Origin: Ferruginibacter sp.
GTDB lineage: Bacteria; Bacteroidota; Bacteroidia; Chitinophagales; Chitinophagaceae
DNA length: 64,000 bases
Direction: 5' to 3'
Assembly: GCA_031373525.1 (NCBI GenBank)
Contig: JANMMS010000092.1
Coordinates: forward strand, 4,542 to 68,541
Shown here one piece after another: positions 1 to 64,000 of the stretch. Position 1 is the stretch's first letter; every line of letters starts with the position of its first letter. The notes beneath the pieces are model-generated. The model was not told the origin of the DNA. It was given only the letters and a program-made list of their open reading frames with translations, and ran no database searches. The position numbers and the translations under genes are program-made.

Positions 1-1
1 A

Positions 2-1471
2 GAACTAACAACAAGAGCGGCAGATTATTCGCAATGGTATAACGACCTGGTACTAAAAGGCGGTTTGGCAGATTATTCTGCAGTACGTGGTTGCATGGTC
101 ATAAAACCTTATGGCTATGCTTTGTGGGAAAACATGCGGGATCAATTGGATAAAATGTTTAAGGAAACAGGACATGAGAATGCTTATTTTCCATTGTTTG
201 TACCCAAAAGTCTTTTTGAAGCAGAAGAGAAGAATGCAGAAGGTTTTGCAAAAGAATGTGCCATCGTAACTCATTACCGGTTAAAGAACGATCCTGATAA
301 TAAGGGTAAACTAATGGTTGATCCGGATGCAAAACTGGAAGAGGAACTCATTATACGTCCTACCAGTGAAGCCATCATTTGGAATACTTATAAAGGCTGG
401 ATACAGTCTTACCGGGATCTTCCATTACTGATAAATCAATGGGCCAATGTGGTAAGATGGGAAATGCGCACAAGATTATTTTTGCGTACTGCAGAATTTT
501 TATGGCAGGAAGGACATACGGCTCATGCAACAAAACAGGAAGCCATAGAAGAAACAGAACGAATGCTGGATGTTTATGCAACTTTCGCAGAGGAATACAT
601 GGCGGTACCGGTTATACGAGGAGTGAAAACTGCCAACGAGCGTTTCGCAGGTGCAGAAGATACTTATTGTATTGAAGCATTGATGCAGGATGGTAAGGCA
701 TTGCAGGCTGGAACTTCCCATTTCCTGGGGCAGAATTTTGCAAAAGCATTTGATGTGCAGTTCTCTAATAAAGAAAATAAACTGGAATATGTTTGGGCAA
801 CAAGCTGGGGTGTTTCAACCAGGCTTATAGGCGCTTTGATCATGGCACACAGCGATGACCAGGGTTTGATCATGCCTCCTAAAATTGCACCGGTACAGGT
901 GGTTATAGTACCTATTTACAAAGGAGAAGAAAGCAAGGCTGTTGTTGATGAAAAGGTAAATGGAATCATAAAGGAATTAAAGGCATTGGGTATTCGTGTA
1001 AAATACGATAACAGCGATCATGCCAGGCCGGGATGGAAATTTGCTGAGTATGAATTGAAAGGTGTTCCTGTAAGAATCGCAATGGGATTACGTGATATTG
1101 AGAATAATGTTGCAGAAGTAGCCAGAAGAGATACCAAAGAAAAGCAATCGATGTCATTGGATGGATTACCTGGTGCTGTAAAAATTTTACTGGATGAGAT
1201 ACAGGTGAATATTTTTAACAAAGCCCTTGCTTTCAGAAATGAAAATATCAGGGAAGCAAATAGTTGGGATGAGTTTGTACAATTACTGGATGAAAAAGCG
1301 GGGTTTATTTCAGCACATTGGGATGGATCCGGAGAAACTGAAGAAAAAATAAAAGAACAAACAAAAGCAACTATCCGTTGCATTCCGCTTAATAATAAAC
1401 AGGAAGCGGGAAAATGTATATTAAGCGGTAAGCCAAGTAAAGAACGGGTGTTATTTGCAAGAGCTTATTAA
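2..1471 (+). CDS. proS: Proline--tRNA ligase (archaeal/eukaryote-like class II type), 5' end outside the window
   Basis: The frame is open from base 2 ([39 protein letters not shown]...). This is the typical ProRS N-terminus and class II core, with C-terminal ...[18 protein letters not shown]. The track start at 65 is an internal TTG. Confidence 0.9.
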
Positions 1472-1535
1472 CAGCTAACAGCTAACAGCTATTAGCCATA
1501 AAATAAAAGGATTATAAAACAAATAAGCATTTTTT

Positions 1536-2000
1536 ATGGAATCCAATCAAAACCTGCTGACCACCGACATTATAGTAGATTCAACCGCAGCAGCTCATTT
1601 AAGAGAAACGGCCATGTGGGCAAAATTACTGGCAGTTGTCGGGATCGTTTTGAGTGTGCTAATAGCACTATTAGGACTTTTTGCTGGTACCATGCTGGCA
1701 ACAATGACCAGGAAATTTGGTGGTGATTCATCGGCCTCTTTAGGTGCATTAGGATCGGGAATGATATCAATTTTTTATCTTTTCATAGCTGCTGTATATT
1801 TTTTTCTTTCATTATTCCTGTTCAGGTTTGCAGTAAAAATGAAACAGGCATTACTTACAAGTGATCAGGAATTTTTTAATGGTTCTCTCTTGAATCTGAA
1901 ATTAGTTTACCGGATTATGGGAATCATCATGATCATATATCTTTCATTTTTTGCTTTGGCCTTATTGGCTGTGGTAGGAGCAGCGTTGTTTATGAAGTAA
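1536..2000 (+). CDS. Small multi-pass membrane protein of unknown function
   Basis: 154-aa ORF with about 4 hydrophobic helices (LLAVVGIVLSVLIALLGLF, ISIFYLFIAAVYFFLSLFLF, IIMIIYLSFFALALLAVVGAALF). No family recognised with certainty. Confidence 0.5.
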   Translation: MESNQNLLTTDIIVDSTAAAHLRETAMWAKLLAVVGIVLSVLIALLGLFAGTMLATMTRKFGGDSSASLGALGSGMISIFYLFIAAVYFFLSLFLFRFAVKMKQALLTSDQEFFNGSLLNLKLVYRIMGIIMIIYLSFFALALLAVVGAALFMK

Positions 2001-2060
2001 AAATTTGAAGATTTGAAAATGTGCTAATTTGAAAATAGGGCCTGTAATACTTTAATATTC

Positions 2061-2164
2061 TCTCAAATCTTCAAATCTTCAAATTTTCAAATCCTCAAAT
2101 CCTCAAATCCTCAAATCCTCAAATCTTCAAATCTTCAAATCCTCAAATCCTCAAATCTTCAAAT
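2061..2164. repeat. Tandem array of 13 x 8-bp units cYtcaaat
   Basis: Counted directly: tctcaaat, cttcaaat x2, tttcaaat, cctcaaat x4, cttcaaat x2, cctcaaat x2, cttcaaat. The array ends at the stop codon of the minus-strand RDD gene. It is complementary to aatttgaagatttgaaaat at 2002-2020. Confidence 0.95.
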
Positions 2165-2949
2165 TATTCTTTCGTCGCCAAATAATTATAATCTTCCAGT
2201 AGTTTTTCCAAAAAATCAGGTGGATAGAGATCTGATTTAATTCCAAGTACTTCTTTAACCTTAGCTTCTACCCGGTAACTCATATCCAGGTTATTCCTTT
2301 TTTTTGTTTGTGTTAAAACCGTCTTTATAGTATTGATATCACTATCGCTTAGCCGCATTACTTCGGGGAATAATACTTTATAATTTTGTTCACTGATATT
2401 CATAAAAACAGTATCTGAAATACTCATGGCAGATTTCGTATCTACAACAACAGTGCCTGCAGCCAGGTCCCCCAGGCGTTGGCTTTTAGGGGTTATTGTA
2501 ATGATAATTACAACCGCAATCCCCATCAGGCCGGTAAAAATAATATACGCATACAATGCCTCCAAAGAAAAAAATACATAACCAAAGAAAAAAGGCCATT
2601 CAAAAAATTTGGTTATCCATCTAAGAATGAATTGCCCAAAAGTCGGTTCGCCGCCATCTAGGCTGATGACACGTATTGACATGAGTTTTTTTCCAATGGT
2701 CTGACCGTTCATCCACAATTCTGAGGTTAAAGAATACAATAACATTGGGAGGCTGATGATCAGAATATCGAGGCCTATATTGTCTTTCATATTGATTGAA
2801 AAACCTGCATATAGTACCCATTTCATGCTAAACAAAAAAAGGATCAGTATAAAAAAATCTATCAGGTATGCAAGGAGCCTTTTGTGAAAAACTGCGATCT
2901 CAAACTCGAGATCTATATTAAAAGCTGTGGATATTTGAATGATTGACAT
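2164..2949 (-). CDS. RDD-family integral membrane protein
   Basis: 261 aa with the N-terminal RDD-like motif (HKRLLAYLIDFFILILFLF) and several TM helices. It is divergent from the SpoIIM-like/MoxR operon, a recurrent arrangement. Confidence 0.7.
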   Translation of the reverse strand: MSIIQISTAFNIDLEFEIAVFHKRLLAYLIDFFILILFLFSMKWVLYAGFSINMKDNIGLDILIISLPMLLYSLTSELWMNGQTIGKKLMSIRVISLDGGEPTFGQFILRWITKFFEWPFFFGYVFFSLEALYAYIIFTGLMGIAVVIIITITPKSQRLGDLAAGTVVVDTKSAMSISDTVFMNISEQNYKVLFPEVMRLSDSDINTIKTVLTQTKKRNNLDMSYRVEAKVKEVLGIKSDLYPPDFLEKLLEDYNYLATKE

Positions 2950-3156
2950 GGCATATGCAATTTACACAAGGAAACTACTTCATAAACGATATTTTTTTAT
3001 TTATCAAAAATGCAGCAAATTGTGTATAAGGGTTGAGGTTGAGGTTGAGAAAAATTAGCAAATTAAGTTAACCAATAAACCAATCAACCAGTAAACAAAT
3101 AAACGAAAATACACACCATCAATTACAATTAAAATGGTACAGCCTTGAGAGAAGCC

Positions 3157-4167
3157 ATGTTCATAAAGAAGAATGCTGAAAAATGGAAGGCTTACCAGCA
3201 CCGGCAAACAGAAAACCCGGATGAAACGGCCGAACGTTTCATTACACTAATAGATGATCTTTCTTATTCCAAAACATTTTATCCGAAAAGTAAAGTTACC
3301 CGTTGGATCAATGGTATTACAGCCGCTATTTATCAAAGTATTTACCAGCATAAAAAAGAAAAATACAGCCGCATATTTCAATTCTGGAAATACGAACTCC
3401 CGTTGCTTTTTAAAAAATACCAGCTTATTTTTTTACTCACGGTTTTTATATTTGTTTCTTTCGTGGTCATAGGTTTTTTCTCATCATCGCATAACCCGGA
3501 TTTTGTGCGGGGCATATTGGGCGATGATTATGTAAATATGACCGAAGAAAATATTGCCAAAGGAGATCCTTTTGCTGTGTACAAAGACGAAAACCCTTTC
3601 AGCATGTTTGTAAGGATCGCTTTCAATAATATTAAAGTATCTTTTTTGACATTCATAGGCGGATTCACACTGGGTATTTTCACTTTTATTTTGTTATGGA
3701 GCAATGGCATCATGCTGGGAAGTTTTCAATACTTATTTTTTGCAAACGGGCTTGGGTATAAATCCATCCTGGTGATCTGGATCCACGGAACCATTGAGAT
3801 CTCATCCATCGTTATTGCAGGAACCGCTGGTTTTATACTGGCTCATGGTATTTTATTTCCCGGAACATACAAAAGGCTTGATTCTTTTAAAAGAGCTGCA
3901 AAAGATGCAGCTAAAGTTTTGATCTGCCTCATACCATTTTTCATTATTGCAGCATTCCTCGAAAGTTATATCACACACCTGATGAGCCAGACCTTTGATA
4001 AAAATTTCAATACCGGGCTGCCTGTTTGGCTTAGTATTTTAATCCTGGCTCTTTCAGTTTTTCTGATTGTGTGGTATTTTATTATCTGGCCGGTTGTTCT
4101 GCACCGCAGGGGTTTCTTTTTAAAGCATGATGGCATTGTAAGCCGCTTAAACAGTGAAAATGACTAA
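3157..4167 (+). CDS. Stage II sporulation protein M-like (DUF95) membrane protein
   Basis: Multi-pass membrane protein (IWIHGTIEISSIVIAGTAGFILA is typical of the SpoIIM/DUF95 family). ATG at 3157 is preferred over the TTG at 3145. Confidence 0.6.
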   Translation: MFIKKNAEKWKAYQHRQTENPDETAERFITLIDDLSYSKTFYPKSKVTRWINGITAAIYQSIYQHKKEKYSRIFQFWKYELPLLFKKYQLIFLLTVFIFVSFVVIGFFSSSHNPDFVRGILGDDYVNMTEENIAKGDPFAVYKDENPFSMFVRIAFNNIKVSFLTFIGGFTLGIFTFILLWSNGIMLGSFQYLFFANGLGYKSILVIWIHGTIEISSIVIAGTAGFILAHGILFPGTYKRLDSFKRAAKDAAKVLICLIPFFIIAAFLESYITHLMSQTFDKNFNTGLPVWLSILILALSVFLIVWYFIIWPVVLHRRGFFLKHDGIVSRLNSEND

Positions 4168-4975
4168 AATAGTTTCTTTATTTTTATTGATTTTTTGCAG
4201 TTTATTTAACTCCATTGCTCAGGATAATCGTTTTGAATATAAAGACTCTTCCCTGTTGAATGAAACAAGGCAATCAAAAGCACAACAGGATACTGGTACT
4301 GCAACTAATTTCGTTGAAGAAGAAAAAGATATTCTTTCAGATACCACCTTATATATCACCCAAATTGATATCTCCCGGGATTCTGTTAAAGCATGGAAGA
4401 ACAACAAAAGGTTTTCTTATATGAAAGACATCGATAGCCTCCTTAAAGTTAAAAAAAAGGAGGAATTGGATGCAAGTATTGAAAAATCAAATGATTGGCT
4501 GGGAATATTTATTCAGAAAATATTTTCATCTGGACTATTGCAATTTATTTTCTGGACAATTGCCATTGTATTCATTGTTTTCATTTTGTTTAAACTATTT
4601 CTCAGCAACGGTATATTTAAAAGAAATACAGTTTCAGTACCTTTAATTGAATCGCATGAAGAAATGATCATGGCAACTGTTTCAGATTATGAAAAACTGA
4701 TACAGCAATCGATTCATCTGGCTGATTACAGGTCTGCTGTACGGTTCCTTTTTTTACGAACACTTGTTCAACTTGCAGATGGCGATCTTATAAAACAGTC
4801 TGCTAATAAAACCAATTACCAGTATGCTCAGGAAATAAGGACAGATAAACGGAATGATTTCTCAGAACTTGTATTGAATTATGAATACGTCTGGTATGGT
4901 AATATTGCCTTGACCAGGGAATTATTTACGGGCATTGAAAAAAAATTCATTGCTTTTTACAATAAAATACAATAA
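4160..4975 (+). CDS. DUF4129-like membrane-anchored protein
   Basis: Signal/TM segment, a central TM helix (FIFWTIAIVFIVFILFKLF), then a C-terminal helical domain (...ADYRSAVRFLFLRTLVQL...NKTNYQY...) typical of DUF4129. The start overlaps the upstream stop codon. Confidence 0.55.
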   Translation: MTKIVSLFLLIFCSLFNSIAQDNRFEYKDSSLLNETRQSKAQQDTGTATNFVEEEKDILSDTTLYITQIDISRDSVKAWKNNKRFSYMKDIDSLLKVKKKEELDASIEKSNDWLGIFIQKIFSSGLLQFIFWTIAIVFIVFILFKLFLSNGIFKRNTVSVPLIESHEEMIMATVSDYEKLIQQSIHLADYRSAVRFLFLRTLVQLADGDLIKQSANKTNYQYAQEIRTDKRNDFSELVLNYEYVWYGNIALTRELFTGIEKKFIAFYNKIQ

Positions 4976-4979
4976 CTCC

Positions 4980-6185
4980 TTGCCTAAAAAATTTCCATAT
5001 ATCATTTTTATCTGCTGTAGCTTAACATGGATTGGTTGCGGGTTAAAGCCACGCCTGCCATCACTTAGGGAAACTTATTCATATAAGGATACAAAACCTT
5101 TTGGAACATACACAGCCAGAAATATGCTTGATATGTGTTTTCCCGGTAATTATGTTCAGACTGTAAACGAGCCATTTGTTAAAACTGCTGCAGTTTTTGA
5201 TGATACTTCTTCCGTTTATTTTTGTATCAGCCGCAATTTATTCTTACAAAAGAAAGATGTTGATGCAATATTAAATTTTGTGTACAATGGTAATTCTGCA
5301 TTCTTTTCAACTTCAAATTTTGATTCCTTACTTTTAAACAGGATATTTTGTGCTGTGGATTCTGCTTCTTTATTCACAGGATATAAACCAGGTGATTATG
5401 AACAGACATCCGTTCGTTTGATGAAGGATATTAATTTGGACAAAGATTCATCCGGATATTTTTACAGGCCATTCCGTAGTTATTTTTCAGTGATGAATGA
5501 CCGGTATAGCAGGGTTATCGGTTACAATGCATTGGCTGAGCCGAACTGTATCGTTTTTTTCTGGGGGAAAGGAAAATTATTCCTCCATACAGACCCACGT
5601 GCTTTCAGTAATTATTTTCTGCTCTCACAGGATAATTATATGTATATGCAGGGATTAATGAGTGTCATGGGAAATGATCCCCAACATGTTTTTTGGGATG
5701 ATTATTACAATAAAATAAATAACCGAAAAACACCGGGAACCAGTTCAAGTTTAAGCGAAATATTCAAATACCCTCCTTTGCAAACCGCTTTTTGGTTATT
5801 ATTATCGATGTTGCTGTTGTATATTTTATTTGGTGGAAAAAGACGGCAACGCATTATCCGTGAAATTAAACCAAACGAAAACAGTTCTGTGGCTTTTACG
5901 GAAACGATCGCCAGGCTTTATCTTCAGAAGCACGATAATAAGAACATCGCTGATAAAATGATCACTTATTTTTATGAATTCATCCGGAATAATTATTTTT
6001 TGAATGCCAATGGAGGTAATAAGGATTTCATTACATCTCTAAGCAAAAAATCAGGCGTGTCAGAAGATAAGACGATTGTACTGTTTAATGCGATCAGTCA
6101 TGCAAATCAAAACAGTACGATAGATGATTATCAACTGTTATCTTTAAATGGTCAAATTCAGCAATTTTATAAAAAAAGAAAATAA
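4980..6185 (+). CDS. DUF4350-like lipoprotein with a C-terminal TM anchor
   Basis: The TTG at 4980 gives (M)PKKFPYIIFICCSLTWIGCG, a lipoprotein-type signal with a Cys lipobox, 5 nt after the upstream stop. The stop overlaps the MoxR ATG (TAATG). The track start at 4935 would overlap the upstream gene. Confidence 0.55.
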   Translation: MPKKFPYIIFICCSLTWIGCGLKPRLPSLRETYSYKDTKPFGTYTARNMLDMCFPGNYVQTVNEPFVKTAAVFDDTSSVYFCISRNLFLQKKDVDAILNFVYNGNSAFFSTSNFDSLLLNRIFCAVDSASLFTGYKPGDYEQTSVRLMKDINLDKDSSGYFYRPFRSYFSVMNDRYSRVIGYNALAEPNCIVFFWGKGKLFLHTDPRAFSNYFLLSQDNYMYMQGLMSVMGNDPQHVFWDDYYNKINNRKTPGTSSSLSEIFKYPPLQTAFWLLLSMLLLYILFGGKRRQRIIREIKPNENSSVAFTETIARLYLQKHDNKNIADKMITYFYEFIRNNYFLNANGGNKDFITSLSKKSGVSEDKTIVLFNAISHANQNSTIDDYQLLSLNGQIQQFYKKRK

Positions 6186-7162
6186 TGGAAGATAATATTT
6201 TTGAGCAACGCACGAATGTTTCAGAACTGAATCAGGCAATCGATATAATTCGGGCAGAGGTTCGCAAAGTTATTGTTGGCCAGCAACAACTCATCGATCT
6301 TTTGCTGATCGGTATCTTATGCGACGGGCATATTTTAATTGAAGGTGTTCCGGGTGTTGCAAAAACCCTGGCTGCAAAGTTGATGGCAAAGATCATCGAT
6401 ATTAAATTTTCCCGCATACAATTTACGCCAGACCTTATGCCTAGTGATGTTATAGGCACGGCGATATTTGATCCCAAAGATGTTGCTTTTGTTTTCAAAC
6501 CCGGCCCCGTCTTCAGTAATATTGTTTTGATAGATGAGATAAACCGTGCCCCTGCAAAAACACAGGCGGCTCTTTTTGAAGTAATGGAAGAAAGACAGAT
6601 CACCGTCGACGGCTACACGCATATAATGGAGTATCCTTTTATTGTATTGGCCACACAGAATCCTGTAGAGCAGGAGGGAACATACCGGTTGCCGGAGGCC
6701 CAACTGGACCGGTTTCTGTTTAAAATACAAGTTGATTACCCAAGCCTGGAAGAAGAGATCATTATATTACAAAATCAACAGGGGAAAACTCAAAATGAGG
6801 TTCTGCAGGAAGTAAAGCAGGTATTATCTCCGGATGCCATCAGGTATTTCCGGAATATAGTTCAACAGGTTTTAATTGAGCCTAAGTTGATTGGCTATAT
6901 TGCCGGAATTGTAAATGAGACCAGAAATAATCCATCTTTATTCTTAGGGGCATCAACAAGGGCCTCACTGGCATTATTAAAATCGGCCAAAGCATCAGCA
7001 GCATTAAAGGGACGTGATTTTGTAATTCCGGAAGACATAAAAGAAATGGCTCCACATGTCTTACGTCACCGCATCATGTTAACACCCGAAAAAGAAATGG
7101 AGGGAATACTTCCGGATGATTTGATCAGCAATATTTTGAATGCAGTTGAAGTACCAAGATAG
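6185..7162 (+). CDS. MoxR-family AAA+ ATPase
   Basis: Walker A GVPGVAKT, Walker B VLIDEINRA, and PEAQLDRF, characteristic of MoxR. 325 aa. Confidence 0.9.
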   Translation: MEDNIFEQRTNVSELNQAIDIIRAEVRKVIVGQQQLIDLLLIGILCDGHILIEGVPGVAKTLAAKLMAKIIDIKFSRIQFTPDLMPSDVIGTAIFDPKDVAFVFKPGPVFSNIVLIDEINRAPAKTQAALFEVMEERQITVDGYTHIMEYPFIVLATQNPVEQEGTYRLPEAQLDRFLFKIQVDYPSLEEEIIILQNQQGKTQNEVLQEVKQVLSPDAIRYFRNIVQQVLIEPKLIGYIAGIVNETRNNPSLFLGASTRASLALLKSAKASAALKGRDFVIPEDIKEMAPHVLRHRIMLTPEKEMEGILPDDLISNILNAVEVPR

Positions 7163-7234
7163 TTCATGGTTCAAAATTGAAACCTCAAACATCGATTGGT
7201 AAAATATTTTCACCCGGAGGCCCAAATTAATTAA

Positions 7235-8578
7235 ATGAATAGTTTAAAAAAATACATCGGCGATCTGTTCATTTCTAACAGGTTTTATCTTTATTGGGGA
7301 TCATGTGTTTTGATGTTTATAATTTCTTTTTTTATTCCGGTACTTTATCCGCTTGTAAGGATGCTCTTTCTTTTATTCGTTATAATAGTATCAGTCGATT
7401 ATTTTTACCTTTTTTTTATAGCTAAAGCACCAAATGTTACCAGGATCATCAGCGACCGGTTAAGCAATGGAGATGAAAATAGGGTTGTATTGGAAGTGAT
7501 AAACAGGATGAATTACCCATTGGATATCGAGATCATTGATGAATTACCGGAACAGTTTCAGATGCGTAATTTTAGTTTGAAAAAACATATACTTGCAAGG
7601 CAGGTTCTAAGAATGAACTATATTATTACACCCGTGGAAAGAGGACAATATCAATTTGGTGATATACATATATTTGCCCGTTCCTTGCTGGGACTGTTAA
7701 TACACAGGTTTACGTTACCTGCACAAAAGGAGGTGACCGTATTTCCATCCTATATGCAATTAAAAAAATACCAGGTCAATTCACGAACAGCCCAGATCAC
7801 TGAACATGGCAGCAGGCGAATGAGAAAGATCGGCCATAGTATGGAGTTTGAACAAATAAAGGATTATGTAACCGGTGATGATGTACGCAGTTTAAACTGG
7901 AAGGCCACTGCACGTAAGGGCACTTTGATGATGAATAATTACATTGATGAAAGATCTCAGCAGGTCTACTGTATTATAGACAAAGGCAGGTTGATGAAAA
8001 TGCCTTTTAACAGAATGACCCTGCTCGATCATGCCATAAACAGTACACTTGTTTTGAGTAATGTTTGCCTGAAAAAGCAGGACAAAATAGGCCTGGTGAC
8101 TTTTGGTGATAAGTTGGGATCGGTTATTGCTGCAGACCGTAAACCGATTCAGCGTGAAAAGATACTGGATGCATTATATAAACAACAAACAGGTTTTTTG
8201 GAAAGTGATTTTGAAATGCTTTATTTACAGGTAAGGAATAAGATAAAACAACGCAGCCTTATCATATTGTACACTAATTTCGAATCGCTCAATGGTTTAA
8301 GAAGGCAACTAAGTTATTTGCGTTCAATTTCAAGGCATCATTTATTATTGGTAGTGATCTTTGAGAATACAGAACTTAATCAATTGTCACATTCTGATGC
8401 ATTGAACCTCGAAGATGTTTATATTAAGACCATTGCAGACAAATTCATTTTTGAAAAAAAACTAATTGTAAAGGAATTACAGAAATACGGGATACTTTGT
8501 ATTTTGACTGCACCGGAAAACCTTACAATAAATACGGTGAATAAGTATCTTGAATTGAAAACCCGGCAGGCGATTTAA
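7235..8578 (+). CDS. DUF58 domain protein (vWA-like partner of MoxR)
   Basis: N-terminal TM helices followed by ...FEQIKDYVTGDDVRSLNWKATAR..., the signature DUF58 motif. Sits immediately downstream of MoxR. Confidence 0.85.
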   Translation: MNSLKKYIGDLFISNRFYLYWGSCVLMFIISFFIPVLYPLVRMLFLLFVIIVSVDYFYLFFIAKAPNVTRIISDRLSNGDENRVVLEVINRMNYPLDIEIIDELPEQFQMRNFSLKKHILARQVLRMNYIITPVERGQYQFGDIHIFARSLLGLLIHRFTLPAQKEVTVFPSYMQLKKYQVNSRTAQITEHGSRRMRKIGHSMEFEQIKDYVTGDDVRSLNWKATARKGTLMMNNYIDERSQQVYCIIDKGRLMKMPFNRMTLLDHAINSTLVLSNVCLKKQDKIGLVTFGDKLGSVIAADRKPIQREKILDALYKQQTGFLESDFEMLYLQVRNKIKQRSLIILYTNFESLNGLRRQLSYLRSISRHHLLLVVIFENTELNQLSHSDALNLEDVYIKTIADKFIFEKKLIVKELQKYGILCILTAPENLTINTVNKYLELKTRQAI

Positions 8579-8775
8579 CTAAAATGACAGTATCATTGAA
8601 AATTGTACATCTAATATTATGTGTTGAATACTTCTGTCCAATCTCAAAAGTAAATATTCATTTGAAATTCTAAATATTTAAAACTTATTTTTAAAAAATT
8701 ACTTTGGCACATAAAGATTCTTATTACAGAAAACATAAAGAAAAGATCAAGGAAGGTTCCGGTGGTGAACCTCGT

Positions 8776-9477
8776 ATGCCATCCATACAGGTAAACGATG
8801 AGGTTAAAGCTGTGTTTGAGTCCGGGAAAGTATTGCTGATAGATAAACCAATTCACTGGACATCATTTGATGCTGTAAGAAAGATCAGGAACAGCATTCG
8901 GATAAAAAAAGTTGGCCATGCCGGCACATTGGATCCGCTTGCAACCGGTTTGCTGATCATTTGTACTGGTAAGTTTACCAAAAAAATTAATGAATATATG
9001 GCACAGGAAAAAGAATATACCGGTTCTTTTACGCTGGGCGCTGTTACTGCAACATATGATAAGGAAAGTGAACCTGAACAGCAAAAAGATATTTCGGGGA
9101 TAACTGTAGAAATTATTCAATTGGCTACACTCAATTTCATTGGTGAGATTCAACAGGTGCCACCGATATATTCGGCCATTAAAAAAGAAGGTACAGCAAT
9201 GTATGTACTTGCAAGAAGGGGAGAAGCGGTAGTGCCTGAACCAAGAAAGGTCAATATCATTTCATTTGAAATAACAGGCATAGAATTGCCATTGGTATAT
9301 TTTAAAATTATTTGTTCAACAGGAACGTATATACGTAGTATTGCAAATGATTTTGGAGCGGCACTTGGTTGTGGTGCCTATCTTTCTGAATTAAGAAGAA
9401 CCAGGATCGGGGAATTTAATGTAAGTGATGCAATGACGATGGAGGAATTTGTAGGAAGTCTCATTCATAGTTCATAG
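8776..9477 (+). CDS. truB: tRNA pseudouridine(55) synthase
   Basis: LLIDKPIHWTSFDAVRKIR...GHAGTLDPLATGLLIICTG contains the catalytic Asp motif. ATG at 8776 is preferred over the upstream TTG at 8704. Confidence 0.9.
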   Translation: MPSIQVNDEVKAVFESGKVLLIDKPIHWTSFDAVRKIRNSIRIKKVGHAGTLDPLATGLLIICTGKFTKKINEYMAQEKEYTGSFTLGAVTATYDKESEPEQQKDISGITVEIIQLATLNFIGEIQQVPPIYSAIKKEGTAMYVLARRGEAVVPEPRKVNIISFEITGIELPLVYFKIICSTGTYIRSIANDFGAALGCGAYLSELRRTRIGEFNVSDAMTMEEFVGSLIHSS

Positions 9478-9556
9478 TTTGAAGTTCGAAGTTTGAGGTT
9501 CGAGGTTGTTTGCAAAGTTCAATCTCAGCACGAAATCTCAAACTTCAAACCTCAAA
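9478..9556. terminator. Imperfect inverted arrays of gtttgaRg units forming a hairpin between convergent genes
   Basis: The left arm tttgaagttcgaagtttgaggttcgaggtt (9478-9508) is nearly complementary to the right arm ctcaaacttcaaacctcaaa (9537-9556). It exactly fills the gap between the truB stop and the Omp85 stop. Confidence 0.6.
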
Positions 9557-12040
9557 CTAAAACGGGTAATTAATTCCGATCGTGAAATTAAAATTCTCAT
9601 ATCTCCATTGCCTTTCACTGCGGCTGAATATCTTACTCAGGAAATCATCAAATCCAATATCGGGAGCCTTCCAGCCATCATTAATATAAAACAGGTCAGG
9701 CCTTTTAAACCTGAATCCAAAGTCGAAACGAACTAAAAAATTATTAAAATCGAGCCTGAAGCCGGTGCCTGCAGAAATCCCAAGTTGCTTCCAGGTATTT
9801 TTAAATTTGAACTGTGCACTGTCTTCTGTTCCATCCGTTTTAGTATATTGGAGGTTCCAGATATTTCCGGCATCAATAAAAAGGGCACCCCTTAACGTTA
9901 ATGTATTGGGTATGATTCTGGCAATATCATAACGGTATTCCATATTAAATTCAAGTTGCATATCGCCTGTACGGTCATTGAATAAAACCGATGAATTAAA
10001 TGGAGCCAGGGGTTGCCCGCCAATACCTATTCCTCTTATGGGCCAACCTCGCATACTGTTACTGCCTCCACCCAAAAACTGTTTAAAAAATGGAAGTGTT
10101 CTGTTTGTATCACTGCCAAGTAGTGGAATTCCAACCCCGGTATAAAACCTGAAAGCCAAAGCAGTTTGACGGTAGTTTACAGTATATTTATATTCTCCGT
10201 CAATTTTGATATACCTGCGCAGATATTTTTTCAAAATACCAAGGTTTGCCCAGGTTAAACCTGATTCTTCGACATTAACTTTTATACTTCTTTTTTTGGA
10301 TAAACTATTTAAATGTACCGGGTTATAGTATTCATTATAAAGACCTGCACCCATGCCTATAACATAAGCAGTGTTGAATGAATAACTTAAATATGGATTG
10401 TCTTTCAGAATTGTCTTAAAACTATCCGACTCATCATATAGTTTACTGAACCCGATGTTAAAAGGCCTGATCTCCCATCTGATATTATGTTTATCTAACC
10501 AGTTCCAGCCAAAATTGATACCGGCAGATTGTAGCTTGTAAAGATCAAGCCTGTTATTAAATGATAAATTGGTATTTATAAACGATTGTCCGTTTGGCAG
10601 GCTGATCGAATCTCTGTTTTTCAAAAAAGGGTTATGAAAAAATTTTAAAAGCCCCGGGAATACCAATCTGGGAATGACGATATTATTATTATAGCTCACA
10701 ATATTGGAATTGATCAATTCATTATTTGAGCCAGTGGTATTACTGTTCAATTCTATACCGGCACTGACTTTGTGTGTCATTCTGATGGCTTCTTTTCTTA
10801 CATTTCTGTTTGTAAGGGACAAATTTCCCGATATGCCAAAAAGATTACTACCCAATACGGTACTGCCGGTTGTGCTGGTAGAATAACTTAATTCCAAAGC
10901 AGCTTCAAAACCAAGTTTTTTTGCAGGTATCAGTTCAATGATCAGGTCTATTTTATTACTATCTGGTAATTCAATGAACATGATATTTACACTTTGCCAT
11001 ACTGAAGCTCTTGATAAATTATTTAACGTAGTATAATAATCTTTTTGTTTATACAGTTCACCGCTTTTTAAGGTTATATTTCTTGCTAAAAAACTGTTGC
11101 GGAATAATCGCTCATGATACCTGTGAATAAAATTTCCTGTATTCATTTGTATAATAGAACTTGTATCATTCATTTCGTCACGTATACGAAAATCTGAAAG
11201 CACATAAATTTTATTGATATAGAACTTACTGAGTTTGGTTGTATCTGTAGGTTGATTTAAAGTAATGGCAATTTTAATTTTTGGGGAATCAGCTTTTTGT
11301 TGAGCTTCTGCTAATAACCGCAATTGTTCAAAAGGATCATCACTGATACTGGTTAATGCTTCTATGGTAGTATCGCCCTTTACCCTTAATTCAGCTGCCG
11401 TAAATTTATAATAACCATTATTTCTGAAACTGTCAACAAGCCGGTTGATCTCACCCAGAACAGCATTTTTCGTTATTGGGTCATACCTTTTTAACAATGA
11501 TTTGTCAACTGAGTTTAAAGCTAGCTTCTGCAGGTTTGATTTTCTAAGATTATATCTTACCGTATCAATTAATGTTGGTTTTCCGGCTTCAACAAGGTAA
11601 CGTACGTGCACTTTTCTTTGTAAAGTATCGGCTTTAAAACTCACTTTGGCATTGTAATATCCCAGGTGAAACATGGATGCTTTCATATTATCAGCAGACA
11701 TAGATGAATATGCACTATCATATACCGGTGGTTTTTTTATGATATGAATGATAAAGAACATGTCTTTTGTTCTTACGGTGGAACTATCTTCTAATTGATT
11801 ATTCAGCCTTTGTTTTAAAGTGGTTCTTTCTATATTTGTAAAGTTTCCTCCCTTAACTTCTATGCTGTTCTTCACCAGATAGGGTTTGTCTTTTGGCGCT
11901 TTACGGATTATTGGCTTAAAACAGGAGGAAAACATAAAAATACAAATGATAATACTGCCTGAACGAAAATAAGATCGGGTATCATTCAAGAAAATATTTG
12001 GCATAAAATATCTGGCAATGTTTAACAAATCCACCATCAA
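9557..12040 (-). CDS. Omp85/BamA-family outer membrane protein (POTRA repeats plus surface-antigen beta-barrel)
   Basis: 827 aa with an N-terminal signal/anchor and a C-terminal barrel rich in alternating aromatic strands, ending ...NFNFTIGINYPF (terminal Phe). The start may be the internal Met at 12004. Confidence 0.7.
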   Translation of the reverse strand: MMVDLLNIARYFMPNIFLNDTRSYFRSGSIIICIFMFSSCFKPIIRKAPKDKPYLVKNSIEVKGGNFTNIERTTLKQRLNNQLEDSSTVRTKDMFFIIHIIKKPPVYDSAYSSMSADNMKASMFHLGYYNAKVSFKADTLQRKVHVRYLVEAGKPTLIDTVRYNLRKSNLQKLALNSVDKSLLKRYDPITKNAVLGEINRLVDSFRNNGYYKFTAAELRVKGDTTIEALTSISDDPFEQLRLLAEAQQKADSPKIKIAITLNQPTDTTKLSKFYINKIYVLSDFRIRDEMNDTSSIIQMNTGNFIHRYHERLFRNSFLARNITLKSGELYKQKDYYTTLNNLSRASVWQSVNIMFIELPDSNKIDLIIELIPAKKLGFEAALELSYSTSTTGSTVLGSNLFGISGNLSLTNRNVRKEAIRMTHKVSAGIELNSNTTGSNNELINSNIVSYNNNIVIPRLVFPGLLKFFHNPFLKNRDSISLPNGQSFINTNLSFNNRLDLYKLQSAGINFGWNWLDKHNIRWEIRPFNIGFSKLYDESDSFKTILKDNPYLSYSFNTAYVIGMGAGLYNEYYNPVHLNSLSKKRSIKVNVEESGLTWANLGILKKYLRRYIKIDGEYKYTVNYRQTALAFRFYTGVGIPLLGSDTNRTLPFFKQFLGGGSNSMRGWPIRGIGIGGQPLAPFNSSVLFNDRTGDMQLEFNMEYRYDIARIIPNTLTLRGALFIDAGNIWNLQYTKTDGTEDSAQFKFKNTWKQLGISAGTGFRLDFNNFLVRFDFGFRFKRPDLFYINDGWKAPDIGFDDFLSKIFSRSERQWRYENFNFTIGINYPF

Positions 12041-12764
12041 ATATATTCAAAGTTTACAGCACAAAAAATTCAGAGATGAATACAAGTGTTTTGTAGCTGA
12101 AGGGCCAAAAGTTGTTGAAGGGCTTTTATTTGATGGATCATTCCCGCTTACCGGCATATATGCATTGCAGGAATGGGTTGATGAAATGGATAAAACGCTT
12201 CAGAAATTGTATCATGATAAGATCGAAATTGTTAAAGATTTCGAACTCATAAAAATTGCATCTTATAAAACTGCTAATAAAGTGGTGGCTGTTTTTGAGC
12301 AAAAGTCAATGGTACTGCTGGGTCAGTTCCAAAAAAAGATCACACTGGTATTGGATGACATACAGGATCCCGGAAACCTTGGTACCATAATTCGCACAGC
12401 CGACTGGTTTGGAATTGAAAATATGATTTGTTCATTGAATACCGTTGATATGTATAACAGTAAAGTGGTGCAATCCACAATGGCAAGCCTCGGTAATGTA
12501 AATATCTTCTATACTGACTTACCTCGCTGGTTAAAAGAACAAAAAAATGTAAAAATATTCGTAGCAACACTAGATGGTAAGCCTTTAAATGAATTCAGTA
12601 AAACGCAGGAAGCAATTATCATAATCGGAAATGAATCAAAAGGGGTCAGTGATGTAATCATGAAACTGGCCAATGAAAAGATCACCATACCCAAAAAAGG
12701 GCATGCAGAATCACTCAACGCAGCCGTGGCAACAGGAATTATTCTCTCAAAGTTTATTAATTAA
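12018..12764 (+). CDS. TrmH/SpoU-family RNA 2'-O-methyltransferase
   Basis: Carries the SpoU methylase motifs LVLDDIQDPGNLGTIIRTADWFG, IIIGNESKGVS and ESLNAAVATGIIL. Confidence 0.85.
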   Translation: MFNKSTIKYIQSLQHKKFRDEYKCFVAEGPKVVEGLLFDGSFPLTGIYALQEWVDEMDKTLQKLYHDKIEIVKDFELIKIASYKTANKVVAVFEQKSMVLLGQFQKKITLVLDDIQDPGNLGTIIRTADWFGIENMICSLNTVDMYNSKVVQSTMASLGNVNIFYTDLPRWLKEQKNVKIFVATLDGKPLNEFSKTQEAIIIIGNESKGVSDVIMKLANEKITIPKKGHAESLNAAVATGIILSKFIN

Positions 12765-12858
12765 TGGAGTCTATTGAAAAAAAGGCAACGAATTACATGA
12801 ATAAATCAAATGCTGGTTCTTAATTAGCTTATTTCGTGTTTTAATTCGTGTTATCACT

Positions 12859-14088
12859 TTACCTAAACTGTATTGCTTTAACCGGATTAACTTTCCTGAT
12901 CAATATCGTTGGAATGATCAGTGTGGCAAAACAGGTTACAAGGGTTACAATATCTACCAATACAACCTGCCACCATATTACATCGGCATGGGCTACACTC
13001 ATATAATATGCTTCTTCATTCAGTTTGATAAACCCTGTTTGCTGTTGTAACCAGCATATTCCAAGGCCAAGTATTGTTCCAGCAAGAATTCCAATCACAG
13101 CAATGAAAGTAGTATTGTATAAAAATATTTTCTGAATGTCCCAGTTCCCGGCGCCCAGTGCTTTTAAGATACCTGTCATACGGGTTCTTTCAAGTACCAG
13201 TATGATCAGGCAGGTGATGAGATTAACGGCTGCAACGACCATCATGATCAACAGTAAAATATTCTTAAGCTGGCCCTGCAGGTTCAGCCAGTCAAATATA
13301 TTGGGATAAATTTCTTTAATACTCCTGCTGTACCAGCTTTGAGGTAGTTCAGTGTATATTTTTTTTGAAATACTGTCCGTTTGACTGTAGTCGGATAAAA
13401 AGATCTCATAGCCACCGATCTGGTTCTGCTCCCAGTTATTAAGCCTTCTGATCAGGTTAATATCACAAAGTGCAAATTGCTTGTCATATTCTTCAATACC
13501 CGTTTTAAATATACCAGTAACGATTAGCCGCCTGGCACTTTTACTTCCGTCATCTCTGAAAAAGAATACAAGCATACTGTCAGAAATTGATATGTTTAAT
13601 TGAGAAGCAGTGTAACTGCTGATATTTATTTCATTGCTGTATCCACTGTCTTTGAATGATATCCAATGGCCTGCCTGCAGGAAGGATTGCATCCTTTTAA
13701 AATTAAAACTACTGTCAATGCCTTTCAGTAAAACGCTTTCAATTTCTGCTTCGAATTTTAAGATACCGGATTTAGTAGCATACCGTTCAGCAGAAACCAC
13801 CTGTGGTATTGATAACAGGTAATGTTCTACGGTGTCGTTTCTGTAAATTGGATATTCTTCGGCTATACTAACTTTATTTTCAAGGTCCTGTTGTACTCGG
13901 ATGTGACCCCAAAAACTAAAAACCTTATTACTGATGACTTGTTGAAATCCATTAACAAAACTCAATGCAACGATCATAACAGCCACACTTAAGGCAGTTG
14001 CACTGATTGCAAGTCTTATAATAAAACGTGAAAATGTTTTTTGCTTAAACGAGGCAATACGCTTTGCTATAAATATTGATACATTCAA
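12859..14088 (-). CDS. FtsX-like ABC transporter permease (LolC/E-like)
   Basis: 409 aa: N-terminal TM helix, a large periplasmic MacB-like domain, and C-terminal FtsX helices ([23 protein letters not shown]). Confidence 0.8.
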
Positions 14089-14136
14089 ACGAACTATTTT
14101 TGCTATCTTTCAAAAGTAAATTAATTAAGCTATTAA

Positions 14137-15429
14137 ATGAACTTCAAAATTTTTCGATGGAGCATTATTTTATTTATTTGCTCTTTAATTGCTGTTAATT
14201 CTATTGCCCAGAATGTTGAAAAAATATACAAACCTTTTATTAGAACTGCTCAGTTGTTTATGTATGGTAACCAACAATCTCTGCCGGTATGTGCTTTAAA
14301 CAGTGCCGATAGGCTTCAACTTGAATTTGATGATATGGATGGCGGTATTAAAAGTTATTATTACACTTTTGTATTATGTGATTATAACTGGAACCCTGTA
14401 AACCTGAGTCCATTTGATTATTTAAAGGGGTTTACTCAAAACCGCATTACCACTTATCGTTACTCATCTCTTGCACTTACCCGTTACACCCATTACCAGG
14501 CTTTTTTGCCAGATAGAAATTCGTTACCTACCCGTTCCGGAAATTATTTGCTGAAAGTTTTTCTCGATGGTGATACATCCAAACTTGCATTTACGAAACA
14601 AATGCTGGTATTTGAACAGAAAGCAGGAATAAATGGTTCAGTTGTGCAGCCATTCTCTGTACAGTTATTTAAAACACATCAGAAGATCAGAATGTTTATA
14701 AATATCGCCGGACTCAACACTTTCAGTGCAGCACAGCAGGTAAAAGTTGTTATCCTTCAAAACAATCGTTGGGATGTTTCACAGAGAGATATCCCGCCAA
14801 CATTTGTTCGGGGAAATATGCTCGAGTTTAATACGGAAGACCGGGGGATCTTTCCTGCAGGTAAGGAATGGCGATGGCTTGATCTCAGAAGTTTCAGCCT
14901 GCAAAGCGACAGGGTAGATAGTGCGAAATATTACAAATACAGAACAGATATGTATCTTAAAACCGATATAGACCGTACCGCTCATCGGTATCTGTATTTC
15001 CCTGATTTCAATGGGATTTTTAATATCGTCACTTACGAAAGTGTAAATCCATTCTGGCAGGGAGATTATGCAACAGTGCATTTTACTTTCGCAACACCTG
15101 ATGGCGAGCCTTATTTTAAAAAAAATATTTTCCTTGCCGGAAGTATGACAGGTTATCAGCTTACTGATGAATGGAAAATGAATTTTAATGAAAATACCCG
15201 CAAATATGAATGCAATGCATTTTTAAAACAAGGGTATTATAACTATACTTACATCACAGTAGATGATAATTACCCATCTGTGAAAACTGAACTGGAAGGA
15301 AATTATTGGGAAACCGAAAATAGTTATACGATCCTGGTTTATTACAAATCTTTTACCGACCGCAGCGATCAGTTGATCGGTGTCAGCAGTATCAATTCAC
15401 GCAATGACAGGCCCGGGTTTAGTTTTTAA
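14137..15429 (+). CDS. DUF5103 / type IX secretion plug-like protein
   Basis: Signal peptide followed by IRTAQLFMYGNQQSLPVCALNSADRLQLEFDDMDGGIKSYYYTFVLCDYNWNP...SGNYLLKVF. This matches my recollection of the DUF5103 (T9SS plug first-domain) pattern; the family call is from memory. Confidence 0.55.
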   Translation: MNFKIFRWSIILFICSLIAVNSIAQNVEKIYKPFIRTAQLFMYGNQQSLPVCALNSADRLQLEFDDMDGGIKSYYYTFVLCDYNWNPVNLSPFDYLKGFTQNRITTYRYSSLALTRYTHYQAFLPDRNSLPTRSGNYLLKVFLDGDTSKLAFTKQMLVFEQKAGINGSVVQPFSVQLFKTHQKIRMFINIAGLNTFSAAQQVKVVILQNNRWDVSQRDIPPTFVRGNMLEFNTEDRGIFPAGKEWRWLDLRSFSLQSDRVDSAKYYKYRTDMYLKTDIDRTAHRYLYFPDFNGIFNIVTYESVNPFWQGDYATVHFTFATPDGEPYFKKNIFLAGSMTGYQLTDEWKMNFNENTRKYECNAFLKQGYYNYTYITVDDNYPSVKTELEGNYWETENSYTILVYYKSFTDRSDQLIGVSSINSRNDRPGFSF

Positions 15430-15550
15430 TTAATTTGATCATTTGAAAATGTGCCAATTTGAGCATGAAGTTTCCAGCTAATTGAAATTTATTTCATTTT
15501 CTCCCGTCTTATGCGGAATCAAATTGAATCATTTCCAAATTAGTCCCCTA

Positions 15551-15558
15551 TATTTGCA
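15551..15558 (+). promoter_or_regulatory. Bacteroidota -7 promoter box TAnnTTTG for the SRP RNA
   Basis: TATATTTG lies 3 nt upstream of the predicted ffs 5' end. Confidence 0.5.
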
Positions 15559-15560
15559 CC

Positions 15561-15654
15561 GGCAAGTCTTATACGGCCAGCTCCTGTTGAACTCCCCCAG
15601 GACCGGAAGGTAGCAAGGGTAGATGGTTGAGCGGTGCGATATAAGTAACTTGCC
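15561..15654 (+). ncRNA. ffs: Signal recognition particle RNA (small bacterial 4.5S type)
   Basis: Contains the conserved domain IV core CCCAGGACCGGAAGGTAGCAAGGGTAG (GGAA tetraloop, AGCA). The terminal helix pairs ggcaagt with acttgcc, a T-run follows, and there is no ORF. Confidence 0.85.
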
Positions 15655-15769
15655 ATTTTTTATTTCCCCTGTTAAGAAGTTTTTCATAAATATCCACGGT
15701 TTATTTGATTGGCTTGTATCTTTGCGCCGTAAAAATCATACATCATAAACCATATATCATAGATAAATT

Positions 15770-16423
15770 ATGAAATTCTTCATCGATACAGCAAATCTTG
15801 CACAGATCAAAGAAGCCAATGAGTTAGGAATACTGGATGGTGTTACTACCAATCCATCACTTATGGCAAAAGAAGGTATTAAAGGTCAGGATGCTGTAAT
15901 GCAGCATTATAAAACCATCTGCGAAATGGTGGATGGTGATATCAGTGCCGAAGTGATCTCAACAGATTTTGATGGCATCATTGCAGAAGGTAAAAAATTA
16001 GTAACCATCCATAAGAACATTGTTGTAAAAGTTCCAATGATCAAAGAAGGCGTTAAAGCGATCAAATGGTTTACGGAAAACGGTATCCGGACAAACTGTA
16101 CACTGGTATTTTCAGCAGGACAAGCTATATTGGCAGCAAAGGCTGGGGCTGCTTACGTTTCGCCCTTTATTGGCCGTATAGATGACAGTGGTTGGGATGG
16201 AATGGATCTTATTTACCAATTAAGACAGATATTCGATATACAGGGATATAAAACAGAAATTTTAGCAGCTTCTATCCGCAATCCAAATCATATCATCAAA
16301 TGCGCAGAAGCAGGTGCTGATGTTTGTACCTGTCCTTTGGATTCTATTCTTGGTTTGCTGAAACATCCGCTGACTGATATTGGCCTTGCCAAATTCCTGG
16401 AAGATGCAAAGAAGTTTGCATGA
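15770..16423 (+). CDS. fsa: Fructose-6-phosphate aldolase / transaldolase type 3B
   Basis: [36 protein letters not shown] and the Schiff-base Lys region VVKVPM. 217 aa. Confidence 0.9.
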
Positions 16424-16476
16424 TCTGAATTAATTTTTTAATAATATCAATAGGTCAAATCATTTGACATGCAATT

Positions 16477-16506
16477 AAAAAGCTGAACAATTAGGTTCAG
16501 CTTTTT
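16477..16506. terminator. Bidirectional rho-independent terminator
   Basis: aaaa-agctgaac-aattag-gttcagct-tttt: an 8-bp perfect stem flanked by A and T runs, between convergent genes. Confidence 0.8.
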
Positions 16507-16542
16507 AATAAAGATATTTTCCAGTATCCAGCATCCTTCCTC

Positions 16543-16947
16543 TTACCCCTTCTTTCTTTTCTTCATATCCTCCATAAGTTCCTCTTTCGTCTGAAGTTTA
16601 CCATCTTCTTTTTTCTTAATATACATCACAAATTCCTTGAACAGTGCAGGGTTTTTTCTCAGGATAACTTTTATATTCACTTTTTCCTCTGTACATTCTT
16701 TATCGATCAACAAACTATTACCATAGAATTTTCCATAAGAACTACTGAATAGGATCTGTGTACTGTCAAGTGGAAGGAATTTACCATTTGATAATTTACC
16801 GTCAATATTGATATAATTATAAGTTCCTTTTTTTAAACTGTCCGTATAAAGATTTACATAGATGCTTTCGATTTTCTGTGCCCCGGCAGACGAAAAAACA
16901 AAAAGAAAAATGAATAGTAAATATTTTTTCAATAGGCTCATTCGCAA
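16543..16947 (-). CDS. Small secreted protein of unknown function
   Basis: 134 aa with a signal peptide (MRMSLLKKYLLFIFLFVFSSAGAQ) and a Lys/Glu-rich tail. No family recognised. Confidence 0.5.
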   Translation of the reverse strand: MRMSLLKKYLLFIFLFVFSSAGAQKIESIYVNLYTDSLKKGTYNYINIDGKLSNGKFLPLDSTQILFSSSYGKFYGNSLLIDKECTEEKVNIKVILRKNPALFKEFVMYIKKKEDGKLQTKEELMEDMKKRKKG

Positions 16948-17032
16948 ATATTCTTTTATTTGATGATATGCTTGGTTAAAACAATCTTAAATAGTAATAA
17001 TTATGTATACCAATACTGTAACTAATATGGAT

Positions 17033-17096
17033 AATCTCATCTTCAAATCTTCTCATCTTCTCATCTTCAAATCTTCTCATCTTCAAATCTTCAAAT
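17033..17096. repeat. Tandem 8-bp array mixing cttcaaat and cttctcat units
   Basis: Read directly: (at)ctcat, cttcaaat, cttctcat x2, cttcaaat, cttctcat, cttcaaat x2. Same unit as the array at 2061-2164. Confidence 0.9.
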
Positions 17097-17105
17097 CAAA
17101 TTATC

Positions 17106-19499
17106 CTATTTCCCATTCTTTACATACTTATTCAGCCATTCATTCATTTCCCAAAGCATGTGAAGTATGTTTTCTTTTGCGGCATATCCATGAGATTCAA
17201 ATGGTAACTGTACAAACCTTACTGTTCCCCCATGTCCTTTAATGGCATTGTAAAGTCTTTCACTTTGTATGGGAAAAGTGCCCGGGTTGTTATCGGCTTC
17301 TCCATGAATCATCAGCAAAGGTGTTTTTATCTTATTAGCAAAACTAAAAGGACTCATATTAAAATATACTTCTGGTGCCTGCCAGTAAGTACGTTCTTCA
17401 TTCTGAAAACCAAATGGAGTAAGGGTTCTGTTGTATGCCCCGCTACGTGCAATACCTGCTTTGAATAAACCGGTATGAGCCAATAAATTTGTGGTCATGA
17501 ATGCACCATAGCTATGACCGCCCACAGCAATTCGATTCCGGTCCCCAATACCCATCGCTGCAATTTTATCAATAGCTGCTTCGGCATTCCAGGTAAGTTG
17601 GTCAATAAAATTATCATTGGGTTGTTTATCTCCTTCGCCAACAATAGGGTATTCTGTATTATCCATCACCGCATAACCCTGCGTTACCCAAAAAATAGCG
17701 GAACCATAACCTACACGGGTAAATGTATTTGTACTTCCCCGGATCTGTGCAGCATCTGCAGCACTCTTGAATTCACGCGGGTATGCCCACATGAAAACGG
17801 GGAGCGGGCCGTCTTTTACTGCATCATATCCTTTCGGAAGGTAAAGATCTGCGGCAAGGTCTACACCGTCTTTGCGTTTATAAGTGATCTTTTGTTTCGT
17901 TACTCCACGAAGTCCGGGTTGAGGATCCGGGAAATTTGTAACGGGTTTAACCGCATTATTTTTCAGGTCATGAAGGTAATAGTTTGGTTGTTCTGCCTGG
18001 CTTTGCCGGTTGGTAATTAACAACAACTTATCAAAATCCAACACTGTTGTTACCGTTTCATAATACGGATCCGTGCAGCGCCATAAAATATCCTGTTGTT
18101 TTGTCACAAGGTCAAAACTTGATAAAAATGGCATATCGCCTTTTGGGGTAGACCCTACACTTCGCATAAGCATTTTTGTGCCATTTACGAGCCGGATACT
18201 GTTTTTGCCAAACTTATTCTTATCCATTACTGCTGTACCGGGATCGCTATAAGCATCATCTGTACTGCGATCGATGATAACTTCCATAACACCACTTGCA
18301 GGATTGAGCTTACTTGTTTTTGTGCGGTGTTTTACCCGGCTGTTTTCGGTTATAAGATAAATGTCGTTATTTATATCTCCAACAGACGACATACGCATTG
18401 TAGTCTTAACTAACTGAGTGGCTGAACCGTTGAAAGGTGCAGTTAATGCAAATGCTGCATCATGATATTCAACATTTTTTTTAATGAGGCCGCTGTCAAG
18501 CGGTTCTATCCATGTTAAAGTGGCTGATTGATTATTTAACCATTGATGTGCACGTGGGGCATTTAAAACATTATCGTATCCGCTTGGTGCCAATTCAGAA
18601 CTTGGTAGTTTAGCGATCTCTTTTATTATTTTACCATTCATATCTGTAACATAAATGGTTGAATTGAAACCGCCCGCAGGAACAAGATATGAATAAGGTT
18701 TATCGATCCTTTTTACAAGTAAATATTTGGTATCAGGAGAAATAGAGATATCGCTGTAAATAACAGGAGTGCCGATCTTTGTTTCCATTCCATTCGTATT
18801 CCTTACTAATTGAGAAGTTGCAAAAAATTCATATTGTGCTTCATCATTGGGCGATTTTATAAGGTCCTGGTATGTAACACTCGCTGCAACTTTTCCAAGA
18901 TTCTGTTGCACTACAGGCCCTTTTGGTGCCAATGGTTTTACCGGCGCCATCGTGTAAGGTTTTACAATAGTTTGATACATTAATGAATTGTTACTCATCC
19001 AGTCAAAACTGCCATTGATCAGATTTAGTGGTAATTTATTGATCATGGCAGCTTTTTTTTGTTCTACATCTATTACATACAGATCAATAGCATGATCTGA
19101 AGTATGGGTAAAAGCAATCTTATTTTCATCCGGGCTCCATTGAACATTCCCTGCTTTCAATTTTTTTGGTAAACCGGTAATAGAAGATTCTACGCCTGTT
19201 TTAATATTCTTTAAAATGAGATTGATGATATAAGGCGTCCGGCTCATCCCGAAATTATTCGGATTGATACGCAGACCTGCAATCCTTAACTCCGGCTGCG
19301 CAAGTTCTTCAACCGAAGGCATACTGCTACGCTCCATGATGAGCATCCATTCACCTTTATGATCAAAACTTACTGAAGGCGTTGGCTTTGCCATAACCAG
19401 GTCGTAAATAGCTGTTGGCGGCACTTTATATTCAATGGCATCCTGTGCATATAAACAGGTACATGTATATGACAATAAAAAAAATAACATTTTTCGCAT
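17106..19499 (-). CDS. S9-family serine peptidase (prolyl oligopeptidase / DPP-like) with an N-terminal beta-propeller
   Basis: 797 aa with a signal peptide. The catalytic region is GGHSYGAFMT (GxSxG), with downstream ...MIHGEADNNPG... and ...ESHGY... for the Asp/His triad. Confidence 0.85.
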   Translation of the reverse strand: MRKMLFFLLSYTCTCLYAQDAIEYKVPPTAIYDLVMAKPTPSVSFDHKGEWMLIMERSSMPSVEELAQPELRIAGLRINPNNFGMSRTPYIINLILKNIKTGVESSITGLPKKLKAGNVQWSPDENKIAFTHTSDHAIDLYVIDVEQKKAAMINKLPLNLINGSFDWMSNNSLMYQTIVKPYTMAPVKPLAPKGPVVQQNLGKVAASVTYQDLIKSPNDEAQYEFFATSQLVRNTNGMETKIGTPVIYSDISISPDTKYLLVKRIDKPYSYLVPAGGFNSTIYVTDMNGKIIKEIAKLPSSELAPSGYDNVLNAPRAHQWLNNQSATLTWIEPLDSGLIKKNVEYHDAAFALTAPFNGSATQLVKTTMRMSSVGDINNDIYLITENSRVKHRTKTSKLNPASGVMEVIIDRSTDDAYSDPGTAVMDKNKFGKNSIRLVNGTKMLMRSVGSTPKGDMPFLSSFDLVTKQQDILWRCTDPYYETVTTVLDFDKLLLITNRQSQAEQPNYYLHDLKNNAVKPVTNFPDPQPGLRGVTKQKITYKRKDGVDLAADLYLPKGYDAVKDGPLPVFMWAYPREFKSAADAAQIRGSTNTFTRVGYGSAIFWVTQGYAVMDNTEYPIVGEGDKQPNDNFIDQLTWNAEAAIDKIAAMGIGDRNRIAVGGHSYGAFMTTNLLAHTGLFKAGIARSGAYNRTLTPFGFQNEERTYWQAPEVYFNMSPFSFANKIKTPLLMIHGEADNNPGTFPIQSERLYNAIKGHGGTVRFVQLPFESHGYAAKENILHMLWEMNEWLNKYVKNGK

Positions 19500-19599
19500 A
19501 ATAATTATTTAATTTTTTCCAATAAATGTAACAAGATATAATAATTTAACCGGCGGTAATGGTCTATTAAACATGTTCAGTTTTTTTATTAATGAATGA

Positions 19600-20229
19600 C
19601 TAATTTGAAATTCCAACGCGTTGTTTTATATATTCATTTTTTGTAAGCTCATTGATCATGAACATCGAAAGATCACCTGCATTTATTTTCATGGTATTGG
19701 GAACAGGAGGATAGGTTGCTGATGTATGATAAGAACCTGTTACATCTGCATTAATAATATCCGGAGGACAAACAAATGTCCAATCCAAAGCAGATTTTTT
19801 TAAATGTTCATAAGCCTTATAATGTTCTTTTCCAACCGGTAAAAATTGAACCGGATAATCCGGAGAATTCATGATCAACTCATCATTTGCATCATTTAAT
19901 ACGCCCAATCCACCAACTGCTATGATCCTTTTTACAGAAGTTTTTTGCATTTGTGCAACAATATTTTTCATTCCCAGCGAACGGGTTTGATCTTTACCGT
20001 CAAATGCACCTCCCAGAACAGAAAGTACCGCCTCACTGCCTTCTATTGCATTCAAAACCTGTTCTTCATCAAATAATGCTCCTTGTAACAATTGTAAATG
20101 GTCGTCTTCAGTAAAATTTGATGTAAAAACATTTCTACCAAATGCTTTTACGAAATACCCTTTATATAAAGCTTGTTTTACCAATTGTTTACCAACCATG
20201 CCGGTTGCACCAAAAATTGTAATGATCAT
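19600..20229 (-). CDS. NAD(P)H-binding, atypical SDR/NmrA-like oxidoreductase
   Basis: N-terminal Rossmann motif MIITIFGATGMVGKQLV. 209 aa. Confidence 0.75.
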   Translation of the reverse strand: MIITIFGATGMVGKQLVKQALYKGYFVKAFGRNVFTSNFTEDDHLQLLQGALFDEEQVLNAIEGSEAVLSVLGGAFDGKDQTRSLGMKNIVAQMQKTSVKRIIAVGGLGVLNDANDELIMNSPDYPVQFLPVGKEHYKAYEHLKKSALDWTFVCPPDIINADVTGSYHTSATYPPVPNTMKINAGDLSMFMINELTKNEYIKQRVGISN

Positions 20230-20266
20230 AATTCAATGTATAATGTATAATGAAAATATATTTTAT

Positions 20267-20554
20267 TCAAGTCTTCAACACATCTTTAAATGTTTCATGC
20301 TTATTTTCAAAAACTGATCTTGCAAAAGGGCAAATGGGTAATATCTTATAATTATGGGCTCTGGCAAATGCAACTGCATGATCCAGAAAAAGGTTACCGA
20401 CATTTTTACCTTTTAATACCTGATCCACTTCAGTATGATCAATGATCATAATATCCTGCCCTGATATGGAGTAAGTCATTTCTGCTAATTGTAATTCGCC
20501 CTCAGCTACAAAAAATGATCCATTAGGATATTCATCTTTATGTTGTATTAGCAT
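20267..20554 (-). CDS. Small GNAT-like N-acetyltransferase (YjdJ type)
   Basis: 95 aa. The pattern ...IIDHTEVDQVLKGKNVGNLFLDHAVAFARAHNYKILPICPFA... fits the single-domain GNAT family. Confidence 0.6.
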   Translation of the reverse strand: MLIQHKDEYPNGSFFVAEGELQLAEMTYSISGQDIMIIDHTEVDQVLKGKNVGNLFLDHAVAFARAHNYKILPICPFARSVFENKHETFKDVLKT

Positions 20555-20757
20555 AGCTGATAATTTAATTGAATGTACAAAATAAAACCGTTTATTGGTT
20601 TACTTTGGTGCAACATTATGGCATGAAGTTTTAGGAAACTTTTTGAAAAATAATTTTGCACATATGGCTTACCCAGTTCATCATGCTGCCAAATTGCAGG
20701 AAACTACCGATATTCACATAAATACATCATTTAGCAAATAAGATAAATAAACAACAA

Positions 20758-21330
20758 GTGTCGAAAATATTGATATTTGATAATTACGATTCATTTACAT
20801 ATAACCTGGTTCACCTGGTTGAAAAGATCCGGCATACCAAAGTAGATGTTTTTCGCAATGATGAAATTTCTATTGAGGAAGTGAATAAGTACGATAAGAT
20901 CATTTTATCTCCGGGTCCGGGTATTCCTAAGGAAGCAGGCATGTTGTTGCAATTGATCAGTGAATACGCCGCTTTTAAATCCATATTGGGTGTTTGTTTG
21001 GGGCACCAGGCAATCGGAGAGTCATTTGGTGCAACACTTTTAAACTTAGATAAAGTATATCATGGAGTTGCAACTCCAATAAAAATATTGGATACCAATG
21101 ATCCATTATATGATGGCTTGGGTTCAACGATTGATGTTGGCAGATATCATAGCTGGGTTGTTTCATCTATCGGCCTGCCCAAAGTATTGGAAATAACCGC
21201 ATTAGACGATAATAATTATATTATGGGATTAAAGCATAAAAATTTTGATGTACAGGGAGTTCAGTTTCATCCGGAAAGTATTTTATCAGCATGTGGGGAA
21301 ACGATCATAAAAAACTGGTTAAAAAGTTGA
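20758..21330 (+). CDS. trpG: Glutamine amidotransferase component of anthranilate (or aminodeoxychorismate) synthase
   Basis: ILIFDNYDSFTYNLVHL, catalytic GVCLGHQAIG and ...GVQFHPES. GTG start. TrpG versus PabA cannot be separated from sequence alone. Confidence 0.8.
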   Translation: MSKILIFDNYDSFTYNLVHLVEKIRHTKVDVFRNDEISIEEVNKYDKIILSPGPGIPKEAGMLLQLISEYAAFKSILGVCLGHQAIGESFGATLLNLDKVYHGVATPIKILDTNDPLYDGLGSTIDVGRYHSWVVSSIGLPKVLEITALDDNNYIMGLKHKNFDVQGVQFHPESILSACGETIIKNWLKS

Positions 21331-21513
21331 TGTGTTTATATGATAATGCTTTATTTCATCACTAAATTTTTATAAAAACAACAGGATAAAGGCTCGGTAA
21401 TCATTAACTTTGCAAAATTATTTTTTAACTGAATTACATATTAACCTGCTGGGATAACAAAAGAACCAGGGGATAATTAGAACGGGGATTAGCCTCAAAC
21501 AAAAATTTACCTT

Positions 21514-22143
21514 ATGAATATTAAAGTTTGTGGTATTACTACAATGAAACAGTTGCAACAATTAGATGGACTTGATGTTGATTTTGCCGGACTCATTTTT
21601 TCAAAACATTCTCTACGTTATGCAGGCGATAAAATATCGGGAAAGGAACTTATTGATGCCGACCTTGATATTAAAAAAGTGGGTATTTTTGTTAATGCGG
21701 AATTAGATGAGATCATGGAAACTGTTGAAAAATTTGGCCTTGATATTGTACAACTTCATGGAGATGAATCTCCACATTTATGCCAACAGGTTTCAAATGA
21801 AATAGAAACGATCAAGACTTTCCGGATCGATGATAAGAGTGATAAATTAATTGATTATATGCTCAAAGATTATGATGAAGTATGTGATTATTATTTATTT
21901 GATACGGTATCAAAGAACGGTAATGGGGCTGTTGGACAAAAGTTCGACTGGAAAAAAATAGCAAAAAGCAAGATCGAAAAACCATTTTTTTTAAGCGGAG
22001 GGATTGGGCCTGAAGATGCATTGGTTGTAAAAAAATTCAAGCATCCTGATTATTTCGGGGTAAATATCAATAGTTTGTTTGAAAAAGAACCCGGAATTAA
22101 AGATATGGCTATGATCTTGCAGTTCATACATGGATTAAAATAG
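21514..22143 (+). CDS. trpF: Phosphoribosylanthranilate isomerase
   Basis: MNIKVCGITT...FAGLIFSKHSLRY...VGIFVN...IVQLHGDES is the typical PRAI pattern. Confidence 0.8.
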   Translation: MNIKVCGITTMKQLQQLDGLDVDFAGLIFSKHSLRYAGDKISGKELIDADLDIKKVGIFVNAELDEIMETVEKFGLDIVQLHGDESPHLCQQVSNEIETIKTFRIDDKSDKLIDYMLKDYDEVCDYYLFDTVSKNGNGAVGQKFDWKKIAKSKIEKPFFLSGGIGPEDALVVKKFKHPDYFGVNINSLFEKEPGIKDMAMILQFIHGLK

Positions 22144-22256
22144 TAAGTAAATATTAGATAATAGTTAATGGCCCTATTTGAATAAATCTTGTTAATTATA
22201 TGGTCAATTGTTCAAAAAATGCTGAAAGAATTTTAAATTGCATTTCCTAAATTAAT

Positions 22257-23369
22257 ATGATGAAAAAATTTTTCTTTTTCCTGGCTTTCTTACCCTTGGT
22301 TTGTTTTTCACAGAAAACTGAAAATGCAGGTAAGATAAATGCTGCTTCAGTAAAAAAAGACGTTTCAACGGGTAATTCTGTAAAACCAGCAGATGGCTTT
22401 TTGATCATTGGCAAAATAAATGGTTATCCTGATGGGACTACTGTGGCCTTATTAAATGGAAACTCCGGAGCACAGGAAACAACAGGGGAAATTCAAAAGA
22501 ATAGTTTTAAACTGACCGGGAAAGTAGATTTTCCTGACTTTAAACTGATTCTCATAGATGGCAAGCAGCCTTATATCACTTTATTTATAGATAATAGCCT
22601 GGTTAATATTACCGCAAAAAAGGATTCTTTGGATTATGCAATTGTAACCGGGTCCCCATCTCACAATGAATTTGTTGCTTTAAATAATATTGTTATGCCG
22701 ATTCGTGAATTATTTCAGGAAGGCAATCAAAATACTGCTGCTAAAAATGCAGCTGCAGATTTGTTTGATAATTTTATCAATAAATATCCCAATTCCTATA
22801 TAGCGCCTTTAGCCATTTACAGGCATTATCAGCTTTCGGGCAATGTTGAAAAAATGGAACAACTTTATAACAGGCTGAATCCACAGGTAAAAACCGGCCC
22901 AATAGGAAATTATGTTGCCCAACAGATCAGTATTGCAAAGACCACACCGGTGATAGGCAAACCTCTGCAGGATTTTTCACAGGCAGATGAATCGGGGAAA
23001 ATGATCAGCTTGAGTTCATTCAGAGGAAAATATGTTTTGATAGATTTCTGGGCAAGTTGGTGCAGGCCATGCCGGATGGAAAATCCAACTGTCGTATCAA
23101 CGTATAATAAATACAAAAACAAAAACTATACTGTTCTTGGTGTGTCATTTGATAAAACGAAAGAGCCATGGCTCGAAGCTATAAAAGCAGATGGGCTCAC
23201 TTGGACCCATGTCAGCGATTTACTTGGCTTTAACAATGCCGTTGGCCAGCAATTCAAAATAGGAAGTATTCCTCAAAACTTTTTGATTGATCCAAACGGT
23301 AATTTAATTGGTAAAAACTTACGAGGCCAGGAATTGGAAAATAAACTTGCAAGTTTATTTGGGAACTGA
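22257..23369 (+). CDS. TlpA-family thiol:disulfide oxidoreductase with an N-terminal DUF4369-like domain
   Basis: Signal peptide plus the thioredoxin-fold active site FWASWCRPCR. Confidence 0.85.
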   Translation: MMKKFFFFLAFLPLVCFSQKTENAGKINAASVKKDVSTGNSVKPADGFLIIGKINGYPDGTTVALLNGNSGAQETTGEIQKNSFKLTGKVDFPDFKLILIDGKQPYITLFIDNSLVNITAKKDSLDYAIVTGSPSHNEFVALNNIVMPIRELFQEGNQNTAAKNAAADLFDNFINKYPNSYIAPLAIYRHYQLSGNVEKMEQLYNRLNPQVKTGPIGNYVAQQISIAKTTPVIGKPLQDFSQADESGKMISLSSFRGKYVLIDFWASWCRPCRMENPTVVSTYNKYKNKNYTVLGVSFDKTKEPWLEAIKADGLTWTHVSDLLGFNNAVGQQFKIGSIPQNFLIDPNGNLIGKNLRGQELENKLASLFGN

Positions 23370-23444
23370 TTAATTCATTTGAAGCATGGTATTTGATATT
23401 CCAGTTTACTTGTAATCCCCTTTTTAGGCAGTAAAATTCGAACT

Positions 23445-24170
23445 TTAAACCTCGAACTTCAAACTTCTCTTATACAACTGTACTGTATTTTCCAAACCTA
23501 AATATATTGCATCACATATAAGTGCATGACCAATAGAAACCTCCAGCAAACCTGGAATATGTTGCGAAAAGTATTTCAGGTTATGAAGGTCAAGGTCATG
23601 GCCGGCATTTATTCCTAAATCAAGTTCATTCGCTTTTTCTGCAGCAATTATGAACGGGGCAATTGCTTTTTCTTTATCAGCTTTGAATCCTTTTGCATAG
23701 GATTCAGTATACAATTCGATCCTGTCGGTACCTGTTGCTTTTGATGCCTGGATCATTTCAATATCGGGATCAATAAAAATGGAAACACGGATACCCGCAT
23801 TTTTAAAAACGGCAATGATGTTTTTTAAAAAATCAGCATGTTCAATAGTATTCCATCCATGATTGCTGGTGAGTTGTCCCAATACATCAGGTACCAGTGT
23901 TACCTGTGTTGGTTTATTGGCAAGTACAAGCTCAACAAATGTTGCTTCTGTAGGATTTCCTTCTATATTGAATTCTGTAGTAATTATTTTTTTCAGATCA
24001 TATACATCCCGGTAACGGATATGTCTTTCATCAGGACGGGGATGAACGGTGATACCATTTGCGCCAAATCGTTCAATGTCTTTTGCAGCATTTACAAGAT
24101 CCGGATTATTGCCTCCACGTGAATTACGCAGGGTGGCCAACTTATTTATATTAACAGATAATTTGGTCAT
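23445..24170 (-). CDS. pdxJ: Pyridoxine 5'-phosphate synthase
   Basis: MTKLSVNINKLATLRNSRGGNNPD...ITVHPRPDERHI...GHDL. The last 7 codons (RSLKFEV) lie inside a gtttgaRg repeat. Confidence 0.9.
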   Translation of the reverse strand: MTKLSVNINKLATLRNSRGGNNPDLVNAAKDIERFGANGITVHPRPDERHIRYRDVYDLKKIITTEFNIEGNPTEATFVELVLANKPTQVTLVPDVLGQLTSNHGWNTIEHADFLKNIIAVFKNAGIRVSIFIDPDIEMIQASKATGTDRIELYTESYAKGFKADKEKAIAPFIIAAEKANELDLGINAGHDLDLHNLKYFSQHIPGLLEVSIGHALICDAIYLGLENTVQLYKRSLKFEV

Positions 24171-24287
24171 GCTTTTTTTTGTTTAGAACAAAGATGCAAA
24201 GGAAATACTAACATACAAAGAAAGAATACATTTGGTGAAGGAATTAAGAATTTATTCTCAATCAGTCTTGCACTGTTATAAAGAAGA

Positions 24288-25010
24288 TCAGTTGCTTTCT
24301 AATAGATCCCTGATAACAACAGATGAAACAACTGCACCAAAAGTTGCAGGAAGATATGAGATGGTTCCGTATGCTGATTTTTTATAATTGTTGCCATCCG
24401 TCATCATAAGGCTTTCCTTGATGGGTTCTTCGGGAGAAAATACAACTTTGATGCCTTTGTAAATGCCGTGTGTTTTCAACATTTTCCTGATCTGTTGTGC
24501 AAATGGGCAGATCATCGTTTTGGAAATGTCTGCTACTTTTAATTGAGTAGGATCAAGCTTGCCTCCTGCACCCATACTGCTTACTATGCGTAATTTTTTT
24601 TCAAAAGCCATTTTCATGAATGTGATCTTAGGAGTGATGCTGTCAATCGCATCAACGATATAATCAGGATTACTTTGTAAAAGTTGCTCCACCATTTCGG
24701 GGTTTATAAATTCTTTAATAACGGTCAGTTTGAGTTCTGGGTTAATAGCTAATAATCTTTCTGCCATAATATCAGCTTTGGATATACCATGATTGGTAGA
24801 TAATGCAGGTAACTGCCGGTTACGGTTAGTTGGGTCTACCACATCACCATCAATGATCGTGATCTTGCCAATGCCGCTGCGACAAATGAATTCAGCGGCA
24901 AAGGAGCCCACGCCACCCATTCCTACAATCATTATATGCGATTGTGTGAGTTTGTTCAGTTTTTCTTCGCCAATCAATAATTCTGTTCTGCTTAACCAGG
25001 AAGTATCCAT
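24288..25010 (-). CDS. tcdA: tRNA threonylcarbamoyladenosine dehydratase (ThiF/E1-like)
   Basis: IMIVGMGGVGSFAAEFICRSGIGKITIIDGDVVDPTNRNRQ is an E1-like nucleotide-binding fold typical of TcdA/CsdL. Confidence 0.8.
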   Translation of the reverse strand: MDTSWLSRTELLIGEEKLNKLTQSHIMIVGMGGVGSFAAEFICRSGIGKITIIDGDVVDPTNRNRQLPALSTNHGISKADIMAERLLAINPELKLTVIKEFINPEMVEQLLQSNPDYIVDAIDSITPKITFMKMAFEKKLRIVSSMGAGGKLDPTQLKVADISKTMICPFAQQIRKMLKTHGIYKGIKVVFSPEEPIKESLMMTDGNNYKKSAYGTISYLPATFGAVVSSVVIRDLLESN

Positions 25011-25020
25011 TTTTATTATA

Positions 25021-25668
25021 TTATAGTTTTATATTAAAAACTGTGCTTACATTTTTATTTAGCTGCCTGCTTAATTCGTCTATTGATATGTTCTTTATTG
25101 CAGCAGCTTGTTTGAAAATTTCTTCAATCCTGATAACACTATCATCTGTTTCCAAAAAGATCTTTTCAAGAGGCAGTACTGCAAAGACCGCTGCAATTTT
25201 TTCCTGGAAAAGTGCTTTGCCGAAGCAGAGCCAATGTCCATTCAAAAGGATCTTTGCTGCAATCGTTTCATTTTTATTGAATCCGTGAAATATGACCGGT
25301 ACTTTATTGTTGCATTTTTTCAGGATGGATAAAACCTCTTTATAAGCCCGTACACAATGAATGATCAATGGTTTTTTTATTTCATTGGCCCAACATACCT
25401 GTGCTGTAAAAACCTGTTGCTGCAATTGGAGATCAGTATCACAGGCTTTATCCAGCCCGCATTCACCAATGGCCAGTACCGTATCACTTTTACTGAATTG
25501 TTCGATCGTTTTTAAAGCCTGCATCCAGCTACCTGTATTAATGTGCCAGGGATGTAGTCCGATAGAATAATGGCCGTCTTTTTTTGTCTCTTCAAAATTG
25601 TCATACAGATTTTGAATGACCCATGCACCCTTAACCTCCGGCTTGTGGCTGTGAATATTCGTGAACAA
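25021..25668 (-). CDS. TatD-family metal-dependent hydrolase
   Basis: NIHSHK..., AIGECGLD, IIHCVRA and ETD motifs. Confidence 0.75.
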   Translation of the reverse strand: MFTNIHSHKPEVKGAWVIQNLYDNFEETKKDGHYSIGLHPWHINTGSWMQALKTIEQFSKSDTVLAIGECGLDKACDTDLQLQQQVFTAQVCWANEIKKPLIIHCVRAYKEVLSILKKCNNKVPVIFHGFNKNETIAAKILLNGHWLCFGKALFQEKIAAVFAVLPLEKIFLETDDSVIRIEEIFKQAAAIKNISIDELSRQLNKNVSTVFNIKL

Positions 25669-25711
25669 TTTTTTTATGCAAACTACAAATAAGTAAGTTA
25701 AATAAGATCAT

Positions 25712-25738
25712 AAAAAAACCCACTTCAAAAGAAGTGGG
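25712..25738 (-). terminator. Rho-independent terminator of ahcY
   Basis: cccacttc-aaaa-gaagtggg: an 8-bp stem followed, on the minus strand, by T7. Confidence 0.8.
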
Positions 25739-25780
25739 CCTTATGCATGAGGCTAATAGCTAAATGCTAACAGCTGTATC

Positions 25781-27109
25781 TTAGTACCTGTACATTTCAG
25801 CTTTAAACGGACCTTCTTTTGGTACGCCTAAGTAAGCAGACTGTTCAGTTGTTAATTCTTCCAGTACCACACCGATCTTAGCCAGGTGTAAACGGGCAAC
25901 TTTTTCATCCAGGTGCTTTGGCAACACGTAAACTTTGTTTTCGTATTTATCAGTGTTTGTCCAAAGTTCAATCTGGGCAAGTGTTTGGTTTGTAAATGAA
26001 TTACTCATTACAAAACTCGGGTGGCCTGTAGCACATCCTAAGTTTACCAAACGTCCTTCAGCTAAAATGATCACATGTTTACCATTGATGGTATACAGGT
26101 CAACCTGTGGCTTGATGGTATTTTTTGTACTGCCATGTGTATCGTTTAACCATGCCATGTCGATCTCAATATCAAAGTGGCCGATATTACAAACAATAGC
26201 CTTGTCTTTCATTGCTTCAAAATGTTTTGAAGTGATCAGATCACGACAACCACTAGCTGTAACAATAATGTCAGCTTCTTTTACTGCATCGATCATTTTC
26301 TTAACTTCAAAACCGTCCATAGCTGCTTGTAAAGCACAGATAGGATCTATCTCGGTAACAATTACCCTTGCACCTGCACCACGTAAACTTTCTGCAGATC
26401 CTTTTCCAACATCACCATAACCGCCAACAACAGCAACTTTACCGGCCATCATAACATCTGTAGCGCGACGGATAGAATCAACCAGGCTTTCTTTGCAACC
26501 GTATTTGTTGTCGAATTTAGATTTGGTAACTGAATCATTTACATTGATAGCAGGAATAGGCAATGTGCCGTTTTGCATGCGCTCATATAAACGATGAACA
26601 CCTGTAGTGGTTTCTTCGCTTAGTCCTTTCAGATTACCAATCAGCTCAGGGTACTTATCAAAAACGATATTGGTAAGATCACCGCCATCGTCGAGGATCA
26701 TATTCAAAGGCTTGTCTGCGCTTCCAAAGAACAAAGTTTGTTCAATACACCAGTCAGCTTCTTCCTGTGTTTGGCCTTTCCAGGCGTAAACACCGATACC
26801 TTCAGCAGCAATAGCAGCAGCAGCCTGGTCCTGGGTAGAAAAAATGTTGCAAGAGCTCCATTTAACTTCTGCTCCCAATGCGATCAGTGTTTCAATTAGA
26901 ACAGCAGTTTGAATGGTCATGTGCAGGCAACCTGCAATACGTGCACCTTTCAAAGGCTGGCTTGCGCCATACTCAGCCCTCAGGCTCATCAGGCCGGGCA
27001 TTTCTGCTTCAGCTAACATTATTTCTTTACGGCCCCATGCAGCGAGGCTCATATCCTTAACCTTGTAAGCAAGGCTGAAATCAATTCCTTTTTCTGTAAT
27101 AGTTGACAT
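25781..27109 (-). CDS. ahcY: Adenosylhomocysteinase
   Basis: [26 protein letters not shown]..., the NAD site [11 protein letters not shown], and C-terminal ...[10 protein letters not shown]. The start is taken at MSTITEKG. Confidence 0.95.
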
Positions 27110-27196
27110 ATTAATTAGTTTAGAATGCAAACTTACAAATGATAGTGTAATATTCTATGTATTTATTAATATTTGGAATAAAAGTATAAAATATGT

Positions 27197-27204
27197 TATA
27201 TTTG
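27197..27204 (+). promoter_or_regulatory. Bacteroidota -7 box TAnnTTTG upstream of the Lrp gene
   Basis: TATATTTG lies 20 nt upstream of the ATG at 27224. Confidence 0.4.
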
Positions 27205-27223
27205 TAGAATAAATTAACTGTTC

Positions 27224-27727
27224 ATGATAAAAAAGGACATTCAAAAAGAACAAACAACTACCATCCCGGTTTCATTGGATAAAAATGACCTGGCCATATT
27301 GAAACTTTTACAGGAAAATGCACGTATTACCGTAAAAGAAATATCTGCAAAGATCCACCTTAGTACCACACCGGTTCATGAACGTATTAAACGGCTGGAA
27401 CAAAATGGAGTGATCAAACAATATATTACCCTGGTAGATCAGCATAAGGTTAACCTGGGTTTGATGGTGATCTGTTATGTGTCCATAAAAGAACACAGCA
27501 AAACAGCAGGGGTTAAATTTATTAAGACGATCAATGAATTGCATGAAGTAAAGGAATGTTACAGCATTAGTGGTGAATTTGATTTTATGCTGAAAGTGAT
27601 TTGCCGTGATATGAATGCCTATTATGATTTTCATGTGAACAAACTCAGCCAGCAGGAAAATATGGGAAATGTGCAAAGTGTGTTTGTAATGGGGGTCATA
27701 AAGGAAACACAACAGCTGATATATTGA
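27224..27727 (+). CDS. Lrp/AsnC-family transcriptional regulator
   Basis: LDKNDLAILKLLQENARITVKEISAKIHLSTTPVHERIKRLEQNGVIKQY (HTH) plus a C-terminal RAM domain. Divergent from ahcY. Confidence 0.9.
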   Translation: MIKKDIQKEQTTTIPVSLDKNDLAILKLLQENARITVKEISAKIHLSTTPVHERIKRLEQNGVIKQYITLVDQHKVNLGLMVICYVSIKEHSKTAGVKFIKTINELHEVKECYSISGEFDFMLKVICRDMNAYYDFHVNKLSQQENMGNVQSVFVMGVIKETQQLIY

Positions 27728-27863
27728 TTCTCCAAAAAGTGGAAGTATAAATGTTTAATTTATATTAATATTATCAGTCACATACTTTCGTAAATGAAAA
27801 TTCACTATTTTTCATCATCAATTATTCATCTAATTTCATTGAAGCTTATTTAAAATTAATGTC

Positions 27864-28595
27864 ATGAAAAATTCATTGGGGGTTTTCATTGGTTCGATTG
27901 CGCTGATCATTGCTTTCTTTTTAATTGGAAATGCTTATAAATATAAGTTCAGGGCTACAGAGAATATCAGTGTAACCGGTTCTGCTGAGAAAGATTTTGT
28001 AAGCGACCAGATTGTCTGGAAAGGAAACTATACCCGTAAAATGATGGATTTAAAAAGCGCTTATGCCTTACTGAAACAAGATGAACTGAGTATTAAAAAT
28101 TACCTGAAAGGGAAAGAGATATCCGACGCCGAAATGGTGTTTTCTGCCATCAGTATCGATAAAGAATTTAATACACGTTTTGATGAGAATGGCCGGCAGA
28201 TCGGCAATGAGTTTACGGGTTATAATTTAAAACAAACCGTTACAGTTGATTCAAAGAATATTGAAAAGGTAGAAAAAATATCCAGGCAGATCACCGAGTT
28301 GATCGAAGCCGGAATAGAATTCAATTCATCTGCACCTTCCTATTATTATACCAAACTTTCTGAATTGAAAATAGACCTTTTGGCAAAAGCCAGTGCCGAT
28401 GCAAAATTACGTGCACAAACGATCGCATCCAATACCGGAAGTTCGCTAGGTTCTATACGAAAGGCAGCTATGGGTGTTTTTCAGATCACCGGACAAAACA
28501 GTGATGAAGACTATAGTTATGGAGGTGTGTTCAATACAAGCAGTAAAAATAAAACGGCGAGTATTACTATGAGAGTTGATTTTGCCGCGGATTGA
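27864..28595 (+). CDS. SIMPL-domain (DUF541) periplasmic protein
   Basis: 243 aa with an N-terminal anchor. The pattern ...LRAQTIASNTGSSLGSIRKAAMGVFQI... is typical of SIMPL/26-kDa periplasmic immunogenic proteins. Confidence 0.7.
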   Translation: MKNSLGVFIGSIALIIAFFLIGNAYKYKFRATENISVTGSAEKDFVSDQIVWKGNYTRKMMDLKSAYALLKQDELSIKNYLKGKEISDAEMVFSAISIDKEFNTRFDENGRQIGNEFTGYNLKQTVTVDSKNIEKVEKISRQITELIEAGIEFNSSAPSYYYTKLSELKIDLLAKASADAKLRAQTIASNTGSSLGSIRKAAMGVFQITGQNSDEDYSYGGVFNTSSKNKTASITMRVDFAAD

Positions 28596-28649
28596 TATTT
28601 AATTAAAAGAATTCATCGCAGCTTGGCTGCGGGATGAATAAAATATTTA

Positions 28650-28720
28650 TTGCCACAGATTCGCAGATTGGAAATTTTTTCTATTAAATCTGTGAATCTG
28701 CGGCAATTTGTTTTTTATTT
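28650..28720 (+). terminator. Long-stem rho-independent terminator
   Basis: ttgccacagattcgcagatt (28650-28669) pairs with aatctgtgaatctgcggcaa (28687-28706): 20 positions with one mismatch and one G-U. A tttgttttttattttt run follows. Confidence 0.75.
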
Positions 28721-28775
28721 TTAGATACCTCGAAGCTTGCTGCAAGCTCATTCATTGATTGAAAAATAATTCTCA

Positions 28776-29276
28776 TCATAATTTTAGTTCCATCACATAA
28801 TCATTCATATAATAACCTTCGCCGATATCAATATCTTCTTCTTTTGCGATCGTAAATCCGAAATGATTGTAAAAATGAAGTGCCGGGTTATTTCGGTTAA
28901 CATTAAGTTCTAATATTTTTGCTCCTGCCGGTTTTATTTCATTGATAATATAGTTCAATAAAAACCTGCCGATGCCTTTCTTCTGATGATCAATTAATAC
29001 ATATAATTTATATAAACGGTAAACGGTTTGTTCATACGGGTATTTATTTGAAAAGGATGCAAACCCAATTGCAATATTATTTTCATAAACTATGATAAAC
29101 CGGTGTTTCAGTTCTGATAATTGTTTTCCAAGAGCTTCATCACTATAAATCAGTTCCAGCATATACTTCAACTGGCCGGGGGTGATCATATCTTTATAAG
29201 CAATTGGCCAGATACTGCAAGCCAGGTCTCTTATAAGGCTAATAGCTGGTTTGCCGGCTTTTTTTATTTCCAACAT
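28776..29276 (-). CDS. GNAT-family N-acetyltransferase
   Basis: Acetyl-CoA binding motif DHQKKGIGRFLLNY... 166 aa. Confidence 0.85.
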   Translation of the reverse strand: MLEIKKAGKPAISLIRDLACSIWPIAYKDMITPGQLKYMLELIYSDEALGKQLSELKHRFIIVYENNIAIGFASFSNKYPYEQTVYRLYKLYVLIDHQKKGIGRFLLNYIINEIKPAGAKILELNVNRNNPALHFYNHFGFTIAKEEDIDIGEGYYMNDYVMELKL

Positions 29277-29278
29277 AC

Positions 29279-29764
29279 TTATTGGATAATGATTTTTAAA
29301 CCGGAAGCATACATGACCCTTCCTATTGCATCTTTAGCGATCACATCAAAAAAATACAATTCTTCACCGGATTTAAGTTGTTCCTTTATTTTATCGATCC
29401 ATAAACGGGGAAGAGGAGAAGAAGTAAACCTTTCGGAAACAATGCTGCTTGACGGGCTCACTTTACCCGTTAATTCATCTTCTGTTACTGTTTTCTTTTT
29501 ATAAATAAACTGGTATGAAGAAACACTGTATTCTGCATTTTTGTCATCAACTACTTTAAGTTTTGCAGCAATGATACTTTCCCCGATTACCAATGGAATG
29601 GAAACGGAATCTTTGTAAGTTGTCAGATAAGTATATAATTTAGGAGCTTTAAAATTTTGAGATTTAGTCAGCGGTTTTTTACCGGTATTTTTCTGAGCGT
29701 ATGAAACGGTAATAGAAAAAATGGTCATTGCCAGTAAAAAAGATATTTTTAAGAAAATGCGCAT
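29279..29764 (-). CDS. Secreted protein of unknown function
   Basis: 161 aa with a signal peptide (MRIFLKISFLLAMTIFSITVSYAQ). No family recognised. Confidence 0.5.
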   Translation of the reverse strand: MRIFLKISFLLAMTIFSITVSYAQKNTGKKPLTKSQNFKAPKLYTYLTTYKDSVSIPLVIGESIIAAKLKVVDDKNAEYSVSSYQFIYKKKTVTEDELTGKVSPSSSIVSERFTSSPLPRLWIDKIKEQLKSGEELYFFDVIAKDAIGRVMYASGLKIIIQ

Positions 29765-29896
29765 GGCTTATCAATATTGGTTTGTAATGACGAATCTACA
29801 AAAGATTATTTTCAGGTAAACTATTTTAACTTTTACTATAATATTAATTGGACGTGATCATCCTCCCTCTCTTTGGGAGAGGACCGGGGTGAGGTC

Positions 29897-32545
29897 TTAA
29901 AGTGCAGCCAGGCTTTCCTCAATGATCCTGATCTTGGTTTCTGCATCAGCTTTTTTCTTTTGCTCCATGGCCAGTACATCCTGCTTTGCATTCTGAACAA
30001 ATTTTTCATTACCCAGCTTCTTTTCTACTGAAATTAAAAATCCTTTTAAGTGATCCAGTTCTTTTAAAAGATCGGTTTTCTGATGAGTAGTATTGATCGG
30101 TTGTTCTGTTATAATATAGAATTTATCTTTACCGATCACACAAGAGAAACTATCTGCTATGGACGAATGGGTATAAGAAATACTTTTGGCATTAACCTGT
30201 TTGGCCAAAATACTTTCTATTGATTTATATACGACTTCATTGGAAGTGTCAATATGCAGTTCGATCGTTTCTTTTGGTTTTATTTGTTGTTTATTCCTTA
30301 CATCCCTTAATCCGGTAATAATATCCTTCAATAAATTCCCTTTCTCTAAAATCTGCGGATCTGCGGCAACAATGGTTTCAAATTGTTTTATACACAGATC
30401 ATCATTCCTTTCAATTAACAATTGATATACCTCTTCTGTCACAAACGGCATGAACGGGTGCAGCAATTGCATTAATTCAGTAAAGAATGAAATTGTTTTT
30501 TTGTAAACAACAGCATCGATCGGTTGTTCAAAGCCTGGTTTTACCCATTCCAAATACCAGCTGCAGAAATCATCCCATATCAATGAATAAATTGTTTTCA
30601 ATGCTTCGCTTAACCTGAACTGATCTAACATTCCATCCACTTGGCTTTTTACTTCATTTAATTTACTTTCAAACCATATAGTTGCAAAGCTAGTGGCAAG
30701 TGGGGCTTGGCTAGTGGAACCGTCCCCACTTGCTACTCGCCACTCGCCACTGGCCTTTTCCGGTTCCCGACCCGCCCAAAGCTTTACCAACTTCAACGCA
30801 TTCCACATTTTATTATTAAAATTCCTTCCCTGCTCCAAAGCACTTTCATCAAATAAGATATCATTGCCTGCAGGAGAAGCGATCATGATCCCAAATCGCG
30901 TGGCATCAGCGCCGTATTGATCTATCAAACCTAACAGGTCGGGTGAGTTGCCAAGGCTTTTACTCATTTTTCTTCCCTGTTTGTCTCTTACTATTCCGGT
31001 AAAATATACGGATTGAAAAGGCTTTTCATCCATGAATTCAAAACCCGCCATGATCATGCGTGCCACCCAAAAGAAAATAATTTCCGGTGCGGTTACCAAT
31101 GTATTGGTGGGGTAGTAATAATTGATCTCTTTATTCCCCGGATCACTATATCCTTTAAAGACTTCAAACGGCCAGAGCCACGATGAGAACCAGGTATCCA
31201 GGCAGTCTTCATCCTGCTTAAGTTCAAGGTTTCTCGTTTCTGGTTTTTCGTTATGAAGCGCTTCTATACTTTCAGCAACATATACATTTCCTGTTTCATC
31301 ATACCAGGCAGGTATTCTATGTCCCCACCAAAGCTGGCGGCTGATACACCAGTCTTTGATATTCTCCATCCAGTGACGGTAAAGATTTTTGAATTTTGGC
31401 GGATAGAATTTTATTTCTTCTTCCATTACTGTTTTCAATGCCGGTGTTGCAATGTCTTTCATACTGACCCACCATTGTAAACTTAAACGTGGTTCAACCA
31501 CTGCGTCTGTCCGTTCACTATAGCCAACTTCACTGGTATAATCTTCTGTTTTTAAAAGGAAACCTTTTTCTAAAAGTTCAACAACGATCTTCTTCCTGGC
31601 AGCAAAACGATCAAGACCGATATAGATCTGTGCATCATTATTTAAAGTACCATCATCATTGAAGATGTCAACCACTTCCAGTCCGTGTTTCTGGCCAAGC
31701 ATGTTGTCATTTATGTCGTGTGCAGGAGTAACTTTCAGGGCGCCTGATCCGAAATCCATGGTAACATATTCATCTGTAATGATTGGTATCCGTCGATCGA
31801 TCAATGGTACTATGGCAAACTTTCCATGAAGATGTTTATATCTTTCATCATCAGGGTGTACACAGATCGCAGTGTCACCCATGATCGTTTCAGGCCGAAC
31901 CGTTGCGATCACTATAACTTCATTACTGCCTTCAATGGAATATTGTAAATGATATAATTTTTGCTTTGTCTCTTTTCGGATCACTTCCTCATCACTCAGT
32001 GCAGTTAATGCTTTTACATCCCAGTTGATCATGCGTTTACCCCTATAGATAACCCCTTTCTTATGTAAGGCAACAAATACTTTGATCACAGACTCATAAT
32101 AATCCTTGTCCATCGTAAAAGAAGTGCGGTCCCAATCCAGGCTGAATCCCAGTTTTCTCAGTTGCTGTAAAATAATGCCGCCATATTTTTCTTTCCATTC
32201 CCAGGCATAGCCTAAAAATTCATCCCTGCTTAAAGAAGATTTTGTTATACCTCTTTCCCTCAGCATAGCAACAACTTTAGCTTCTGTAGCAATCGAAGCA
32301 TGATCTGTTCCGGGAACCCAACAGGCATTTTTGCCCTGCATCCTGGCTCGGCGAATCAAAATATCCTGGATGGTATTGTTAAGGCAATGGCCCATATGCA
32401 GCACACCGGTCACATTCGGAGGAGGCATTACTATAGTATAAGGTTCTCTGTAGTCAGGAACACTTTTAAAATATCCTTTATCCAGCCAGTGCTGGTACCA
32501 TTTATTCTCTAAAGTCCCGGGTTCAAAGTTTTTTGTTAGTTCCAT
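29897..32545 (-). CDS. valS: Valine--tRNA ligase
   Basis: HMGH (HIGH-type) and KMSKS motifs plus a C-terminal coiled coil. The start is taken at MELTKNFEPG. Carries an in-frame repeat-derived insertion at 30689-30755. Confidence 0.95.
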   Translation of the reverse strand: MELTKNFEPGTLENKWYQHWLDKGYFKSVPDYREPYTIVMPPPNVTGVLHMGHCLNNTIQDILIRRARMQGKNACWVPGTDHASIATEAKVVAMLRERGITKSSLSRDEFLGYAWEWKEKYGGIILQQLRKLGFSLDWDRTSFTMDKDYYESVIKVFVALHKKGVIYRGKRMINWDVKALTALSDEEVIRKETKQKLYHLQYSIEGSNEVIVIATVRPETIMGDTAICVHPDDERYKHLHGKFAIVPLIDRRIPIITDEYVTMDFGSGALKVTPAHDINDNMLGQKHGLEVVDIFNDDGTLNNDAQIYIGLDRFAARKKIVVELLEKGFLLKTEDYTSEVGYSERTDAVVEPRLSLQWWVSMKDIATPALKTVMEEEIKFYPPKFKNLYRHWMENIKDWCISRQLWWGHRIPAWYDETGNVYVAESIEALHNEKPETRNLELKQDEDCLDTWFSSWLWPFEVFKGYSDPGNKEINYYYPTNTLVTAPEIIFFWVARMIMAGFEFMDEKPFQSVYFTGIVRDKQGRKMSKSLGNSPDLLGLIDQYGADATRFGIMIASPAGNDILFDESALEQGRNFNNKMWNALKLVKLWAGREPEKASGEWRVASGDGSTSQAPLATSFATIWFESKLNEVKSQVDGMLDQFRLSEALKTIYSLIWDDFCSWYLEWVKPGFEQPIDAVVYKKTISFFTELMQLLHPFMPFVTEEVYQLLIERNDDLCIKQFETIVAADPQILEKGNLLKDIITGLRDVRNKQQIKPKETIELHIDTSNEVVYKSIESILAKQVNAKSISYTHSSIADSFSCVIGKDKFYIITEQPINTTHQKTDLLKELDHLKGFLISVEKKLGNEKFVQNAKQDVLAMEQKKKADAETKIRIIEESLAAL

Positions 32546-32811
32546 TACGTTCATCTTCATTAAACAAGTTTGCAAAAGTACAAAAAGCGGTTTGGAAAAA
32601 TGGATTGTTTAGAAATGCAGTATTTTTCTTTATTCTGCATTGTTCTGTCCTCTTTCCTGTTATTTGCGTACTCACATATACATTTTAGCCTAAGTCAAAA
32701 TATTTTAAGTAATAAACTAAAATAATTAGTAATTTGCTGTTTTTATATGGTATTCCAGGTAGAAACGACAATTAAAACATCACTCACTTACCAATAAACC
32801 AATAAACCAGT

Positions 32812-34158
32812 TTGTACGCAATCGTTGACATAGAAACTACCGGTGGTCATGCTTCATCCAATGGGATAACGGAAATTGCCATTTATGTACATGACCGTGA
32901 GCGGGTAGTTAAACATTTTAAAACACTGGTCAATCCCGGCCAAAAGATTCCTTTATACATAACTGCACTTACTGGTATCAGTAATGCAATGGTAGCCAGT
33001 GCCCCATCTTTTTGCGAGGTTGCAGCAGAAATATTTGAGCTGCTAAGGGATAATGTATTCATAGCCCACAGTGTAAATTTTGATTTTTCTTTTGTCAATC
33101 ACCAGTTGAAACAGTGTGGATATGAACTTAAAGTAAAGAAACTTTGTACGGTAAGGCTTAGCCGAAAAGTATTTACCGGCCTTCCTTCTTATAGCCTTGG
33201 AAATATTTGTCGCTCTCTGCAGATACCGGTAGAAGACCGGCACCGGGCCGATGGAGATGCCAAAGCGACTGTTATATTATTCGAAAAATTATTACTAAAC
33301 GGCGCAGATACTCATATCAATGCCATGCTAAAAAGATCTTCAGCGGAACAATGGCTGCCATTGCACCTGGAAAAAAAATCGATTAGTCAGTTACCTTCTT
33401 TACCAGGGGTTTACTATTTTCACAATGGTAAAGACAAGGTTATATATGTTGGAAAAGCAATCAATATCAAAAAAAGAATTACCAGTCATTTTACACAAAA
33501 TGACCCGGCAAAAAAACGTCAGTATTTTTTAAGGCATATTCATAGAATTACTTACACGGTTTGTGCAAATGAACTTCAGGCACTGGTTTTGGAAAGTATA
33601 GAGATCAAAAGGCTTTGGCCAAAATATAATGACAGTCAGAAACAACCGGCTCAAAAATATGGGCTGTATTGCTACGAAGACAACAGGGGTTATCTTAGAC
33701 TGGTTATTGATAAAAGGAAAAAACACTTTCCGGCAATATACCAGTTTAACCTGTTGCATGAAGGGCAAGTACTTTTAAGAAAAATGGCCGAAGTTTTTGA
33801 ACTGGATCAAAAACTCTGTTATATTGATAAAACAGTTCTTTCGGCTAAAGAAATGGTTCGACTTGATTCTCCTGATCGCTACAATCATAAGGTAAGAAAG
33901 GCATTGGATCACCTGGAAAAGCAATTACCCACTTTTGCTGTTGTAGATGCAGGATTAAATAAAGATGAAAAATTATATCTACTGATCGAGCGTGGAAGTT
34001 TTTGGGGAATGGGGTATTTAAAATCAGGAGAAAAAATTGAGCATATTTCAGCGTTAAAAGACAAGATCACTGCATATACTGACAATGATTTTATTCGGAA
34101 CAGTGTTTATGCTTATGTTGCAGCTAATCCAGAAAAGAAATTGATATTGAAAAATTGA
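32812..34158 (+). CDS. DEDDh 3'-5' exonuclease (DnaQ-like) fused to a GIY-YIG nuclease domain
   Basis: N-terminal YAIVDIETTGG and HRADGDA (exonuclease motifs I and III). Central GVYYFHNGKDKVIYVGKAINIKKRITSHF (GIY-YIG). TTG start. Confidence 0.8.
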   Translation: MYAIVDIETTGGHASSNGITEIAIYVHDRERVVKHFKTLVNPGQKIPLYITALTGISNAMVASAPSFCEVAAEIFELLRDNVFIAHSVNFDFSFVNHQLKQCGYELKVKKLCTVRLSRKVFTGLPSYSLGNICRSLQIPVEDRHRADGDAKATVILFEKLLLNGADTHINAMLKRSSAEQWLPLHLEKKSISQLPSLPGVYYFHNGKDKVIYVGKAINIKKRITSHFTQNDPAKKRQYFLRHIHRITYTVCANELQALVLESIEIKRLWPKYNDSQKQPAQKYGLYCYEDNRGYLRLVIDKRKKHFPAIYQFNLLHEGQVLLRKMAEVFELDQKLCYIDKTVLSAKEMVRLDSPDRYNHKVRKALDHLEKQLPTFAVVDAGLNKDEKLYLLIERGSFWGMGYLKSGEKIEHISALKDKITAYTDNDFIRNSVYAYVAANPEKKLILKN

Positions 34159-34188
34159 TACCTGTTACCTTGGCAGGATACCTATTTA

Positions 34189-34491
34189 TCAAACTACCAC
34201 TTCAATTGTAGCGCCTATCTTTCTGTCTGTAATTGCATCACATTGTGCTTTAAGCGTATCGTAACTACCTTTTTTTACGGCATATTTACCCTTAGTATGG
34301 ATCAGCATCGCACATTGTTCTGCTTGTTCCTGGCTATGATTACAGATATCTATCAATGTTTCTATAACCCATTCAAAAGTATTGACTTCATCATTCCATA
34401 CGATCAGGCTGAACTGATGATCTGTTTCTGTAAGTAAGTCGGTTACTTCCTGGTCTGAAATAAGGGACTGATATGTTGGAAGTGCTTGCAT
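34189..34491 (-). CDS. clpS: ATP-dependent Clp protease adaptor
   Basis: LIVWNDEVNTFEWVIETLIDICNHSQEQAEQCAMLIHTKGKYAVKKGS is the canonical ClpS core. Confidence 0.9.
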   Translation of the reverse strand: MQALPTYQSLISDQEVTDLLTETDHQFSLIVWNDEVNTFEWVIETLIDICNHSQEQAEQCAMLIHTKGKYAVKKGSYDTLKAQCDAITDRKIGATIEVVV

Positions 34492-34551
34492 GATATAACT
34501 CCTGCAAATTTATGAAACTTTGTTATTATTATTAAAACAAAATTCTGATTT

Positions 34552-34586
34552 AAAAAAGAGAAACCCCACAATTACTTGTGAGGTTT
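34552..34586 (-). terminator. Rho-independent terminator of the ancestral tRNA-Val locus
   Basis: Minus strand reads aaacctcacaa-gtaa-ttgtggggttt (11-bp stem) followed by ctcTTTTTT. It lies directly 3' of the tRNA fragment. Confidence 0.75.
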
Positions 34587-34587
34587 T

Positions 34588-34630
34588 GTGGGAGTTGACG
34601 GGGTCGAACCGCCGACCCTCTGCTTGTAAG
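34588..34630 (-). repeat. attL: 43-bp direct repeat equal to the 3' part of tRNA-Val (fragment only)
   Basis: gtgggagttgacggggtcgaaccgccgaccctctgcttgtaag is identical to 50092-50134. It lacks the tRNA 5' half. Confidence 0.9.
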
Positions 34631-34781
34631 TTAGAAAACAAATGATAACACATAATTTTTGATAATTGACCGTAATAGTAAGATTCAATGTAGTAAAGGG
34701 TTAATGATAAACAATGATAAACGATGATAGACAATAATATATATATTTGTGATGGAATGGTGACGGAATCATTATAACAGC

Positions 34782-36005
34782 ATGAATATAAATAAAGCCA
34801 AAGCAGCCATATACCTGGACAAAACACATCCTAAGCAAAATAAGGAGTGTGCAATCTATATTCGTGTCACATATAACCGGGTAAGAAAATATTACCCTAC
34901 TTCTAAAAGCCTTACTGAAATTGATTTTGAAAAGGCAGTTAGTGAAAAGCCTGGCAAAAGATTAGAAGATACTGCCCATGATATCCAACAAAAAAAAGTA
35001 GAAGCCCAATTAATCATTAATAACCTGCCTTACTTCACTTTTGAATTATTTGAAAAAAAGTTTATTAGTAATAGATCCATAAATGACACAATTGCAGATA
35101 TGTTTGATTTTGTAATTAAGAAATTAAAGGATAACGATCAAATTGGAACTGCAGTTTCTTATGGATGTGCGAAAAAAAGCATTGAAACTTTTCGGCCAGG
35201 ATTAAAATTTACTGATATCAATGTTTTTGTTCTCCAATCGTATGAGAAATGGATGCTGGGGGAAAAAAAGAGCACTACTACAATTAGCATTTATTTAAGA
35301 CACCTCCGGACGCTTTTTAATAATGCAATAGAAGACGGCTTTATTACAAAGGATATTTACCCATTTGGGAAAAGGAAATATGAAATACCGCAAAGTAATA
35401 ACGTTAAGAAGGCACTTACTTTAAAAGAAGTTGGTTTGATTTTTAATTATCGTTCTAAGCCTGGCACTACTACCGATAGGGCTAAAAACTATTGGCTTTT
35501 TATGTATTTATGCAATGGTATGAACATGAAGGATATGGCAATGCTGAAATATGAAAACATTAAAGGTAAATTCATTGAATTTCAGCGGGCCAAGACAGCC
35601 AGGACAAAGAGAAATGTTGTGCAGATTAGAGTTGTACTGACACCTGAAATTGAAGCTATAATAAAAAAATGGGGCAACCACAACAAACAACCAGGTAATT
35701 ATATTTTCCCCATACTCACCAAAGGTATTACAGCTGTCCGGGAAAGGCAATTGATTCAACAAATTATTTCTGTTGTAAATGATCACATGAAAATAATAGG
35801 AACTGATTTAAAAATAGAACAAGAGGTAACAACTTATACCTGTAGGCATTCATTTGCTACTATCCTTCAAAGAAGTGGTATTTCTACTGAGTTTATAAGC
35901 GAAGCTTTGGGGCATTCTAATTTAAGAACAACACAAAACTATCTTGCAGGTTTTGAAGATGAAAAGAAGAATGAAGTTGCAAAAATACTAACATCATTTA
36001 AATGA
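34782..36005 (+). CDS. Tyrosine recombinase / site-specific integrase (Bacteroidota type with N-terminal arm-binding domain)
   Basis: The C-terminal catalytic region TYTCRHSFATILQRSGISTEFISEALGHSNLRTTQNYL supplies the HxxR, H and Y residues. 407 aa. Confidence 0.9.
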   Translation: MNINKAKAAIYLDKTHPKQNKECAIYIRVTYNRVRKYYPTSKSLTEIDFEKAVSEKPGKRLEDTAHDIQQKKVEAQLIINNLPYFTFELFEKKFISNRSINDTIADMFDFVIKKLKDNDQIGTAVSYGCAKKSIETFRPGLKFTDINVFVLQSYEKWMLGEKKSTTTISIYLRHLRTLFNNAIEDGFITKDIYPFGKRKYEIPQSNNVKKALTLKEVGLIFNYRSKPGTTTDRAKNYWLFMYLCNGMNMKDMAMLKYENIKGKFIEFQRAKTARTKRNVVQIRVVLTPEIEAIIKKWGNHNKQPGNYIFPILTKGITAVRERQLIQQIISVVNDHMKIIGTDLKIEQEVTTYTCRHSFATILQRSGISTEFISEALGHSNLRTTQNYLAGFEDEKKNEVAKILTSFK

Positions 36006-36008
36006 TTT

Positions 36009-36167
36009 ATGGATAAGCAAAATAAAAATAAGCAGGAAAGCAAAGTAAAAAGATTACTTACACCTGCAGAAAAAGAATTGGTAAATCTTATATCAAAAAT
36101 TATCGTTGCAAATACAATAAGTAAGGCCAGTACAGAAATAAAGTTGAAATACAAAAATGACCAGTGA
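36009..36167 (+). CDS. Possible 52-aa ORF (MDKQNKNKQESKVKRLLTPAEKELVNLISKIIVANTISKASTEIKLKYKNDQ)
   Basis: Hand-translated; below the ORF-track cutoff. It starts 4 nt after the integrase stop and overlaps the next ORF by 11 nt. Confidence 0.25.
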   Translation: MDKQNKNKQESKVKRLLTPAEKELVNLISKIIVANTISKASTEIKLKYKNDQ

Positions 36168-37104
36168 ACAAATAAATATATTAATTAAACACGGTGATAT
36201 TTGCCCGGTATCGTCTTCCCATTCTGATATGAGTGAATGTACTTTCACTGATACAGATCAAAATATTGAATACTGTATAAGTATTAAAATGTATGAGATT
36301 TTTGAAAGATTATTCAGCGAATATTTAGAATTTGAAGTTGATTTTGATCATAAAGTATTTATAGATGCAATCAATAATAAATCTGAATTTATTTCCCCGT
36401 TAAAAGAGGATAGAATTACATTTTACAAAGATTATTTAAAGGAGCAAAATGATGAACTTACTTCTTTACTGGATGAAATTTATACTGTTAGTATAGACAC
36501 TATAGATTTAGCAAAATCCTTATGGCCAATATTTTTATTGAAAAACGGTATGTACCTAATAGAATGTTTAAAATTTACAGTTTTAAAAGGTAAAAAGTTA
36601 GAAGCGTTTTCATGGGGCTATTCAGGCACCCCACGATCAAAAAATCATACTTACATAAAAGAATTTTTTTATGCTAGCTCAATAAAAAATCTTTATACAA
36701 TTGTAACAATCGGCGAAAATATTAGATTTCTTAAAAGCTGCATTCTTGAAATAGACGAATCGAAAAATGAAACTACTAATAACCAAAAAAGTAAAAAAGT
36801 TACCCATAGGGATAATGCAATAGCCTATATTTTTAAACAAAATATGCCGAATAGTCACTTTGCCGTATTGACCCGGATAGATTCGAGAAATTTACTGAAC
36901 GAAGAAGGTAAGCCATTCGGTAAGAATTTTGAAATAGCTCTGGGCAATCTTACATACTTTGGAAAAAATAAAAAAACTAAATACAAGCCTTATAATTCAA
37001 AAGACTTACAACGAGTAATTGATTTAAAATTACTAGATAATTACCCAGAAGCTTTAAAGGCCCTTAAAGAAGAATTAATTAAACTAATTGCCAAAAGTAG
37101 CTAA
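36157..37104 (+). CDS. Hypothetical protein (element cargo between integrase and Xis-like gene)
   Basis: 315-aa intact ORF with no recognisable motifs. Confidence 0.5.
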   Translation: MTSEQINILIKHGDICPVSSSHSDMSECTFTDTDQNIEYCISIKMYEIFERLFSEYLEFEVDFDHKVFIDAINNKSEFISPLKEDRITFYKDYLKEQNDELTSLLDEIYTVSIDTIDLAKSLWPIFLLKNGMYLIECLKFTVLKGKKLEAFSWGYSGTPRSKNHTYIKEFFYASSIKNLYTIVTIGENIRFLKSCILEIDESKNETTNNQKSKKVTHRDNAIAYIFKQNMPNSHFAVLTRIDSRNLLNEEGKPFGKNFEIALGNLTYFGKNKKTKYKPYNSKDLQRVIDLKLLDNYPEALKALKEELIKLIAKSS

Positions 37105-37193
37105 TGATAGGAACTGTAGCGTATAACGTAGCCACTACAATGTAAATCCCTTCCACTTTTATTTAACATTTGCGCTTATATAAAACAGCACAA

Positions 37194-37544
37194 ATGGAAC
37201 AAATTACCCAGCCTTTATTTTTAACGACATTAACAGCACCTGAATTAAAAAGCTTATTCAGAAGTGAAATTGAAAATTATTTCAGTGAAAATAATAGTAT
37301 AAAATCACAGCAAAGTATTAATGAAGATGTTATTCTAAACATTCACCAGGCAGCAAAGTATATTAATCTTTCAATTCCTTCAATTTATCGTTTGCACGGC
37401 GCCAAAGCAATACCTGTATCTAAAAAGGGTAATAAGTTGAGATTTAGCAAACAAGCATTAACTAAATGGATGATGGGGGGCCGGGAAAAAACTCTAAAAA
37501 AAATTGAAAAGGATGCTGAAAATACGAACTCAATAAGTCAATAA
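37194..37544 (+). CDS. Excisionase / AlpA-like helix-turn-helix DNA-binding protein
   Basis: ILNIHQAAKYINLSIPSIYRLHGAKAIPVSKKGNKLRFSKQALTKWM matches the HTH_17/excisionase pattern. A hairpin (atgcaac...gttgcat) plus T-run follows. Confidence 0.7.
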   Translation: MEQITQPLFLTTLTAPELKSLFRSEIENYFSENNSIKSQQSINEDVILNIHQAAKYINLSIPSIYRLHGAKAIPVSKKGNKLRFSKQALTKWMMGGREKTLKKIEKDAENTNSISQ

Positions 37545-37715
37545 AAAAATGCAACCTTTTAGAGCTTAAAAAAAGTTGCATTTTTTATCAACAATAAAAA
37601 AACTGAACCCCGTAGAAAAACAAATATACTTCTTTTTTGCATTTTTCATATCACTTTACATAGAAGCTAGATTTTGTTATCCATTCGGGGTTTTAAAAAC
37701 CCAATCCTAAATAAA

Positions 37716-37946
37716 ATGAGTGGAAAACATTTACCCAAAGCAAAAGCCTCACCTAATTTCAAGCACCGCAAATTTATTATTAAGAATAATAAGAAAGAGC
37801 ATTTTAAACGGCATAGAGAAGCTGTAATTATTTTATCAGGCAATTCAGCATTTAAGTGCTATCAATACCGGTTTGGGTATTTTACATATAAAGGGAAAAG
37901 GCGAAGGTTTTCAATTCTATTACTTAACTCTAAAAAATTTAAGTAA
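37716..37946 (+). CDS. Possible small, very basic protein upstream of the primase-helicase
   Basis: 76 aa from the ATG, Lys/Arg-rich. Its stop is 1 nt before the primase ATG (taaaATG). It could equally be a non-coding leader. Confidence 0.2.
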   Translation: MSGKHLPKAKASPNFKHRKFIIKNNKKEHFKRHREAVIILSGNSAFKCYQYRFGYFTYKGKRRRFSILLLNSKKFK

Positions 37947-37947
37947 A

Positions 37948-40482
37948 ATGATTGAAACATTAAAAAACACTCGTAAGGGGAAATCTACTTCCAGGCAGGT
38001 ACAGAATGAAAATAATATTACTGCTAGCAATAAGTCCTACTTCCAGCAACGTATGGAGCTGCTGGGGATCACTGATGATATCAATAAGATTGCACTGCAT
38101 AAAACGGAGCTGCAGACTGGAAATGATATCATGGAAGATGTGCAGATCTTCCGGGAGGTTGACCAGGGAATTGAAATACTTGTATATACACTCGACCGGC
38201 TAACAATAAGAATTGAAAAGAGCGGGGGCAAACAGAAGAAAGATTTTTCAATGACCAGGTTAAAGGATCCTATCATTAAAGACAATGATATAATAAAATA
38301 TCTAATACCAAAAGGCGCTGGTACACATCCATTCTTTCCCCCCGGCGTGGTTGATAAATATGAGATGGGTGAGCAGATCCACACACTCTTCCTGGTAGAA
38401 GGATATTTTAAAGCTTTCAAAGCGGCCATGCATGGGGCCGATATCATCGGGCTGAGCAGCATTACCCACATGAAAGAAACCGGTAAGAATAACCTGCACA
38501 CGGAGATCCTTAAATTAATGACCACGTGCAACGTGCAGCGCATGGTTTGGCTTACCGATGGCGATGCCTTAGATATCAGCCAGAAGGAATTAACTGACGG
38601 CCTTGACCTTTACAAACGGCCTAATGGCTTTTTTCAATCGGTAAATACATTCAAAACATTATTATCTGACTATGATAATATTGAAAAATGGTTTTTCCAT
38701 ATTGATACAGACAGACTTTTTAACGACAATAATAAATTAGACCGGGCAAATCTTAAAGGTATTGATGATCTGCTGATCAGCTTCCAGGATAAAACTGCAG
38801 ATATCATCCAGGATCTGCAATCCGTAGGTAATAATAGTTACTATTTTCAAAAATTCAATGTAAGCTATGGCCTGGGTAAAGTTCATTCACATTTTCACCT
38901 GGCAGATGTAAAAGAATTTTATTTATACCATGTAGAGCGCCGTCCGGAACTGAAAAACAAAGAATTCATTTTTAATGGTACCAGGTATATATACAATGAA
39001 GAAACGGGCAATTGTGATATCAAAATGCCAAAAGATGCAGCTTCATATTTTAGAAGTGGAGATCTTTATTTTGAATTTATCCATAAACCAAATCAGCACC
39101 ACGAAATTGAAACTATCATTGAACAAAGGCAAAAATCCACCATTGTTGATGATCATGGAAAAACTTTCTTAAAATACATTAAAAAGTACAAAAGCTTTTG
39201 TAATGTACCGGATCATGTTTCTTATCAGCAGGTAATTAATAATTGTTTCAATCTCTATAGCCCCTTAGAAATTGGGCCACTTGATGAACCATGTGGCCCG
39301 GAGGATTGCCCTACAATCATTTCATTTCTTACCCATTTATTTGGAGAAAACAAAATAGGGTATGAAGACACGGAAACAAATCAAACGAAGGAGTATATCA
39401 CAATTGATTTAGCCCTAGATTATTTACAGCTGCTATATCAAAAACCTCAACAAAAACTACCTATACTTTGCCTGGTAAGTAAAGAAAATAATACGGGTAA
39501 AAGCACCTTCGCTGATTTTTTAAGAAACTTTTTAGGAGCAAATGTTGCCATTGTTGGAAACAGCGACTTGGCAGGTGATTTTAATGCTCACTGGGCCAGC
39601 AAAAATGTGGTGATATGTGATGAAACAAAAATAGATAAGCAGCATGTGGTAGAAAAGATAAAAAGCCTTAGCACTTCAAAAAAAATATTTATGAACGCTA
39701 AGGGCCGGGGCCAAGTAGAATTAGATTGCTTTATAAAGTTTGTACTCATAACAAATAATGAAGAAACTTTTATTTATGCAAGTGAAGAAGATATCAGGTA
39801 TTGGGTAATAAAAGTGCCTGTATTGAAAAAAGAAAACCCATTGATCATTGATCAACTAAAACAGGAAATCCCAATGTTTTTAAGTATGCTAAATAAAAGG
39901 AAGTTAGCTACAGAACATAAAAATCGGATGTGGTTTCATCCGCAATTATTGAAAACCGATGCCCTGGTAAAACTTGTAGAAAAAACAAAGCCTTCTGCAG
40001 AAAAACAGATCCGGCATTATATAAGGGAAATGTTTTTTAATACTGAGTATGATGAAATTTTAATGAGCACCACCGATATCATAAAAGAGGTTTTTAATGG
40101 CAGTTCAAAATATGATGCCGATTATATAAACGGCATTTTAAAATCAAACATGAAAATTGATAAATATCATGTTTGGAAAGTTGAGGGGTGCAAAGATAAT
40201 TATGATAAACAAAGCGAAGCTATTTTATATGCAGAATCAAAGGGTTTAAATGCTACCAGTGCAGTCGTTAAAAATTATATTTCTAAACGCTATACTTATC
40301 CAAAAAATGAAGAAGTTTTTGAAGAAAAAAAGGGAAAGGTTTTGAAAATAGTAAGTATTACTGTTGACAAGCCTGGGAGGCCATTTTTGTTTAAACAGAA
40401 TATGTTTTTAAGCCCGGAAGAAATTCAGGAAATTAAATCGACACTTAATGATTATGAGGATCCGGAATTACCGTTTCATTAA
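37948..40482 (+). CDS. Primase-helicase (Toprim-like N-terminal domain plus P4/D5-type SF3 helicase)
   Basis: Toprim-like LFLVEGYFKAF...WLTDGDALD. Walker A KENNTGKSTF, Walker B VVICDET, then FVLITNNEE. The start is taken at MIETLKNTRKG. Confidence 0.75.
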   Translation: MIETLKNTRKGKSTSRQVQNENNITASNKSYFQQRMELLGITDDINKIALHKTELQTGNDIMEDVQIFREVDQGIEILVYTLDRLTIRIEKSGGKQKKDFSMTRLKDPIIKDNDIIKYLIPKGAGTHPFFPPGVVDKYEMGEQIHTLFLVEGYFKAFKAAMHGADIIGLSSITHMKETGKNNLHTEILKLMTTCNVQRMVWLTDGDALDISQKELTDGLDLYKRPNGFFQSVNTFKTLLSDYDNIEKWFFHIDTDRLFNDNNKLDRANLKGIDDLLISFQDKTADIIQDLQSVGNNSYYFQKFNVSYGLGKVHSHFHLADVKEFYLYHVERRPELKNKEFIFNGTRYIYNEETGNCDIKMPKDAASYFRSGDLYFEFIHKPNQHHEIETIIEQRQKSTIVDDHGKTFLKYIKKYKSFCNVPDHVSYQQVINNCFNLYSPLEIGPLDEPCGPEDCPTIISFLTHLFGENKIGYEDTETNQTKEYITIDLALDYLQLLYQKPQQKLPILCLVSKENNTGKSTFADFLRNFLGANVAIVGNSDLAGDFNAHWASKNVVICDETKIDKQHVVEKIKSLSTSKKIFMNAKGRGQVELDCFIKFVLITNNEETFIYASEEDIRYWVIKVPVLKKENPLIIDQLKQEIPMFLSMLNKRKLATEHKNRMWFHPQLLKTDALVKLVEKTKPSAEKQIRHYIREMFFNTEYDEILMSTTDIIKEVFNGSSKYDADYINGILKSNMKIDKYHVWKVEGCKDNYDKQSEAILYAESKGLNATSAVVKNYISKRYTYPKNEEVFEEKKGKVLKIVSITVDKPGRPFLFKQNMFLSPEEIQEIKSTLNDYEDPELPFH

Positions 40483-40504
40483 AAATTTAATTGATCTATA
40501 AATG

Positions 40505-40690
40505 TTGTTACAATTGTTACAAAGCATTCAAAAAATGAGAAAAAGCAATATAGATAAAGGTTTTACGCTGTAACAGTATTTTTTATGGCTGTTACATTCT
40601 GTTACATTCTGTTACATTTATCTGTTACATATTTTACTATGTTAAAGTAAAGAATATCAAATAGTTAGTAAAATGTAACAATTGTAACAA
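40505..40690. repeat. Iteron block (putative replication origin)
   Basis: ttgttacaattgttaca (40505-40521) is the exact reverse complement of tgtaacaattgtaacaa (40674-40690). Between them lie ctgtaacag (40568) and four direct ctgttacat copies at 40589, 40599, 40609 and 40622. Confidence 0.7.
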
Positions 40691-40741
40691 AAAAATAGAG
40701 GGTTTGGGAGATACCTTTTTTTAAAAAGTAAAAGCAAAAAA

Positions 40742-41140
40742 ATGAATAAAAAGAAAATAGAAACATTACTCCCTTTTACAATTATTCAGGGCTTGGAATA
40801 TGAGGGCACTGTAAGCAATGCAATTCATATTACCAGGATGTACCCACATCAGACTTCATTTGTAAGCATGTATGAGCCAGGTATGTTAGAGGCTAGAATT
40901 CCAAACATTCATTTATCTAAGGAATTGAAAGCTTTAGTAATTAGGAACTGCTATTTTCCTAAGCATACAGAAGCTATTAAAAAATTAATTGCCCAGGATG
41001 AAATTTCATTTTTAGAACCGGGCAATAAAGAGAAACAAAAAATTAAACGGCCAGCAATAGTTATCTGTACTTCTACTGACCTGGAAGAAATACCGATGGA
41101 TATTTTTCCAGACAAAGTGGGTTTATTAAAATGCGGTTGA
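40742..41140 (+). CDS. Hypothetical protein
   Basis: 132-aa ORF, first gene after the iteron block. No motif recognised. Confidence 0.45.
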   Translation: MNKKKIETLLPFTIIQGLEYEGTVSNAIHITRMYPHQTSFVSMYEPGMLEARIPNIHLSKELKALVIRNCYFPKHTEAIKKLIAQDEISFLEPGNKEKQKIKRPAIVICTSTDLEEIPMDIFPDKVGLLKCG

Positions 41141-41592
41141 TTGAAAGTAAAAATTTAAAATATTATTTTATGGATAGCAAGTGGTTAAAATCAATTATTG
41201 TGCAGAATCAATTGTCAAAAAGAGATTCATGTAAAATATTAAATATGACAGAAGAAGAATTTAATGCAATCGATTTATTGGATGAATTGCCGGAAAAAAT
41301 ATCTCTCCAAATTTTTGAAACCCTTGATTTACATTATATAGTTCCTTCTGGTTTAAGTATTGAATATTATAATTATTTAAAGTTTTTAAATAAAAAAACT
41401 ATTGAAAATGAAAGGCTTCTTGAGCAAATAAAAAATTTAATTAAGGTGCTGGAAGTTGATAAAAACAGGCTAAAAGAACAAATTGAAAAGAAAGATCAAA
41501 TAATAAAAAAACTAGAAGAAAAAATTGAGTTTGATCAGGCCGAAAACATTGAACTGGAAAATTTAGTGAAAAAACTAAGGCGCTTAAAATGA
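41131..41592 (+). CDS. Hypothetical protein with a C-terminal coiled coil
   Basis: 153-aa ORF overlapping the previous ORF by 10 nt, with heptad-like LLEQIKNLIKVLEVDKNRLKEQIEKKDQIIKKLEEKIE. The start could be the Met at 41170. Confidence 0.45.
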   Translation: MRLIESKNLKYYFMDSKWLKSIIVQNQLSKRDSCKILNMTEEEFNAIDLLDELPEKISLQIFETLDLHYIVPSGLSIEYYNYLKFLNKKTIENERLLEQIKNLIKVLEVDKNRLKEQIEKKDQIIKKLEEKIEFDQAENIELENLVKKLRRLK

Positions 41593-41620
41593 GTATTAAA
41601 TTATAAAAAAAATCCTTTTT

Positions 41621-41869
41621 ATGAAACCGGAAACAGCTATTAAAAATGATATTCCTATAGTGATTAGCACTAAAGCTTTGGCGCAAAGAAAAGAATTTGA
41701 AAAAATTATAGATCAATTAAAGAAACAAAATGATACTATTTCAAAAATGAATAAAAAAAACATCTTGTTAATTTCTCAGCAAAATGAGCGAATTGCCTTT
41801 ATTAATAAAAAAATTGAGATGTTTAGAAAAAGCTTAATAATTGCTTGGGGTAAATCACTAAAAGTTTAA
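41621..41869 (+). CDS. Hypothetical small protein
   Basis: 82-aa ORF, same strand and tightly packed. Confidence 0.4.
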   Translation: MKPETAIKNDIPIVISTKALAQRKEFEKIIDQLKKQNDTISKMNKKNILLISQQNERIAFINKKIEMFRKSLIIAWGKSLKV

Positions 41870-42015
41870 AATTAAAAAAAGTGGTAAAAACTAATTGTAA
41901 TAACCGGCATGAAGTGGATACATACATTCATTTTCCAGCAAACAGAGTGTCCTTTTCAATCGTATTTTATGAATTTAATTTTGAAAGGATTAAGATATAA
42001 AACTTAAGTAAAGTT

Positions 42016-45000
42016 ATGAGCGTACGTACAGATGTTATAAACCTCAATGTTAATGTAAATGGCAATAAGGCCCAGAATGACCTAAATAACTTGCGTAAAC
42101 GAGCTGCAGATGTGAAATTTGAAATGGAAGGTCTTAAAAAGGGTACAGCTGAATACATTGCCAAAAGCAAAGAACTGGCCCAGGTAAATACACAAATGGT
42201 TGCATTAAAAAAAGAGATTGGCCTTGCTTCCCTTACTCAAAAAGAACTTACTGCAGAACTTAATAAATTAAAGGCACTACGTGGCTCAGTGATCCCGTTT
42301 TCAAATGAATACAAAGAATTAAGCAAATCTATTGACCAGGTGGGGAAAAGGCTTAATGACGTTAAAAATGGCGTACAAGGTTTTTCTTCTTTCTTCTCAA
42401 AAATAAAAGATGAAGTAAAACAATTTGGAGTAGTGGCCGCCGGATACCTGGGCTTCCAGTTTCTCACATCCCAGTTTCAAAATATTATCCGTGGTGCAGG
42501 CAAAATGAGCGATCAGCTTGCAGATCTTCGCCGGGTGGCCGGATTAACTGGTGATGAAGCTGTAAATCTCAACAACCGGTTTAAAGAACTGAATACACGT
42601 ACAAGTACCGAAGGCCTCCGGGAGATTGCCATCATTGCCGGTAAGCTTGGCGTGGCAAAGGATGACATCTTTGATTTTACTGCAGCAGTAGATAAGCTCG
42701 TTGTTTCCTTGGGCGATGAATTAGGTAATGCAGAGCAGATCACCAGCCAGCTGGGAAAAATATTGAATGTTTTCAATGGAGAAATATCTGCCGATGGAAT
42801 TACAAAACTCGGTAATGCATTTGTAGAATTAGCCAATACAGGAAGCGCTACCGGTGGTTTTATTGCCGACTTTGATCAGCGCCTCAGTGGTATTGCAAAA
42901 AGTGCCGGTATTAGCCTGGGCGCATTAAGTGGGCTCGGTGCCGGGCTGGAAGAAATGGGTGGCAGGGTAGAAAGCAGCGCCACATCTATACAAAAATTAG
43001 TAGTCAACATTGCTTCTGATATTCCTGCAGCTGCAAAAATTGCCGGCCAGTCAACACAGGAATTTGATAAACTTTTCAAACTGGATCCCACCGAAGCCAT
43101 TTTAAAATATAGCGAAGGGCTTGTAAAAAACAAGCAATCATTTTCAGAGGTTACAGCTTCTTTAAAAGATGCCGGCGAAGAAGGTGCCCGTTACATTGAA
43201 ACCATTTCAAAACTTGGTACCGGTGCCGATCAGCTTCGTAAACGTATTGACCTGGGAAAACAATCCATACAGGAAAGTTCTGCTATTACAGAAGCATTTA
43301 CCTTAAAAAATGAAACCTTTGGAGCTTCCCTTGATAAGTTGGGAAAAGAATTTAATAAACTTACTACTTCGCCCGGTGTAACTGGATTTTTAAAAGTTGC
43401 GGTAGAAGGTGCACTTGCATTTATAAGAGCAATTAAAGCAATACCATTTCCAATTACAATAGGAGCTTTTACAACATTGACAGGAATAATTTTATTATAT
43501 GCAGCTGCGAAAGTAAAAGCATTCGTAGCTACAGCAAGGCACACAGCAGCAGAATTAATTAGCAGTGCTGTACTTAAAGCAAAAGCGATTGCGACTGAAA
43601 TTGCTACAAGGGCTCAATTAGCTGCAATTATTGCAACAGATCTTTTTACTGGAAAAATAAAATTGGCTGCAGCTGCACAACAATTTTATTCCTATGTCCT
43701 CGCTGGTAGTTTAGGCCCTATTGGAATTTTAATAAGTCTTGTAGGAGGATTAGCAGCAGGATATCTTTTGATGTCTAATAGCCAAAGAAAACTTACTTCT
43801 GAACAACGTGCAGCGAATGATCTCTCTAAAGAAGCTGCTTCTATTTACTCAGACCAGGTTAATACAGTTGAGCGACTTAAAAAAATTCTGGAAGATGAAA
43901 ATGCAAGCCTTAATTTAAAAAAAGAAGCATATAAACAACTCATAGCTATTCATCCTGAATTTGCAAAAACACTCAGCTTGGATGAAACCGGGCACTTAAA
44001 AGGAGCAGAAGCTATTAACGTTTATATAAAATCTCTAAAAGATAAAGCTGAAGTACAAGCTGCAGAAACACTATCTAATAAAGCATACCAGGAGATTCTT
44101 GAAAAACAGCAGGAATTAACTGAAGTAAATAATAAGTTTTTCATCCAGGGCAGAAAGCATGAGCGCCTGAATTTGTTGGAAGAAATTGCCGACCTGCAGA
44201 AAAAGAAAGATTATTACGATAACATCATTGCTCAAAAAATATCTGCTAATTCAAGTACTGCAATTGGTACAAATACTGGCAGCAATAGTGGAAATGCTGC
44301 AGCCATTGCAGTAAAAACTATTGCTGTTATAAAAGCTAGGTTGAAAGAACTCGATGATGCCTATGAGAACATTGATATCAGCAATAAAAAAGCCCTGGCA
44401 TCAAACCGGGCAGCTCGAAAATCCCTCCAGGATGAACTGGATGCATTGGAAGGTAAAAAATCACCCGGACAAAAATCGGATGACAGTGAATACAAACGCC
44501 TGAAAGCCGAAGCTGAAAAATTTTATAAGGACATAAAGGCTTTGAAAAATCGGGTTGATGCAGGTGATAACCCAGAAGAGCAGGAAATACAAAGAGCCAC
44601 TGCCAAATATGAAGAGTTGCTGCTGAAGGCGAAGAATTATTTTATTAAATCGGCCAGCAGTAAAAAGACTTTCAATGAGGAAGAAAAAATAATTGAAGAA
44701 GCACAGCAGAAAGAACTGAATGCCATATTTCAAAAATATTTTAAAAAGCGTTTTGAAGAAAGCAGTGCAAAAGAATATGAGGACAGCCTTACTGCCAGGC
44801 ATGAATTTTCTGATCAGTTAAAAGTTGCTGCAGCTAAAGATTATGCCGATGGTAAAATCTCTAAAATACAGTATGCTGCAGAAATTAAGCAGATAGATAA
44901 AAATGAAACAGCCGATCGTATCATTATTGCCGAAGACTATAGCGGCACCGTAAAAAAAGCTGCCAGCGATGTAAGGCAATTCCGTAAAAAAGAAGAAGAG

Positions 45001-46209
45001 CAAACCACCGCAGATCTCATAACAGAATCAGAAGCCAGGGTACAGGTAGCTGCTGATGAAGAAGCTGCAAAACTCCGCCGGGCGGTACTAACAACCAAGC
45101 CGGGATCTACAGCAAATTTAAATGCCCGAAAAGCTGAATTAAAATATGAAGAGGAACTGGAAGTGCAGGCTGCCAAAGATAAGTATGCAGCACTTGGGAC
45201 GGTTATTGGCGAAGAAAGTGAAATCATTATGGAGATCCGGGCTGATTTTGCTCAAAGGCAAGAAGAGGCTGAAGGTAATCATTGGCAAAATTTGATAGAT
45301 AAGATAATGCAATATGTGGCGTATTTCCAACGTGCAATTAATAGCCTTAACCAATATATAACTAATCGTGAAACTGCCCAGTTTGCAAAAGAAAAAAAAC
45401 TGAATGATTTAAAAAGAAAAGAATTAAAAAAGCAATTTGATAATAAACTACTCAGTCAGGCTCAGTATGATAAAAAACTGAATGAACTGAATGAAGAGCA
45501 GGATAAAAGAGAACGTGAATTTGCAAGAAAAAGAGCAAAGCGAGAAAAGGCAATTGCTCTTTTTGGGGCCATTGTGAATACCGCTGCAGCTGTAGCAAAA
45601 GCATTAGCGGGAAATTTCCCTGTGCCTGTAAATATAGCTTTTGCTGCTCTGGCCGCTGTTTTAGGTGCATTGGAAATAGCAGCCATTGCCAGCCAACCCT
45701 TGCCCGAAGCAGGCCGTGGTAAATGGTTTACTGAAGGAGATAAGCATAGCGATGCTTCAGGGGGTATTCCTATAAAAATTGAAAGAGATGAAGCAGTAGT
45801 TACGGCTGCTGCTATGACAGATAATAAAGAATACATGGTACGGGGTACACCTGCCCAGATTACCAGCGCCCTTAACAGCCAGGCAGGTGGGGTAAACTGG
45901 GCAGGTGGCGCCATCATTAAAAAGATGAGCCATATAACAGATCGGCCAGCAATTATTAACCCTGGGCTTCCCGTACAGCTTAAACAATTTGGGTATGGTA
46001 ATAGTGAAAATGGTAATCAAAATCAAAATATCGAAGGTGAATTAAATTCAATGCGCTCTGATTTTGTAAACGAAATAAAAGGCTTACGAGCAGATATGAA
46101 CACCTGGCAAATAAATCTTAAAGCACACGTTGTTTTACGAGATCTTAAAGACAAAGAAAAACTTTATGAGTCTTCTAAAAATTTAAGTGGTTTATCGAAA
46201 GCTAGTTAA
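42016..46209 (+). CDS. Phage tail tape-measure-like protein
   Basis: 1397 aa. The core GKMSDQLADLRRVAGLTGDEAVNLNNRFKELNTRTSTEGLREIAIIAGKLGVAKDDIFDFTAAVDKLVVSLGDELGNAEQITSQLGKILNVF resembles the TP901-type TMP core region. It also has hydrophobic Ala/Gly-rich helices and a very long Lys/Glu coiled coil. Confidence 0.65.
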   Translation: MSVRTDVINLNVNVNGNKAQNDLNNLRKRAADVKFEMEGLKKGTAEYIAKSKELAQVNTQMVALKKEIGLASLTQKELTAELNKLKALRGSVIPFSNEYKELSKSIDQVGKRLNDVKNGVQGFSSFFSKIKDEVKQFGVVAAGYLGFQFLTSQFQNIIRGAGKMSDQLADLRRVAGLTGDEAVNLNNRFKELNTRTSTEGLREIAIIAGKLGVAKDDIFDFTAAVDKLVVSLGDELGNAEQITSQLGKILNVFNGEISADGITKLGNAFVELANTGSATGGFIADFDQRLSGIAKSAGISLGALSGLGAGLEEMGGRVESSATSIQKLVVNIASDIPAAAKIAGQSTQEFDKLFKLDPTEAILKYSEGLVKNKQSFSEVTASLKDAGEEGARYIETISKLGTGADQLRKRIDLGKQSIQESSAITEAFTLKNETFGASLDKLGKEFNKLTTSPGVTGFLKVAVEGALAFIRAIKAIPFPITIGAFTTLTGIILLYAAAKVKAFVATARHTAAELISSAVLKAKAIATEIATRAQLAAIIATDLFTGKIKLAAAAQQFYSYVLAGSLGPIGILISLVGGLAAGYLLMSNSQRKLTSEQRAANDLSKEAASIYSDQVNTVERLKKILEDENASLNLKKEAYKQLIAIHPEFAKTLSLDETGHLKGAEAINVYIKSLKDKAEVQAAETLSNKAYQEILEKQQELTEVNNKFFIQGRKHERLNLLEEIADLQKKKDYYDNIIAQKISANSSTAIGTNTGSNSGNAAAIAVKTIAVIKARLKELDDAYENIDISNKKALASNRAARKSLQDELDALEGKKSPGQKSDDSEYKRLKAEAEKFYKDIKALKNRVDAGDNPEEQEIQRATAKYEELLLKAKNYFIKSASSKKTFNEEEKIIEEAQQKELNAIFQKYFKKRFEESSAKEYEDSLTARHEFSDQLKVAAAKDYADGKISKIQYAAEIKQIDKNETADRIIIAEDYSGTVKKAASDVRQFRKKEEEQTTADLITESEARVQVAADEEAAKLRRAVLTTKPGSTANLNARKAELKYEEELEVQAAKDKYAALGTVIGEESEIIMEIRADFAQRQEEAEGNHWQNLIDKIMQYVAYFQRAINSLNQYITNRETAQFAKEKKLNDLKRKELKKQFDNKLLSQAQYDKKLNELNEEQDKREREFARKRAKREKAIALFGAIVNTAAAVAKALAGNFPVPVNIAFAALAAVLGALEIAAIASQPLPEAGRGKWFTEGDKHSDASGGIPIKIERDEAVVTAAAMTDNKEYMVRGTPAQITSALNSQAGGVNWAGGAIIKKMSHITDRPAIINPGLPVQLKQFGYGNSENGNQNQNIEGELNSMRSDFVNEIKGLRADMNTWQINLKAHVVLRDLKDKEKLYESSKNLSGLSKAS

Positions 46210-46222
46210 TAAAGGCTGAAAT

Positions 46223-46480
46223 ATGAATTCAAAAACAGAAAATAGCAATGAAAGGATTGAATTTCTAGAAAAATACTTTCTTGAAAATTTTATTCCTGTA
46301 GAAGCAAGTGAAAAGGATATCATTTTCATGTCAACGAATGAAATTTATAATTCGTTTTATTCTTTATTTCCTTCTGATGAATTAAATAAAGAGATGCTTT
46401 TCTCCTGGTTAATGAAAGGTGGGTTTAAATTTATTGACATGGGTAAAATGCAGTTTGAGTGGATGCTACATACTAAGTAA
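46223..46480 (+). CDS. Hypothetical small protein
   Basis: 85-aa ORF, 14 nt after the TMP-like stop. Confidence 0.4.
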   Translation: MNSKTENSNERIEFLEKYFLENFIPVEASEKDIIFMSTNEIYNSFYSLFPSDELNKEMLFSWLMKGGFKFIDMGKMQFEWMLHTK

Positions 46481-46522
46481 ACAATTTTTATAACATAATA
46501 ATTAACAAAATAAAAAAACAAC

Positions 46523-47182
46523 ATGGAAAATCTATTAATTGATTTCAATAAATCTGGTTATGAATCAGAAATATTATCATTGGAAACTTTGAAAATTTGC
46601 TTTGAAAAGGTAATTGAACATTACAATTTACTTGGACTTGGACACTTTGAAACAAAGGATTTCCATAATTTATTATTAAATACAGAAAAATTCTTGTTTG
46701 ATAATTTAATGAAAGACAAACAGGATAATATTTCAGGTTTGCCAGTTTCAAAAGAAAAAATGTTTGAAATAATGGAAAAACCTACGGGTTATTATTCTTT
46801 AATATCCGAAATTAAAGATATTAACGAAAAAATTTCATCAAAAATAAAATCTCAATACCTGAAATTATATACAGGTTGTTCACAAAAAAAGGTTATAGAT
46901 TTTTTTGATTTCGATGCTAAAGGGGCAATTATCATAAAACAGAAAAAGATTGACCAGGCTAAAAAGCTTTATGAATTGTATGCAACAACAGAGCAATCAA
47001 AAACAGCCTTTTTGCTTGCTACAAAAGTTTGTGAACTTTTAAATAAAAGTGGGTTATTTCAAAGCCATAATGATTATTATACAAATAACAGACAGGTTGA
47101 AAAAATAATGGAATGCATTAAAATTGAAGGCAAATGTGAAAATGCCGCAAAAATTAATATTAATAAAATAAAGTATTTTTAA
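46523..47182 (+). CDS. Hypothetical protein
   Basis: 219-aa ORF with no motif recognised. Confidence 0.45.
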   Translation: MENLLIDFNKSGYESEILSLETLKICFEKVIEHYNLLGLGHFETKDFHNLLLNTEKFLFDNLMKDKQDNISGLPVSKEKMFEIMEKPTGYYSLISEIKDINEKISSKIKSQYLKLYTGCSQKKVIDFFDFDAKGAIIIKQKKIDQAKKLYELYATTEQSKTAFLLATKVCELLNKSGLFQSHNDYYTNNRQVEKIMECIKIEGKCENAAKININKIKYF

Positions 47183-47258
47183 TTAATAAATTCAAAAGCA
47201 AATCCTGATATTACTAATCAACTATCGTCTGAACAGACGATAGTTATAAAAATTTTAT

Positions 47259-47474
47259 ATGAATCCTAATACAGCTATTAAAAATGAAAATTCTAAAAAG
47301 ACACCTACAGATACAATTGAGTTTGAAGGAAAAGAATATAAGTGGCAACGTGGAAGTTTCCAGCTGCCCGGTGATACCACAGTTTACATTTCCAAAGATG
47401 TTTGTAATGATTTTACTATTATTAAGCGCCTTATAGACATTGATGGACAATCTATTTTAAGAGAATTATATTAA
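47259..47474 (+). CDS. Hypothetical small protein
   Basis: 71-aa ORF. Confidence 0.35.
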   Translation: MNPNTAIKNENSKKTPTDTIEFEGKEYKWQRGSFQLPGDTTVYISKDVCNDFTIIKRLIDIDGQSILRELY

Positions 47475-47533
47475 AAGTTTGTAAAATCAAATATTATTTA
47501 TAATCAGGTGACTGGTATCCTGCAGGTGCCTGA

Positions 47534-48031
47534 TTATAAATAAGTAAATGTTTTCTTAAAATACTTTGTGTACAATAAACTTTTTCCTGTAGCAATACGA
47601 TACCGGTAATAACATTTCCTCATACTGTCATCACTCCAGGCTTCTTTATCAATGCCTATTCTCTTTCTTACTTCAGGTAAATTACTTTGAAAGTTTGGAA
47701 GTGTCGAAATCATATCATCCATTAAAGTATGAAAGCGGCCTTTTATTATAGTTTCTATAAAAATGTTGAAGTTTTTTATATTGCTCTCATTCAGGTTTGC
47801 ACCAAATCGGCGAAATTCTTTCACAGGAATGTATATACGTAACATTTCAGTGTAGTACTTGCATCTAAAAGATGTTCTACGTTGGTTAGTTGAATGTTGT
47901 AACAAATCATGCATCTTTTGCCCGATTTCCATACCACGAGTTTTCATAATAGGCTTTGATCCAAATTTTGTAAATATATAAGCTCTTATATATTTCTTTG
48001 TGGGAATATCGACTGGAACAAATCCTTTCAT
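47534..48031 (-). CDS. Hypothetical protein
   Basis: 165-aa ORF downstream of, and co-oriented with, the S49 peptidase gene. Confidence 0.45.
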   Translation of the reverse strand: MKGFVPVDIPTKKYIRAYIFTKFGSKPIMKTRGMEIGQKMHDLLQHSTNQRRTSFRCKYYTEMLRIYIPVKEFRRFGANLNESNIKNFNIFIETIIKGRFHTLMDDMISTLPNFQSNLPEVRKRIGIDKEAWSDDSMRKCYYRYRIATGKSLLYTKYFKKTFTYL

Positions 48032-48085
48032 TGCAGTTTAATAGTTTTCTGTAAAATAAAGAATTATATAAAAGAATCAATTATT

Positions 48086-48997
48086 TTAAGTTCTTAATTT
48101 AATTAAGTTTTCCATCCTTTTTATTACTTCGCTAATTGGTTTTATTCCATCAATCAAACCAATTTTTAATGCATCTTTTGCATAGTACATTTTTCCGGTG
48201 AATGGTTCATTACCATTTACTTTAAGACGCTGACCACGAAAGAAAGACACCTGATCAATAAAATCTTTTACTAAAAATTTGAGGTCAGCTTGCATCAAAG
48301 TATAATTTCCTTTCACGGCCTCTTTATAATCTTTGTTCTTATCAATACTTTGTGGAGCATAGATATTATGGACCTTAATTCCATTTTGTTCAAAGAAACC
48401 GGCAAAGTCATAAATAGTACAGTATGCTCCTATACTTCCCACCTGATCAGTTACCCGAGTACAATATATTTCCTGGGCAGCACAACCGATCCACATCGCT
48501 CCACTTGCTGCAATTCCATCCTGTATTACTGTAATTACAGGTTTGATTTTACTCACCTGGCGAATTGTTTCAGCGAGCATACCAGTACCATCAGACTGGC
48601 TGCCCGGAGAATCAATATTTAATAAAATACCTTTTACCTGGTCACTGTTTGAAAGTCGAATGATTAAATCATTAAATTCAACACTACCGTAGCTGCAGAA
48701 ATCACCATATTTTAAAATTGGGCCCAGAAGATCAATCACTGCAATACTGTTATTTGGAACCCTTTCTATAGCAGTAGTTGGATTTACACTGTAGATATTA
48801 TTTTTCGATCCATTAATGTATTTTTTGGAAGGTGATAGAATTTGATCTGTTCGTAATTCCTTTTCTTTAATGGATGTTTGATCCGCTGTTGATGTTCCTT
48901 TGATCATTCCTTTCAAAAGAGGTAATAAATTCCGGGCATAACTAGGCTCTATTAACCAATCCCCTCTAAGTATTGCAGATGCAGTTTTAAAGCTCAT
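48086..48997 (-). CDS. S49-family serine peptidase (SppA / phage prohead-protease-like, ClpP fold)
   Basis: GILLNIDSPGSQSDGTGMLAETIRQVSKIKPVITVIQDGIAASGAMWIGCAAQEIY...VGSIGAY is the typical S49 core. Confidence 0.75.
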   Translation of the reverse strand: MSFKTASAILRGDWLIEPSYARNLLPLLKGMIKGTSTADQTSIKEKELRTDQILSPSKKYINGSKNNIYSVNPTTAIERVPNNSIAVIDLLGPILKYGDFCSYGSVEFNDLIIRLSNSDQVKGILLNIDSPGSQSDGTGMLAETIRQVSKIKPVITVIQDGIAASGAMWIGCAAQEIYCTRVTDQVGSIGAYCTIYDFAGFFEQNGIKVHNIYAPQSIDKNKDYKEAVKGNYTLMQADLKFLVKDFIDQVSFFRGQRLKVNGNEPFTGKMYYAKDALKIGLIDGIKPISEVIKRMENLIKLRT

Positions 48998-49623
48998 AAT
49001 TTTTTTTTTAGTTATGCGAAGTTTAAAGCTTTTAATCAGTAAGAAAAGGACAGCATATCTGTAATTCTATTATTCAGAGCTGCAGTGTTGCCCTGATCAC
49101 CGGCTATTGCCCTGATCAGTGTGATATCTGCATCAGTTGTGTAGGCAGATCCATCCATGCCAGGCACGGGAGCAATGGGGTATGTGGTAGGCTACCGGCA
49201 TAGAGGCGCTCAGCTGCCATAGTGAGCTATGCCTAGCAAACCCTTACTAGTAGTGAAGTGTATCGAATGTGTGATTACATATACCCCCAAAAAACACCTT
49301 TGGCGTGCGCTCTCAGCCGATAGTGTGGGCGGCAGTTTTTGTGTGTATTTTTACGATTTTTAAAAAATTGAAAAAATAAAGTGTTGATTATCAAAGGAAA
49401 TTCACAAAACAGGTTTAAAACGCCAAATTATAGCCAGTTCTGTATTAAACTTTAATTGAAATTAGTAGTACCTTGCCAGTGCGACACACAAATAAAGTTT
49501 CTTATTAATTCATTATTTATCATATCATTCCCGGCGAAAGATTGAAAGTATCTTCCTTCATTTGCTTTATAGCGGTGTGTGTCGCAGCGACCGGGGATTT
49601 ATTTAATTAATAAAAAAACAAAC

Positions 49624-49977
49624 ATGCGACACACACACAAACCAATTCTAAGCAGTGTAATTAATTCAAAAAACATACAACCACCTGCAATTCTATTTCC
49701 TGAAAATGATGAAAAAAAAGAGGCTTTATTATGGAAAATTATTCATGATAAAGATGAAGAAATAAAAGCCTGGATAGAGTTAGTGAATTATCATAAATAC
49801 AGAATTAAAAATTGTTTATTAAAACAATCAAAAGAAGAAAAGAAAAAGGAATGCGATCTTTTAAGAAGCATTATGGATATCAATCTACAAATAAGCAAGT
49901 CTAATGAAGATCTTATTGACTATCTCCAATCAAAAGTTAGATTTCGGGAAGGTAAATTTTTAACAGTCGTTAAATAA
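49624..49977 (+). CDS. Hypothetical protein (last gene before attR)
   Basis: ORF from the ATG at 49624 (the track GTG is at 49579). The start codon is embedded in a TGCGACACACA repeat. Lys/Glu-rich. Confidence 0.4.
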   Translation: MRHTHKPILSSVINSKNIQPPAILFPENDEKKEALLWKIIHDKDEEIKAWIELVNYHKYRIKNCLLKQSKEEKKKECDLLRSIMDINLQISKSNEDLIDYLQSKVRFREGKFLTVVK

Positions 49978-50053
49978 ATAGTATTCTAAAAAGCTTTTCC
50001 GGATTACCCAAATTATTTTGTGTTGAAATTGTGACGGAATTGATAAAAATAAA

Positions 50054-50082
50054 TAAGGGCTTCATTTAATGAAACCCTTATT
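50054..50082 (-). terminator. Element-borne hairpin next to the reconstituted tRNA-Val 3' end
   Basis: ataagggcttcat-tta-atgaaacccttat: a 13-position stem with one mismatch. A T-rich run follows on the minus strand. Confidence 0.5.
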
Positions 50083-50091
50083 ATCATTGAG

Positions 50092-50134
50092 TGGGAGTTG
50101 ACGGGGTCGAACCGCCGACCCTCTGCTTGTAAGG
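50092..50134 (-). repeat. attR: 43-bp direct repeat inside the intact tRNA-Val
   Basis: Identical to 34588-34630. Confidence 0.9.
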
Positions 50135-50167
50135 CAGATGCTCTAAACCAACTGAGCTAAACTCCCT
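50093..50167 (-). tRNA. tRNA-Val (anticodon TAC)
   Basis: The reverse complement GGGAGTTTAGCTCAGTTGGTTTAGAGCATCTGCCTTACAAGCAGAGGGTCGGCGGTTCGACCCCGTCAACTCCCA folds as a cloverleaf. Acceptor stem GGGAGTT/AACTCCC, anticodon loop CTTACAA, T-loop TTCGACC. Confidence 0.9.
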
Positions 50168-50413
50168 TTTGTTTTTCGGACGGCAAAGATAAGTGTAAAT
50201 TCATTTCAATAAAAAAAATGTGTTCTTTTTTATTTAATTAGGCATAAAAAATCACTTTTTGGGTATTGAAAATTCAATTAATACTGATTATTTCATAAAT
50301 GTAATTCTGTACAATTAATAACAAAAGGTATAAAAATGTTAGTAAAACATTTTTTTAATTGTAATAAATGAAATTAATTTGTAACTTAAGACTTCTTAAC
50401 CAAAATCAATTTT

Positions 50414-50872
50414 ATGAGTTTGCTTCATCAAAAATCATGGTCCGGGAAAAATATACCTCATTGGGTTGTAACTGTAAGGATTGTACTTGGCATATGCCTT
50501 ATTTATAAGGGATATGATTTTCTGCAACATAAAGATCAACTCGACACTTTTTTTGCTGAAACCAAAATGATCAAGAACTTTATTTGGATGATCAAACTTC
50601 TACCCTGGATACATATTATTGGTGGAATAATGATATTGATTGGTTTGTTAACAAGGTTTATGTGTCTCATTCAAATACCAATTGTTTTGGGAGCTGTGGT
50701 ATTTGTTAATGTGCGTGATTCTGTTGAAGGTGCTAAGGGGGGAGAATCAGAATTACCATTTTCATTTCTTATATTGGTATTGGTGATCGTATTTTTGATT
50801 GAAGGCGGTGGGTATATGTCACTGGATAATTTTATTCGTAAGCCAATAAAGCCGGATGAACCAGCTCCATAA
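50414..50872 (+). CDS. DoxX-family membrane protein
   Basis: 152 aa with four TM helices (VRIVLGICLIYKGYDFL, IIGGIMILIGLLTRF..., IVLGAVVFV). Confidence 0.65.
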   Translation: MSLLHQKSWSGKNIPHWVVTVRIVLGICLIYKGYDFLQHKDQLDTFFAETKMIKNFIWMIKLLPWIHIIGGIMILIGLLTRFMCLIQIPIVLGAVVFVNVRDSVEGAKGGESELPFSFLILVLVIVFLIEGGGYMSLDNFIRKPIKPDEPAP

Positions 50873-51168
50873 AATAATCTGCTTTTTTGGAAAGGTTATA
50901 TTTTAATTATAAAAAATCATTTATCTGCTAAATAAGTATATAAATGATTTTTTCTTTTACCAGTCATCTTTATACAATTCCTATCTTGCAACATCATTAA
51001 TGGATCATTTTTGTCGTAGGCAATGTCAGATTTTATCACTTTCACTAAAAAATAGTTGAAGCCTATTCATTCATAGAAGATAAATGCAATATATCGGAGT
51101 AATTGTGCGTTATGTTATATAAACTGTACAATTTTTAATTCTGTTGCATTTTATATAAATATTCTTCT

Positions 51169-52254
51169 ATGAAAAAATTATACGAATTGGTTTTAACATG
51201 CTTTATTATATTTTTTTCAGGCTTTTTATTTTGTTTTCCAATATCAACGAAAGCCCAGGAATTTATGCGTGCCAACCTGTATATCGTGGATGCCAATACT
51301 ATTACCCTGATGGACGGGAATCGAACCGATTATAATAATAATTACAGTAATGCAGTTGACATAAATGATGCGTGGAAAATGACAAATCCGGGAGTGAACT
51401 TTGGTATCCTGCGTGATGGATATAATTTAGTTGTAGAAAGGAGAAGCATTATAGTTAATACTGATACTACATTTTTTAAGATGTGGAATTTAATTCCCAA
51501 TCATTACCGGTTAAAATTGATCCTGAATAAGCTGGGTCATCCCGGGTTACAATGCATATTGAGGGATAATTATCTTCTTTCAGATACTCGGATCAGCCTT
51601 GATGATACTACAAATTATGATTTTACCATAGATGCAAATATTTCATCGGCTAACCAGTTGCGTTTCCAGCTGATCTATGGACCATCCATCCCGGTAAACG
51701 AAAATGTAATATTCACTGCAATGGAAGCAAAAAGGACAGATGCCGGTATTCTTGTTGACTGGAGTGTTACAAATGAGGTTTCTGTTGCATCATATACAGT
51801 TGAAACATCTTTGGATGGGTTCTTTTTTAGTAATATCGAAAATGTAATTCCCGGAATTGGTTCTGCTTCGAAATCATACCAATTTAATGATACAAGGGCT
51901 GCTGAATGTGAAAATTATTACAGGATCAAGGTTATTAAACTAAATGGAAGTATTCAATATAGTATCATTGCTAAAGTACCCCCTTTGGTTAAAGGCTCAA
52001 GAATATTTGTTTATCCTAACCCTGTTGTTAATAAAACAATACAATTACATTTTAATAATTACAGGGCAGGAATGTATCAGATAATATTGATAAACAGTAG
52101 TTCTGTAAAACAGCAACTGACATCTAAATATATTATTTCCGGAGAAAGTATTCATACTTTAGACCTGCCAAACGGACTTGTACCCGGCATATATCAATTG
52201 ATCATATCTGATCAAAATAAAAATGTAAAAACTATAACAATCAGTGTGTTATAA
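51169..52254 (+). CDS. T9SS-secreted protein (short paralogue of the two downstream giants)
   Basis: Signal peptide plus the C-terminal sorting domain VYPNPVVNKTIQLHF...ITISVL. It shares the ...YSNAVDINDAWK...RDGYNLVVERR... module with the downstream genes. Confidence 0.8.
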   Translation: MKKLYELVLTCFIIFFSGFLFCFPISTKAQEFMRANLYIVDANTITLMDGNRTDYNNNYSNAVDINDAWKMTNPGVNFGILRDGYNLVVERRSIIVNTDTTFFKMWNLIPNHYRLKLILNKLGHPGLQCILRDNYLLSDTRISLDDTTNYDFTIDANISSANQLRFQLIYGPSIPVNENVIFTAMEAKRTDAGILVDWSVTNEVSVASYTVETSLDGFFFSNIENVIPGIGSASKSYQFNDTRAAECENYYRIKVIKLNGSIQYSIIAKVPPLVKGSRIFVYPNPVVNKTIQLHFNNYRAGMYQIILINSSSVKQQLTSKYIISGESIHTLDLPNGLVPGIYQLIISDQNKNVKTITISVL

Positions 52255-52619
52255 ATCATAACTATTATTTAAAAAGAGCAAATAAATTCTTTTTTTAATC
52301 AAAATTTAAAGCTAACCTCAACATTCTTATATATTTCTTTCTTTTAAACTTGCATTTTTGAAATACTTTATATTTCTTTGTATTCCTTAGTAATATTACT
52401 ATCGAATCTTTCTCTATATCTTATAGAATTCCCCCAATTATTGGTCCATCTTCATGTAAAGCTGACTTTTTATTAAGCCCTAAACTTTTTATTAAAGTCT
52501 GATATGCTTTTATTTAGCCTGTTTAATTAAAATTAATTAATAATAGGCCACATCAAATCTTCCTTGCGCTTGCTTTAAATTTTCTTTTAAACAGCATTGC
52601 CCATTATAAAATTGAAGAT

Positions 52620-55600
52620 ATGAGATCACATTTAATTTCCCTTATTGCTTTTTTCTGTTTACAATCTGCTATTACTTTTTCACAGTCAACAGTTAATTAT
52701 AGTTTTTCAAACGACAATACCTCCTCATTGACTGATATGTCATCTGGCGCTACGAATATACTTTTGCCTAATTCAACAACCGGAGACTTTTCCTCATCTG
52801 TAAATAATATAGGATTTGATTTTTGGTTGATGGGAGTACGTTATGCAAACTTCTCTGTCAATTCAAATGGTTTGATGCGCCTCGGAAAGTCAGTTGTAAG
52901 CAATACAGGAAACAATTCATTAGCAACAGGTACAAATTTGCCTTTACTGACCGCTTTCTGGGATAACCTGAATTCATATAGTGTTTCAAGTACCAGCAGA
53001 GTAAGAAACAAAGTTTCCGGTGCTGCACCAAACAGGATATTAACAGTAGAATGGAAAGATTTTATTATAAGCAATAATTCTTCCAGTAGTACCCAATTAT
53101 CAACTTTTCAAATAAGGCTGTATGAAACATCTGGCATTTTTGAATACGTTTATGGAAGAATGCAAATAGCAACCGGTTCTTCTACTGTAACTGCATCTAT
53201 TGGTATGACCAATTCAAATGCAAACAATGGATTGATTTATCTTAATTCAATTTCAGCTCCTTCAGTGCTAAGAACAACTGCAGGAGTAGTTAACAATTTA
53301 GTCAATTCGGCGGTAACAGGTAATATTGCTAATCTGAATTCTGTGGCAGACGGCACAAGGATAAAATATACATTTACTTCAGTAACTCCAAATGCTGCCC
53401 CCACAGGTTTAAACTTTACAGCAGTAGGTACCAGTTCAATGACCTTAAACTGGACATGTGCCGCAACAAACGAATTGGGATTTGCTATTTATCGTTCTGA
53501 TGATGGCGGCCTGACTTATAATTTTGTTTCACAGGCTGCAGCAAATGCAACCGCTTCAGTACAGGATGCCTTATCTCCATCAACCACTTATTTTTGGAAA
53601 GTTTATGCAGTTACTGAAGGAGCTTTGAGTAGTTCAGTGAATGGCAGCCAGGCTACCATTGCATGTATCGGGGCGCCTGTTACAAACATATTGGCTCTCA
53701 ATACAGGCGGGAATATTAATTGGAGTACAGCCGCAGCATGGTCGCTTGGGCATTCACCCACAGCTTGTGAAGATGCTTTGATCACTTTCACGAGGAATAG
53801 TGCTGCAACAAGGACAGTTACTTTGGATATTCCGGCAACTGTAAATAGTTTAACGATAAATGGCGTTTATACCAGTGGGGGAACAAAAATTTTGCAACTT
53901 CTTACGGGCAGTTCTGATTTAACTGTTTTAGGAGATCTGAATATTTCTTCTACTGGTGGAACAGGTACTAGTAGTGAAGTGGATTTGTTGGCAAGTAACG
54001 GATCAGTTATTACTGTAAATGGTAATACAACGATCGGCCAACTGAGTGATACGAGGATTAGTTATTTTGGTGGTGTGACTGGACAAAATCCTGATTTTCA
54101 TTTTAAAGGAAATGTTACTTATAATTCTAATGCCGGTAATAGTTGGCCGGGATCTTATTATTTTGATGGAGGAATAACGCAAACACTTACTTGTAACGCC
54201 AATGTTTATGCTGTTACATTCGGCAACGCAGAAATTGGTTCTATAACTCCAACTACATTAACATTGGCTGGAGCAATGTCATATAATATTTATACAAATT
54301 TTGGAAACTTATCTGTTAATCCAGCTTCAACTTTAGTGATTCCATATAATGCAACATTTAACCAATACACTGCAGGAAATGGCTCATTGGTATTAAAGGC
54401 AAATTCCACTTTAAAACTGGGTGATTATTTTGGTGGACAAGCCGGAAGTAATTTTCCTTTAAATTTTGGAAACATATCGATCGATCCTGCTAGTACAGTT
54501 GAATATTATTATACAGGTTCGTCAAGCCCCGTGATCTATACTGCTGTATCTTATGGCAACCTGGTCCTCACAAATGTTTCTAGAAAATACATCAACACTG
54601 ATCTTTTCATTCAGGGGAATTTTACAGTCAATACCGGATCAACTTTTGGATGTAATTACGGAGCCTATTTATATGGTTCTACCATGATAAATAATGGAAT
54701 TATAAAAGGTGATAGTACCAATAGTCGTTTTGGATTTTATGGAACCACAGCTCAGACCTATAGTGGTACCGGAGCTTTTGGAACAGCGGTTGTGCCCTTT
54801 GGTACTGCAGGGATTGATATATTTAATCCTGCGAATGTTACACTAAATGCAGCAATCTATCCTTATCGTTTAAATCTATTCAATGGAAGTTTTATAAACA
54901 GTAACCAGTTAAATATAGGAACTGCTTCCTTTGGGCTTATTCAACGTGGAGGGGCTTCGGGGTATTTAGCCGGATCATTGGATGTATATCCTGTTATTAA
55001 CTGTCCCAATAATTTGATCCTGAGGTATGATGATGCATCTGCAAACATAACTACCGGTTATGAAATACCGGTATCAACTAACACAAATACTTTTTACAGT
55101 AATAATATCAATGGCGTTAATTTAACTAGTGACTTAACCGTTTCAAATGACCTGGAACTTTTGCAAAATACATTTCATTTAGGTGCCAATACCTTAAAGA
55201 TTGGGAATGTTATCACTAAATTCTCCGGAAATATGATTGGTTCAGATGGTACAGTTGAAATGACCGGTTCAACTGCACAAACAATTCCTTCAAATACATT
55301 TGTTTCAAATAATCTAAAAAATCTGGTCATCAGCAACAGCAATACTGTTACCGGAGTTACGCTGGCTGGCAAACTGGATATTTATCGTTCGGTAACATTT
55401 GGTTCTGCCGGCAGAAAATTAACAACCGGTGGGTTCCTTACTTTTAAATCAACAGCTTCTGAAACAGCCTGGCTTGGGCAAATGACTGCTTCGAACATTA
55501 TAGCAGGTGATGCTGGTATTGAACGCTACATACCACTTCATAATAAAGCATGGCAATTGTTGTCAACTCCAATAACAGCCTCTAGTATACAAACACTGAA

Positions 55601-57089
55601 GCAGGCCTGGCAGGAAGGGGCAGCTACTGCAAACGGTAACCCGGTTTTGGGATATGGAACACAACTCACCAGTAACATTGCCGGTGCTGCAACGCAACCC
55701 AATCCTGGTTTTGATGTTTACACATCGACTCCTTCAATTAAAGTGTTTAACGCGGCAACAAATAGTTACAATCGATTGGACAGCACAACCGGTCGTATTT
55801 CCAATCCTAAAGGGTATATGGTTTTTATTAGAGGCGACAGGAGTGTGATCACTACCGGAGCTGGCCCATCAACTACGATCATGCGCACAAAGGGTACGCT
55901 TCATACTCCGGCCAATCCGCCTGTGAACATGAATGTTGCAATCGGTTTTGAATCTATAGGTAACCCTTATGCTTCGGCCATTGACTTCCGGTCATTGACA
56001 ATTTCAGGTGGGGTACAAACTGATTTCTTTTATTTATGGGATCCGAAATTAACAACCATCGGAGTAAATAGTTCATATGGGTTAGGCGGTTTCCAGACCT
56101 TTTCATGGAATGGAAGTTCTTTTGATGTAACACCCGGTGGCGGCAGTTATGCAGGATCAAACAGGTTCATTGAATCCGGGCAGGCATTCTTTGTAAACGC
56201 ACCATTCGCTGCAGGGACAGTTGCATTTTCTGAATCAGCCAAAGTAAATGGAAGTAACAGTGTAAACAGGGTACCTGCGTTTGAGAAGAAACAACTTCGT
56301 ACAAACATGTATGTTGTTTCCGGAACCGGCAGGATCTTGCTGGATGGTAATTTAATTCAGTATGATCAGAATTATTCAAATGCTGTAGATATAAATGATG
56401 GTATTAAACTGAATAATTCAGGAGAGAATCTTGGTATTACACGTGATGGAAAAACACTGGTGGTTGAACGCAGAAAATTAATTGAAAAAACTGATACTGT
56501 TTTCTATAAATTAGGCCAGTTAAAAATAAGGCAATACCAGTTTGAATTTATTCCGGATCAATTGTTTCAACAGGGGATGGCAGCATTTTTAGAAGATAAA
56601 TACATGCAAACATTCACATCTGTAAGTCTTAGAGACACAACCAGGTTCTTGTTTGAAATAACAAATATTCCGGGTTCATATGATGCCGATCGTTTTAGAT
56701 TGGTATTTCGCAAGGTGAAGAAAAAAGAATCGCAGGTAATTGCAGGCTTAAACGACAATACAGATAAAAACAATGATGATAAATCGGATAAGAAAAAGGG
56801 TAAAGTAAAAGAAACAACAGGCAATTCATTTTCCGGAATTAACATTTATCCAAACCCTGTTGTAAATAAAACAATGAATATTCATTTTGTTGATCAGGAG
56901 GCAGGTAATTATAATATTCAGCTTAGTAATAAACTCGGACAATTGGTTTATTCCGGCAATGTTCATTTAAGCAGCAAGCAAATGCTAAAGTCATTGCAAC
57001 TAGAGGAAAATATTGCAACCGGAAACTATCATGTTCAAATACAATACGAAAACGGAACTAAAAAAACGCTGCAGGTTTTTATACAATAA
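52620..57089 (+). CDS. Large T9SS-secreted surface protein (FN3-containing)
   Basis: 1489 aa with a signal peptide and an FN3-like segment (APTGLNFTAVGTSSMTLNWT...YFWKVYAV). The T9SS C-terminal domain is IYPNPVVNKTMNIHF...LQVFIQ. Confidence 0.85.
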   Translation: MRSHLISLIAFFCLQSAITFSQSTVNYSFSNDNTSSLTDMSSGATNILLPNSTTGDFSSSVNNIGFDFWLMGVRYANFSVNSNGLMRLGKSVVSNTGNNSLATGTNLPLLTAFWDNLNSYSVSSTSRVRNKVSGAAPNRILTVEWKDFIISNNSSSSTQLSTFQIRLYETSGIFEYVYGRMQIATGSSTVTASIGMTNSNANNGLIYLNSISAPSVLRTTAGVVNNLVNSAVTGNIANLNSVADGTRIKYTFTSVTPNAAPTGLNFTAVGTSSMTLNWTCAATNELGFAIYRSDDGGLTYNFVSQAAANATASVQDALSPSTTYFWKVYAVTEGALSSSVNGSQATIACIGAPVTNILALNTGGNINWSTAAAWSLGHSPTACEDALITFTRNSAATRTVTLDIPATVNSLTINGVYTSGGTKILQLLTGSSDLTVLGDLNISSTGGTGTSSEVDLLASNGSVITVNGNTTIGQLSDTRISYFGGVTGQNPDFHFKGNVTYNSNAGNSWPGSYYFDGGITQTLTCNANVYAVTFGNAEIGSITPTTLTLAGAMSYNIYTNFGNLSVNPASTLVIPYNATFNQYTAGNGSLVLKANSTLKLGDYFGGQAGSNFPLNFGNISIDPASTVEYYYTGSSSPVIYTAVSYGNLVLTNVSRKYINTDLFIQGNFTVNTGSTFGCNYGAYLYGSTMINNGIIKGDSTNSRFGFYGTTAQTYSGTGAFGTAVVPFGTAGIDIFNPANVTLNAAIYPYRLNLFNGSFINSNQLNIGTASFGLIQRGGASGYLAGSLDVYPVINCPNNLILRYDDASANITTGYEIPVSTNTNTFYSNNINGVNLTSDLTVSNDLELLQNTFHLGANTLKIGNVITKFSGNMIGSDGTVEMTGSTAQTIPSNTFVSNNLKNLVISNSNTVTGVTLAGKLDIYRSVTFGSAGRKLTTGGFLTFKSTASETAWLGQMTASNIIAGDAGIERYIPLHNKAWQLLSTPITASSIQTLKQAWQEGAATANGNPVLGYGTQLTSNIAGAATQPNPGFDVYTSTPSIKVFNAATNSYNRLDSTTGRISNPKGYMVFIRGDRSVITTGAGPSTTIMRTKGTLHTPANPPVNMNVAIGFESIGNPYASAIDFRSLTISGGVQTDFFYLWDPKLTTIGVNSSYGLGGFQTFSWNGSSFDVTPGGGSYAGSNRFIESGQAFFVNAPFAAGTVAFSESAKVNGSNSVNRVPAFEKKQLRTNMYVVSGTGRILLDGNLIQYDQNYSNAVDINDGIKLNNSGENLGITRDGKTLVVERRKLIEKTDTVFYKLGQLKIRQYQFEFIPDQLFQQGMAAFLEDKYMQTFTSVSLRDTTRFLFEITNIPGSYDADRFRLVFRKVKKKESQVIAGLNDNTDKNNDDKSDKKKGKVKETTGNSFSGINIYPNPVVNKTMNIHFVDQEAGNYNIQLSNKLGQLVYSGNVHLSSKQMLKSLQLEENIATGNYHVQIQYENGTKKTLQVFIQ

Positions 57090-57134
57090 ACCTAATAATA
57101 CCCTGACATATACACGAATCAATCCATAAAACGG

Positions 57135-57158
57135 GTGCCTTTGGGCACTCTTTTTTTT
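57135..57158 (+). terminator. Rho-independent terminator
   Basis: gtgcc-tttg-ggcac followed by tcTTTTTTTT, 46 nt after the stop codon. Confidence 0.7.
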
Positions 57159-57389
57159 ACTTAAATAGGCTAAAATATATGGAATGAGATCTCAGCGCAA
57201 AAATCGCTGTATTAACTATGGTATGAGCAATTTCATCTAAATCAATTCAGAGAAAAAATCAGTACATTTACACTTGTAAACCCGCTTGTATCCCGGATGA
57301 ATACAGCAGGTTTTTATGGAAACAGTTTGATCTTTATCCAGGTTGACAGAATTGATTTACATGGTTTCTAATTGTATCTTTTTTGATCA

Positions 57390-60300
57390 ATGGAAAATAA
57401 TTTTATGAATCACTTATTTTTACTTTTATTCAAAAAGATCCCACTTAATAAACTGAGTGTTCATTTTTACTTACGCTGTTTACTTTTTATTAACTTGTTA
57501 TGTTTAAATAACGGATCAAAAGCGCAACTGGTTTCAACTTATTATACCTGGACTCAATCTTTTCAAACCTACAATGCAGGGATATCTGCTGCATCTGTAA
57601 CTCCATCAGATATATTCTCAACTTCGTGGGATGATAATACATATACAGGCTATTTATTGCCATTTAATTTTACTTATAGGGGAGTACTTTACTCAGCCGG
57701 TGTTTCTGTATTGGGAATTGATACCGATGGATGGGCTGCTTTTAATTTAACAGCTCCAATGACAATGACCGGCTCAGGAGCTGGTGGATCCTGGGTTTCT
57801 TTCAGTAATTCAACGGGTGTATACCTGAACGGTACTGCCAATAATCAGGGTTTTTGTGCCTTTAACAGCGACCTGCAGGAACAAACATTTGCAACAATAA
57901 CCGGGAATACTGCCAGTGGTTCTCCAACCATTTCTGCTGTTTCAGATTTTAATAATATCAGGGTAGGTACAAGGCTGAGCGGAACAGGTATAACCAATGG
58001 TACCGTTGTAAATTCAATAAACCTGGTTAATTCAACCATAACCATGAGTGGCAATGCAACAGTAACTGGTTCAGCAGTAATTATAACTCCACGAACCGGT
58101 TTGTATGCTTTTATGCGGGGTATAGCTCCTTACAGGCAGTTTGTTGTACAATGGACCCGTGCTACCAGGTTTAATGCTGCCGGAGATGATTTTAGTTTCC
58201 AATTGGTATTAAATGAAGGTGGTGGTAACCCTGCTTATCAGACCTTACAGGCTGTTTATGGAGTATGTAAAGCTACTAATTTAACTGTTCAGAATGCACA
58301 GGTTGGATTACGCGGAGCAACCGCTGCAGATTTCAATGCACGTAAAACAACAACAGATTGGTCGGCAACAACTGCCGCAACCGTAAATACGGAAGTGTGT
58401 ACACTTACACCATCCGTATTTCCTGTAGACGGATTAACTTATACATGGTCACCGGCTTGTCTGGCTGTAGCTTCCAATGCAGGTGCAATTAGCGGTCCTG
58501 CAAATGTCTGCCCGGGTACAAGTGTTGATTATTCCATAGCCGGAGTACCAGGCGCTACATTTTATACCTGGACATACACGGGTTCGGGAACAACCCTTTC
58601 AGGTACAACCACTTTACCTCTCAATACATTGATCTTTGGAATGGCAGCTACCGGTGGTACACTAACGGTAACGCCTGCCAATCTTTGCGGCAACGGAACA
58701 GCTTCTTCTTTTATAATCACAACAAGCGGATTACCAACTGCAACGATCTCTTACCCTGCATCAACTTATTGTACAAGCGCTTCGCCAGTTTCTGTAACGC
58801 AGACGGGTACTGCGGGTGGTATATATACAACCATTCCTTCTACCGGCCTCACTATCAATGCATCTTCAGGGCAAATTACTCCTTCAACAAGTAGTGCAGG
58901 TACCTATGTTGTCACTTATACGTTCACCAGTGGCTGCACCAATACGTCCACAACTTCTGTCTCGATTAATTCACCCGGAGTTTTAACAGCTTCGGCAACA
59001 CCTTCAGTTGTATGTTCTGGTGGCAGTGCTCAATTACAGGCTGGTAACCCTTCTGCAGGAAATTATTCTGTCAGCAGCATTGCATATTCAAGCCTGGTGC
59101 CTTCCGGTAGCCCAACAGTTCTATGGAATTCTTACCAGCTTGATAATATTTCAGCAGCGATTCCTTTACCATTTCCATTTAGTTTTTATGGGTTACCCAT
59201 CACCCAGTTTTTTGTTTCAACGGAAGGGTATGTGCAACTTCAAACAAGTACCGCAGTAGCATGGACACCACAATCACTTCCAGATGTGACCATTCCAAAT
59301 AATATCATTGCTCTGGCATGGGCCGATCTCGTTTTGGATCCTTCAACCAATCCCGGATCAAGTATCCGTTATTTTGTAAATGGAACAACTCCTAACAGGA
59401 TACAGGTAATTGAATATATTAATCTCCGTTTTCTGGTTGGTACAGGAGCGCAAAATGTAACCGGTCAGATACGGATGTACGAAAATGATAATCATATAGA
59501 AGTTGCTGCAGGAGCTGTAAATGACAATGGCGATGCTTGGTCAAAGACACTGGGTATTGAAAACAGTACCGGCGCTACTGCCTTAACACCTGCAGGCCGA
59601 AACAATGTTGTGTGGAATACCAGTTTAGAAGCCTGGGCATTTTATCCTGCTTCCGGTACGAATACTTATGCATGGAGCCCTGCAACTTTCCTTAGCAGTA
59701 CCAGTATCAGCAACCCGGTGGCAACTGGCGTTACTGCTACAACTAATTATACAGTTACCGTGACCAATACATCGAATGGGTGTTCGGTAACAGCTACTGT
59801 TCCGGTAACCGTTTCAGCTCCTTTGAACGGAACATATACTGTTGGTGCAGCAGGTAATTACCCAACACTAACGGCGGCGATTAATGCATATAACAATCTT
59901 TGTATTGCCGGTCCGGTTATATTTTCACTAATTGATAATACATATCCATCAGAGACCTTTCCCATTGTAATTAACAGTAATTCTTATGCGAGTGCTGTTA
60001 ATACACTTACGATCAAACCGGCAATTACAAAATCTCCAATAATTACCGGTAACAGCACGGTTGCAATTTTCAAGTTAAATGGCGCTGATTATGTAACAAT
60101 AGATGGATCAAATGCAGTTGGAGGTACCACAAAAGACCTTTCAATAATTAATAGCAGCACTGATAATCTCACAAGTACCGTTATTTGGCTGAATAGTGTA
60201 AATGCGTCAAATGGGTCAACCAATAATACTATTAAGAATAGTGTCATAACAGGAAATGCACCAACAACAACTTTTACAGCTGTGATATCTAGCGGTATGT

Positions 60301-63300
60301 CTGTTGGGACAAATGCAGAAGCAGCAAATAATAATAATACTTACCAGAATAATTTAATAACAAAATGTCAGACTGCTATTGCAGTTGTCGGTCCCTTGAC
60401 AAGTGAATCAAATAATATTATTTCGGGGAATACAATTGGCTCTGTATCAGCTGGCAATAAATTAAGTTGGTCAGGAATAGAATTGTATTATCAGGGGAAT
60501 AGCCAGGTTTTTGATAATAATATTTTTGGAATTGTTTCAGCAAATGACTTAACTGCATCTGGAATATCTATATATGGTAATGCTTCAGGTATAAATATAT
60601 ATCGTAACAAAATATCTGATATAAAAAATACATATCTGGATATATTTAGTTTTGGATATGGATCAAATGGTATTTACCTCGGATCATCTTCTTTATCCGC
60701 TAACATAAATGTATTTAATAACTTTATTTTTGACGTAGCCAGCTATGGCGATAATGGTGCCAGGGATGTTGATTATAATGGCTACGGAATTATTATTGAT
60801 CTCGGCGGAGGTTATAATATTTATCACAATACGGTATTGTTGAATACAAACCAATCGCGTACTGGATTTCCGGCTTGTCTAAATGTAACTTCATTTGTTA
60901 CAACAACAGCCAGTATCAATATTAAGAATAATATTTTCACCAATACTCAAACGAATAGTGGTCAACGTTATGCAATACAATCAAGTGCTGTTAATACTGT
61001 ATTTGGAACAATAGATTACAATTGTTATAATACTGCAGGAGCCAATTTGGGATATATCGGATCAAACCGTGCAACGCTAGCAAATATTCAGGCAGGATTC
61101 GGTCAGAATATTAATTCATTACAACCTGCAACTGCACCGGTTTTTGTGAGTGCAACAGATCTGCATATAAATGCATCCAATGCAACCAATATCGCCAATC
61201 TTGATAATAGGGGTAATCCCATTGCTACTATAACAACAGATTATGATCTTCAGACACGTAACGGACTAACACCAGACATGGGAGCAGATGAGTGGGTAAA
61301 GCCAAATTACGGTTCATGGGTTGGTAAAACCAATATTGATTGGCTGGTGGCTACCAATTGGGAAGCAAATTATGTTCCCGATCTTACTACAGACGTTTTC
61401 ATAACTGGTGGATATACATTTATGCCTACTATTATATCAACCCAGGCTATCCGGAATTTGAGTTTATCTGCTCCAGGCACACCTCCTTTACTAACTTTAA
61501 ATGCAGGTACATTACAGGTGTATGGCACCATAACCCGAACCGGTGGAACGATAAACGGTTCAAATGGTACCATGGAAATGAAGGGTAGTGCAGCACAAAC
61601 AATTCCTGCAAACCTTTTCCAAACCAATAATTTAAAGAACCTTGTAATAAGTAATACGGATGCAGTAAGCGGAGTAACGCTGGCGGGCACACTGGATATT
61701 TACCGTTCACTCTCTTTTGGAACAGGTGGCAGAAGACTGGCAACCGGTGGGTTCCTTACTTTTAAATCAACTGCAACGGAAACGGCATGGCTTGGACAAA
61801 TGCTTGGTACAAATGTAATGGTTGGAGACGCAACCATCGAGCGATATATTCCATTGCATACTAAAGCATGGCAATTCCTGGCAACACCCATCACTGCTGC
61901 CAGTACACAAACAGTAAAACAGGCCTGGCAAGAGGGAGCAGCTACTGCAAATGCCAATCCTGTTCCGGGTTATGGAACCATGCTTACCAGTAACAGGGCG
62001 GGAGCAGCCAGTCAACCTACTCCAGGCTTTGATGTTTATACTGCAGCGGGTCCTTCCATAAAAACATATAAAACAGGTGGCGGTTATACCGGACTAAACC
62101 GCACAGATACAGCCATTTCTAATCCTAAAGGATACATGGTCTTTGTCAGGGGCGACCGAAGTGTTATTACAACCGGAGCAGCAGCAACTGCAACGGTTAT
62201 GCGTACAAAGGGCACATTGCATACGCCTGCGATTCCTCCCGTTACGATCAATATACCCGCACCTGGTTTTGCATCCGTAGGTAATCCATATGCTTCAGCT
62301 ATCAATTACCGGTTACTGGTTCCAACAGGAGGTGTTCAGACTGACTTCTTTTATTTATGGGATCCGAAACTTACTACCACTGGAATCAACAGTGCCTGGG
62401 GATTAGGTGGTTTCCAGACTTTTTCATGGAATATCGGTACCGGTGTTTTTGATGTAACACCCGGTGGAGGAAGTTATAGCGGTACCAACAGGTTAATTGA
62501 ATCAGGGCAGGCATTTTTCATAAATGCACCATTTGCAGCAGGTACATTGCCATTTACTGAAGCCTGTAAGGTGAGCGGAAGTTATAGTGTTAACAGAGTG
62601 CCGGTTGTTAACAGCAGTCAACTACGTACAAACCTGAACGTTATTTCCGGAAATGACAGGATATTACTGGATGGTAACTTAATTCAATATTACCGAGGCT
62701 ATTCCAATAAAGTAGATTTGAAGGATGGAATTAAGATCAATAATGCCGGGGAAAACCTGGGCCTTTCAAGAGATGGTAAGGAATTGTCTGTAGAAAGAAG
62801 AAATCCGATAGTAAAAAGAGATACTGTATTTTATCATCTTGGTCAAATGCGTTTACAGGTGTATGAATTGGAGTTCATTCCTGATGGTTTACAGGAACCA
62901 GGTTTATCAGCATGGCTGGAAGATAATTACCAGCATACCAGTACGCAGGTAAGCCTCAGCGATACCAGCAGGATACTGTTTACGGTTGATCATGATCCTG
63001 CATCTGCTTTGCCTGACCGTTTCCGCCTGGTATTTATTCAAAATAAACGCAATGAAACATCAATTTTCCAAAAAGAAATAACTAAAACCGGAATGACCTA
63101 TCAGGGAGAAACAGCTGATAAAAATAATCCTAGTGCTGAAACAGCTACGATCAGTGTCTTTCCCAATCCTGTTGTGACAAAATCTTTACAATTAAAATTC
63201 ATCAACCAGCCGGAAGGTGATTATTCTATCAGGCTTATCAATAATATGGGGCAGCAGGTTTTTGCCGGTACAGTAGAACTTGGAAAGAACGATCTGATAA

Positions 63301-63398
63301 AAAATATCCAGCTTGCAGGAATTGTTAGCGGTACGTATCTTTTGCGTATTTCAACCAATGGAATTTATAAAAAAACACTTCAAGTTATTGTATTATAA
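57390..63398 (+). CDS. Giant T9SS-secreted surface protein (beta-helix-like repeats, Ig-like Cys-containing repeats)
   Basis: 2002 aa with a signal peptide and parallel-beta-helix-like repeats (NNTIKNSVITGN..., NNIISGNTIG...). The C-terminal ~600 aa aligns with the 52620 gene. T9SS CTD is VFPNPVVTKSLQLKF...LQVIVL. Confidence 0.85.
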   Translation: MENNFMNHLFLLLFKKIPLNKLSVHFYLRCLLFINLLCLNNGSKAQLVSTYYTWTQSFQTYNAGISAASVTPSDIFSTSWDDNTYTGYLLPFNFTYRGVLYSAGVSVLGIDTDGWAAFNLTAPMTMTGSGAGGSWVSFSNSTGVYLNGTANNQGFCAFNSDLQEQTFATITGNTASGSPTISAVSDFNNIRVGTRLSGTGITNGTVVNSINLVNSTITMSGNATVTGSAVIITPRTGLYAFMRGIAPYRQFVVQWTRATRFNAAGDDFSFQLVLNEGGGNPAYQTLQAVYGVCKATNLTVQNAQVGLRGATAADFNARKTTTDWSATTAATVNTEVCTLTPSVFPVDGLTYTWSPACLAVASNAGAISGPANVCPGTSVDYSIAGVPGATFYTWTYTGSGTTLSGTTTLPLNTLIFGMAATGGTLTVTPANLCGNGTASSFIITTSGLPTATISYPASTYCTSASPVSVTQTGTAGGIYTTIPSTGLTINASSGQITPSTSSAGTYVVTYTFTSGCTNTSTTSVSINSPGVLTASATPSVVCSGGSAQLQAGNPSAGNYSVSSIAYSSLVPSGSPTVLWNSYQLDNISAAIPLPFPFSFYGLPITQFFVSTEGYVQLQTSTAVAWTPQSLPDVTIPNNIIALAWADLVLDPSTNPGSSIRYFVNGTTPNRIQVIEYINLRFLVGTGAQNVTGQIRMYENDNHIEVAAGAVNDNGDAWSKTLGIENSTGATALTPAGRNNVVWNTSLEAWAFYPASGTNTYAWSPATFLSSTSISNPVATGVTATTNYTVTVTNTSNGCSVTATVPVTVSAPLNGTYTVGAAGNYPTLTAAINAYNNLCIAGPVIFSLIDNTYPSETFPIVINSNSYASAVNTLTIKPAITKSPIITGNSTVAIFKLNGADYVTIDGSNAVGGTTKDLSIINSSTDNLTSTVIWLNSVNASNGSTNNTIKNSVITGNAPTTTFTAVISSGMSVGTNAEAANNNNTYQNNLITKCQTAIAVVGPLTSESNNIISGNTIGSVSAGNKLSWSGIELYYQGNSQVFDNNIFGIVSANDLTASGISIYGNASGINIYRNKISDIKNTYLDIFSFGYGSNGIYLGSSSLSANINVFNNFIFDVASYGDNGARDVDYNGYGIIIDLGGGYNIYHNTVLLNTNQSRTGFPACLNVTSFVTTTASINIKNNIFTNTQTNSGQRYAIQSSAVNTVFGTIDYNCYNTAGANLGYIGSNRATLANIQAGFGQNINSLQPATAPVFVSATDLHINASNATNIANLDNRGNPIATITTDYDLQTRNGLTPDMGADEWVKPNYGSWVGKTNIDWLVATNWEANYVPDLTTDVFITGGYTFMPTIISTQAIRNLSLSAPGTPPLLTLNAGTLQVYGTITRTGGTINGSNGTMEMKGSAAQTIPANLFQTNNLKNLVISNTDAVSGVTLAGTLDIYRSLSFGTGGRRLATGGFLTFKSTATETAWLGQMLGTNVMVGDATIERYIPLHTKAWQFLATPITAASTQTVKQAWQEGAATANANPVPGYGTMLTSNRAGAASQPTPGFDVYTAAGPSIKTYKTGGGYTGLNRTDTAISNPKGYMVFVRGDRSVITTGAAATATVMRTKGTLHTPAIPPVTINIPAPGFASVGNPYASAINYRLLVPTGGVQTDFFYLWDPKLTTTGINSAWGLGGFQTFSWNIGTGVFDVTPGGGSYSGTNRLIESGQAFFINAPFAAGTLPFTEACKVSGSYSVNRVPVVNSSQLRTNLNVISGNDRILLDGNLIQYYRGYSNKVDLKDGIKINNAGENLGLSRDGKELSVERRNPIVKRDTVFYHLGQMRLQVYELEFIPDGLQEPGLSAWLEDNYQHTSTQVSLSDTSRILFTVDHDPASALPDRFRLVFIQNKRNETSIFQKEITKTGMTYQGETADKNNPSAETATISVFPNPVVTKSLQLKFINQPEGDYSIRLINNMGQQVFAGTVELGKNDLIKNIQLAGIVSGTYLLRISTNGIYKKTLQVIVL

Positions 63399-63405
63399 AA
63401 CCTAC

Positions 63406-63625
63406 CATCAGTAAAGCCCAACAGGCTTCAACATGAATAGTGCTGAGCGGCCTTTAAGATTTCGATCTGACATCAGTAAAGTCAAACGTGCTTCAACATG
63501 AATAGTGCAGAGCGGCCTTTAAGATTTCGATCTGCTATCAGTAAAGTCAAACGTGCTTCAACATGAATAGTGCTGAGCGGCCTTTAAGATTTCGATCTGC
63601 ATCTGCAAAGCCCAACGGGCTTGAA
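63406..63625. repeat. 65-bp tandem repeat, 3 full copies plus a diverged partial copy
   Basis: Copies at 63406-63470, 63471-63535 and 63536-63600 (catcagtaaagYcNaacRKgcttcaacatgaatagtgcWgagcggcctttaagatttcgatctgM). A partial fourth copy starts at 63601. Confidence 0.9.
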
Positions 63626-63700
63626 TTTGAATAACCCACGGTGAAACGGTGGGTTTTCAAACGGTTGTACTAACTACCCCGGCAGGGGTTGAATGTGATT

Positions 63701-64000
63701 TTACAACAGGTATTTTTCATTGAACTCAATTCCGTTTTCAACTAGCAAATGCTTGAATTCATCATAAAAATTTTCAGATGTATGATGTTCTTTTTGATTT
63801 TTTATATAGTTGATAATCTTGTCTTTTTCCCTGATTGAATAAGTGAATGCACCATATCCATCCTGCCAGCCTTCAAATGTGGGGAACATACCGCTTTCTT
63901 TCATCCAGATGTTGCTGGCTACTTTGATATCTTTTACATAATCGCTCAGGCAAACAGTAGGGTGTAGATCAGACATTATATGGATATGATCTTCAATTCC
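63701..64000 (-). CDS. IS200/RAYT-like Y1 (HUH) transposase, N-terminus outside the window
   Basis: The frame stays open to the window edge (..IEDHIHIMSDLHPT..), giving an HUH motif HIH. GYGAFTYS holds the candidate catalytic Tyr. The C-terminal extension KEHHTSENFYDEFKHLLVENGIEFNEKYLL is as in REP-associated Y1 transposases. Confidence 0.7.
   Translation of the reverse strand, partial: GIEDHIHIMSDLHPTVCLSDYVKDIKVASNIWMKESGMFPTFEGWQDGYGAFTYSIREKDKIINYIKNQKEHHTSENFYDEFKHLLVENGIEFNEKYLL

Follow-up and report, generated by a model that had tools for sequence, protein, structure and literature searches.

A 15.5-kb element in a Bacteroidota tRNA-Val gene as a candidate phage satellite carrying its own tape-measure gene

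The element described here occupies a tRNA-Val gene in the window (the whole 64-kb stretch of DNA that was analysed) and, judged from its sequence, is a member of a conserved and previously undescribed family of elements of about 15 kb in Chitinophagales/Sphingobacteriales-type Bacteroidota. The reading that explains it best, and that we consider modestly probable, is a helper-dependent phage satellite which would supply its own tail tape-measure protein (TMP). A candidate helper-dependent satellite had also been proposed in the initial annotation, and the proposal is credible. Bacteroidota dominate soils, freshwater, activated sludge and guts, and to our knowledge no phage satellite of this phylum has been experimentally characterised so far.

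The insertion, of about 15.5 kb, lies in a Bacteroidota chromosomal tRNA-Val(TAC) gene, with ClpS and DoxX encoded on either side of it in the window (Table 1). A repeat search returned a 48-nt direct repeat with a spacing of 15,503 bp, of which the first 43 nt are identical; as direct reading shows, these 43 nt cover the tRNA from its anticodon loop through to its 3' end. The exact 43-bp repeat that had been claimed does bracket an insertion, but its right copy had been placed one base too high, at 50092-50134 instead of 50091-50133 (left copy, 34588-34630). ARAGORN and Rfam called a single tRNA, tRNA-Val(TAC), at 50091/50092-50166 on the minus strand; together with direct reading they confirm that the whole gene is present at the right copy only, the left copy being partial. 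The hairpin and T-run left of attL, which on the tRNA strand read AAAACCTCACAAGTAATTGTGGGGTTTCTCTTTTTT, fit the native terminator of the tRNA. A decamer of the attL-side repeats is found again beside attR (50031-50040). As in other tRNA-targeting genomic islands with a tyrosine integrase, the site is the 3' part of the tRNA, the repeat restores the tRNA and the integrase gene lies just inside one end. The element entered the 3' half of tRNA-Val by site-specific recombination through its own tyrosine integrase.

Table 1. Features of the element and its ends, in window coordinates
Feature	Position	Strand	Basis or remark
Hairpin and T-run terminator, leftward of attL	about 34545-34587		direct reading
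attL: partial copy, 3' 43 nt of tRNA-Val	34588..34630	-	repeat search and direct reading
Candidate integrase arm-type sites, AATGATAAAC x3.7 and GTGAYGGAAT x2	34703..34769	+	beside attL
Tyrosine integrase, 407 aa	34782..36005	+	Pfam Phage_integrase, Phage_int_SAM_5, Arm-DNA-bind_5; PHROGs phrog_1
orf52, small ORF	36009..36167	+	conserved behind the integrase in sibling L029-31
o315, 315-aa protein without assigned function	36157..37104	+	homologues in mini-elements
HTH_17 (Xis/AlpA-type) DNA-binding protein	37170..37544	+	Pfam, PHROGs
Primase-helicase, 844 aa, DUF5906/SF3 helicase core	37948..40482	+	Pfam, PHROGs, NCBIfam
Iteron block, presumed replication origin	40505..40690		TGTTACA, 6 forward and 3 reverse copies
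Small ORFs o132a, o153, o82	40742..41869	+	functions unassigned (Pfam, PHROGs, NCBIfam)
Tail tape-measure protein (TMP), 1397 aa	42016..46209	+	PhageMin_Tail; phrog_25337, E 5e-82
o85, o219, o71	46223..47474	+	three ORFs behind the TMP gene
o165	47534..48031	-	homologue of Leef1_39, first gene of the Leef_1-like head-gene block
S49 prohead-protease homologue, 303 aa	48086..48997	-	phrog_53 head maturation protease, E 3e-47
GC-rich (48%) non-coding island with conserved cis motif	49040..49365	-	
Conserved 160-nt region with TGCGACACACA inverted repeats, then o132b	49480..49977	+	
Intact tRNA-Val(TAC)	50091..50166	-	attR = its 3' 43 nt (50091-50133)

Pfam and PHROGs bear out the gene order read initially (integrase, unknown ORFs, HTH protein, primase-helicase, TMP, and S49 on the opposite strand), and homology and repeat content show that the element carries an excision-type HTH protein, a primase-helicase and a presumed iteron origin; an insertion that combines these with an integrase in about 15 kb was correctly recognised. 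The replicase had been called a Toprim+SF3 primase-helicase. Its DUF5906 match is clear, upholding the SF3 part, and its N-terminal region has conserved E...DGD (Toprim-like) motifs, but a Toprim HMM gave no match; against the P4-family primase model TIGR01613 it scored 25.5 bits (cut-off 108.7). The iteron block beside this gene is real, with nine copies of TGTTACA inside 40506-40689 versus about 12.5 expected across the whole window, and iterons of a similar kind are present in siblings L015, L037 and L045. Of the smaller features, o153 combines an HTH-like N-terminus with a coiled coil, o132a has a 48% homologue in L029, and the 160-nt region is 79% identical to DNA upstream of the early genes of L032.

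At least five diverged siblings were found (L015, L029, L032, L037 and L045), a search that the initial annotation had called for. Their protein identity is 35-65%, three have lengths of 15.1-15.5 kb as well, and two more lie in tRNA-Val. Shared genes are o315, o219, the HTH protein and a TMP of 1394-1493 aa (o315 was not detected in L045), while replicases and recombinases have been exchanged. L015 spans 15,145 bp between 47-bp repeats in tRNA-Val, in the order integrase, o315, HTH, primase-helicase, o219, S49, TMP. L037, in tRNA-Val, has the same gene set except that its replicase is a D5_N/DUF5906 helicase with DUF6371. L045 is a 15,129-bp contig consisting of the element alone, with its ends in a 3' half that resembles tRNA-Asn; a break of the assembly at the att repeat accounts for this contig, and we do not take it as proof of a circle. 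L032 (about 14 kb) has the TMP, o85, o219, o71, o315, HTH and primase-helicase genes with a serine recombinase, whereas L029 pairs a DnaG-type primase with an integrase 80-90% identical to that of the window. The long ORFs of the siblings are intact, with the exceptions of L025, a decayed copy with a frameshifted primase-helicase and S49/TMP fragments, and the split S49 gene of L045. The virome search that had also been suggested, made as protein-pattern scans of IMG/VR that pick up close pattern matches only and have limited sensitivity, turned up no sibling with TMP, o315 or o219, and with the primase-helicase only an unrelated locus (L001).

By homology the element is clearly phage-derived, since the closest relatives of its primase-helicase, o165, S49 and TMP, taken singly, are found in full-size phages of 37-49 kb. 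TMP, S49, o165, o71 and o85 are homologous to genes of siphophages of this size that resemble Polaribacter phage Leef_1, and for 18 of the best 120 primase-helicase homologues the longest contig is 40-49 kb. In the full-size contig L040/L042 (46,077 bp) the identities are 66% for the primase-helicase, 65% for o165, 56% for TMP, 45% for o71, 35% for o85 and 33% for S49. The order o165, F3, protease, capsid is common to the UViG L047 and Leef_1. Leef_1 and its flavobacterial siphophage relatives (Helgolandviridae; Flavobacterium phages 6H, 2A and 1H) represent the lineage from which o165, S49 and TMP were drawn; phages of the Leef_1 type, in which an o165-like gene is followed by the next gene, protease and capsid, are complete viruses whose 37-47-kb genomes encode portal, adaptor, neck, tail and lysin, whereas the element keeps only a handful of these genes.

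Such relatives raise the question of a defective prophage remnant, i.e. a Leef_1-like temperate phage that has lost most of its genome and whose integrase, replication genes, TMP and protease are inert or slowly decaying. Full-size phages do hold a homologue of every virion-type gene at similar identity, the packaging genes are absent from the element, and the decay of L025 and the split S49 of L045 have the look of such a process. However, the same reduction in gene set and length is seen in at least five lineages with their long ORFs intact, the 4.2-kb TMP gene included, so that a one-off deletion is not what the siblings indicate; o315 and o219 occur in small elements only (among the loci compared), neither having a match among 50,697 phage records, and the integrase is intact between att repeats that have not diverged. 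Among the loci compared, o315 is confined to L015, L029-31, L032 and L037 (L045 has a 321-aa ORF in a similar place, with no detectable match to it). The initial annotation had taken full-length relatives above 35 kb as the mark of a deletion remnant; single genes do have such relatives, but the conserved 15-kb architecture and the two genes missing from full-size phages argue against a recent deletion, and we regard a remnant as distinctly unlikely.

The TMP is full length and strongly conserved end to end, with 64% identity to L032, 56% to the full-size phage L042 and 27-29% to the TMPs of Flavobacterium siphophages. It matches the TMPs of related phages in length (1397 vs 1414 aa), and a change in tail length is therefore not predicted. 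In the window the neighbours of the TMP gene are small ORFs without assigned function, no family of tail-assembly chaperone (TAC) or hub being matched, and in L015, L032 and L037 the gene abuts the element end. As to the three ORFs behind the TMP gene of the element, homologues of o85 follow TMP/F29 in full-size phages; o219, confined to mini-elements among the loci compared, forms a family of 171 cluster representatives; and o71, homologous to the C-terminal part of the gene directly behind the putative capsid gene in full-size phages, is possibly connector-like.

With about ten ORFs lacking an assignable function, the element could in principle be a self-sufficient, very small virus with its capsid and packaging proteins among them. 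Of these, o315 alone has the length needed for an HK97-type capsid (the others have 52-219 aa), and the fold searches that had been recommended for these ORFs returned no fold match, capsid or other, for its mostly helical, low-confidence AF2 model (pLDDT 65). The window has no homologue of F20, the putative capsid gene of the full-size relatives, nor of F3, F9, F12, F13 or F29, and no portal or terminase; a TMP of 1397 aa implies a long tail, and tube, terminator and tip genes are absent. We find this account highly improbable.

The S49 homologue keeps its catalytic motifs and is without the scaffold-like C-terminal extension of about 130 aa found in full-size relatives. A confident model of o165 (pLDDT 83) matched none of the solved small terminases, and from this comparison o165 is not recognisable as one. 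The GC-rich island contains, on the minus strand from about 49330 to 49265, the motif CGCCCnCnCTATC-N8-GnGnACGCC-N18/19-TATATG, which is common to the window, L015, L037, L045, L029 (weakly) and the full-size phages L047 and L040, the L040 contig terminating inside it; the island has no Rfam match and no conserved RNA fold. The motif accompanies the o165/S49 block and is missing from L032, which is without that block, and because of this tie it may serve as a promoter and not for packaging.

In Pfam, PHROGs, NCBIfam and PADLOC no element ORF matched a family of capsid, portal, terminase, tail-tube, lysis or relaxase proteins, much as first described; small-terminase, capsid-size-redirection and anti-helper genes were likewise not recognised in the element, and no helper prophage lies within the window. 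The lack of these latter genes and of a nearby helper prophage weighs against the satellite reading, as does the absence of siblings from the IMG/VR scans. A further candidate is an integrative element whose movement, by conjugation or another route, needs no phage particles; to the benefit of its host or of itself it might use phage-like genes as an anti-phage decoy, with TMP and protease poisoning the tail or head assembly of related phages that infect the cell. Its integrase, HTH protein, primase-helicase and origin form an NBU/IME-like backbone common in Bacteroidota, PLSDB holds circular 15-16-kb Bacteroides/Phocaeicola records with integrase, HTH and DUF5906, and mobile elements are known to carry defences that interfere with tail assembly (Rta of PLE11, and the Tai systems as described in PMC11364771). 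Yet HMM searches found no relaxase in any ORF, the feature that would have marked an ordinary mobilizable element, and no coupling protein or known defence family was matched in the same four collections. The TMP is conserved as expected of a working structural protein, and this account leaves the shared cis motif and constant size without explanation. We consider this route unlikely.

If the element is a satellite, its cycle may be sketched as follows. Induction of, or infection by, a temperate siphophage of a Leef_1/Helgolandviridae-like lineage (37-49 kb) would trigger excision and replication from its own iterons, and its DNA would then be packaged in particles made by the helper, with its own TMP perhaps supplied to chimeric tails, by analogy with the Vibrio PLEs. 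Some members would add the scaffold-less prohead protease, o165 and the connector-like protein, through which the assembly of helper heads could be altered or exploited. Upstream of the o165/S49 block, the shared cis motif could be the cos/pac site used by the helper for packaging, or a late-promoter site that responds to the helper, and a size that stays close to 15 kb, between about one third and two fifths of related phage genomes, would fit small capsids or multimers. More tentatively, and with less than even confidence, we propose a new and widespread Bacteroidota satellite family, its hallmark a full-length TMP, that parasitises Leef_1-like temperate siphophages, takes helper capsid and tail parts but inserts its own TMP (e.g. 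escaping TMP-targeted exclusion or defence in helper lysogens), and exploits a cis site taken over from the beginning of the helper head operon, with a genome fixed near one third of the helper's. Now that a possible helper lineage and a possible shared cis site can be named, the satellite idea is directly testable, and members of the family can be recognised by the genes o315 and o219, by a TMP near 1400 aa and a total length near 15 kb, by replicases and recombinases that are interchangeable, and by tRNA-Val or tRNA-Asn as the target. If true, these would be new marker genes for satellite-finding tools, and manipulation of tail assembly by a satellite TMP, which was demonstrated in Vibrio PLEs only in 2026, would reach an unrelated phylum and siphophage helpers.

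On gene content, membership of the PICIs, P4, cfPICIs and PLEs was rejected. The description as PICI/P4-like given initially holds for the left-hand layout, but P4 hallmark and PICI packaging genes were not found and structural genes are carried. PICIs/SaPIs have the same layout in 10-18 kb, with an integrase, an Xis/AlpA-like regulator and a primase-helicase next to an origin, and they share a size near one third of that of the related phage as well as modular swapping of replicases. PICIs are by definition without phage structural or lysis genes, whereas the element, in another phylum, has a TMP and a prohead protease and no HMM match to terS, ppi, rpp (rppA) or cpm-type genes. P4-like satellites resemble it in integrase, AlpA-type HTH, a large primase-helicase (with the weak TIGR01613 signal, below its cut-off) and, possibly, piracy of a helper cis site; they differ in phylum and in that Psu, Sid, Delta and Eps have no homologue in any element ORF (Pfam, PHROGs, NCBIfam), while the element carries TMP and protease. 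Of the cfPICI capsid set (major capsid protein, portal, protease, connectors, small terminase) the element has the protease only and possibly the connector-like o71, with no F20 homologue. NBU-like integrative mobilizable elements are defined by an oriT and by a relaxase (Mob), the latter lacking from the element in HMM searches. VEIMEs (marine virion-encapsidated integrative mobile elements) are likewise small and integrative, are reported from Flavobacteria too, in some cases carry serine proteases and HNH genes, and are inferred phage parasites (10.1101/2022.07.26.501625); they were defined by concatemers in particles, and no TMP is reported in them. The Vibrio PLEs are likewise integrated islands, of roughly 15-18 kb, with their own replication module and TMP, which replaces that of the helper in chimeric tails, as shown in 2026; tmp genes were predicted in other satellites as well (PMC12987554). 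PLEs have no sequence relationship to the element, use another recombinase and replication initiator, parasitise a lytic myovirus in the Vibrio/ICP1 system and carry a tail-assembly chaperone and hub protein, neither of which accompanies the element's TMP. The EPIPs of Mycolicibacterium, like the element, encode a TMP, some head-related genes and an HTH protein (preprint PMC12822802); isolated as free particles, they also encode small terminase, head-to-tail adaptor and stopper, scaffold and capsid protein, and of these the element has none that can be recognised, save possibly a connector-like protein in o71. A tape measure in a satellite is thus already precedented, by PLEs (PMC12987554) and by EPIPs (PMC12822802).

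The element is integrated at tRNA-Val. A repeat search and direct reading of the sequence gave a direct repeat whose copies are spaced 15,503 bp apart and are identical over their first 43 nt, a span that runs from the anticodon loop to the 3' end of the tRNA; the initial annotation had recognized this exact 43-bp repeat, but its right-hand coordinates should be lowered by one base. Of the tRNA, the left copy holds just a fragment, followed on the tRNA strand by a hairpin and T-run that fit the original tRNA terminator. What lies between the repeats must therefore have been inserted, and the ClpS and DoxX genes flank it. GTGAYGGAAT repeats just within both ends are candidate arm sites. Other flanking genes encode ValRS, AdoHcy hydrolase and giant proteins with a T9SS sorting domain and, together with the type of SRP RNA, they identify the host DNA as a Bacteroidota chromosome. 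The two giant ORFs are host surface proteins lying outside the element. No second phage-like region is visible within the 64-kb window.

Features of the element and its flanks, and of the loci compared with it (L-numbers; o-numbers are ORFs named by length in aa; TMP, tape-measure protein; pri-hel, primase-helicase)
Locus	Feature	Position	Details
Window	Bacteroidales-type small SRP RNA	15553-15659	RF04183, 91.7 bits
Window	Left repeat copy	34588-34630	
Window	Tyrosine integrase with arm-binding domain	34782-36005	Pfam, PHROGs
Window	orf52, then o315	after integrase	no assigned function
Window	HTH_17 Xis/AlpA-type protein	after o315	Pfam, PHROGs
Window	pri-hel, 844 aa		DUF5906/SF3 core; phrog_1156 'DNA primase'
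Window	Iteron block	after pri-hel	TGTTACA, nine times in 184 bp
Window	Three small ORFs	between iteron block and TMP	no assigned function
Window	42-nt direct repeat	41616-41657, 47254-47295	81% identical; spans starts of o82 and o71
Window	TMP, 1397 aa		PhageMin_Tail; phrog_25337, E 5e-82
Window	o85, o219, o71	after TMP	
Window	S49 peptidase, then o165	opposite strand	S49: phrog_53 head maturation protease, E 3e-47
Window	GC-rich island	49040-49370	upstream of S49; 48% GC vs 34% for element
Window	cis motif	~49330 to 49265	minus strand
Window	Mostly non-coding stretch, 1.1 kb, and o132b	after S49/o165 block	
Window	Right repeat copy	50091-50133	
Window	tRNA-Val(TAC)	50091/50092-50166	minus strand; sole tRNA of window (ARAGORN, Rfam)
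Window	Giant ORFs, 1489 and 2002 aa	52620-57089, 57390-63398	fn3 or PKD-like domains, T9SS C-terminal sorting domain
L015	Sphingobacteriales MAG, tRNA-Val(TAC)		15,145 bp between 47-bp repeats; int, o315-like, HTH, pri-hel, o219-like, S49, 1401-aa TMP
L015	o219 homologue; S49 gene; 72-nt repeats	12577-13575; 16007-16624; 16828-17108	
L037	Metagenome contig, tRNA-Val		TMP, S49, o219-like, HTH, o315-like, int; replicase: D5_N/DUF5906 helicase and DUF6371 zinc-ribbon protein
L037	o219 homologue; 72-nt repeats	17834-18892; 14257-14400	
L045	15,129-bp contig, element alone		ends in tRNA-Asn-like 3' half; int, 321-aa ORF, HTH, pri-hel, o219-like, S49, 1493-aa TMP
L045	o219 homologue; S49 gene	6023-7021; 8466-9549	
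L032-35	~14 kb, between host genes		serine recombinase, no S49 or o165; TMP (64% identity), o85, o219, o71, o315-like, two HTH, pri-hel (65-67%)
L032	ApeA-NTD/HEPN gene	1-801	defence-type protein
L029-31	Integrase 80-90% identical to window's		DnaG-type primase; orf52, o315, HTH, o85, o132a, o219, o165
L025	Decayed copy		
L002	Retroelement-like cassette	15462-17802	beside pri-hel

The gene order read at first from the sequence was confirmed by Pfam and PHROGs, as was the SF3 core of pri-hel; the Toprim domain also proposed for this protein has no HMM match, though its E and DGD motifs are invariant. No ORF matched a capsid, portal, terminase, tail-tube, lysis, relaxase or known defence family in Pfam, PHROGs, NCBIfam or PADLOC, and these databases returned nothing usable for the small ORFs. 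The replication module is autonomous and most virion genes are absent; that the element is a self-sufficient mini-virus is hardly credible. The 42-nt repeat gives o82 and o71 a common N-terminus (MxPxTAIKN); it may have been left by recombination or serve as a signal in both.

The initial annotation suggested looking for sibling elements, and these were found in several genomes and metagenomes (table). IMG/VR scans with pri-hel, TMP, o315 and o219, which detect close pattern matches only, showed no sibling. Shared sibling proteins are 35-65% identical, indicating that the reduced architecture is old, and the intactness of all long ORFs together with a TMP length held at 1394-1493 aa indicates that it is under selection. 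Replicases, recombinases and gene orientations are reshuffled from sibling to sibling, yet size stays near 15 kb, a pattern characteristic of satellite families rather than of a single deletion event. Among all loci compared, o315 and o219 are confined to small elements; neither matched anything in 50,697 deposited phage genomes. In a library of 1.84 billion proteins, 171 cluster representatives belong to the o219 family. This conserved family of small elements and its lineage-specific genes argue against an inert prophage remnant, a reading that we consider quite unlikely.

The siblings also differ in detail. The o219 homologues of L015, L037 and L045 are ~110 aa longer at the N-terminus, an extension that includes a Walker-A-like GPxGSGK(T/A)A motif absent from o219 of the window. 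The 321-aa ORF in the o315 position of L045 has no detectable match to o315; o315 was also compared with DUF6043 of a 15.9-kb circular Bacteroides element and showed no detectable relationship to it. The stand-alone L045 contig was rejected as evidence for a circular form and is attributed to an assembly break, since it ends inside the att repeat, as expected of a de Bruijn-graph break. The S49 gene is inverted between the otherwise collinear L045 and L015 and is split into two ORFs in L045, and the region from TMP to S49 in the window shows yet another arrangement; these differences may stem from an invertible segment or from earlier rearrangements. L032 adjoins the ApeA-NTD/HEPN gene, pointing to insertion into or next to a defence locus.

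The pri-hel family has 485 matches at E<1e-10, in Chitinophagaceae-type Bacteroidota. Scanning one genome per species gave 27 loci, in most of which pri-hel lies inside a large phage-like region. There, o165 and S49 homologues stand at the start of a block that reads F7, o165, F3, S49, scaffold-like ORF, F20 (a putative capsid), o71-like and onwards (F-numbers being protein families of the full-size relatives), and TMP and o85 homologues lie elsewhere in the same regions. For 18 of the 120 top pri-hel homologues the longest contigs are 40-49 kb, a cluster that suggests complete genomes of that size. The best full-size relative, a 46,077-bp contig (L040/L042; ERZ23496267 scaffold_75), is identical to the window at 66% of positions in pri-hel, 65% in o165, 56% in TMP, 45% in o71, 35% in o85 and 33% in S49. 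Against the proteins of the best-matching Flavobacterium, Polaribacter and Cellulophaga siphophages, TMP and S49 show 26-29% identity. The isolated 37.5-kb Polaribacter siphophage Leef_1 carries genes for portal, adaptor, neck, TMP and lysin. The AlphaFold (AF2) model of o165 (pLDDT 83, 63-sequence alignment) has as its sole fold match an uncharacterised Leef_1 protein (TM 0.70, E 1e-6), which fits Leef1_39 (gp39), the only 157-aa product of that phage and the first gene ahead of its protease and capsid genes. From the matches of o165, S49 and TMP, the virion-type genes come from a definable phage lineage and descend from Leef_1-like phages.

A recognisable small terminase was rejected for o165, whose good model has no PDB fold match, and profile searches with the o165, o219 and o315 alignments found no match among PDB sequences. 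The mostly helical AF2 model of o315 is poor, and at its pLDDT of 65 a fold search, which showed no capsid-like match, is meaningless. S49 of the window keeps its catalytic motifs (DSPG, AASGAMW, GSIG, IYAPQS..KN) and lacks a ~130-aa scaffold-like extension that is fused to the protease in L047 (a 37-kb viral contig) and Leef_1 and forms a separate ORF in L002 and L040; we conjecture that this difference could bear on capsid assembly. In L015 and L037, S49 has a different 24-aa repeat domain in its place. Tandem 72-nt repeats within the 3' part of these genes encode the unit DDGSxAL..TYKPV.H.TKPSW. Many full-size relatives (L002, L005, L009, L012, L013, L016, L026) carry beside pri-hel a cassette resembling a diversity-generating retroelement, with a reverse transcriptase (phrog_1423, E 2e-126), a 100-aa partner and one or two proteins of 120-240 aa (F1, F5, F6). 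The contig L014 (CALRIT020000001.1), titled as a Vulcanococcus (cyanobacterial) MAG, has a Bacteroidota-type pri-hel and TGTTACA iterons and is probably mis-binned.

A motif of ~65 nt, CGCCCnCnCTATC-N8-GnGnACGCC-N18/19-TATATG, is conserved among the siblings, being present in L015, L037 and L045 and weak in L029, in each case lying 200-700 bp upstream of the o165/S49 block. It is missing from L032 along with o165 and S49, so the motif travels with that block. In IMG/VR, a pattern scan located it in L047, ~720 bp ahead of o165, F3, S49 and the capsid gene, and the L040 phage contig ends inside it, which hints at a physical DNA end. A structured RNA was considered for the GC-rich island and dropped in favour of a DNA site: the island matches no Rfam family in gathering or E-value mode and shows no significant single-sequence fold (z ~-1.4 on both strands), and RNAalifold detected no conserved structure or covarying helix in seven homologous copies of the motif. 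Since no helix covaries, a protein-binding DNA site is more likely. The motif may be a cos/pac site heading the morphogenesis operon; alternatively, it may serve as a late-promoter or activator site. With either role, the element would have a cis function linked to a helper. Upstream of o132b, a 160-nt region with TGCGACACACA inverted repeats shares 79% identity with DNA upstream of the L032 early genes. Once the element is excised as a circle, this region would lie ahead of o132b, int, o315, HTH and pri-hel, and it is likely a control region.

On balance, we lean towards a helper-dependent phage satellite. The element would be packaged with the aid of a helper, and its own TMP would be built into helper tails. 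Alternatively, the element could be an island transferred without phage, in which TMP and the protease act as anti-phage decoys. Relaxase and defence families were not found, however, and size constancy and the cis motif would be left unexplained; we regard this alternative as unlikely. What can now be put to the test is a defined family with its markers, a probable helper lineage and a candidate shared site.

To our knowledge, Bacteroidota is a phylum without characterised satellites. Circular Bacteroides/Phocaeicola 'plasmids' of mostly ~15-16 kb in PLSDB (NZ_OY725957.1, L048, 15,935 bp; OY726032.1, 14,960 bp; OY726024.1, 29,827 bp) carry a tyrosine integrase, DUF6043, ORF6N, HTH and DUF5906 helicase but neither TMP nor S49; two Phocaeicola records differ in size by a factor of almost exactly two and could be a monomer/dimer pair. 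A TMP encoded by a satellite has recent precedent: in Vibrio, PLEs supply a TMP, chaperone and hub of their own and build chimeric tails, predictions place tmp genes in PLE-like elements and in some cfPICIs (PMC12987554), and EPIP satellites of Mycolicibacterium carry a TMP (PMC12822802). Serine proteases occur in some marine VEIMEs (10.1101/2022.07.26.501625). The element resembles PLEs and EPIPs in carrying a TMP; it differs from PLEs in showing no homology and no TAC or hub, and from cfPICIs in lacking a capsid set. The PICI/P4-like architecture of the initial annotation holds for the left side, which works like that of a PICI, but not for the features that define either group, as the element has structural genes and no recognised packaging-hijack genes, unlike PICIs, and no Psu, Sid, Delta or Eps, unlike P4. 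As a description, a new family-level variant among phage satellites fits it best.

Follow-up and report, generated by a model that had tools for sequence, protein, structure and literature searches.

An intact tape measure protein gene in a small integrative element of Ferruginibacter, a probable phage satellite

The sequence analyzed here (the window) is a 64,000-nt stretch of DNA from Ferruginibacter sp. (GCA_031373525.1, JANMMS010000092.1:4542–68541), within which an integrated element of ~15.5 kb (34588–50136) lies between 46-nt direct repeats that copy the 3′ part of tRNA-Val(tac). The features of this element are collected in Table 1. The 1397-aa open reading frame to which an earlier note on this DNA had drawn attention is present as described there, and encodes a tape measure protein (TMP); with 4194 nt of ~15.5 kb, or 27%, it does occupy more than a quarter of the element.

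Table 1. Features of the integrated element, in window coordinates.
Feature	Position	Strand	Basis or remark
att repeat, element end; displaced copy of the 3′ 46 nt of tRNA-Val	34588..34633	-	direct repeat with 50091-50138, 96% over 48 nt
Tyrosine integrase, intact; Arm-DNA-bind_5, SAM_5 and catalytic domains	34782..36005	+	Pfam
u315, core gene of the small elements	36157..37104	+	homologues in sibling elements
HTH_17 (AlpA/Xis-like) DNA-binding protein	37170..37544	+	PF12728
DUF5906 primase-helicase (replicase)	37873..40482	+	PF19263
Candidate origin, an iteron block close behind the 3′ end of the replicase gene	40505..40690	.	repeat units
Three small ORFs (132, 153 and 82 aa) 5′ of the TMP gene	40742..41869	+	no family match
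Promoter-like motif TGTCCTTTT-N19-TAATTTTG	41948..41983	+	same motif before TMP in related loci
TMP (tape measure protein)	42016..46209	+	1397 aa; PF10145, TIGR01760, phrog_25337
u85, small winged-helix-like protein, common to phages	46223..46480	+	homologues in phage loci and L008
u219, marker of the small elements	46523..47182	+	family HMM
u71, small ORF	47259..47474	+	48% identity to a 66-aa ORF of L008
u165, common to phages	47534..48031	-	48% identity to ORFs in L012, L013, L020
S49 head-maturation (prohead) protease	48086..48997	-	PF01343; phrog_53 at 3e-47
Second TGTCCTTTT copy, 47 nt upstream of the S49 start	49044..49052	-	motif search
Two non-coding blocks kept among sibling small elements	49320..49637	+	matches to L008, L016
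Last element ORF, 132 aa	49579..49977	+	ORF list
tRNA-Val(tac), which supplies the other att repeat with its 3′ 46 nt	50091..50166	-	ARAGORN, Rfam; direct repeat

The tRNA-Val repeat and the intact tyrosine integrase mark a discrete integrative element, as would be expected of a phage satellite. The integrase is 49% identical to that of a related small element (L019) that likewise sits at tRNA-Val(tac); the contigs assembled over the region gave no reliable excision joint, the single joint seen being unreliable. Judged by homology, the element also has a replication module of its own, consisting of the DUF5906 primase-helicase and the adjacent iterons. This replicase is 65–67% identical to its counterpart in the sibling element L008 and 48–52% identical to those of the phage loci L007 and L041, and the iterons are polymorphic in copy number, with an extra 10-nt unit (CTGTTACATT) after position 40588 in contigs of runs X1 and X4. 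The HTH_17 gene is found in all four of the complete small elements, while u315, which had no match in Pfam, PHROGs, NCBIfam or PADLOC, has homologues in L008 (27%), in L019 (28%) and, more weakly and via L019, in L016. None of the three small ORFs ahead of the TMP gene matched a family in Pfam, PHROGs or NCBIfam, and by the tests run they are not tail chaperones; the overlap of the 132-aa and 153-aa ORFs holds no slippery heptamer, and the latter has a homologue in L008.

On the other side of the TMP gene, homologues of u85 follow the tail block in phage loci and adjoin the TMP gene in L008. In phages, u165 (for which Pfam, PHROGs and NCBIfam gave no family match) is the first gene of an operon that runs into the head genes, divergent from TMP, and homologues of the S49 protease are found both in phage head operons and in L019 (46%). 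Of the two non-coding blocks, 49320–49394 matches positions 8172–8246 of L008 (79%) and 17171–17252 of L016 (73%), and 49480–49637 matches positions 16672–16829 of L008 (79%). The last ORF gave no significant family match.

The large ORF had been proposed to carry a TP901-type TMP-like core, to be checked by profile searches, and both curated models score above their cut-offs: PF10145 (PhageMin_Tail) matches residues 189–370 with 48.3 bits (cut-off 33.2) and TIGR01760 (tape_meas_TP901) residues 151–466 with 56.6 bits (cut-off 28.8), with phrog_25337 ("tail length tape measure protein") covering residues 8–962 at E = 5e-82. The two hydrophobic Ala/Gly-rich clusters proposed earlier are also found, the first of them being double (residues 455–506 and 557–589) and the second at residues 1179–1229. 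Residues 600–1180 are rich in charge (27–45% K/R/E/D), which fits the long coiled coil proposed earlier, and the C-terminal region (1230–1397) is conserved. Over its full length, the protein is collinear with the ~1390-aa TMPs of three uncultured temperate siphophages (L003, L007 and L009) at 63–69% identity, the highest value being 69% to L003, where it should be borne in mind that these values concern metagenomic phages and not a demonstrated helper. All three phages have their TMP gene next to conserved tail genes (ph126, ph730 and ph605). Furthermore, 73 of the 75 TMP columns that are invariant among phages are kept in the window TMP, as are 75 of 75 in L008 and 72 of 75 in L019, compared with leave-one-out retention of 0.63 to 1.0 among the phage TMPs themselves. 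Read from the alignment, the constraint on the window TMP is not relaxed, and the ORF is a genuine and intact siphophage TMP that is functional by prediction.

The remainder of the element is poor in virion genes. Apart from the S49 protease, no other ORF matched a tail, capsid, portal or terminase family in Pfam, PHROGs, NCBIfam or PADLOC, leaving the TMP and the prohead protease as the only recognized virion-related genes, and neither tail tube nor distal-tail genes, nor pseudogene traces of them, were found in the element. Nor was there a recognizable small terminase, tail assembly chaperone or gene for capsid-size redirection, and Pfam and NCBIfam gave no conjugation or secretion genes. 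When all ORFs from ~28 related phage loci were compared with the element by tblastn, matches were obtained only for the integrase (weakly), a small ORF at 36009–36167, the primase, the TMP, u85, u165 and S49, with no decayed fragments of other genes. Profile scans and tblastn thus agree with the earlier observation that no recognizable tail genes accompany the TMP, and the decayed or frameshifted tail genes that would have pointed to a degraded prophage were looked for around it and not found. Structure prediction of neighboring ORFs, which had also been suggested, was carried out for two of them, and neither gave a tail fold: the AF2 model of u85 (pLDDT 89) has weak winged-helix matches only (E > 0.5), and that of u219 (pLDDT 79) has no match in PDB or BFVD. 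Lack of most virion genes is again what a satellite would show, and would leave the element unable to form particles alone.

Such a gene content could also be left behind by a Duneviridae-like prophage from which head and tail genes were deleted, with the TMP remaining by chance. Related phages do have homologues of the TMP, u85, u165, S49 and the primase, and since u85 lies ~2.5 kb downstream of TMP in phages, deletion of ph605 and a ~170-aa gene would yield the arrangement in the window. However, the element holds no pseudogene fragments of phage genes, every ORF in it is intact, including one of 4.2 kb, and u219, u315 and u71 are specific to the small elements and absent from the phage loci. 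The related elements argue in the same direction. Three complete siblings (L008, L016 and L019) and two partial ones (L051 and L052) have in common a reduced gene set consisting of an integrase (tyrosine or serine), a u315-like gene, HTH_17, a replicase, a TMP and a gene of the u219 family, and this set recurs at 27–65% protein identity despite different integrases and insertion sites. L008 has a serine recombinase and a permuted att point, and eight genes in common with the window element; L016 (~18 kb) lies between the host genes mnmE and terC; and L019 occupies the same tRNA-Val site as the window element. In L008, an ApeA/HEPN defence-like gene adjoins the TMP gene. As the reduced set, and with it the non-coding blocks, is conserved among siblings, it is not a one-off deletion, and by its gene content the element belongs to a conserved family of Bacteroidota elements that are small and poor in virion genes. 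Given the lack of pseudogene traces and the retention of phage-invariant TMP residues, the element is probably not the relic that the earlier note had allowed for, and we consider the prophage-remnant explanation quite unlikely.

The u219 family offers a way of recognizing these elements, as its HMM matched six of six small elements and none of the ~28 phage loci, and every element with u219 also has a TMP. Clustered at 50% identity, the family numbers 334 clusters among 1.84 billion proteins. In the TMP tree, by comparison, the small-element TMPs are interspersed among those of phages, and the well-supported branches force at least four changes of context, which fits repeated exchange with helpers; the tree topology thus documents exchange of TMPs between small elements and phages.

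Expression of the TMP gene may likewise be tied to phages. The structural operons of the related phages are headed by a promoter-like motif, TGTCCTTTT followed after 19–21 nt by a TAnnTTTG-like sequence, which precedes TMP in 22 of 23 nonredundant loci and in phages is also found before other structural operons. In the window element, the TMP start codon follows 60 nt after the end of the TGTCCTTT core of this motif. There are just two copies of TGTCCTTTT in the element, before TMP and S49 only, and L019 has the same arrangement. We regard this motif as a candidate late promoter of related Bacteroidota phages, while noting that a recently decayed prophage would also keep it.

The wiring of the TMP to a phage-type structural promoter motif is also compatible with anti-phage interference, whereby a near-native TMP made from a phage late promoter would compete with or poison tail assembly of an infecting or induced phage, so that the element, be it a satellite or a defence island, would protect the host population without the TMP serving its transfer. 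Blocking of tail assembly is a recognized defence strategy that can ride on satellites (PMC11364771), with Rta of PLE11 as an example (PMC12987554), and the defence-like neighbor of the L008 TMP would suit such a role. However, a dominant-negative decoy should diverge at functional positions, whereas the window TMP keeps nearly all the invariant columns as well as both termini; a 4.2-kb gene would be a costly decoy in a 15-kb element; and PADLOC matched no element ORF at a meaningful score. We therefore judge interference as the main role of the TMP to be unlikely, although it is compatible with a satellite lifestyle, as PLE11 does both.

It could further be argued that the TMP fold has been co-opted outside the virion, where it would, for instance, insert into membranes or serve as a DNA conduit and so move the element with no need of a phage particle, in line with the three hydrophobic stretches of the protein and with its being the only tail gene present. 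This explanation, which the earlier note had listed, appears very improbable to us, as all regions of the TMP are kept, both termini included, in collinearity and at equal length with TMPs of complete tail modules; it would also have to accommodate the structural-operon promoter motif in common with phages, the accompanying prohead protease, and the lack of conjugation and secretion genes noted above. Re-measuring of a helper tail, another of the options raised, finds no support, since the length of the window TMP (1397 aa) matches that of the nearest phage TMPs (1375–1390 aa). Hijacking of a helper tail is thus the best supported of the options put forward at the outset, given that an intact TMP and the reduced gene set recur in the siblings and that the TMP gene lies behind the motif of phage structural operons.

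Taking these observations together, we think that the element is probably a phage satellite that builds chimeric tails, in the manner of the Vibrio PLEs, and not a prophage. Helper dependence, incorporation of the TMP into helper tails and a selective reason for it are what we infer here. The presumed helpers would be temperate, Duneviridae-like siphophages of Chitinophagaceae-type Bacteroidota. Once a helper entered its late phase, the satellite TMP would be expressed together with the helper late genes and take its place in tails whose other parts come from the helper (the tube, the ph126, ph730 and ph605 distal-tail proteins, and the fibres), and these chimeric tails would deliver the satellite genome. 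Since the TMP is as long as those of related phages, a different tail length would not be the point; rather, the gain may be a ruler and DNA-entry protein specific to the satellite, possibly conferring independence of, or resistance to, factors acting on the helper TMP. Candidates for such factors are an interference factor of the satellite itself, or superinfection exclusion by a helper prophage.

A more far-reaching reading, which we consider possible but on balance doubtful, is that this is the first recognizable satellite family of Bacteroidota, whose only structural contributions are a TMP of helper length and a prohead protease, both placed on the helper late promoter, and in which repeated TMP swaps with helper lineages would yield tails peculiar to the satellite and out of reach of factors acting on the helper TMP (for example, superinfection exclusion by helper lysogens, or the satellite's own anti-helper factor), with the widespread fold-orphan u219 as the new partner enforcing that the satellite TMP is used. 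In practical terms, the u219 family may serve as a marker for finding further elements of this kind, a candidate late-promoter motif is gained for little-studied Bacteroidota phages, and Ferruginibacter yonginensis, which is cultured and carries a helper-type prophage, is a possible test system.

Among cultured phages, the Duneviridae-like Flavobacterium siphophages (such as vB_FspS_laban6-1, 2A and FPSV-D15) have TMPs of the same family (phrog_25337), at 27–29% identity to the window TMP and, in laban6-1, of similar length (1418 aa). Their TMP genes lie in complete tail modules (TMP, 134 aa, 731 aa and 630 aa), and laban6-1 carries the same TMP and tail-gene block as the related phages, whereas the window element is without those neighbors. 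P4-like satellites, which have P2 as helper, resemble the element in their tRNA-type integration site, their tyrosine integrase and large primase-helicase, and their very few virion genes, and the late-gene promoters of P4 respond to the late activator of the helper, to which the phage-type promoter motif in the window may be analogous. P4, however, has no TMP and acts on the capsid through Sid and Psu, whereas the window element has a TMP; no element ORF matched Sid, Psu or Delta in PHROGs or Pfam, and the P4-family primase model TIGR01613 scored 25.5 bits against a cut-off of 108.7, such that the element is not classed as P4-like.

The earlier remark that no satellites carrying their own TMP were known is out of date in view of the PLEs (PMC12987554), the EPIPs (PMC12822802) and some cf-PICIs. 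Putative tmp genes have been detected bioinformatically in some cf-PICIs and PLE-like elements (Extended Data Fig. 10, PMC12987554), although cf-PICIs encode full capsid and packaging modules, whereas the window element has only a prohead protease besides its TMP. The EPIPs, satellites of Mycolicibacterium aichiense, resemble it in having a TMP in the absence of tail proteins, and this TMP has been proposed to function in tail hijacking (bioRxiv Dec 2025, PMC12822802). They differ in listing a small terminase, head-tail adaptor, stopper, scaffold and major capsid protein, none of which is found in the window element, and in having longer tails, whereas the length of the window TMP is unchanged.

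The closest parallel is provided by the PLE satellites of Vibrio cholerae (helper ICP1), which lack genes for the tube, sheath and fibres yet encode a TMP of their own (Mathur, Boyd et al., Nature 2026, PMC12987554), and whose TMP replaces that of the helper in chimeric tails, as established by western blot and mass spectrometry (PMC12987554). Both have the form of a small integrative element with a TMP of its own, and the proposed logic is the same. PLEs, however, supplement the TMP with a tail assembly chaperone and a baseplate hub (BhuB) (PMC12987554); this combination was not found in the window element by Pfam, PHROGs and NCBIfam searches and the two modeled neighbors, and no Rta homologue was identified in it. 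Furthermore, the PLE TMP is ~20% identical to that of its helper and 95 aa shorter, in contrast to the helper-type length and 63–69% identity to related phages seen here, and the PLE helper is a lytic myovirus of Vibrio, whereas the helper in Bacteroidota is presumably a temperate siphovirus. Satellites with their own TMP have been shown experimentally only in 2025–2026 and for the Vibrio PLEs only. Independent use of a lone TMP by a family from a distant phylum would make TMP substitution a general satellite strategy rather than a Vibrio curiosity.

The 1397-aa product of the uninterrupted ORF at 42016-46209 (+) of the window is, with near certainty, a genuine and intact tape measure protein (TMP). 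The earlier note had assigned it a TP901-type core and proposed two profile tests, both of which bear the assignment out: PF10145 (PhageMin_Tail) matches residues 189–370 with 48.3 bits (cut-off 33.2), and TIGR01760 (tape_meas_TP901) matches residues 151–466 with 56.6 bits (cut-off 28.8). PHROG 25337 (“tail length tape measure protein”) additionally covers residues 8–962 (E = 5e-82). The closest cultured relatives found by tblastn are the TMPs of Flavobacterium siphophages (2A, laban6-1, FPSV-D15 and others, 27–29% identity), while a profile built from 30 TMPs found no relative by sequence in the PDB. The proposed anatomy stands as far as the hydropathy scan goes, with Ala/Gly-rich hydrophobic clusters at residues 455–506, 557–589 and 1179–1229 and a strongly charged stretch between clusters (600–1180); composition suggests a coiled coil and a globular C-terminus. 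The C-terminal region (1230–1397) carries family-wide conserved motifs; a satellite-specific C-terminus was considered and dismissed, as the C-terminal motif is common to phage and small-element TMPs.

A search of 5.8 billion proteins returned 218 homologues at E ≤ 0.001, and many among the 120 of these that were listed are full-length relatives of 1339–1467 aa. Two kinds of genomic context can be told apart among them, phages (most loci) and small elements (a minority). In phages, the TMP is flanked by the conserved distal-tail-type genes ph126, ph730 (Big_9/Cadherin domains) and ph605, with u85-like genes, a holin, an M15 endolysin, head-protease and capsid operons, a serine recombinase and, at some loci, a DUF5906 replicase nearby. 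The cultured siphophage laban6-1 (Duneviridae) carries a matching block (TMP/134-aa/731-aa/630-aa), and the phage-context loci are thus real siphophage tail modules. We presume that the helper type is represented by the L057 prophage of the cultured Chitinophagaceae Ferruginibacter yonginensis (GCA_042651465.1, JBHSCZ010000001.1), which encodes a holin, an M15 endolysin, a 753-aa Big_9 protein, a 1401-aa TMP and a 601-aa protein; this host could serve as an experimental system. Several contigs of ~16.3 kb with TMP homologues were considered as circular mini-phages, and the two examined (L003 and L005) are ordinary (pro)phage fragments with ph730 and ph605. In another phage locus, L009, the DNA just upstream of the TMP start is masked and reads as N, and a reverse-transcriptase gene (RVT_1) near the locus end may be part of a retron, of a diversity-generating retroelement or of a group II intron.

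The window element is bounded by a 46-nt direct repeat corresponding to the 3′ portion of tRNA-Val(tac), giving a length of 15.5 kb, 27% of which is the TMP gene. Its genes (u-numbers denote ORF lengths in residues) are, in order, a tyrosine integrase, u315, an HTH_17 protein, a DUF5906 primase-helicase of 869 aa with an iteron block behind it, three small ORFs, the TMP, u85, u219 and u71, then u165 and an S49 head-maturation protease (phrog_53, 3e-47) on the opposite strand, and a final ORF of 132 aa. The absence of flanking tail genes reported in the earlier note was upheld by scans with Pfam, PHROGs, NCBIfam and PADLOC, which detected no tube, sheath, distal-tail, chaperone, capsid, portal or terminase family in the element. 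Rfam detected no structured RNA in it other than the tRNA, and the only defense-family signals were two marginal PADLOC matches (u82 and u132b). A G/GT-type frameshift at u132/u153 was rejected, as the slippery heptamer is absent and the overlap is ordinary translational coupling. Contigs matching the element in four freshwater-sediment metagenomes (source runs X1–X4) were inspected for an excised or circular form; the sole joint (34620->50090) has sides of ≤30 nt, sits within tRNA common to other organisms too, and is not evidence. In contigs of X1 and X4 the iterons downstream of the primase-helicase include one additional 10-nt unit, CTGTTACATT, so that iteron copy number is polymorphic in the population.

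Coordinates of features in the window and in related loci
Feature	Locus	Coordinates (strand)	Remark
Exact motif copy outside element	window	27232-27239 (-)	
Direct repeat copies	window	34588-34633; 50091-50136	
Small ORF	window	36009-36167	phage match
Extra iteron unit	window	40588	
u82 start	window	41616-41657	
Motif upstream of TMP	window	41948-41983	core ends 60 nt upstream of TMP start
TMP gene	window	42016-46209 (+)	
u219	window	46523-47182	
u71 start	window	47254-47295	
u165	window	47534-48031	
Motif upstream of S49 protease	window	49044-49052	47 nt upstream of start, opposite strand to TMP
Non-coding block 1	window	49320-49394	L008 8172-8246; L016 17171-17252
Non-coding block 2	window	49480-49637	L008 16672-16829
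tRNA-Val(tac)	window	50091-50166	
Motif sites	L001	2461, 2567, 5981, 9944	
Motif sites	L017	7194, 9931, 14431	
ApeA_NTD1/HEPN_Apea gene	L008	8569-9870 (-)	433 aa
Masked stretch	L009	~9880-10000	
RVT_1 gene	L009	16046-17012	
u165 homologue	L012	9351-9860	
Prophage	L057	761430-785635	

We are highly confident that the element belongs to a real family of small elements. The complete sibling L008 contains, following host genes and an ApeA/HEPN gene, a TMP of 1406 aa, three ORFs (95, 232 and 66 aa) and, at a greater distance, a 322-aa ORF, two HTH_17 genes, a DUF5906 replicase and a serine recombinase. It has eight genes in common with the window element (27–67% identity), in the same order on a circular map, with a different recombinase and attachment point. 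Sibling L016 occupies ~18 kb, with host mnmE on one side and terC on the other, and encodes a tyrosine integrase, an HTH_17 protein, a u219 homologue and a TMP of 1453 aa. L019 lies at the same tRNA-Val(tac) as the window element, and the two integrases share 49% identity; L019 also encodes u315, HTH_17, a primase, an S49 protease and a TMP of 1394 aa, and the genes upstream of it are host-like. The partial element L051 holds a TMP, a 67-aa ORF, a ClpP-type protease and a u219 homologue; L052 is likewise partial. A single-sequence search with u219 returned itself alone, and the family emerged from profile searches, comprising 334 clusters at 50% identity among 1.84 billion proteins, all of ~200–230 aa; its HMM matched each of the six small elements and, among ~28 phage loci of which ≤24 kb apiece was captured, not a single one. 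Furthermore, two non-coding blocks are conserved among siblings at 73–79% DNA identity, exceeding much of the coding DNA. The second holds repeated TGCGACACACA words, neither has an Rfam family, and a regulatory or cis-acting role within the small-element family is likely for both. We note separately that the ApeA/HEPN gene of L008, directly upstream of its TMP, is probably anti-phage defense cargo.

The element could instead be a prophage relic, and it does share a number of genes with the phage loci: when every phage-locus ORF of ≥60 codons was compared with it by tblastn, matches were found to the integrase (weakly), a small ORF, the replicase, the TMP, u85, u165 and the S49 protease. The same comparison detected no decayed fragments of other phage genes. 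Moreover, of 75 columns that do not vary among 16 phage-context TMPs, the window TMP keeps 73, L008 all 75, L019 72, L016 62 and the shortened L051 52, where leave-one-out retention among the phage TMPs themselves is 0.63–1.0, so that constraint on the TMP is not relaxed in the element. Taken together, the absence of decay, the u219 marker, the unrelaxed TMP constraint and the conserved non-coding DNA argue that a reduced gene set has been kept over long divergence, across different integration modules, and we consider a relic quite improbable.

In a maximum-likelihood phylogeny of 32 TMPs, those of the window and L008 group with phages L003, L007 and L009 (SH-aLRT 100), L016 with L029, L019 with L015, and L051 with L012, L013 and L020, such that well-supported branches require at least four changes between phage and small-element context. 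The window TMP is 69% identical to that of phage L003 vs 64% to that of sibling L008. This pattern fits small-element TMPs having been repeatedly re-acquired from, or exchanged with, helper lineages. The suggestion in the earlier note that the element re-measures a helper tail does not agree with TMP length, which is 1375–1406 aa throughout the window's clade, indicating that tail length is not being altered; the 1145-aa TMP of L051 is the sole markedly short one.

Aligned DNA upstream of TMP starts contains TGTCCTTTT, followed after 19–21 nt by a TAnnTTTG-like sequence, which matches the Bacteroidota -7 promoter element; many TGTCCTTTT copies end in the -33-like TTTG. The motif precedes the TMP in 22 of 23 non-redundant loci, phages and small elements together, regardless of the upstream gene. 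In phages it also heads other structural units, for example ph1370 in L007, the L017 genes ph730 and ph605, and the L020 head protease, and L001, L022 and L038 have 4–5 copies each. We propose this bipartite motif as a candidate late promoter or activator site of these uncultured Bacteroidota siphophages. The window element contains exactly two copies, upstream of the TMP and S49 genes, and no one-mismatch variant in the element is placed upstream of a gene; four further exact copies occur elsewhere in the window, three of them intragenic. L019 shows the same pattern (TMP and S49). In L016, L051 and L052 a second copy sits at the stop codon of the TMP gene, preceding the small ORF and the u219 homologue. 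Thus, both virion genes of the element are wired like phage structural genes, and its integration and replication genes are not wired to the phage-type motif. The signal would depend on a helper-encoded late factor. Co-option of the TMP for a non-virion role, which the lack of other tail genes might bring to mind, appears very improbable beside this wiring.

The earlier note had suggested looking for chaperone or distal-tail folds in the neighboring small ORFs; no such gene was found among the TMP neighbors. The AF2 model of u85 (pLDDT 89), whose homologues lie 3′ of the tail block in phages, weakly resembles small winged-helix proteins (E > 0.5), and the mostly helical model of u219 (pLDDT 79) has no structural match in the PDB or BFVD and u219 no Pfam, PHROGs or NCBIfam family. 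The u165 protein, without family or fold assignment, is 48% identical to the product of the first gene of an operon in L012, L013 and L020 that diverges from the TMP and continues into the head genes. This homologue stands upstream of the late-type promoter motif, a position that would suit a late-gene regulator. Separately, u82, just before the TMP, and u71, which ends the TMP operon, bracket the TMP block with paralogous starts (MKPETAIKND... and MNPNTAIKNE...; 81% DNA identity over the first ~12 codons).

The mechanism best supported by these sequence comparisons, which we favor with moderate confidence, is that the family consists of helper-dependent satellites that would place their own TMP in helper tails. 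The earlier note was aware of no satellite with its own TMP, a view outdated by only about a year: in addition to a TMP, the PLE satellites of Vibrio encode a tail assembly chaperone and a baseplate hub, and the PLE TMP takes the place of that of ICP1 in chimeric tails (Mathur, Boyd et al., Nature 2026, PMC12987554), while the TMP-bearing EPIP satellites of Mycolicibacterium form longer tails (PMC12822802). Putative tmp genes also occur in PLE-like elements and some cf-PICIs (PMC12987554). That the TMP might serve anti-phage interference with tail assembly has a parallel in the 80-aa Rta of PLE11, which blocks the helper TMP (PMC12987554); we consider this unlikely, and it is compatible with the satellite reading rather than exclusive of it. 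A text search of the literature found no description of a Bacteroidota satellite family with a TMP. Unlike the PLE and EPIP precedents, the present satellite-like family belongs to another phylum, has a temperate siphovirus as its presumed helper and lacks a chaperone or hub; its TMP equals helper-type TMPs in length, is highly identical to them in sequence, and is paired with a prohead protease under a late-type promoter in common with the phages.
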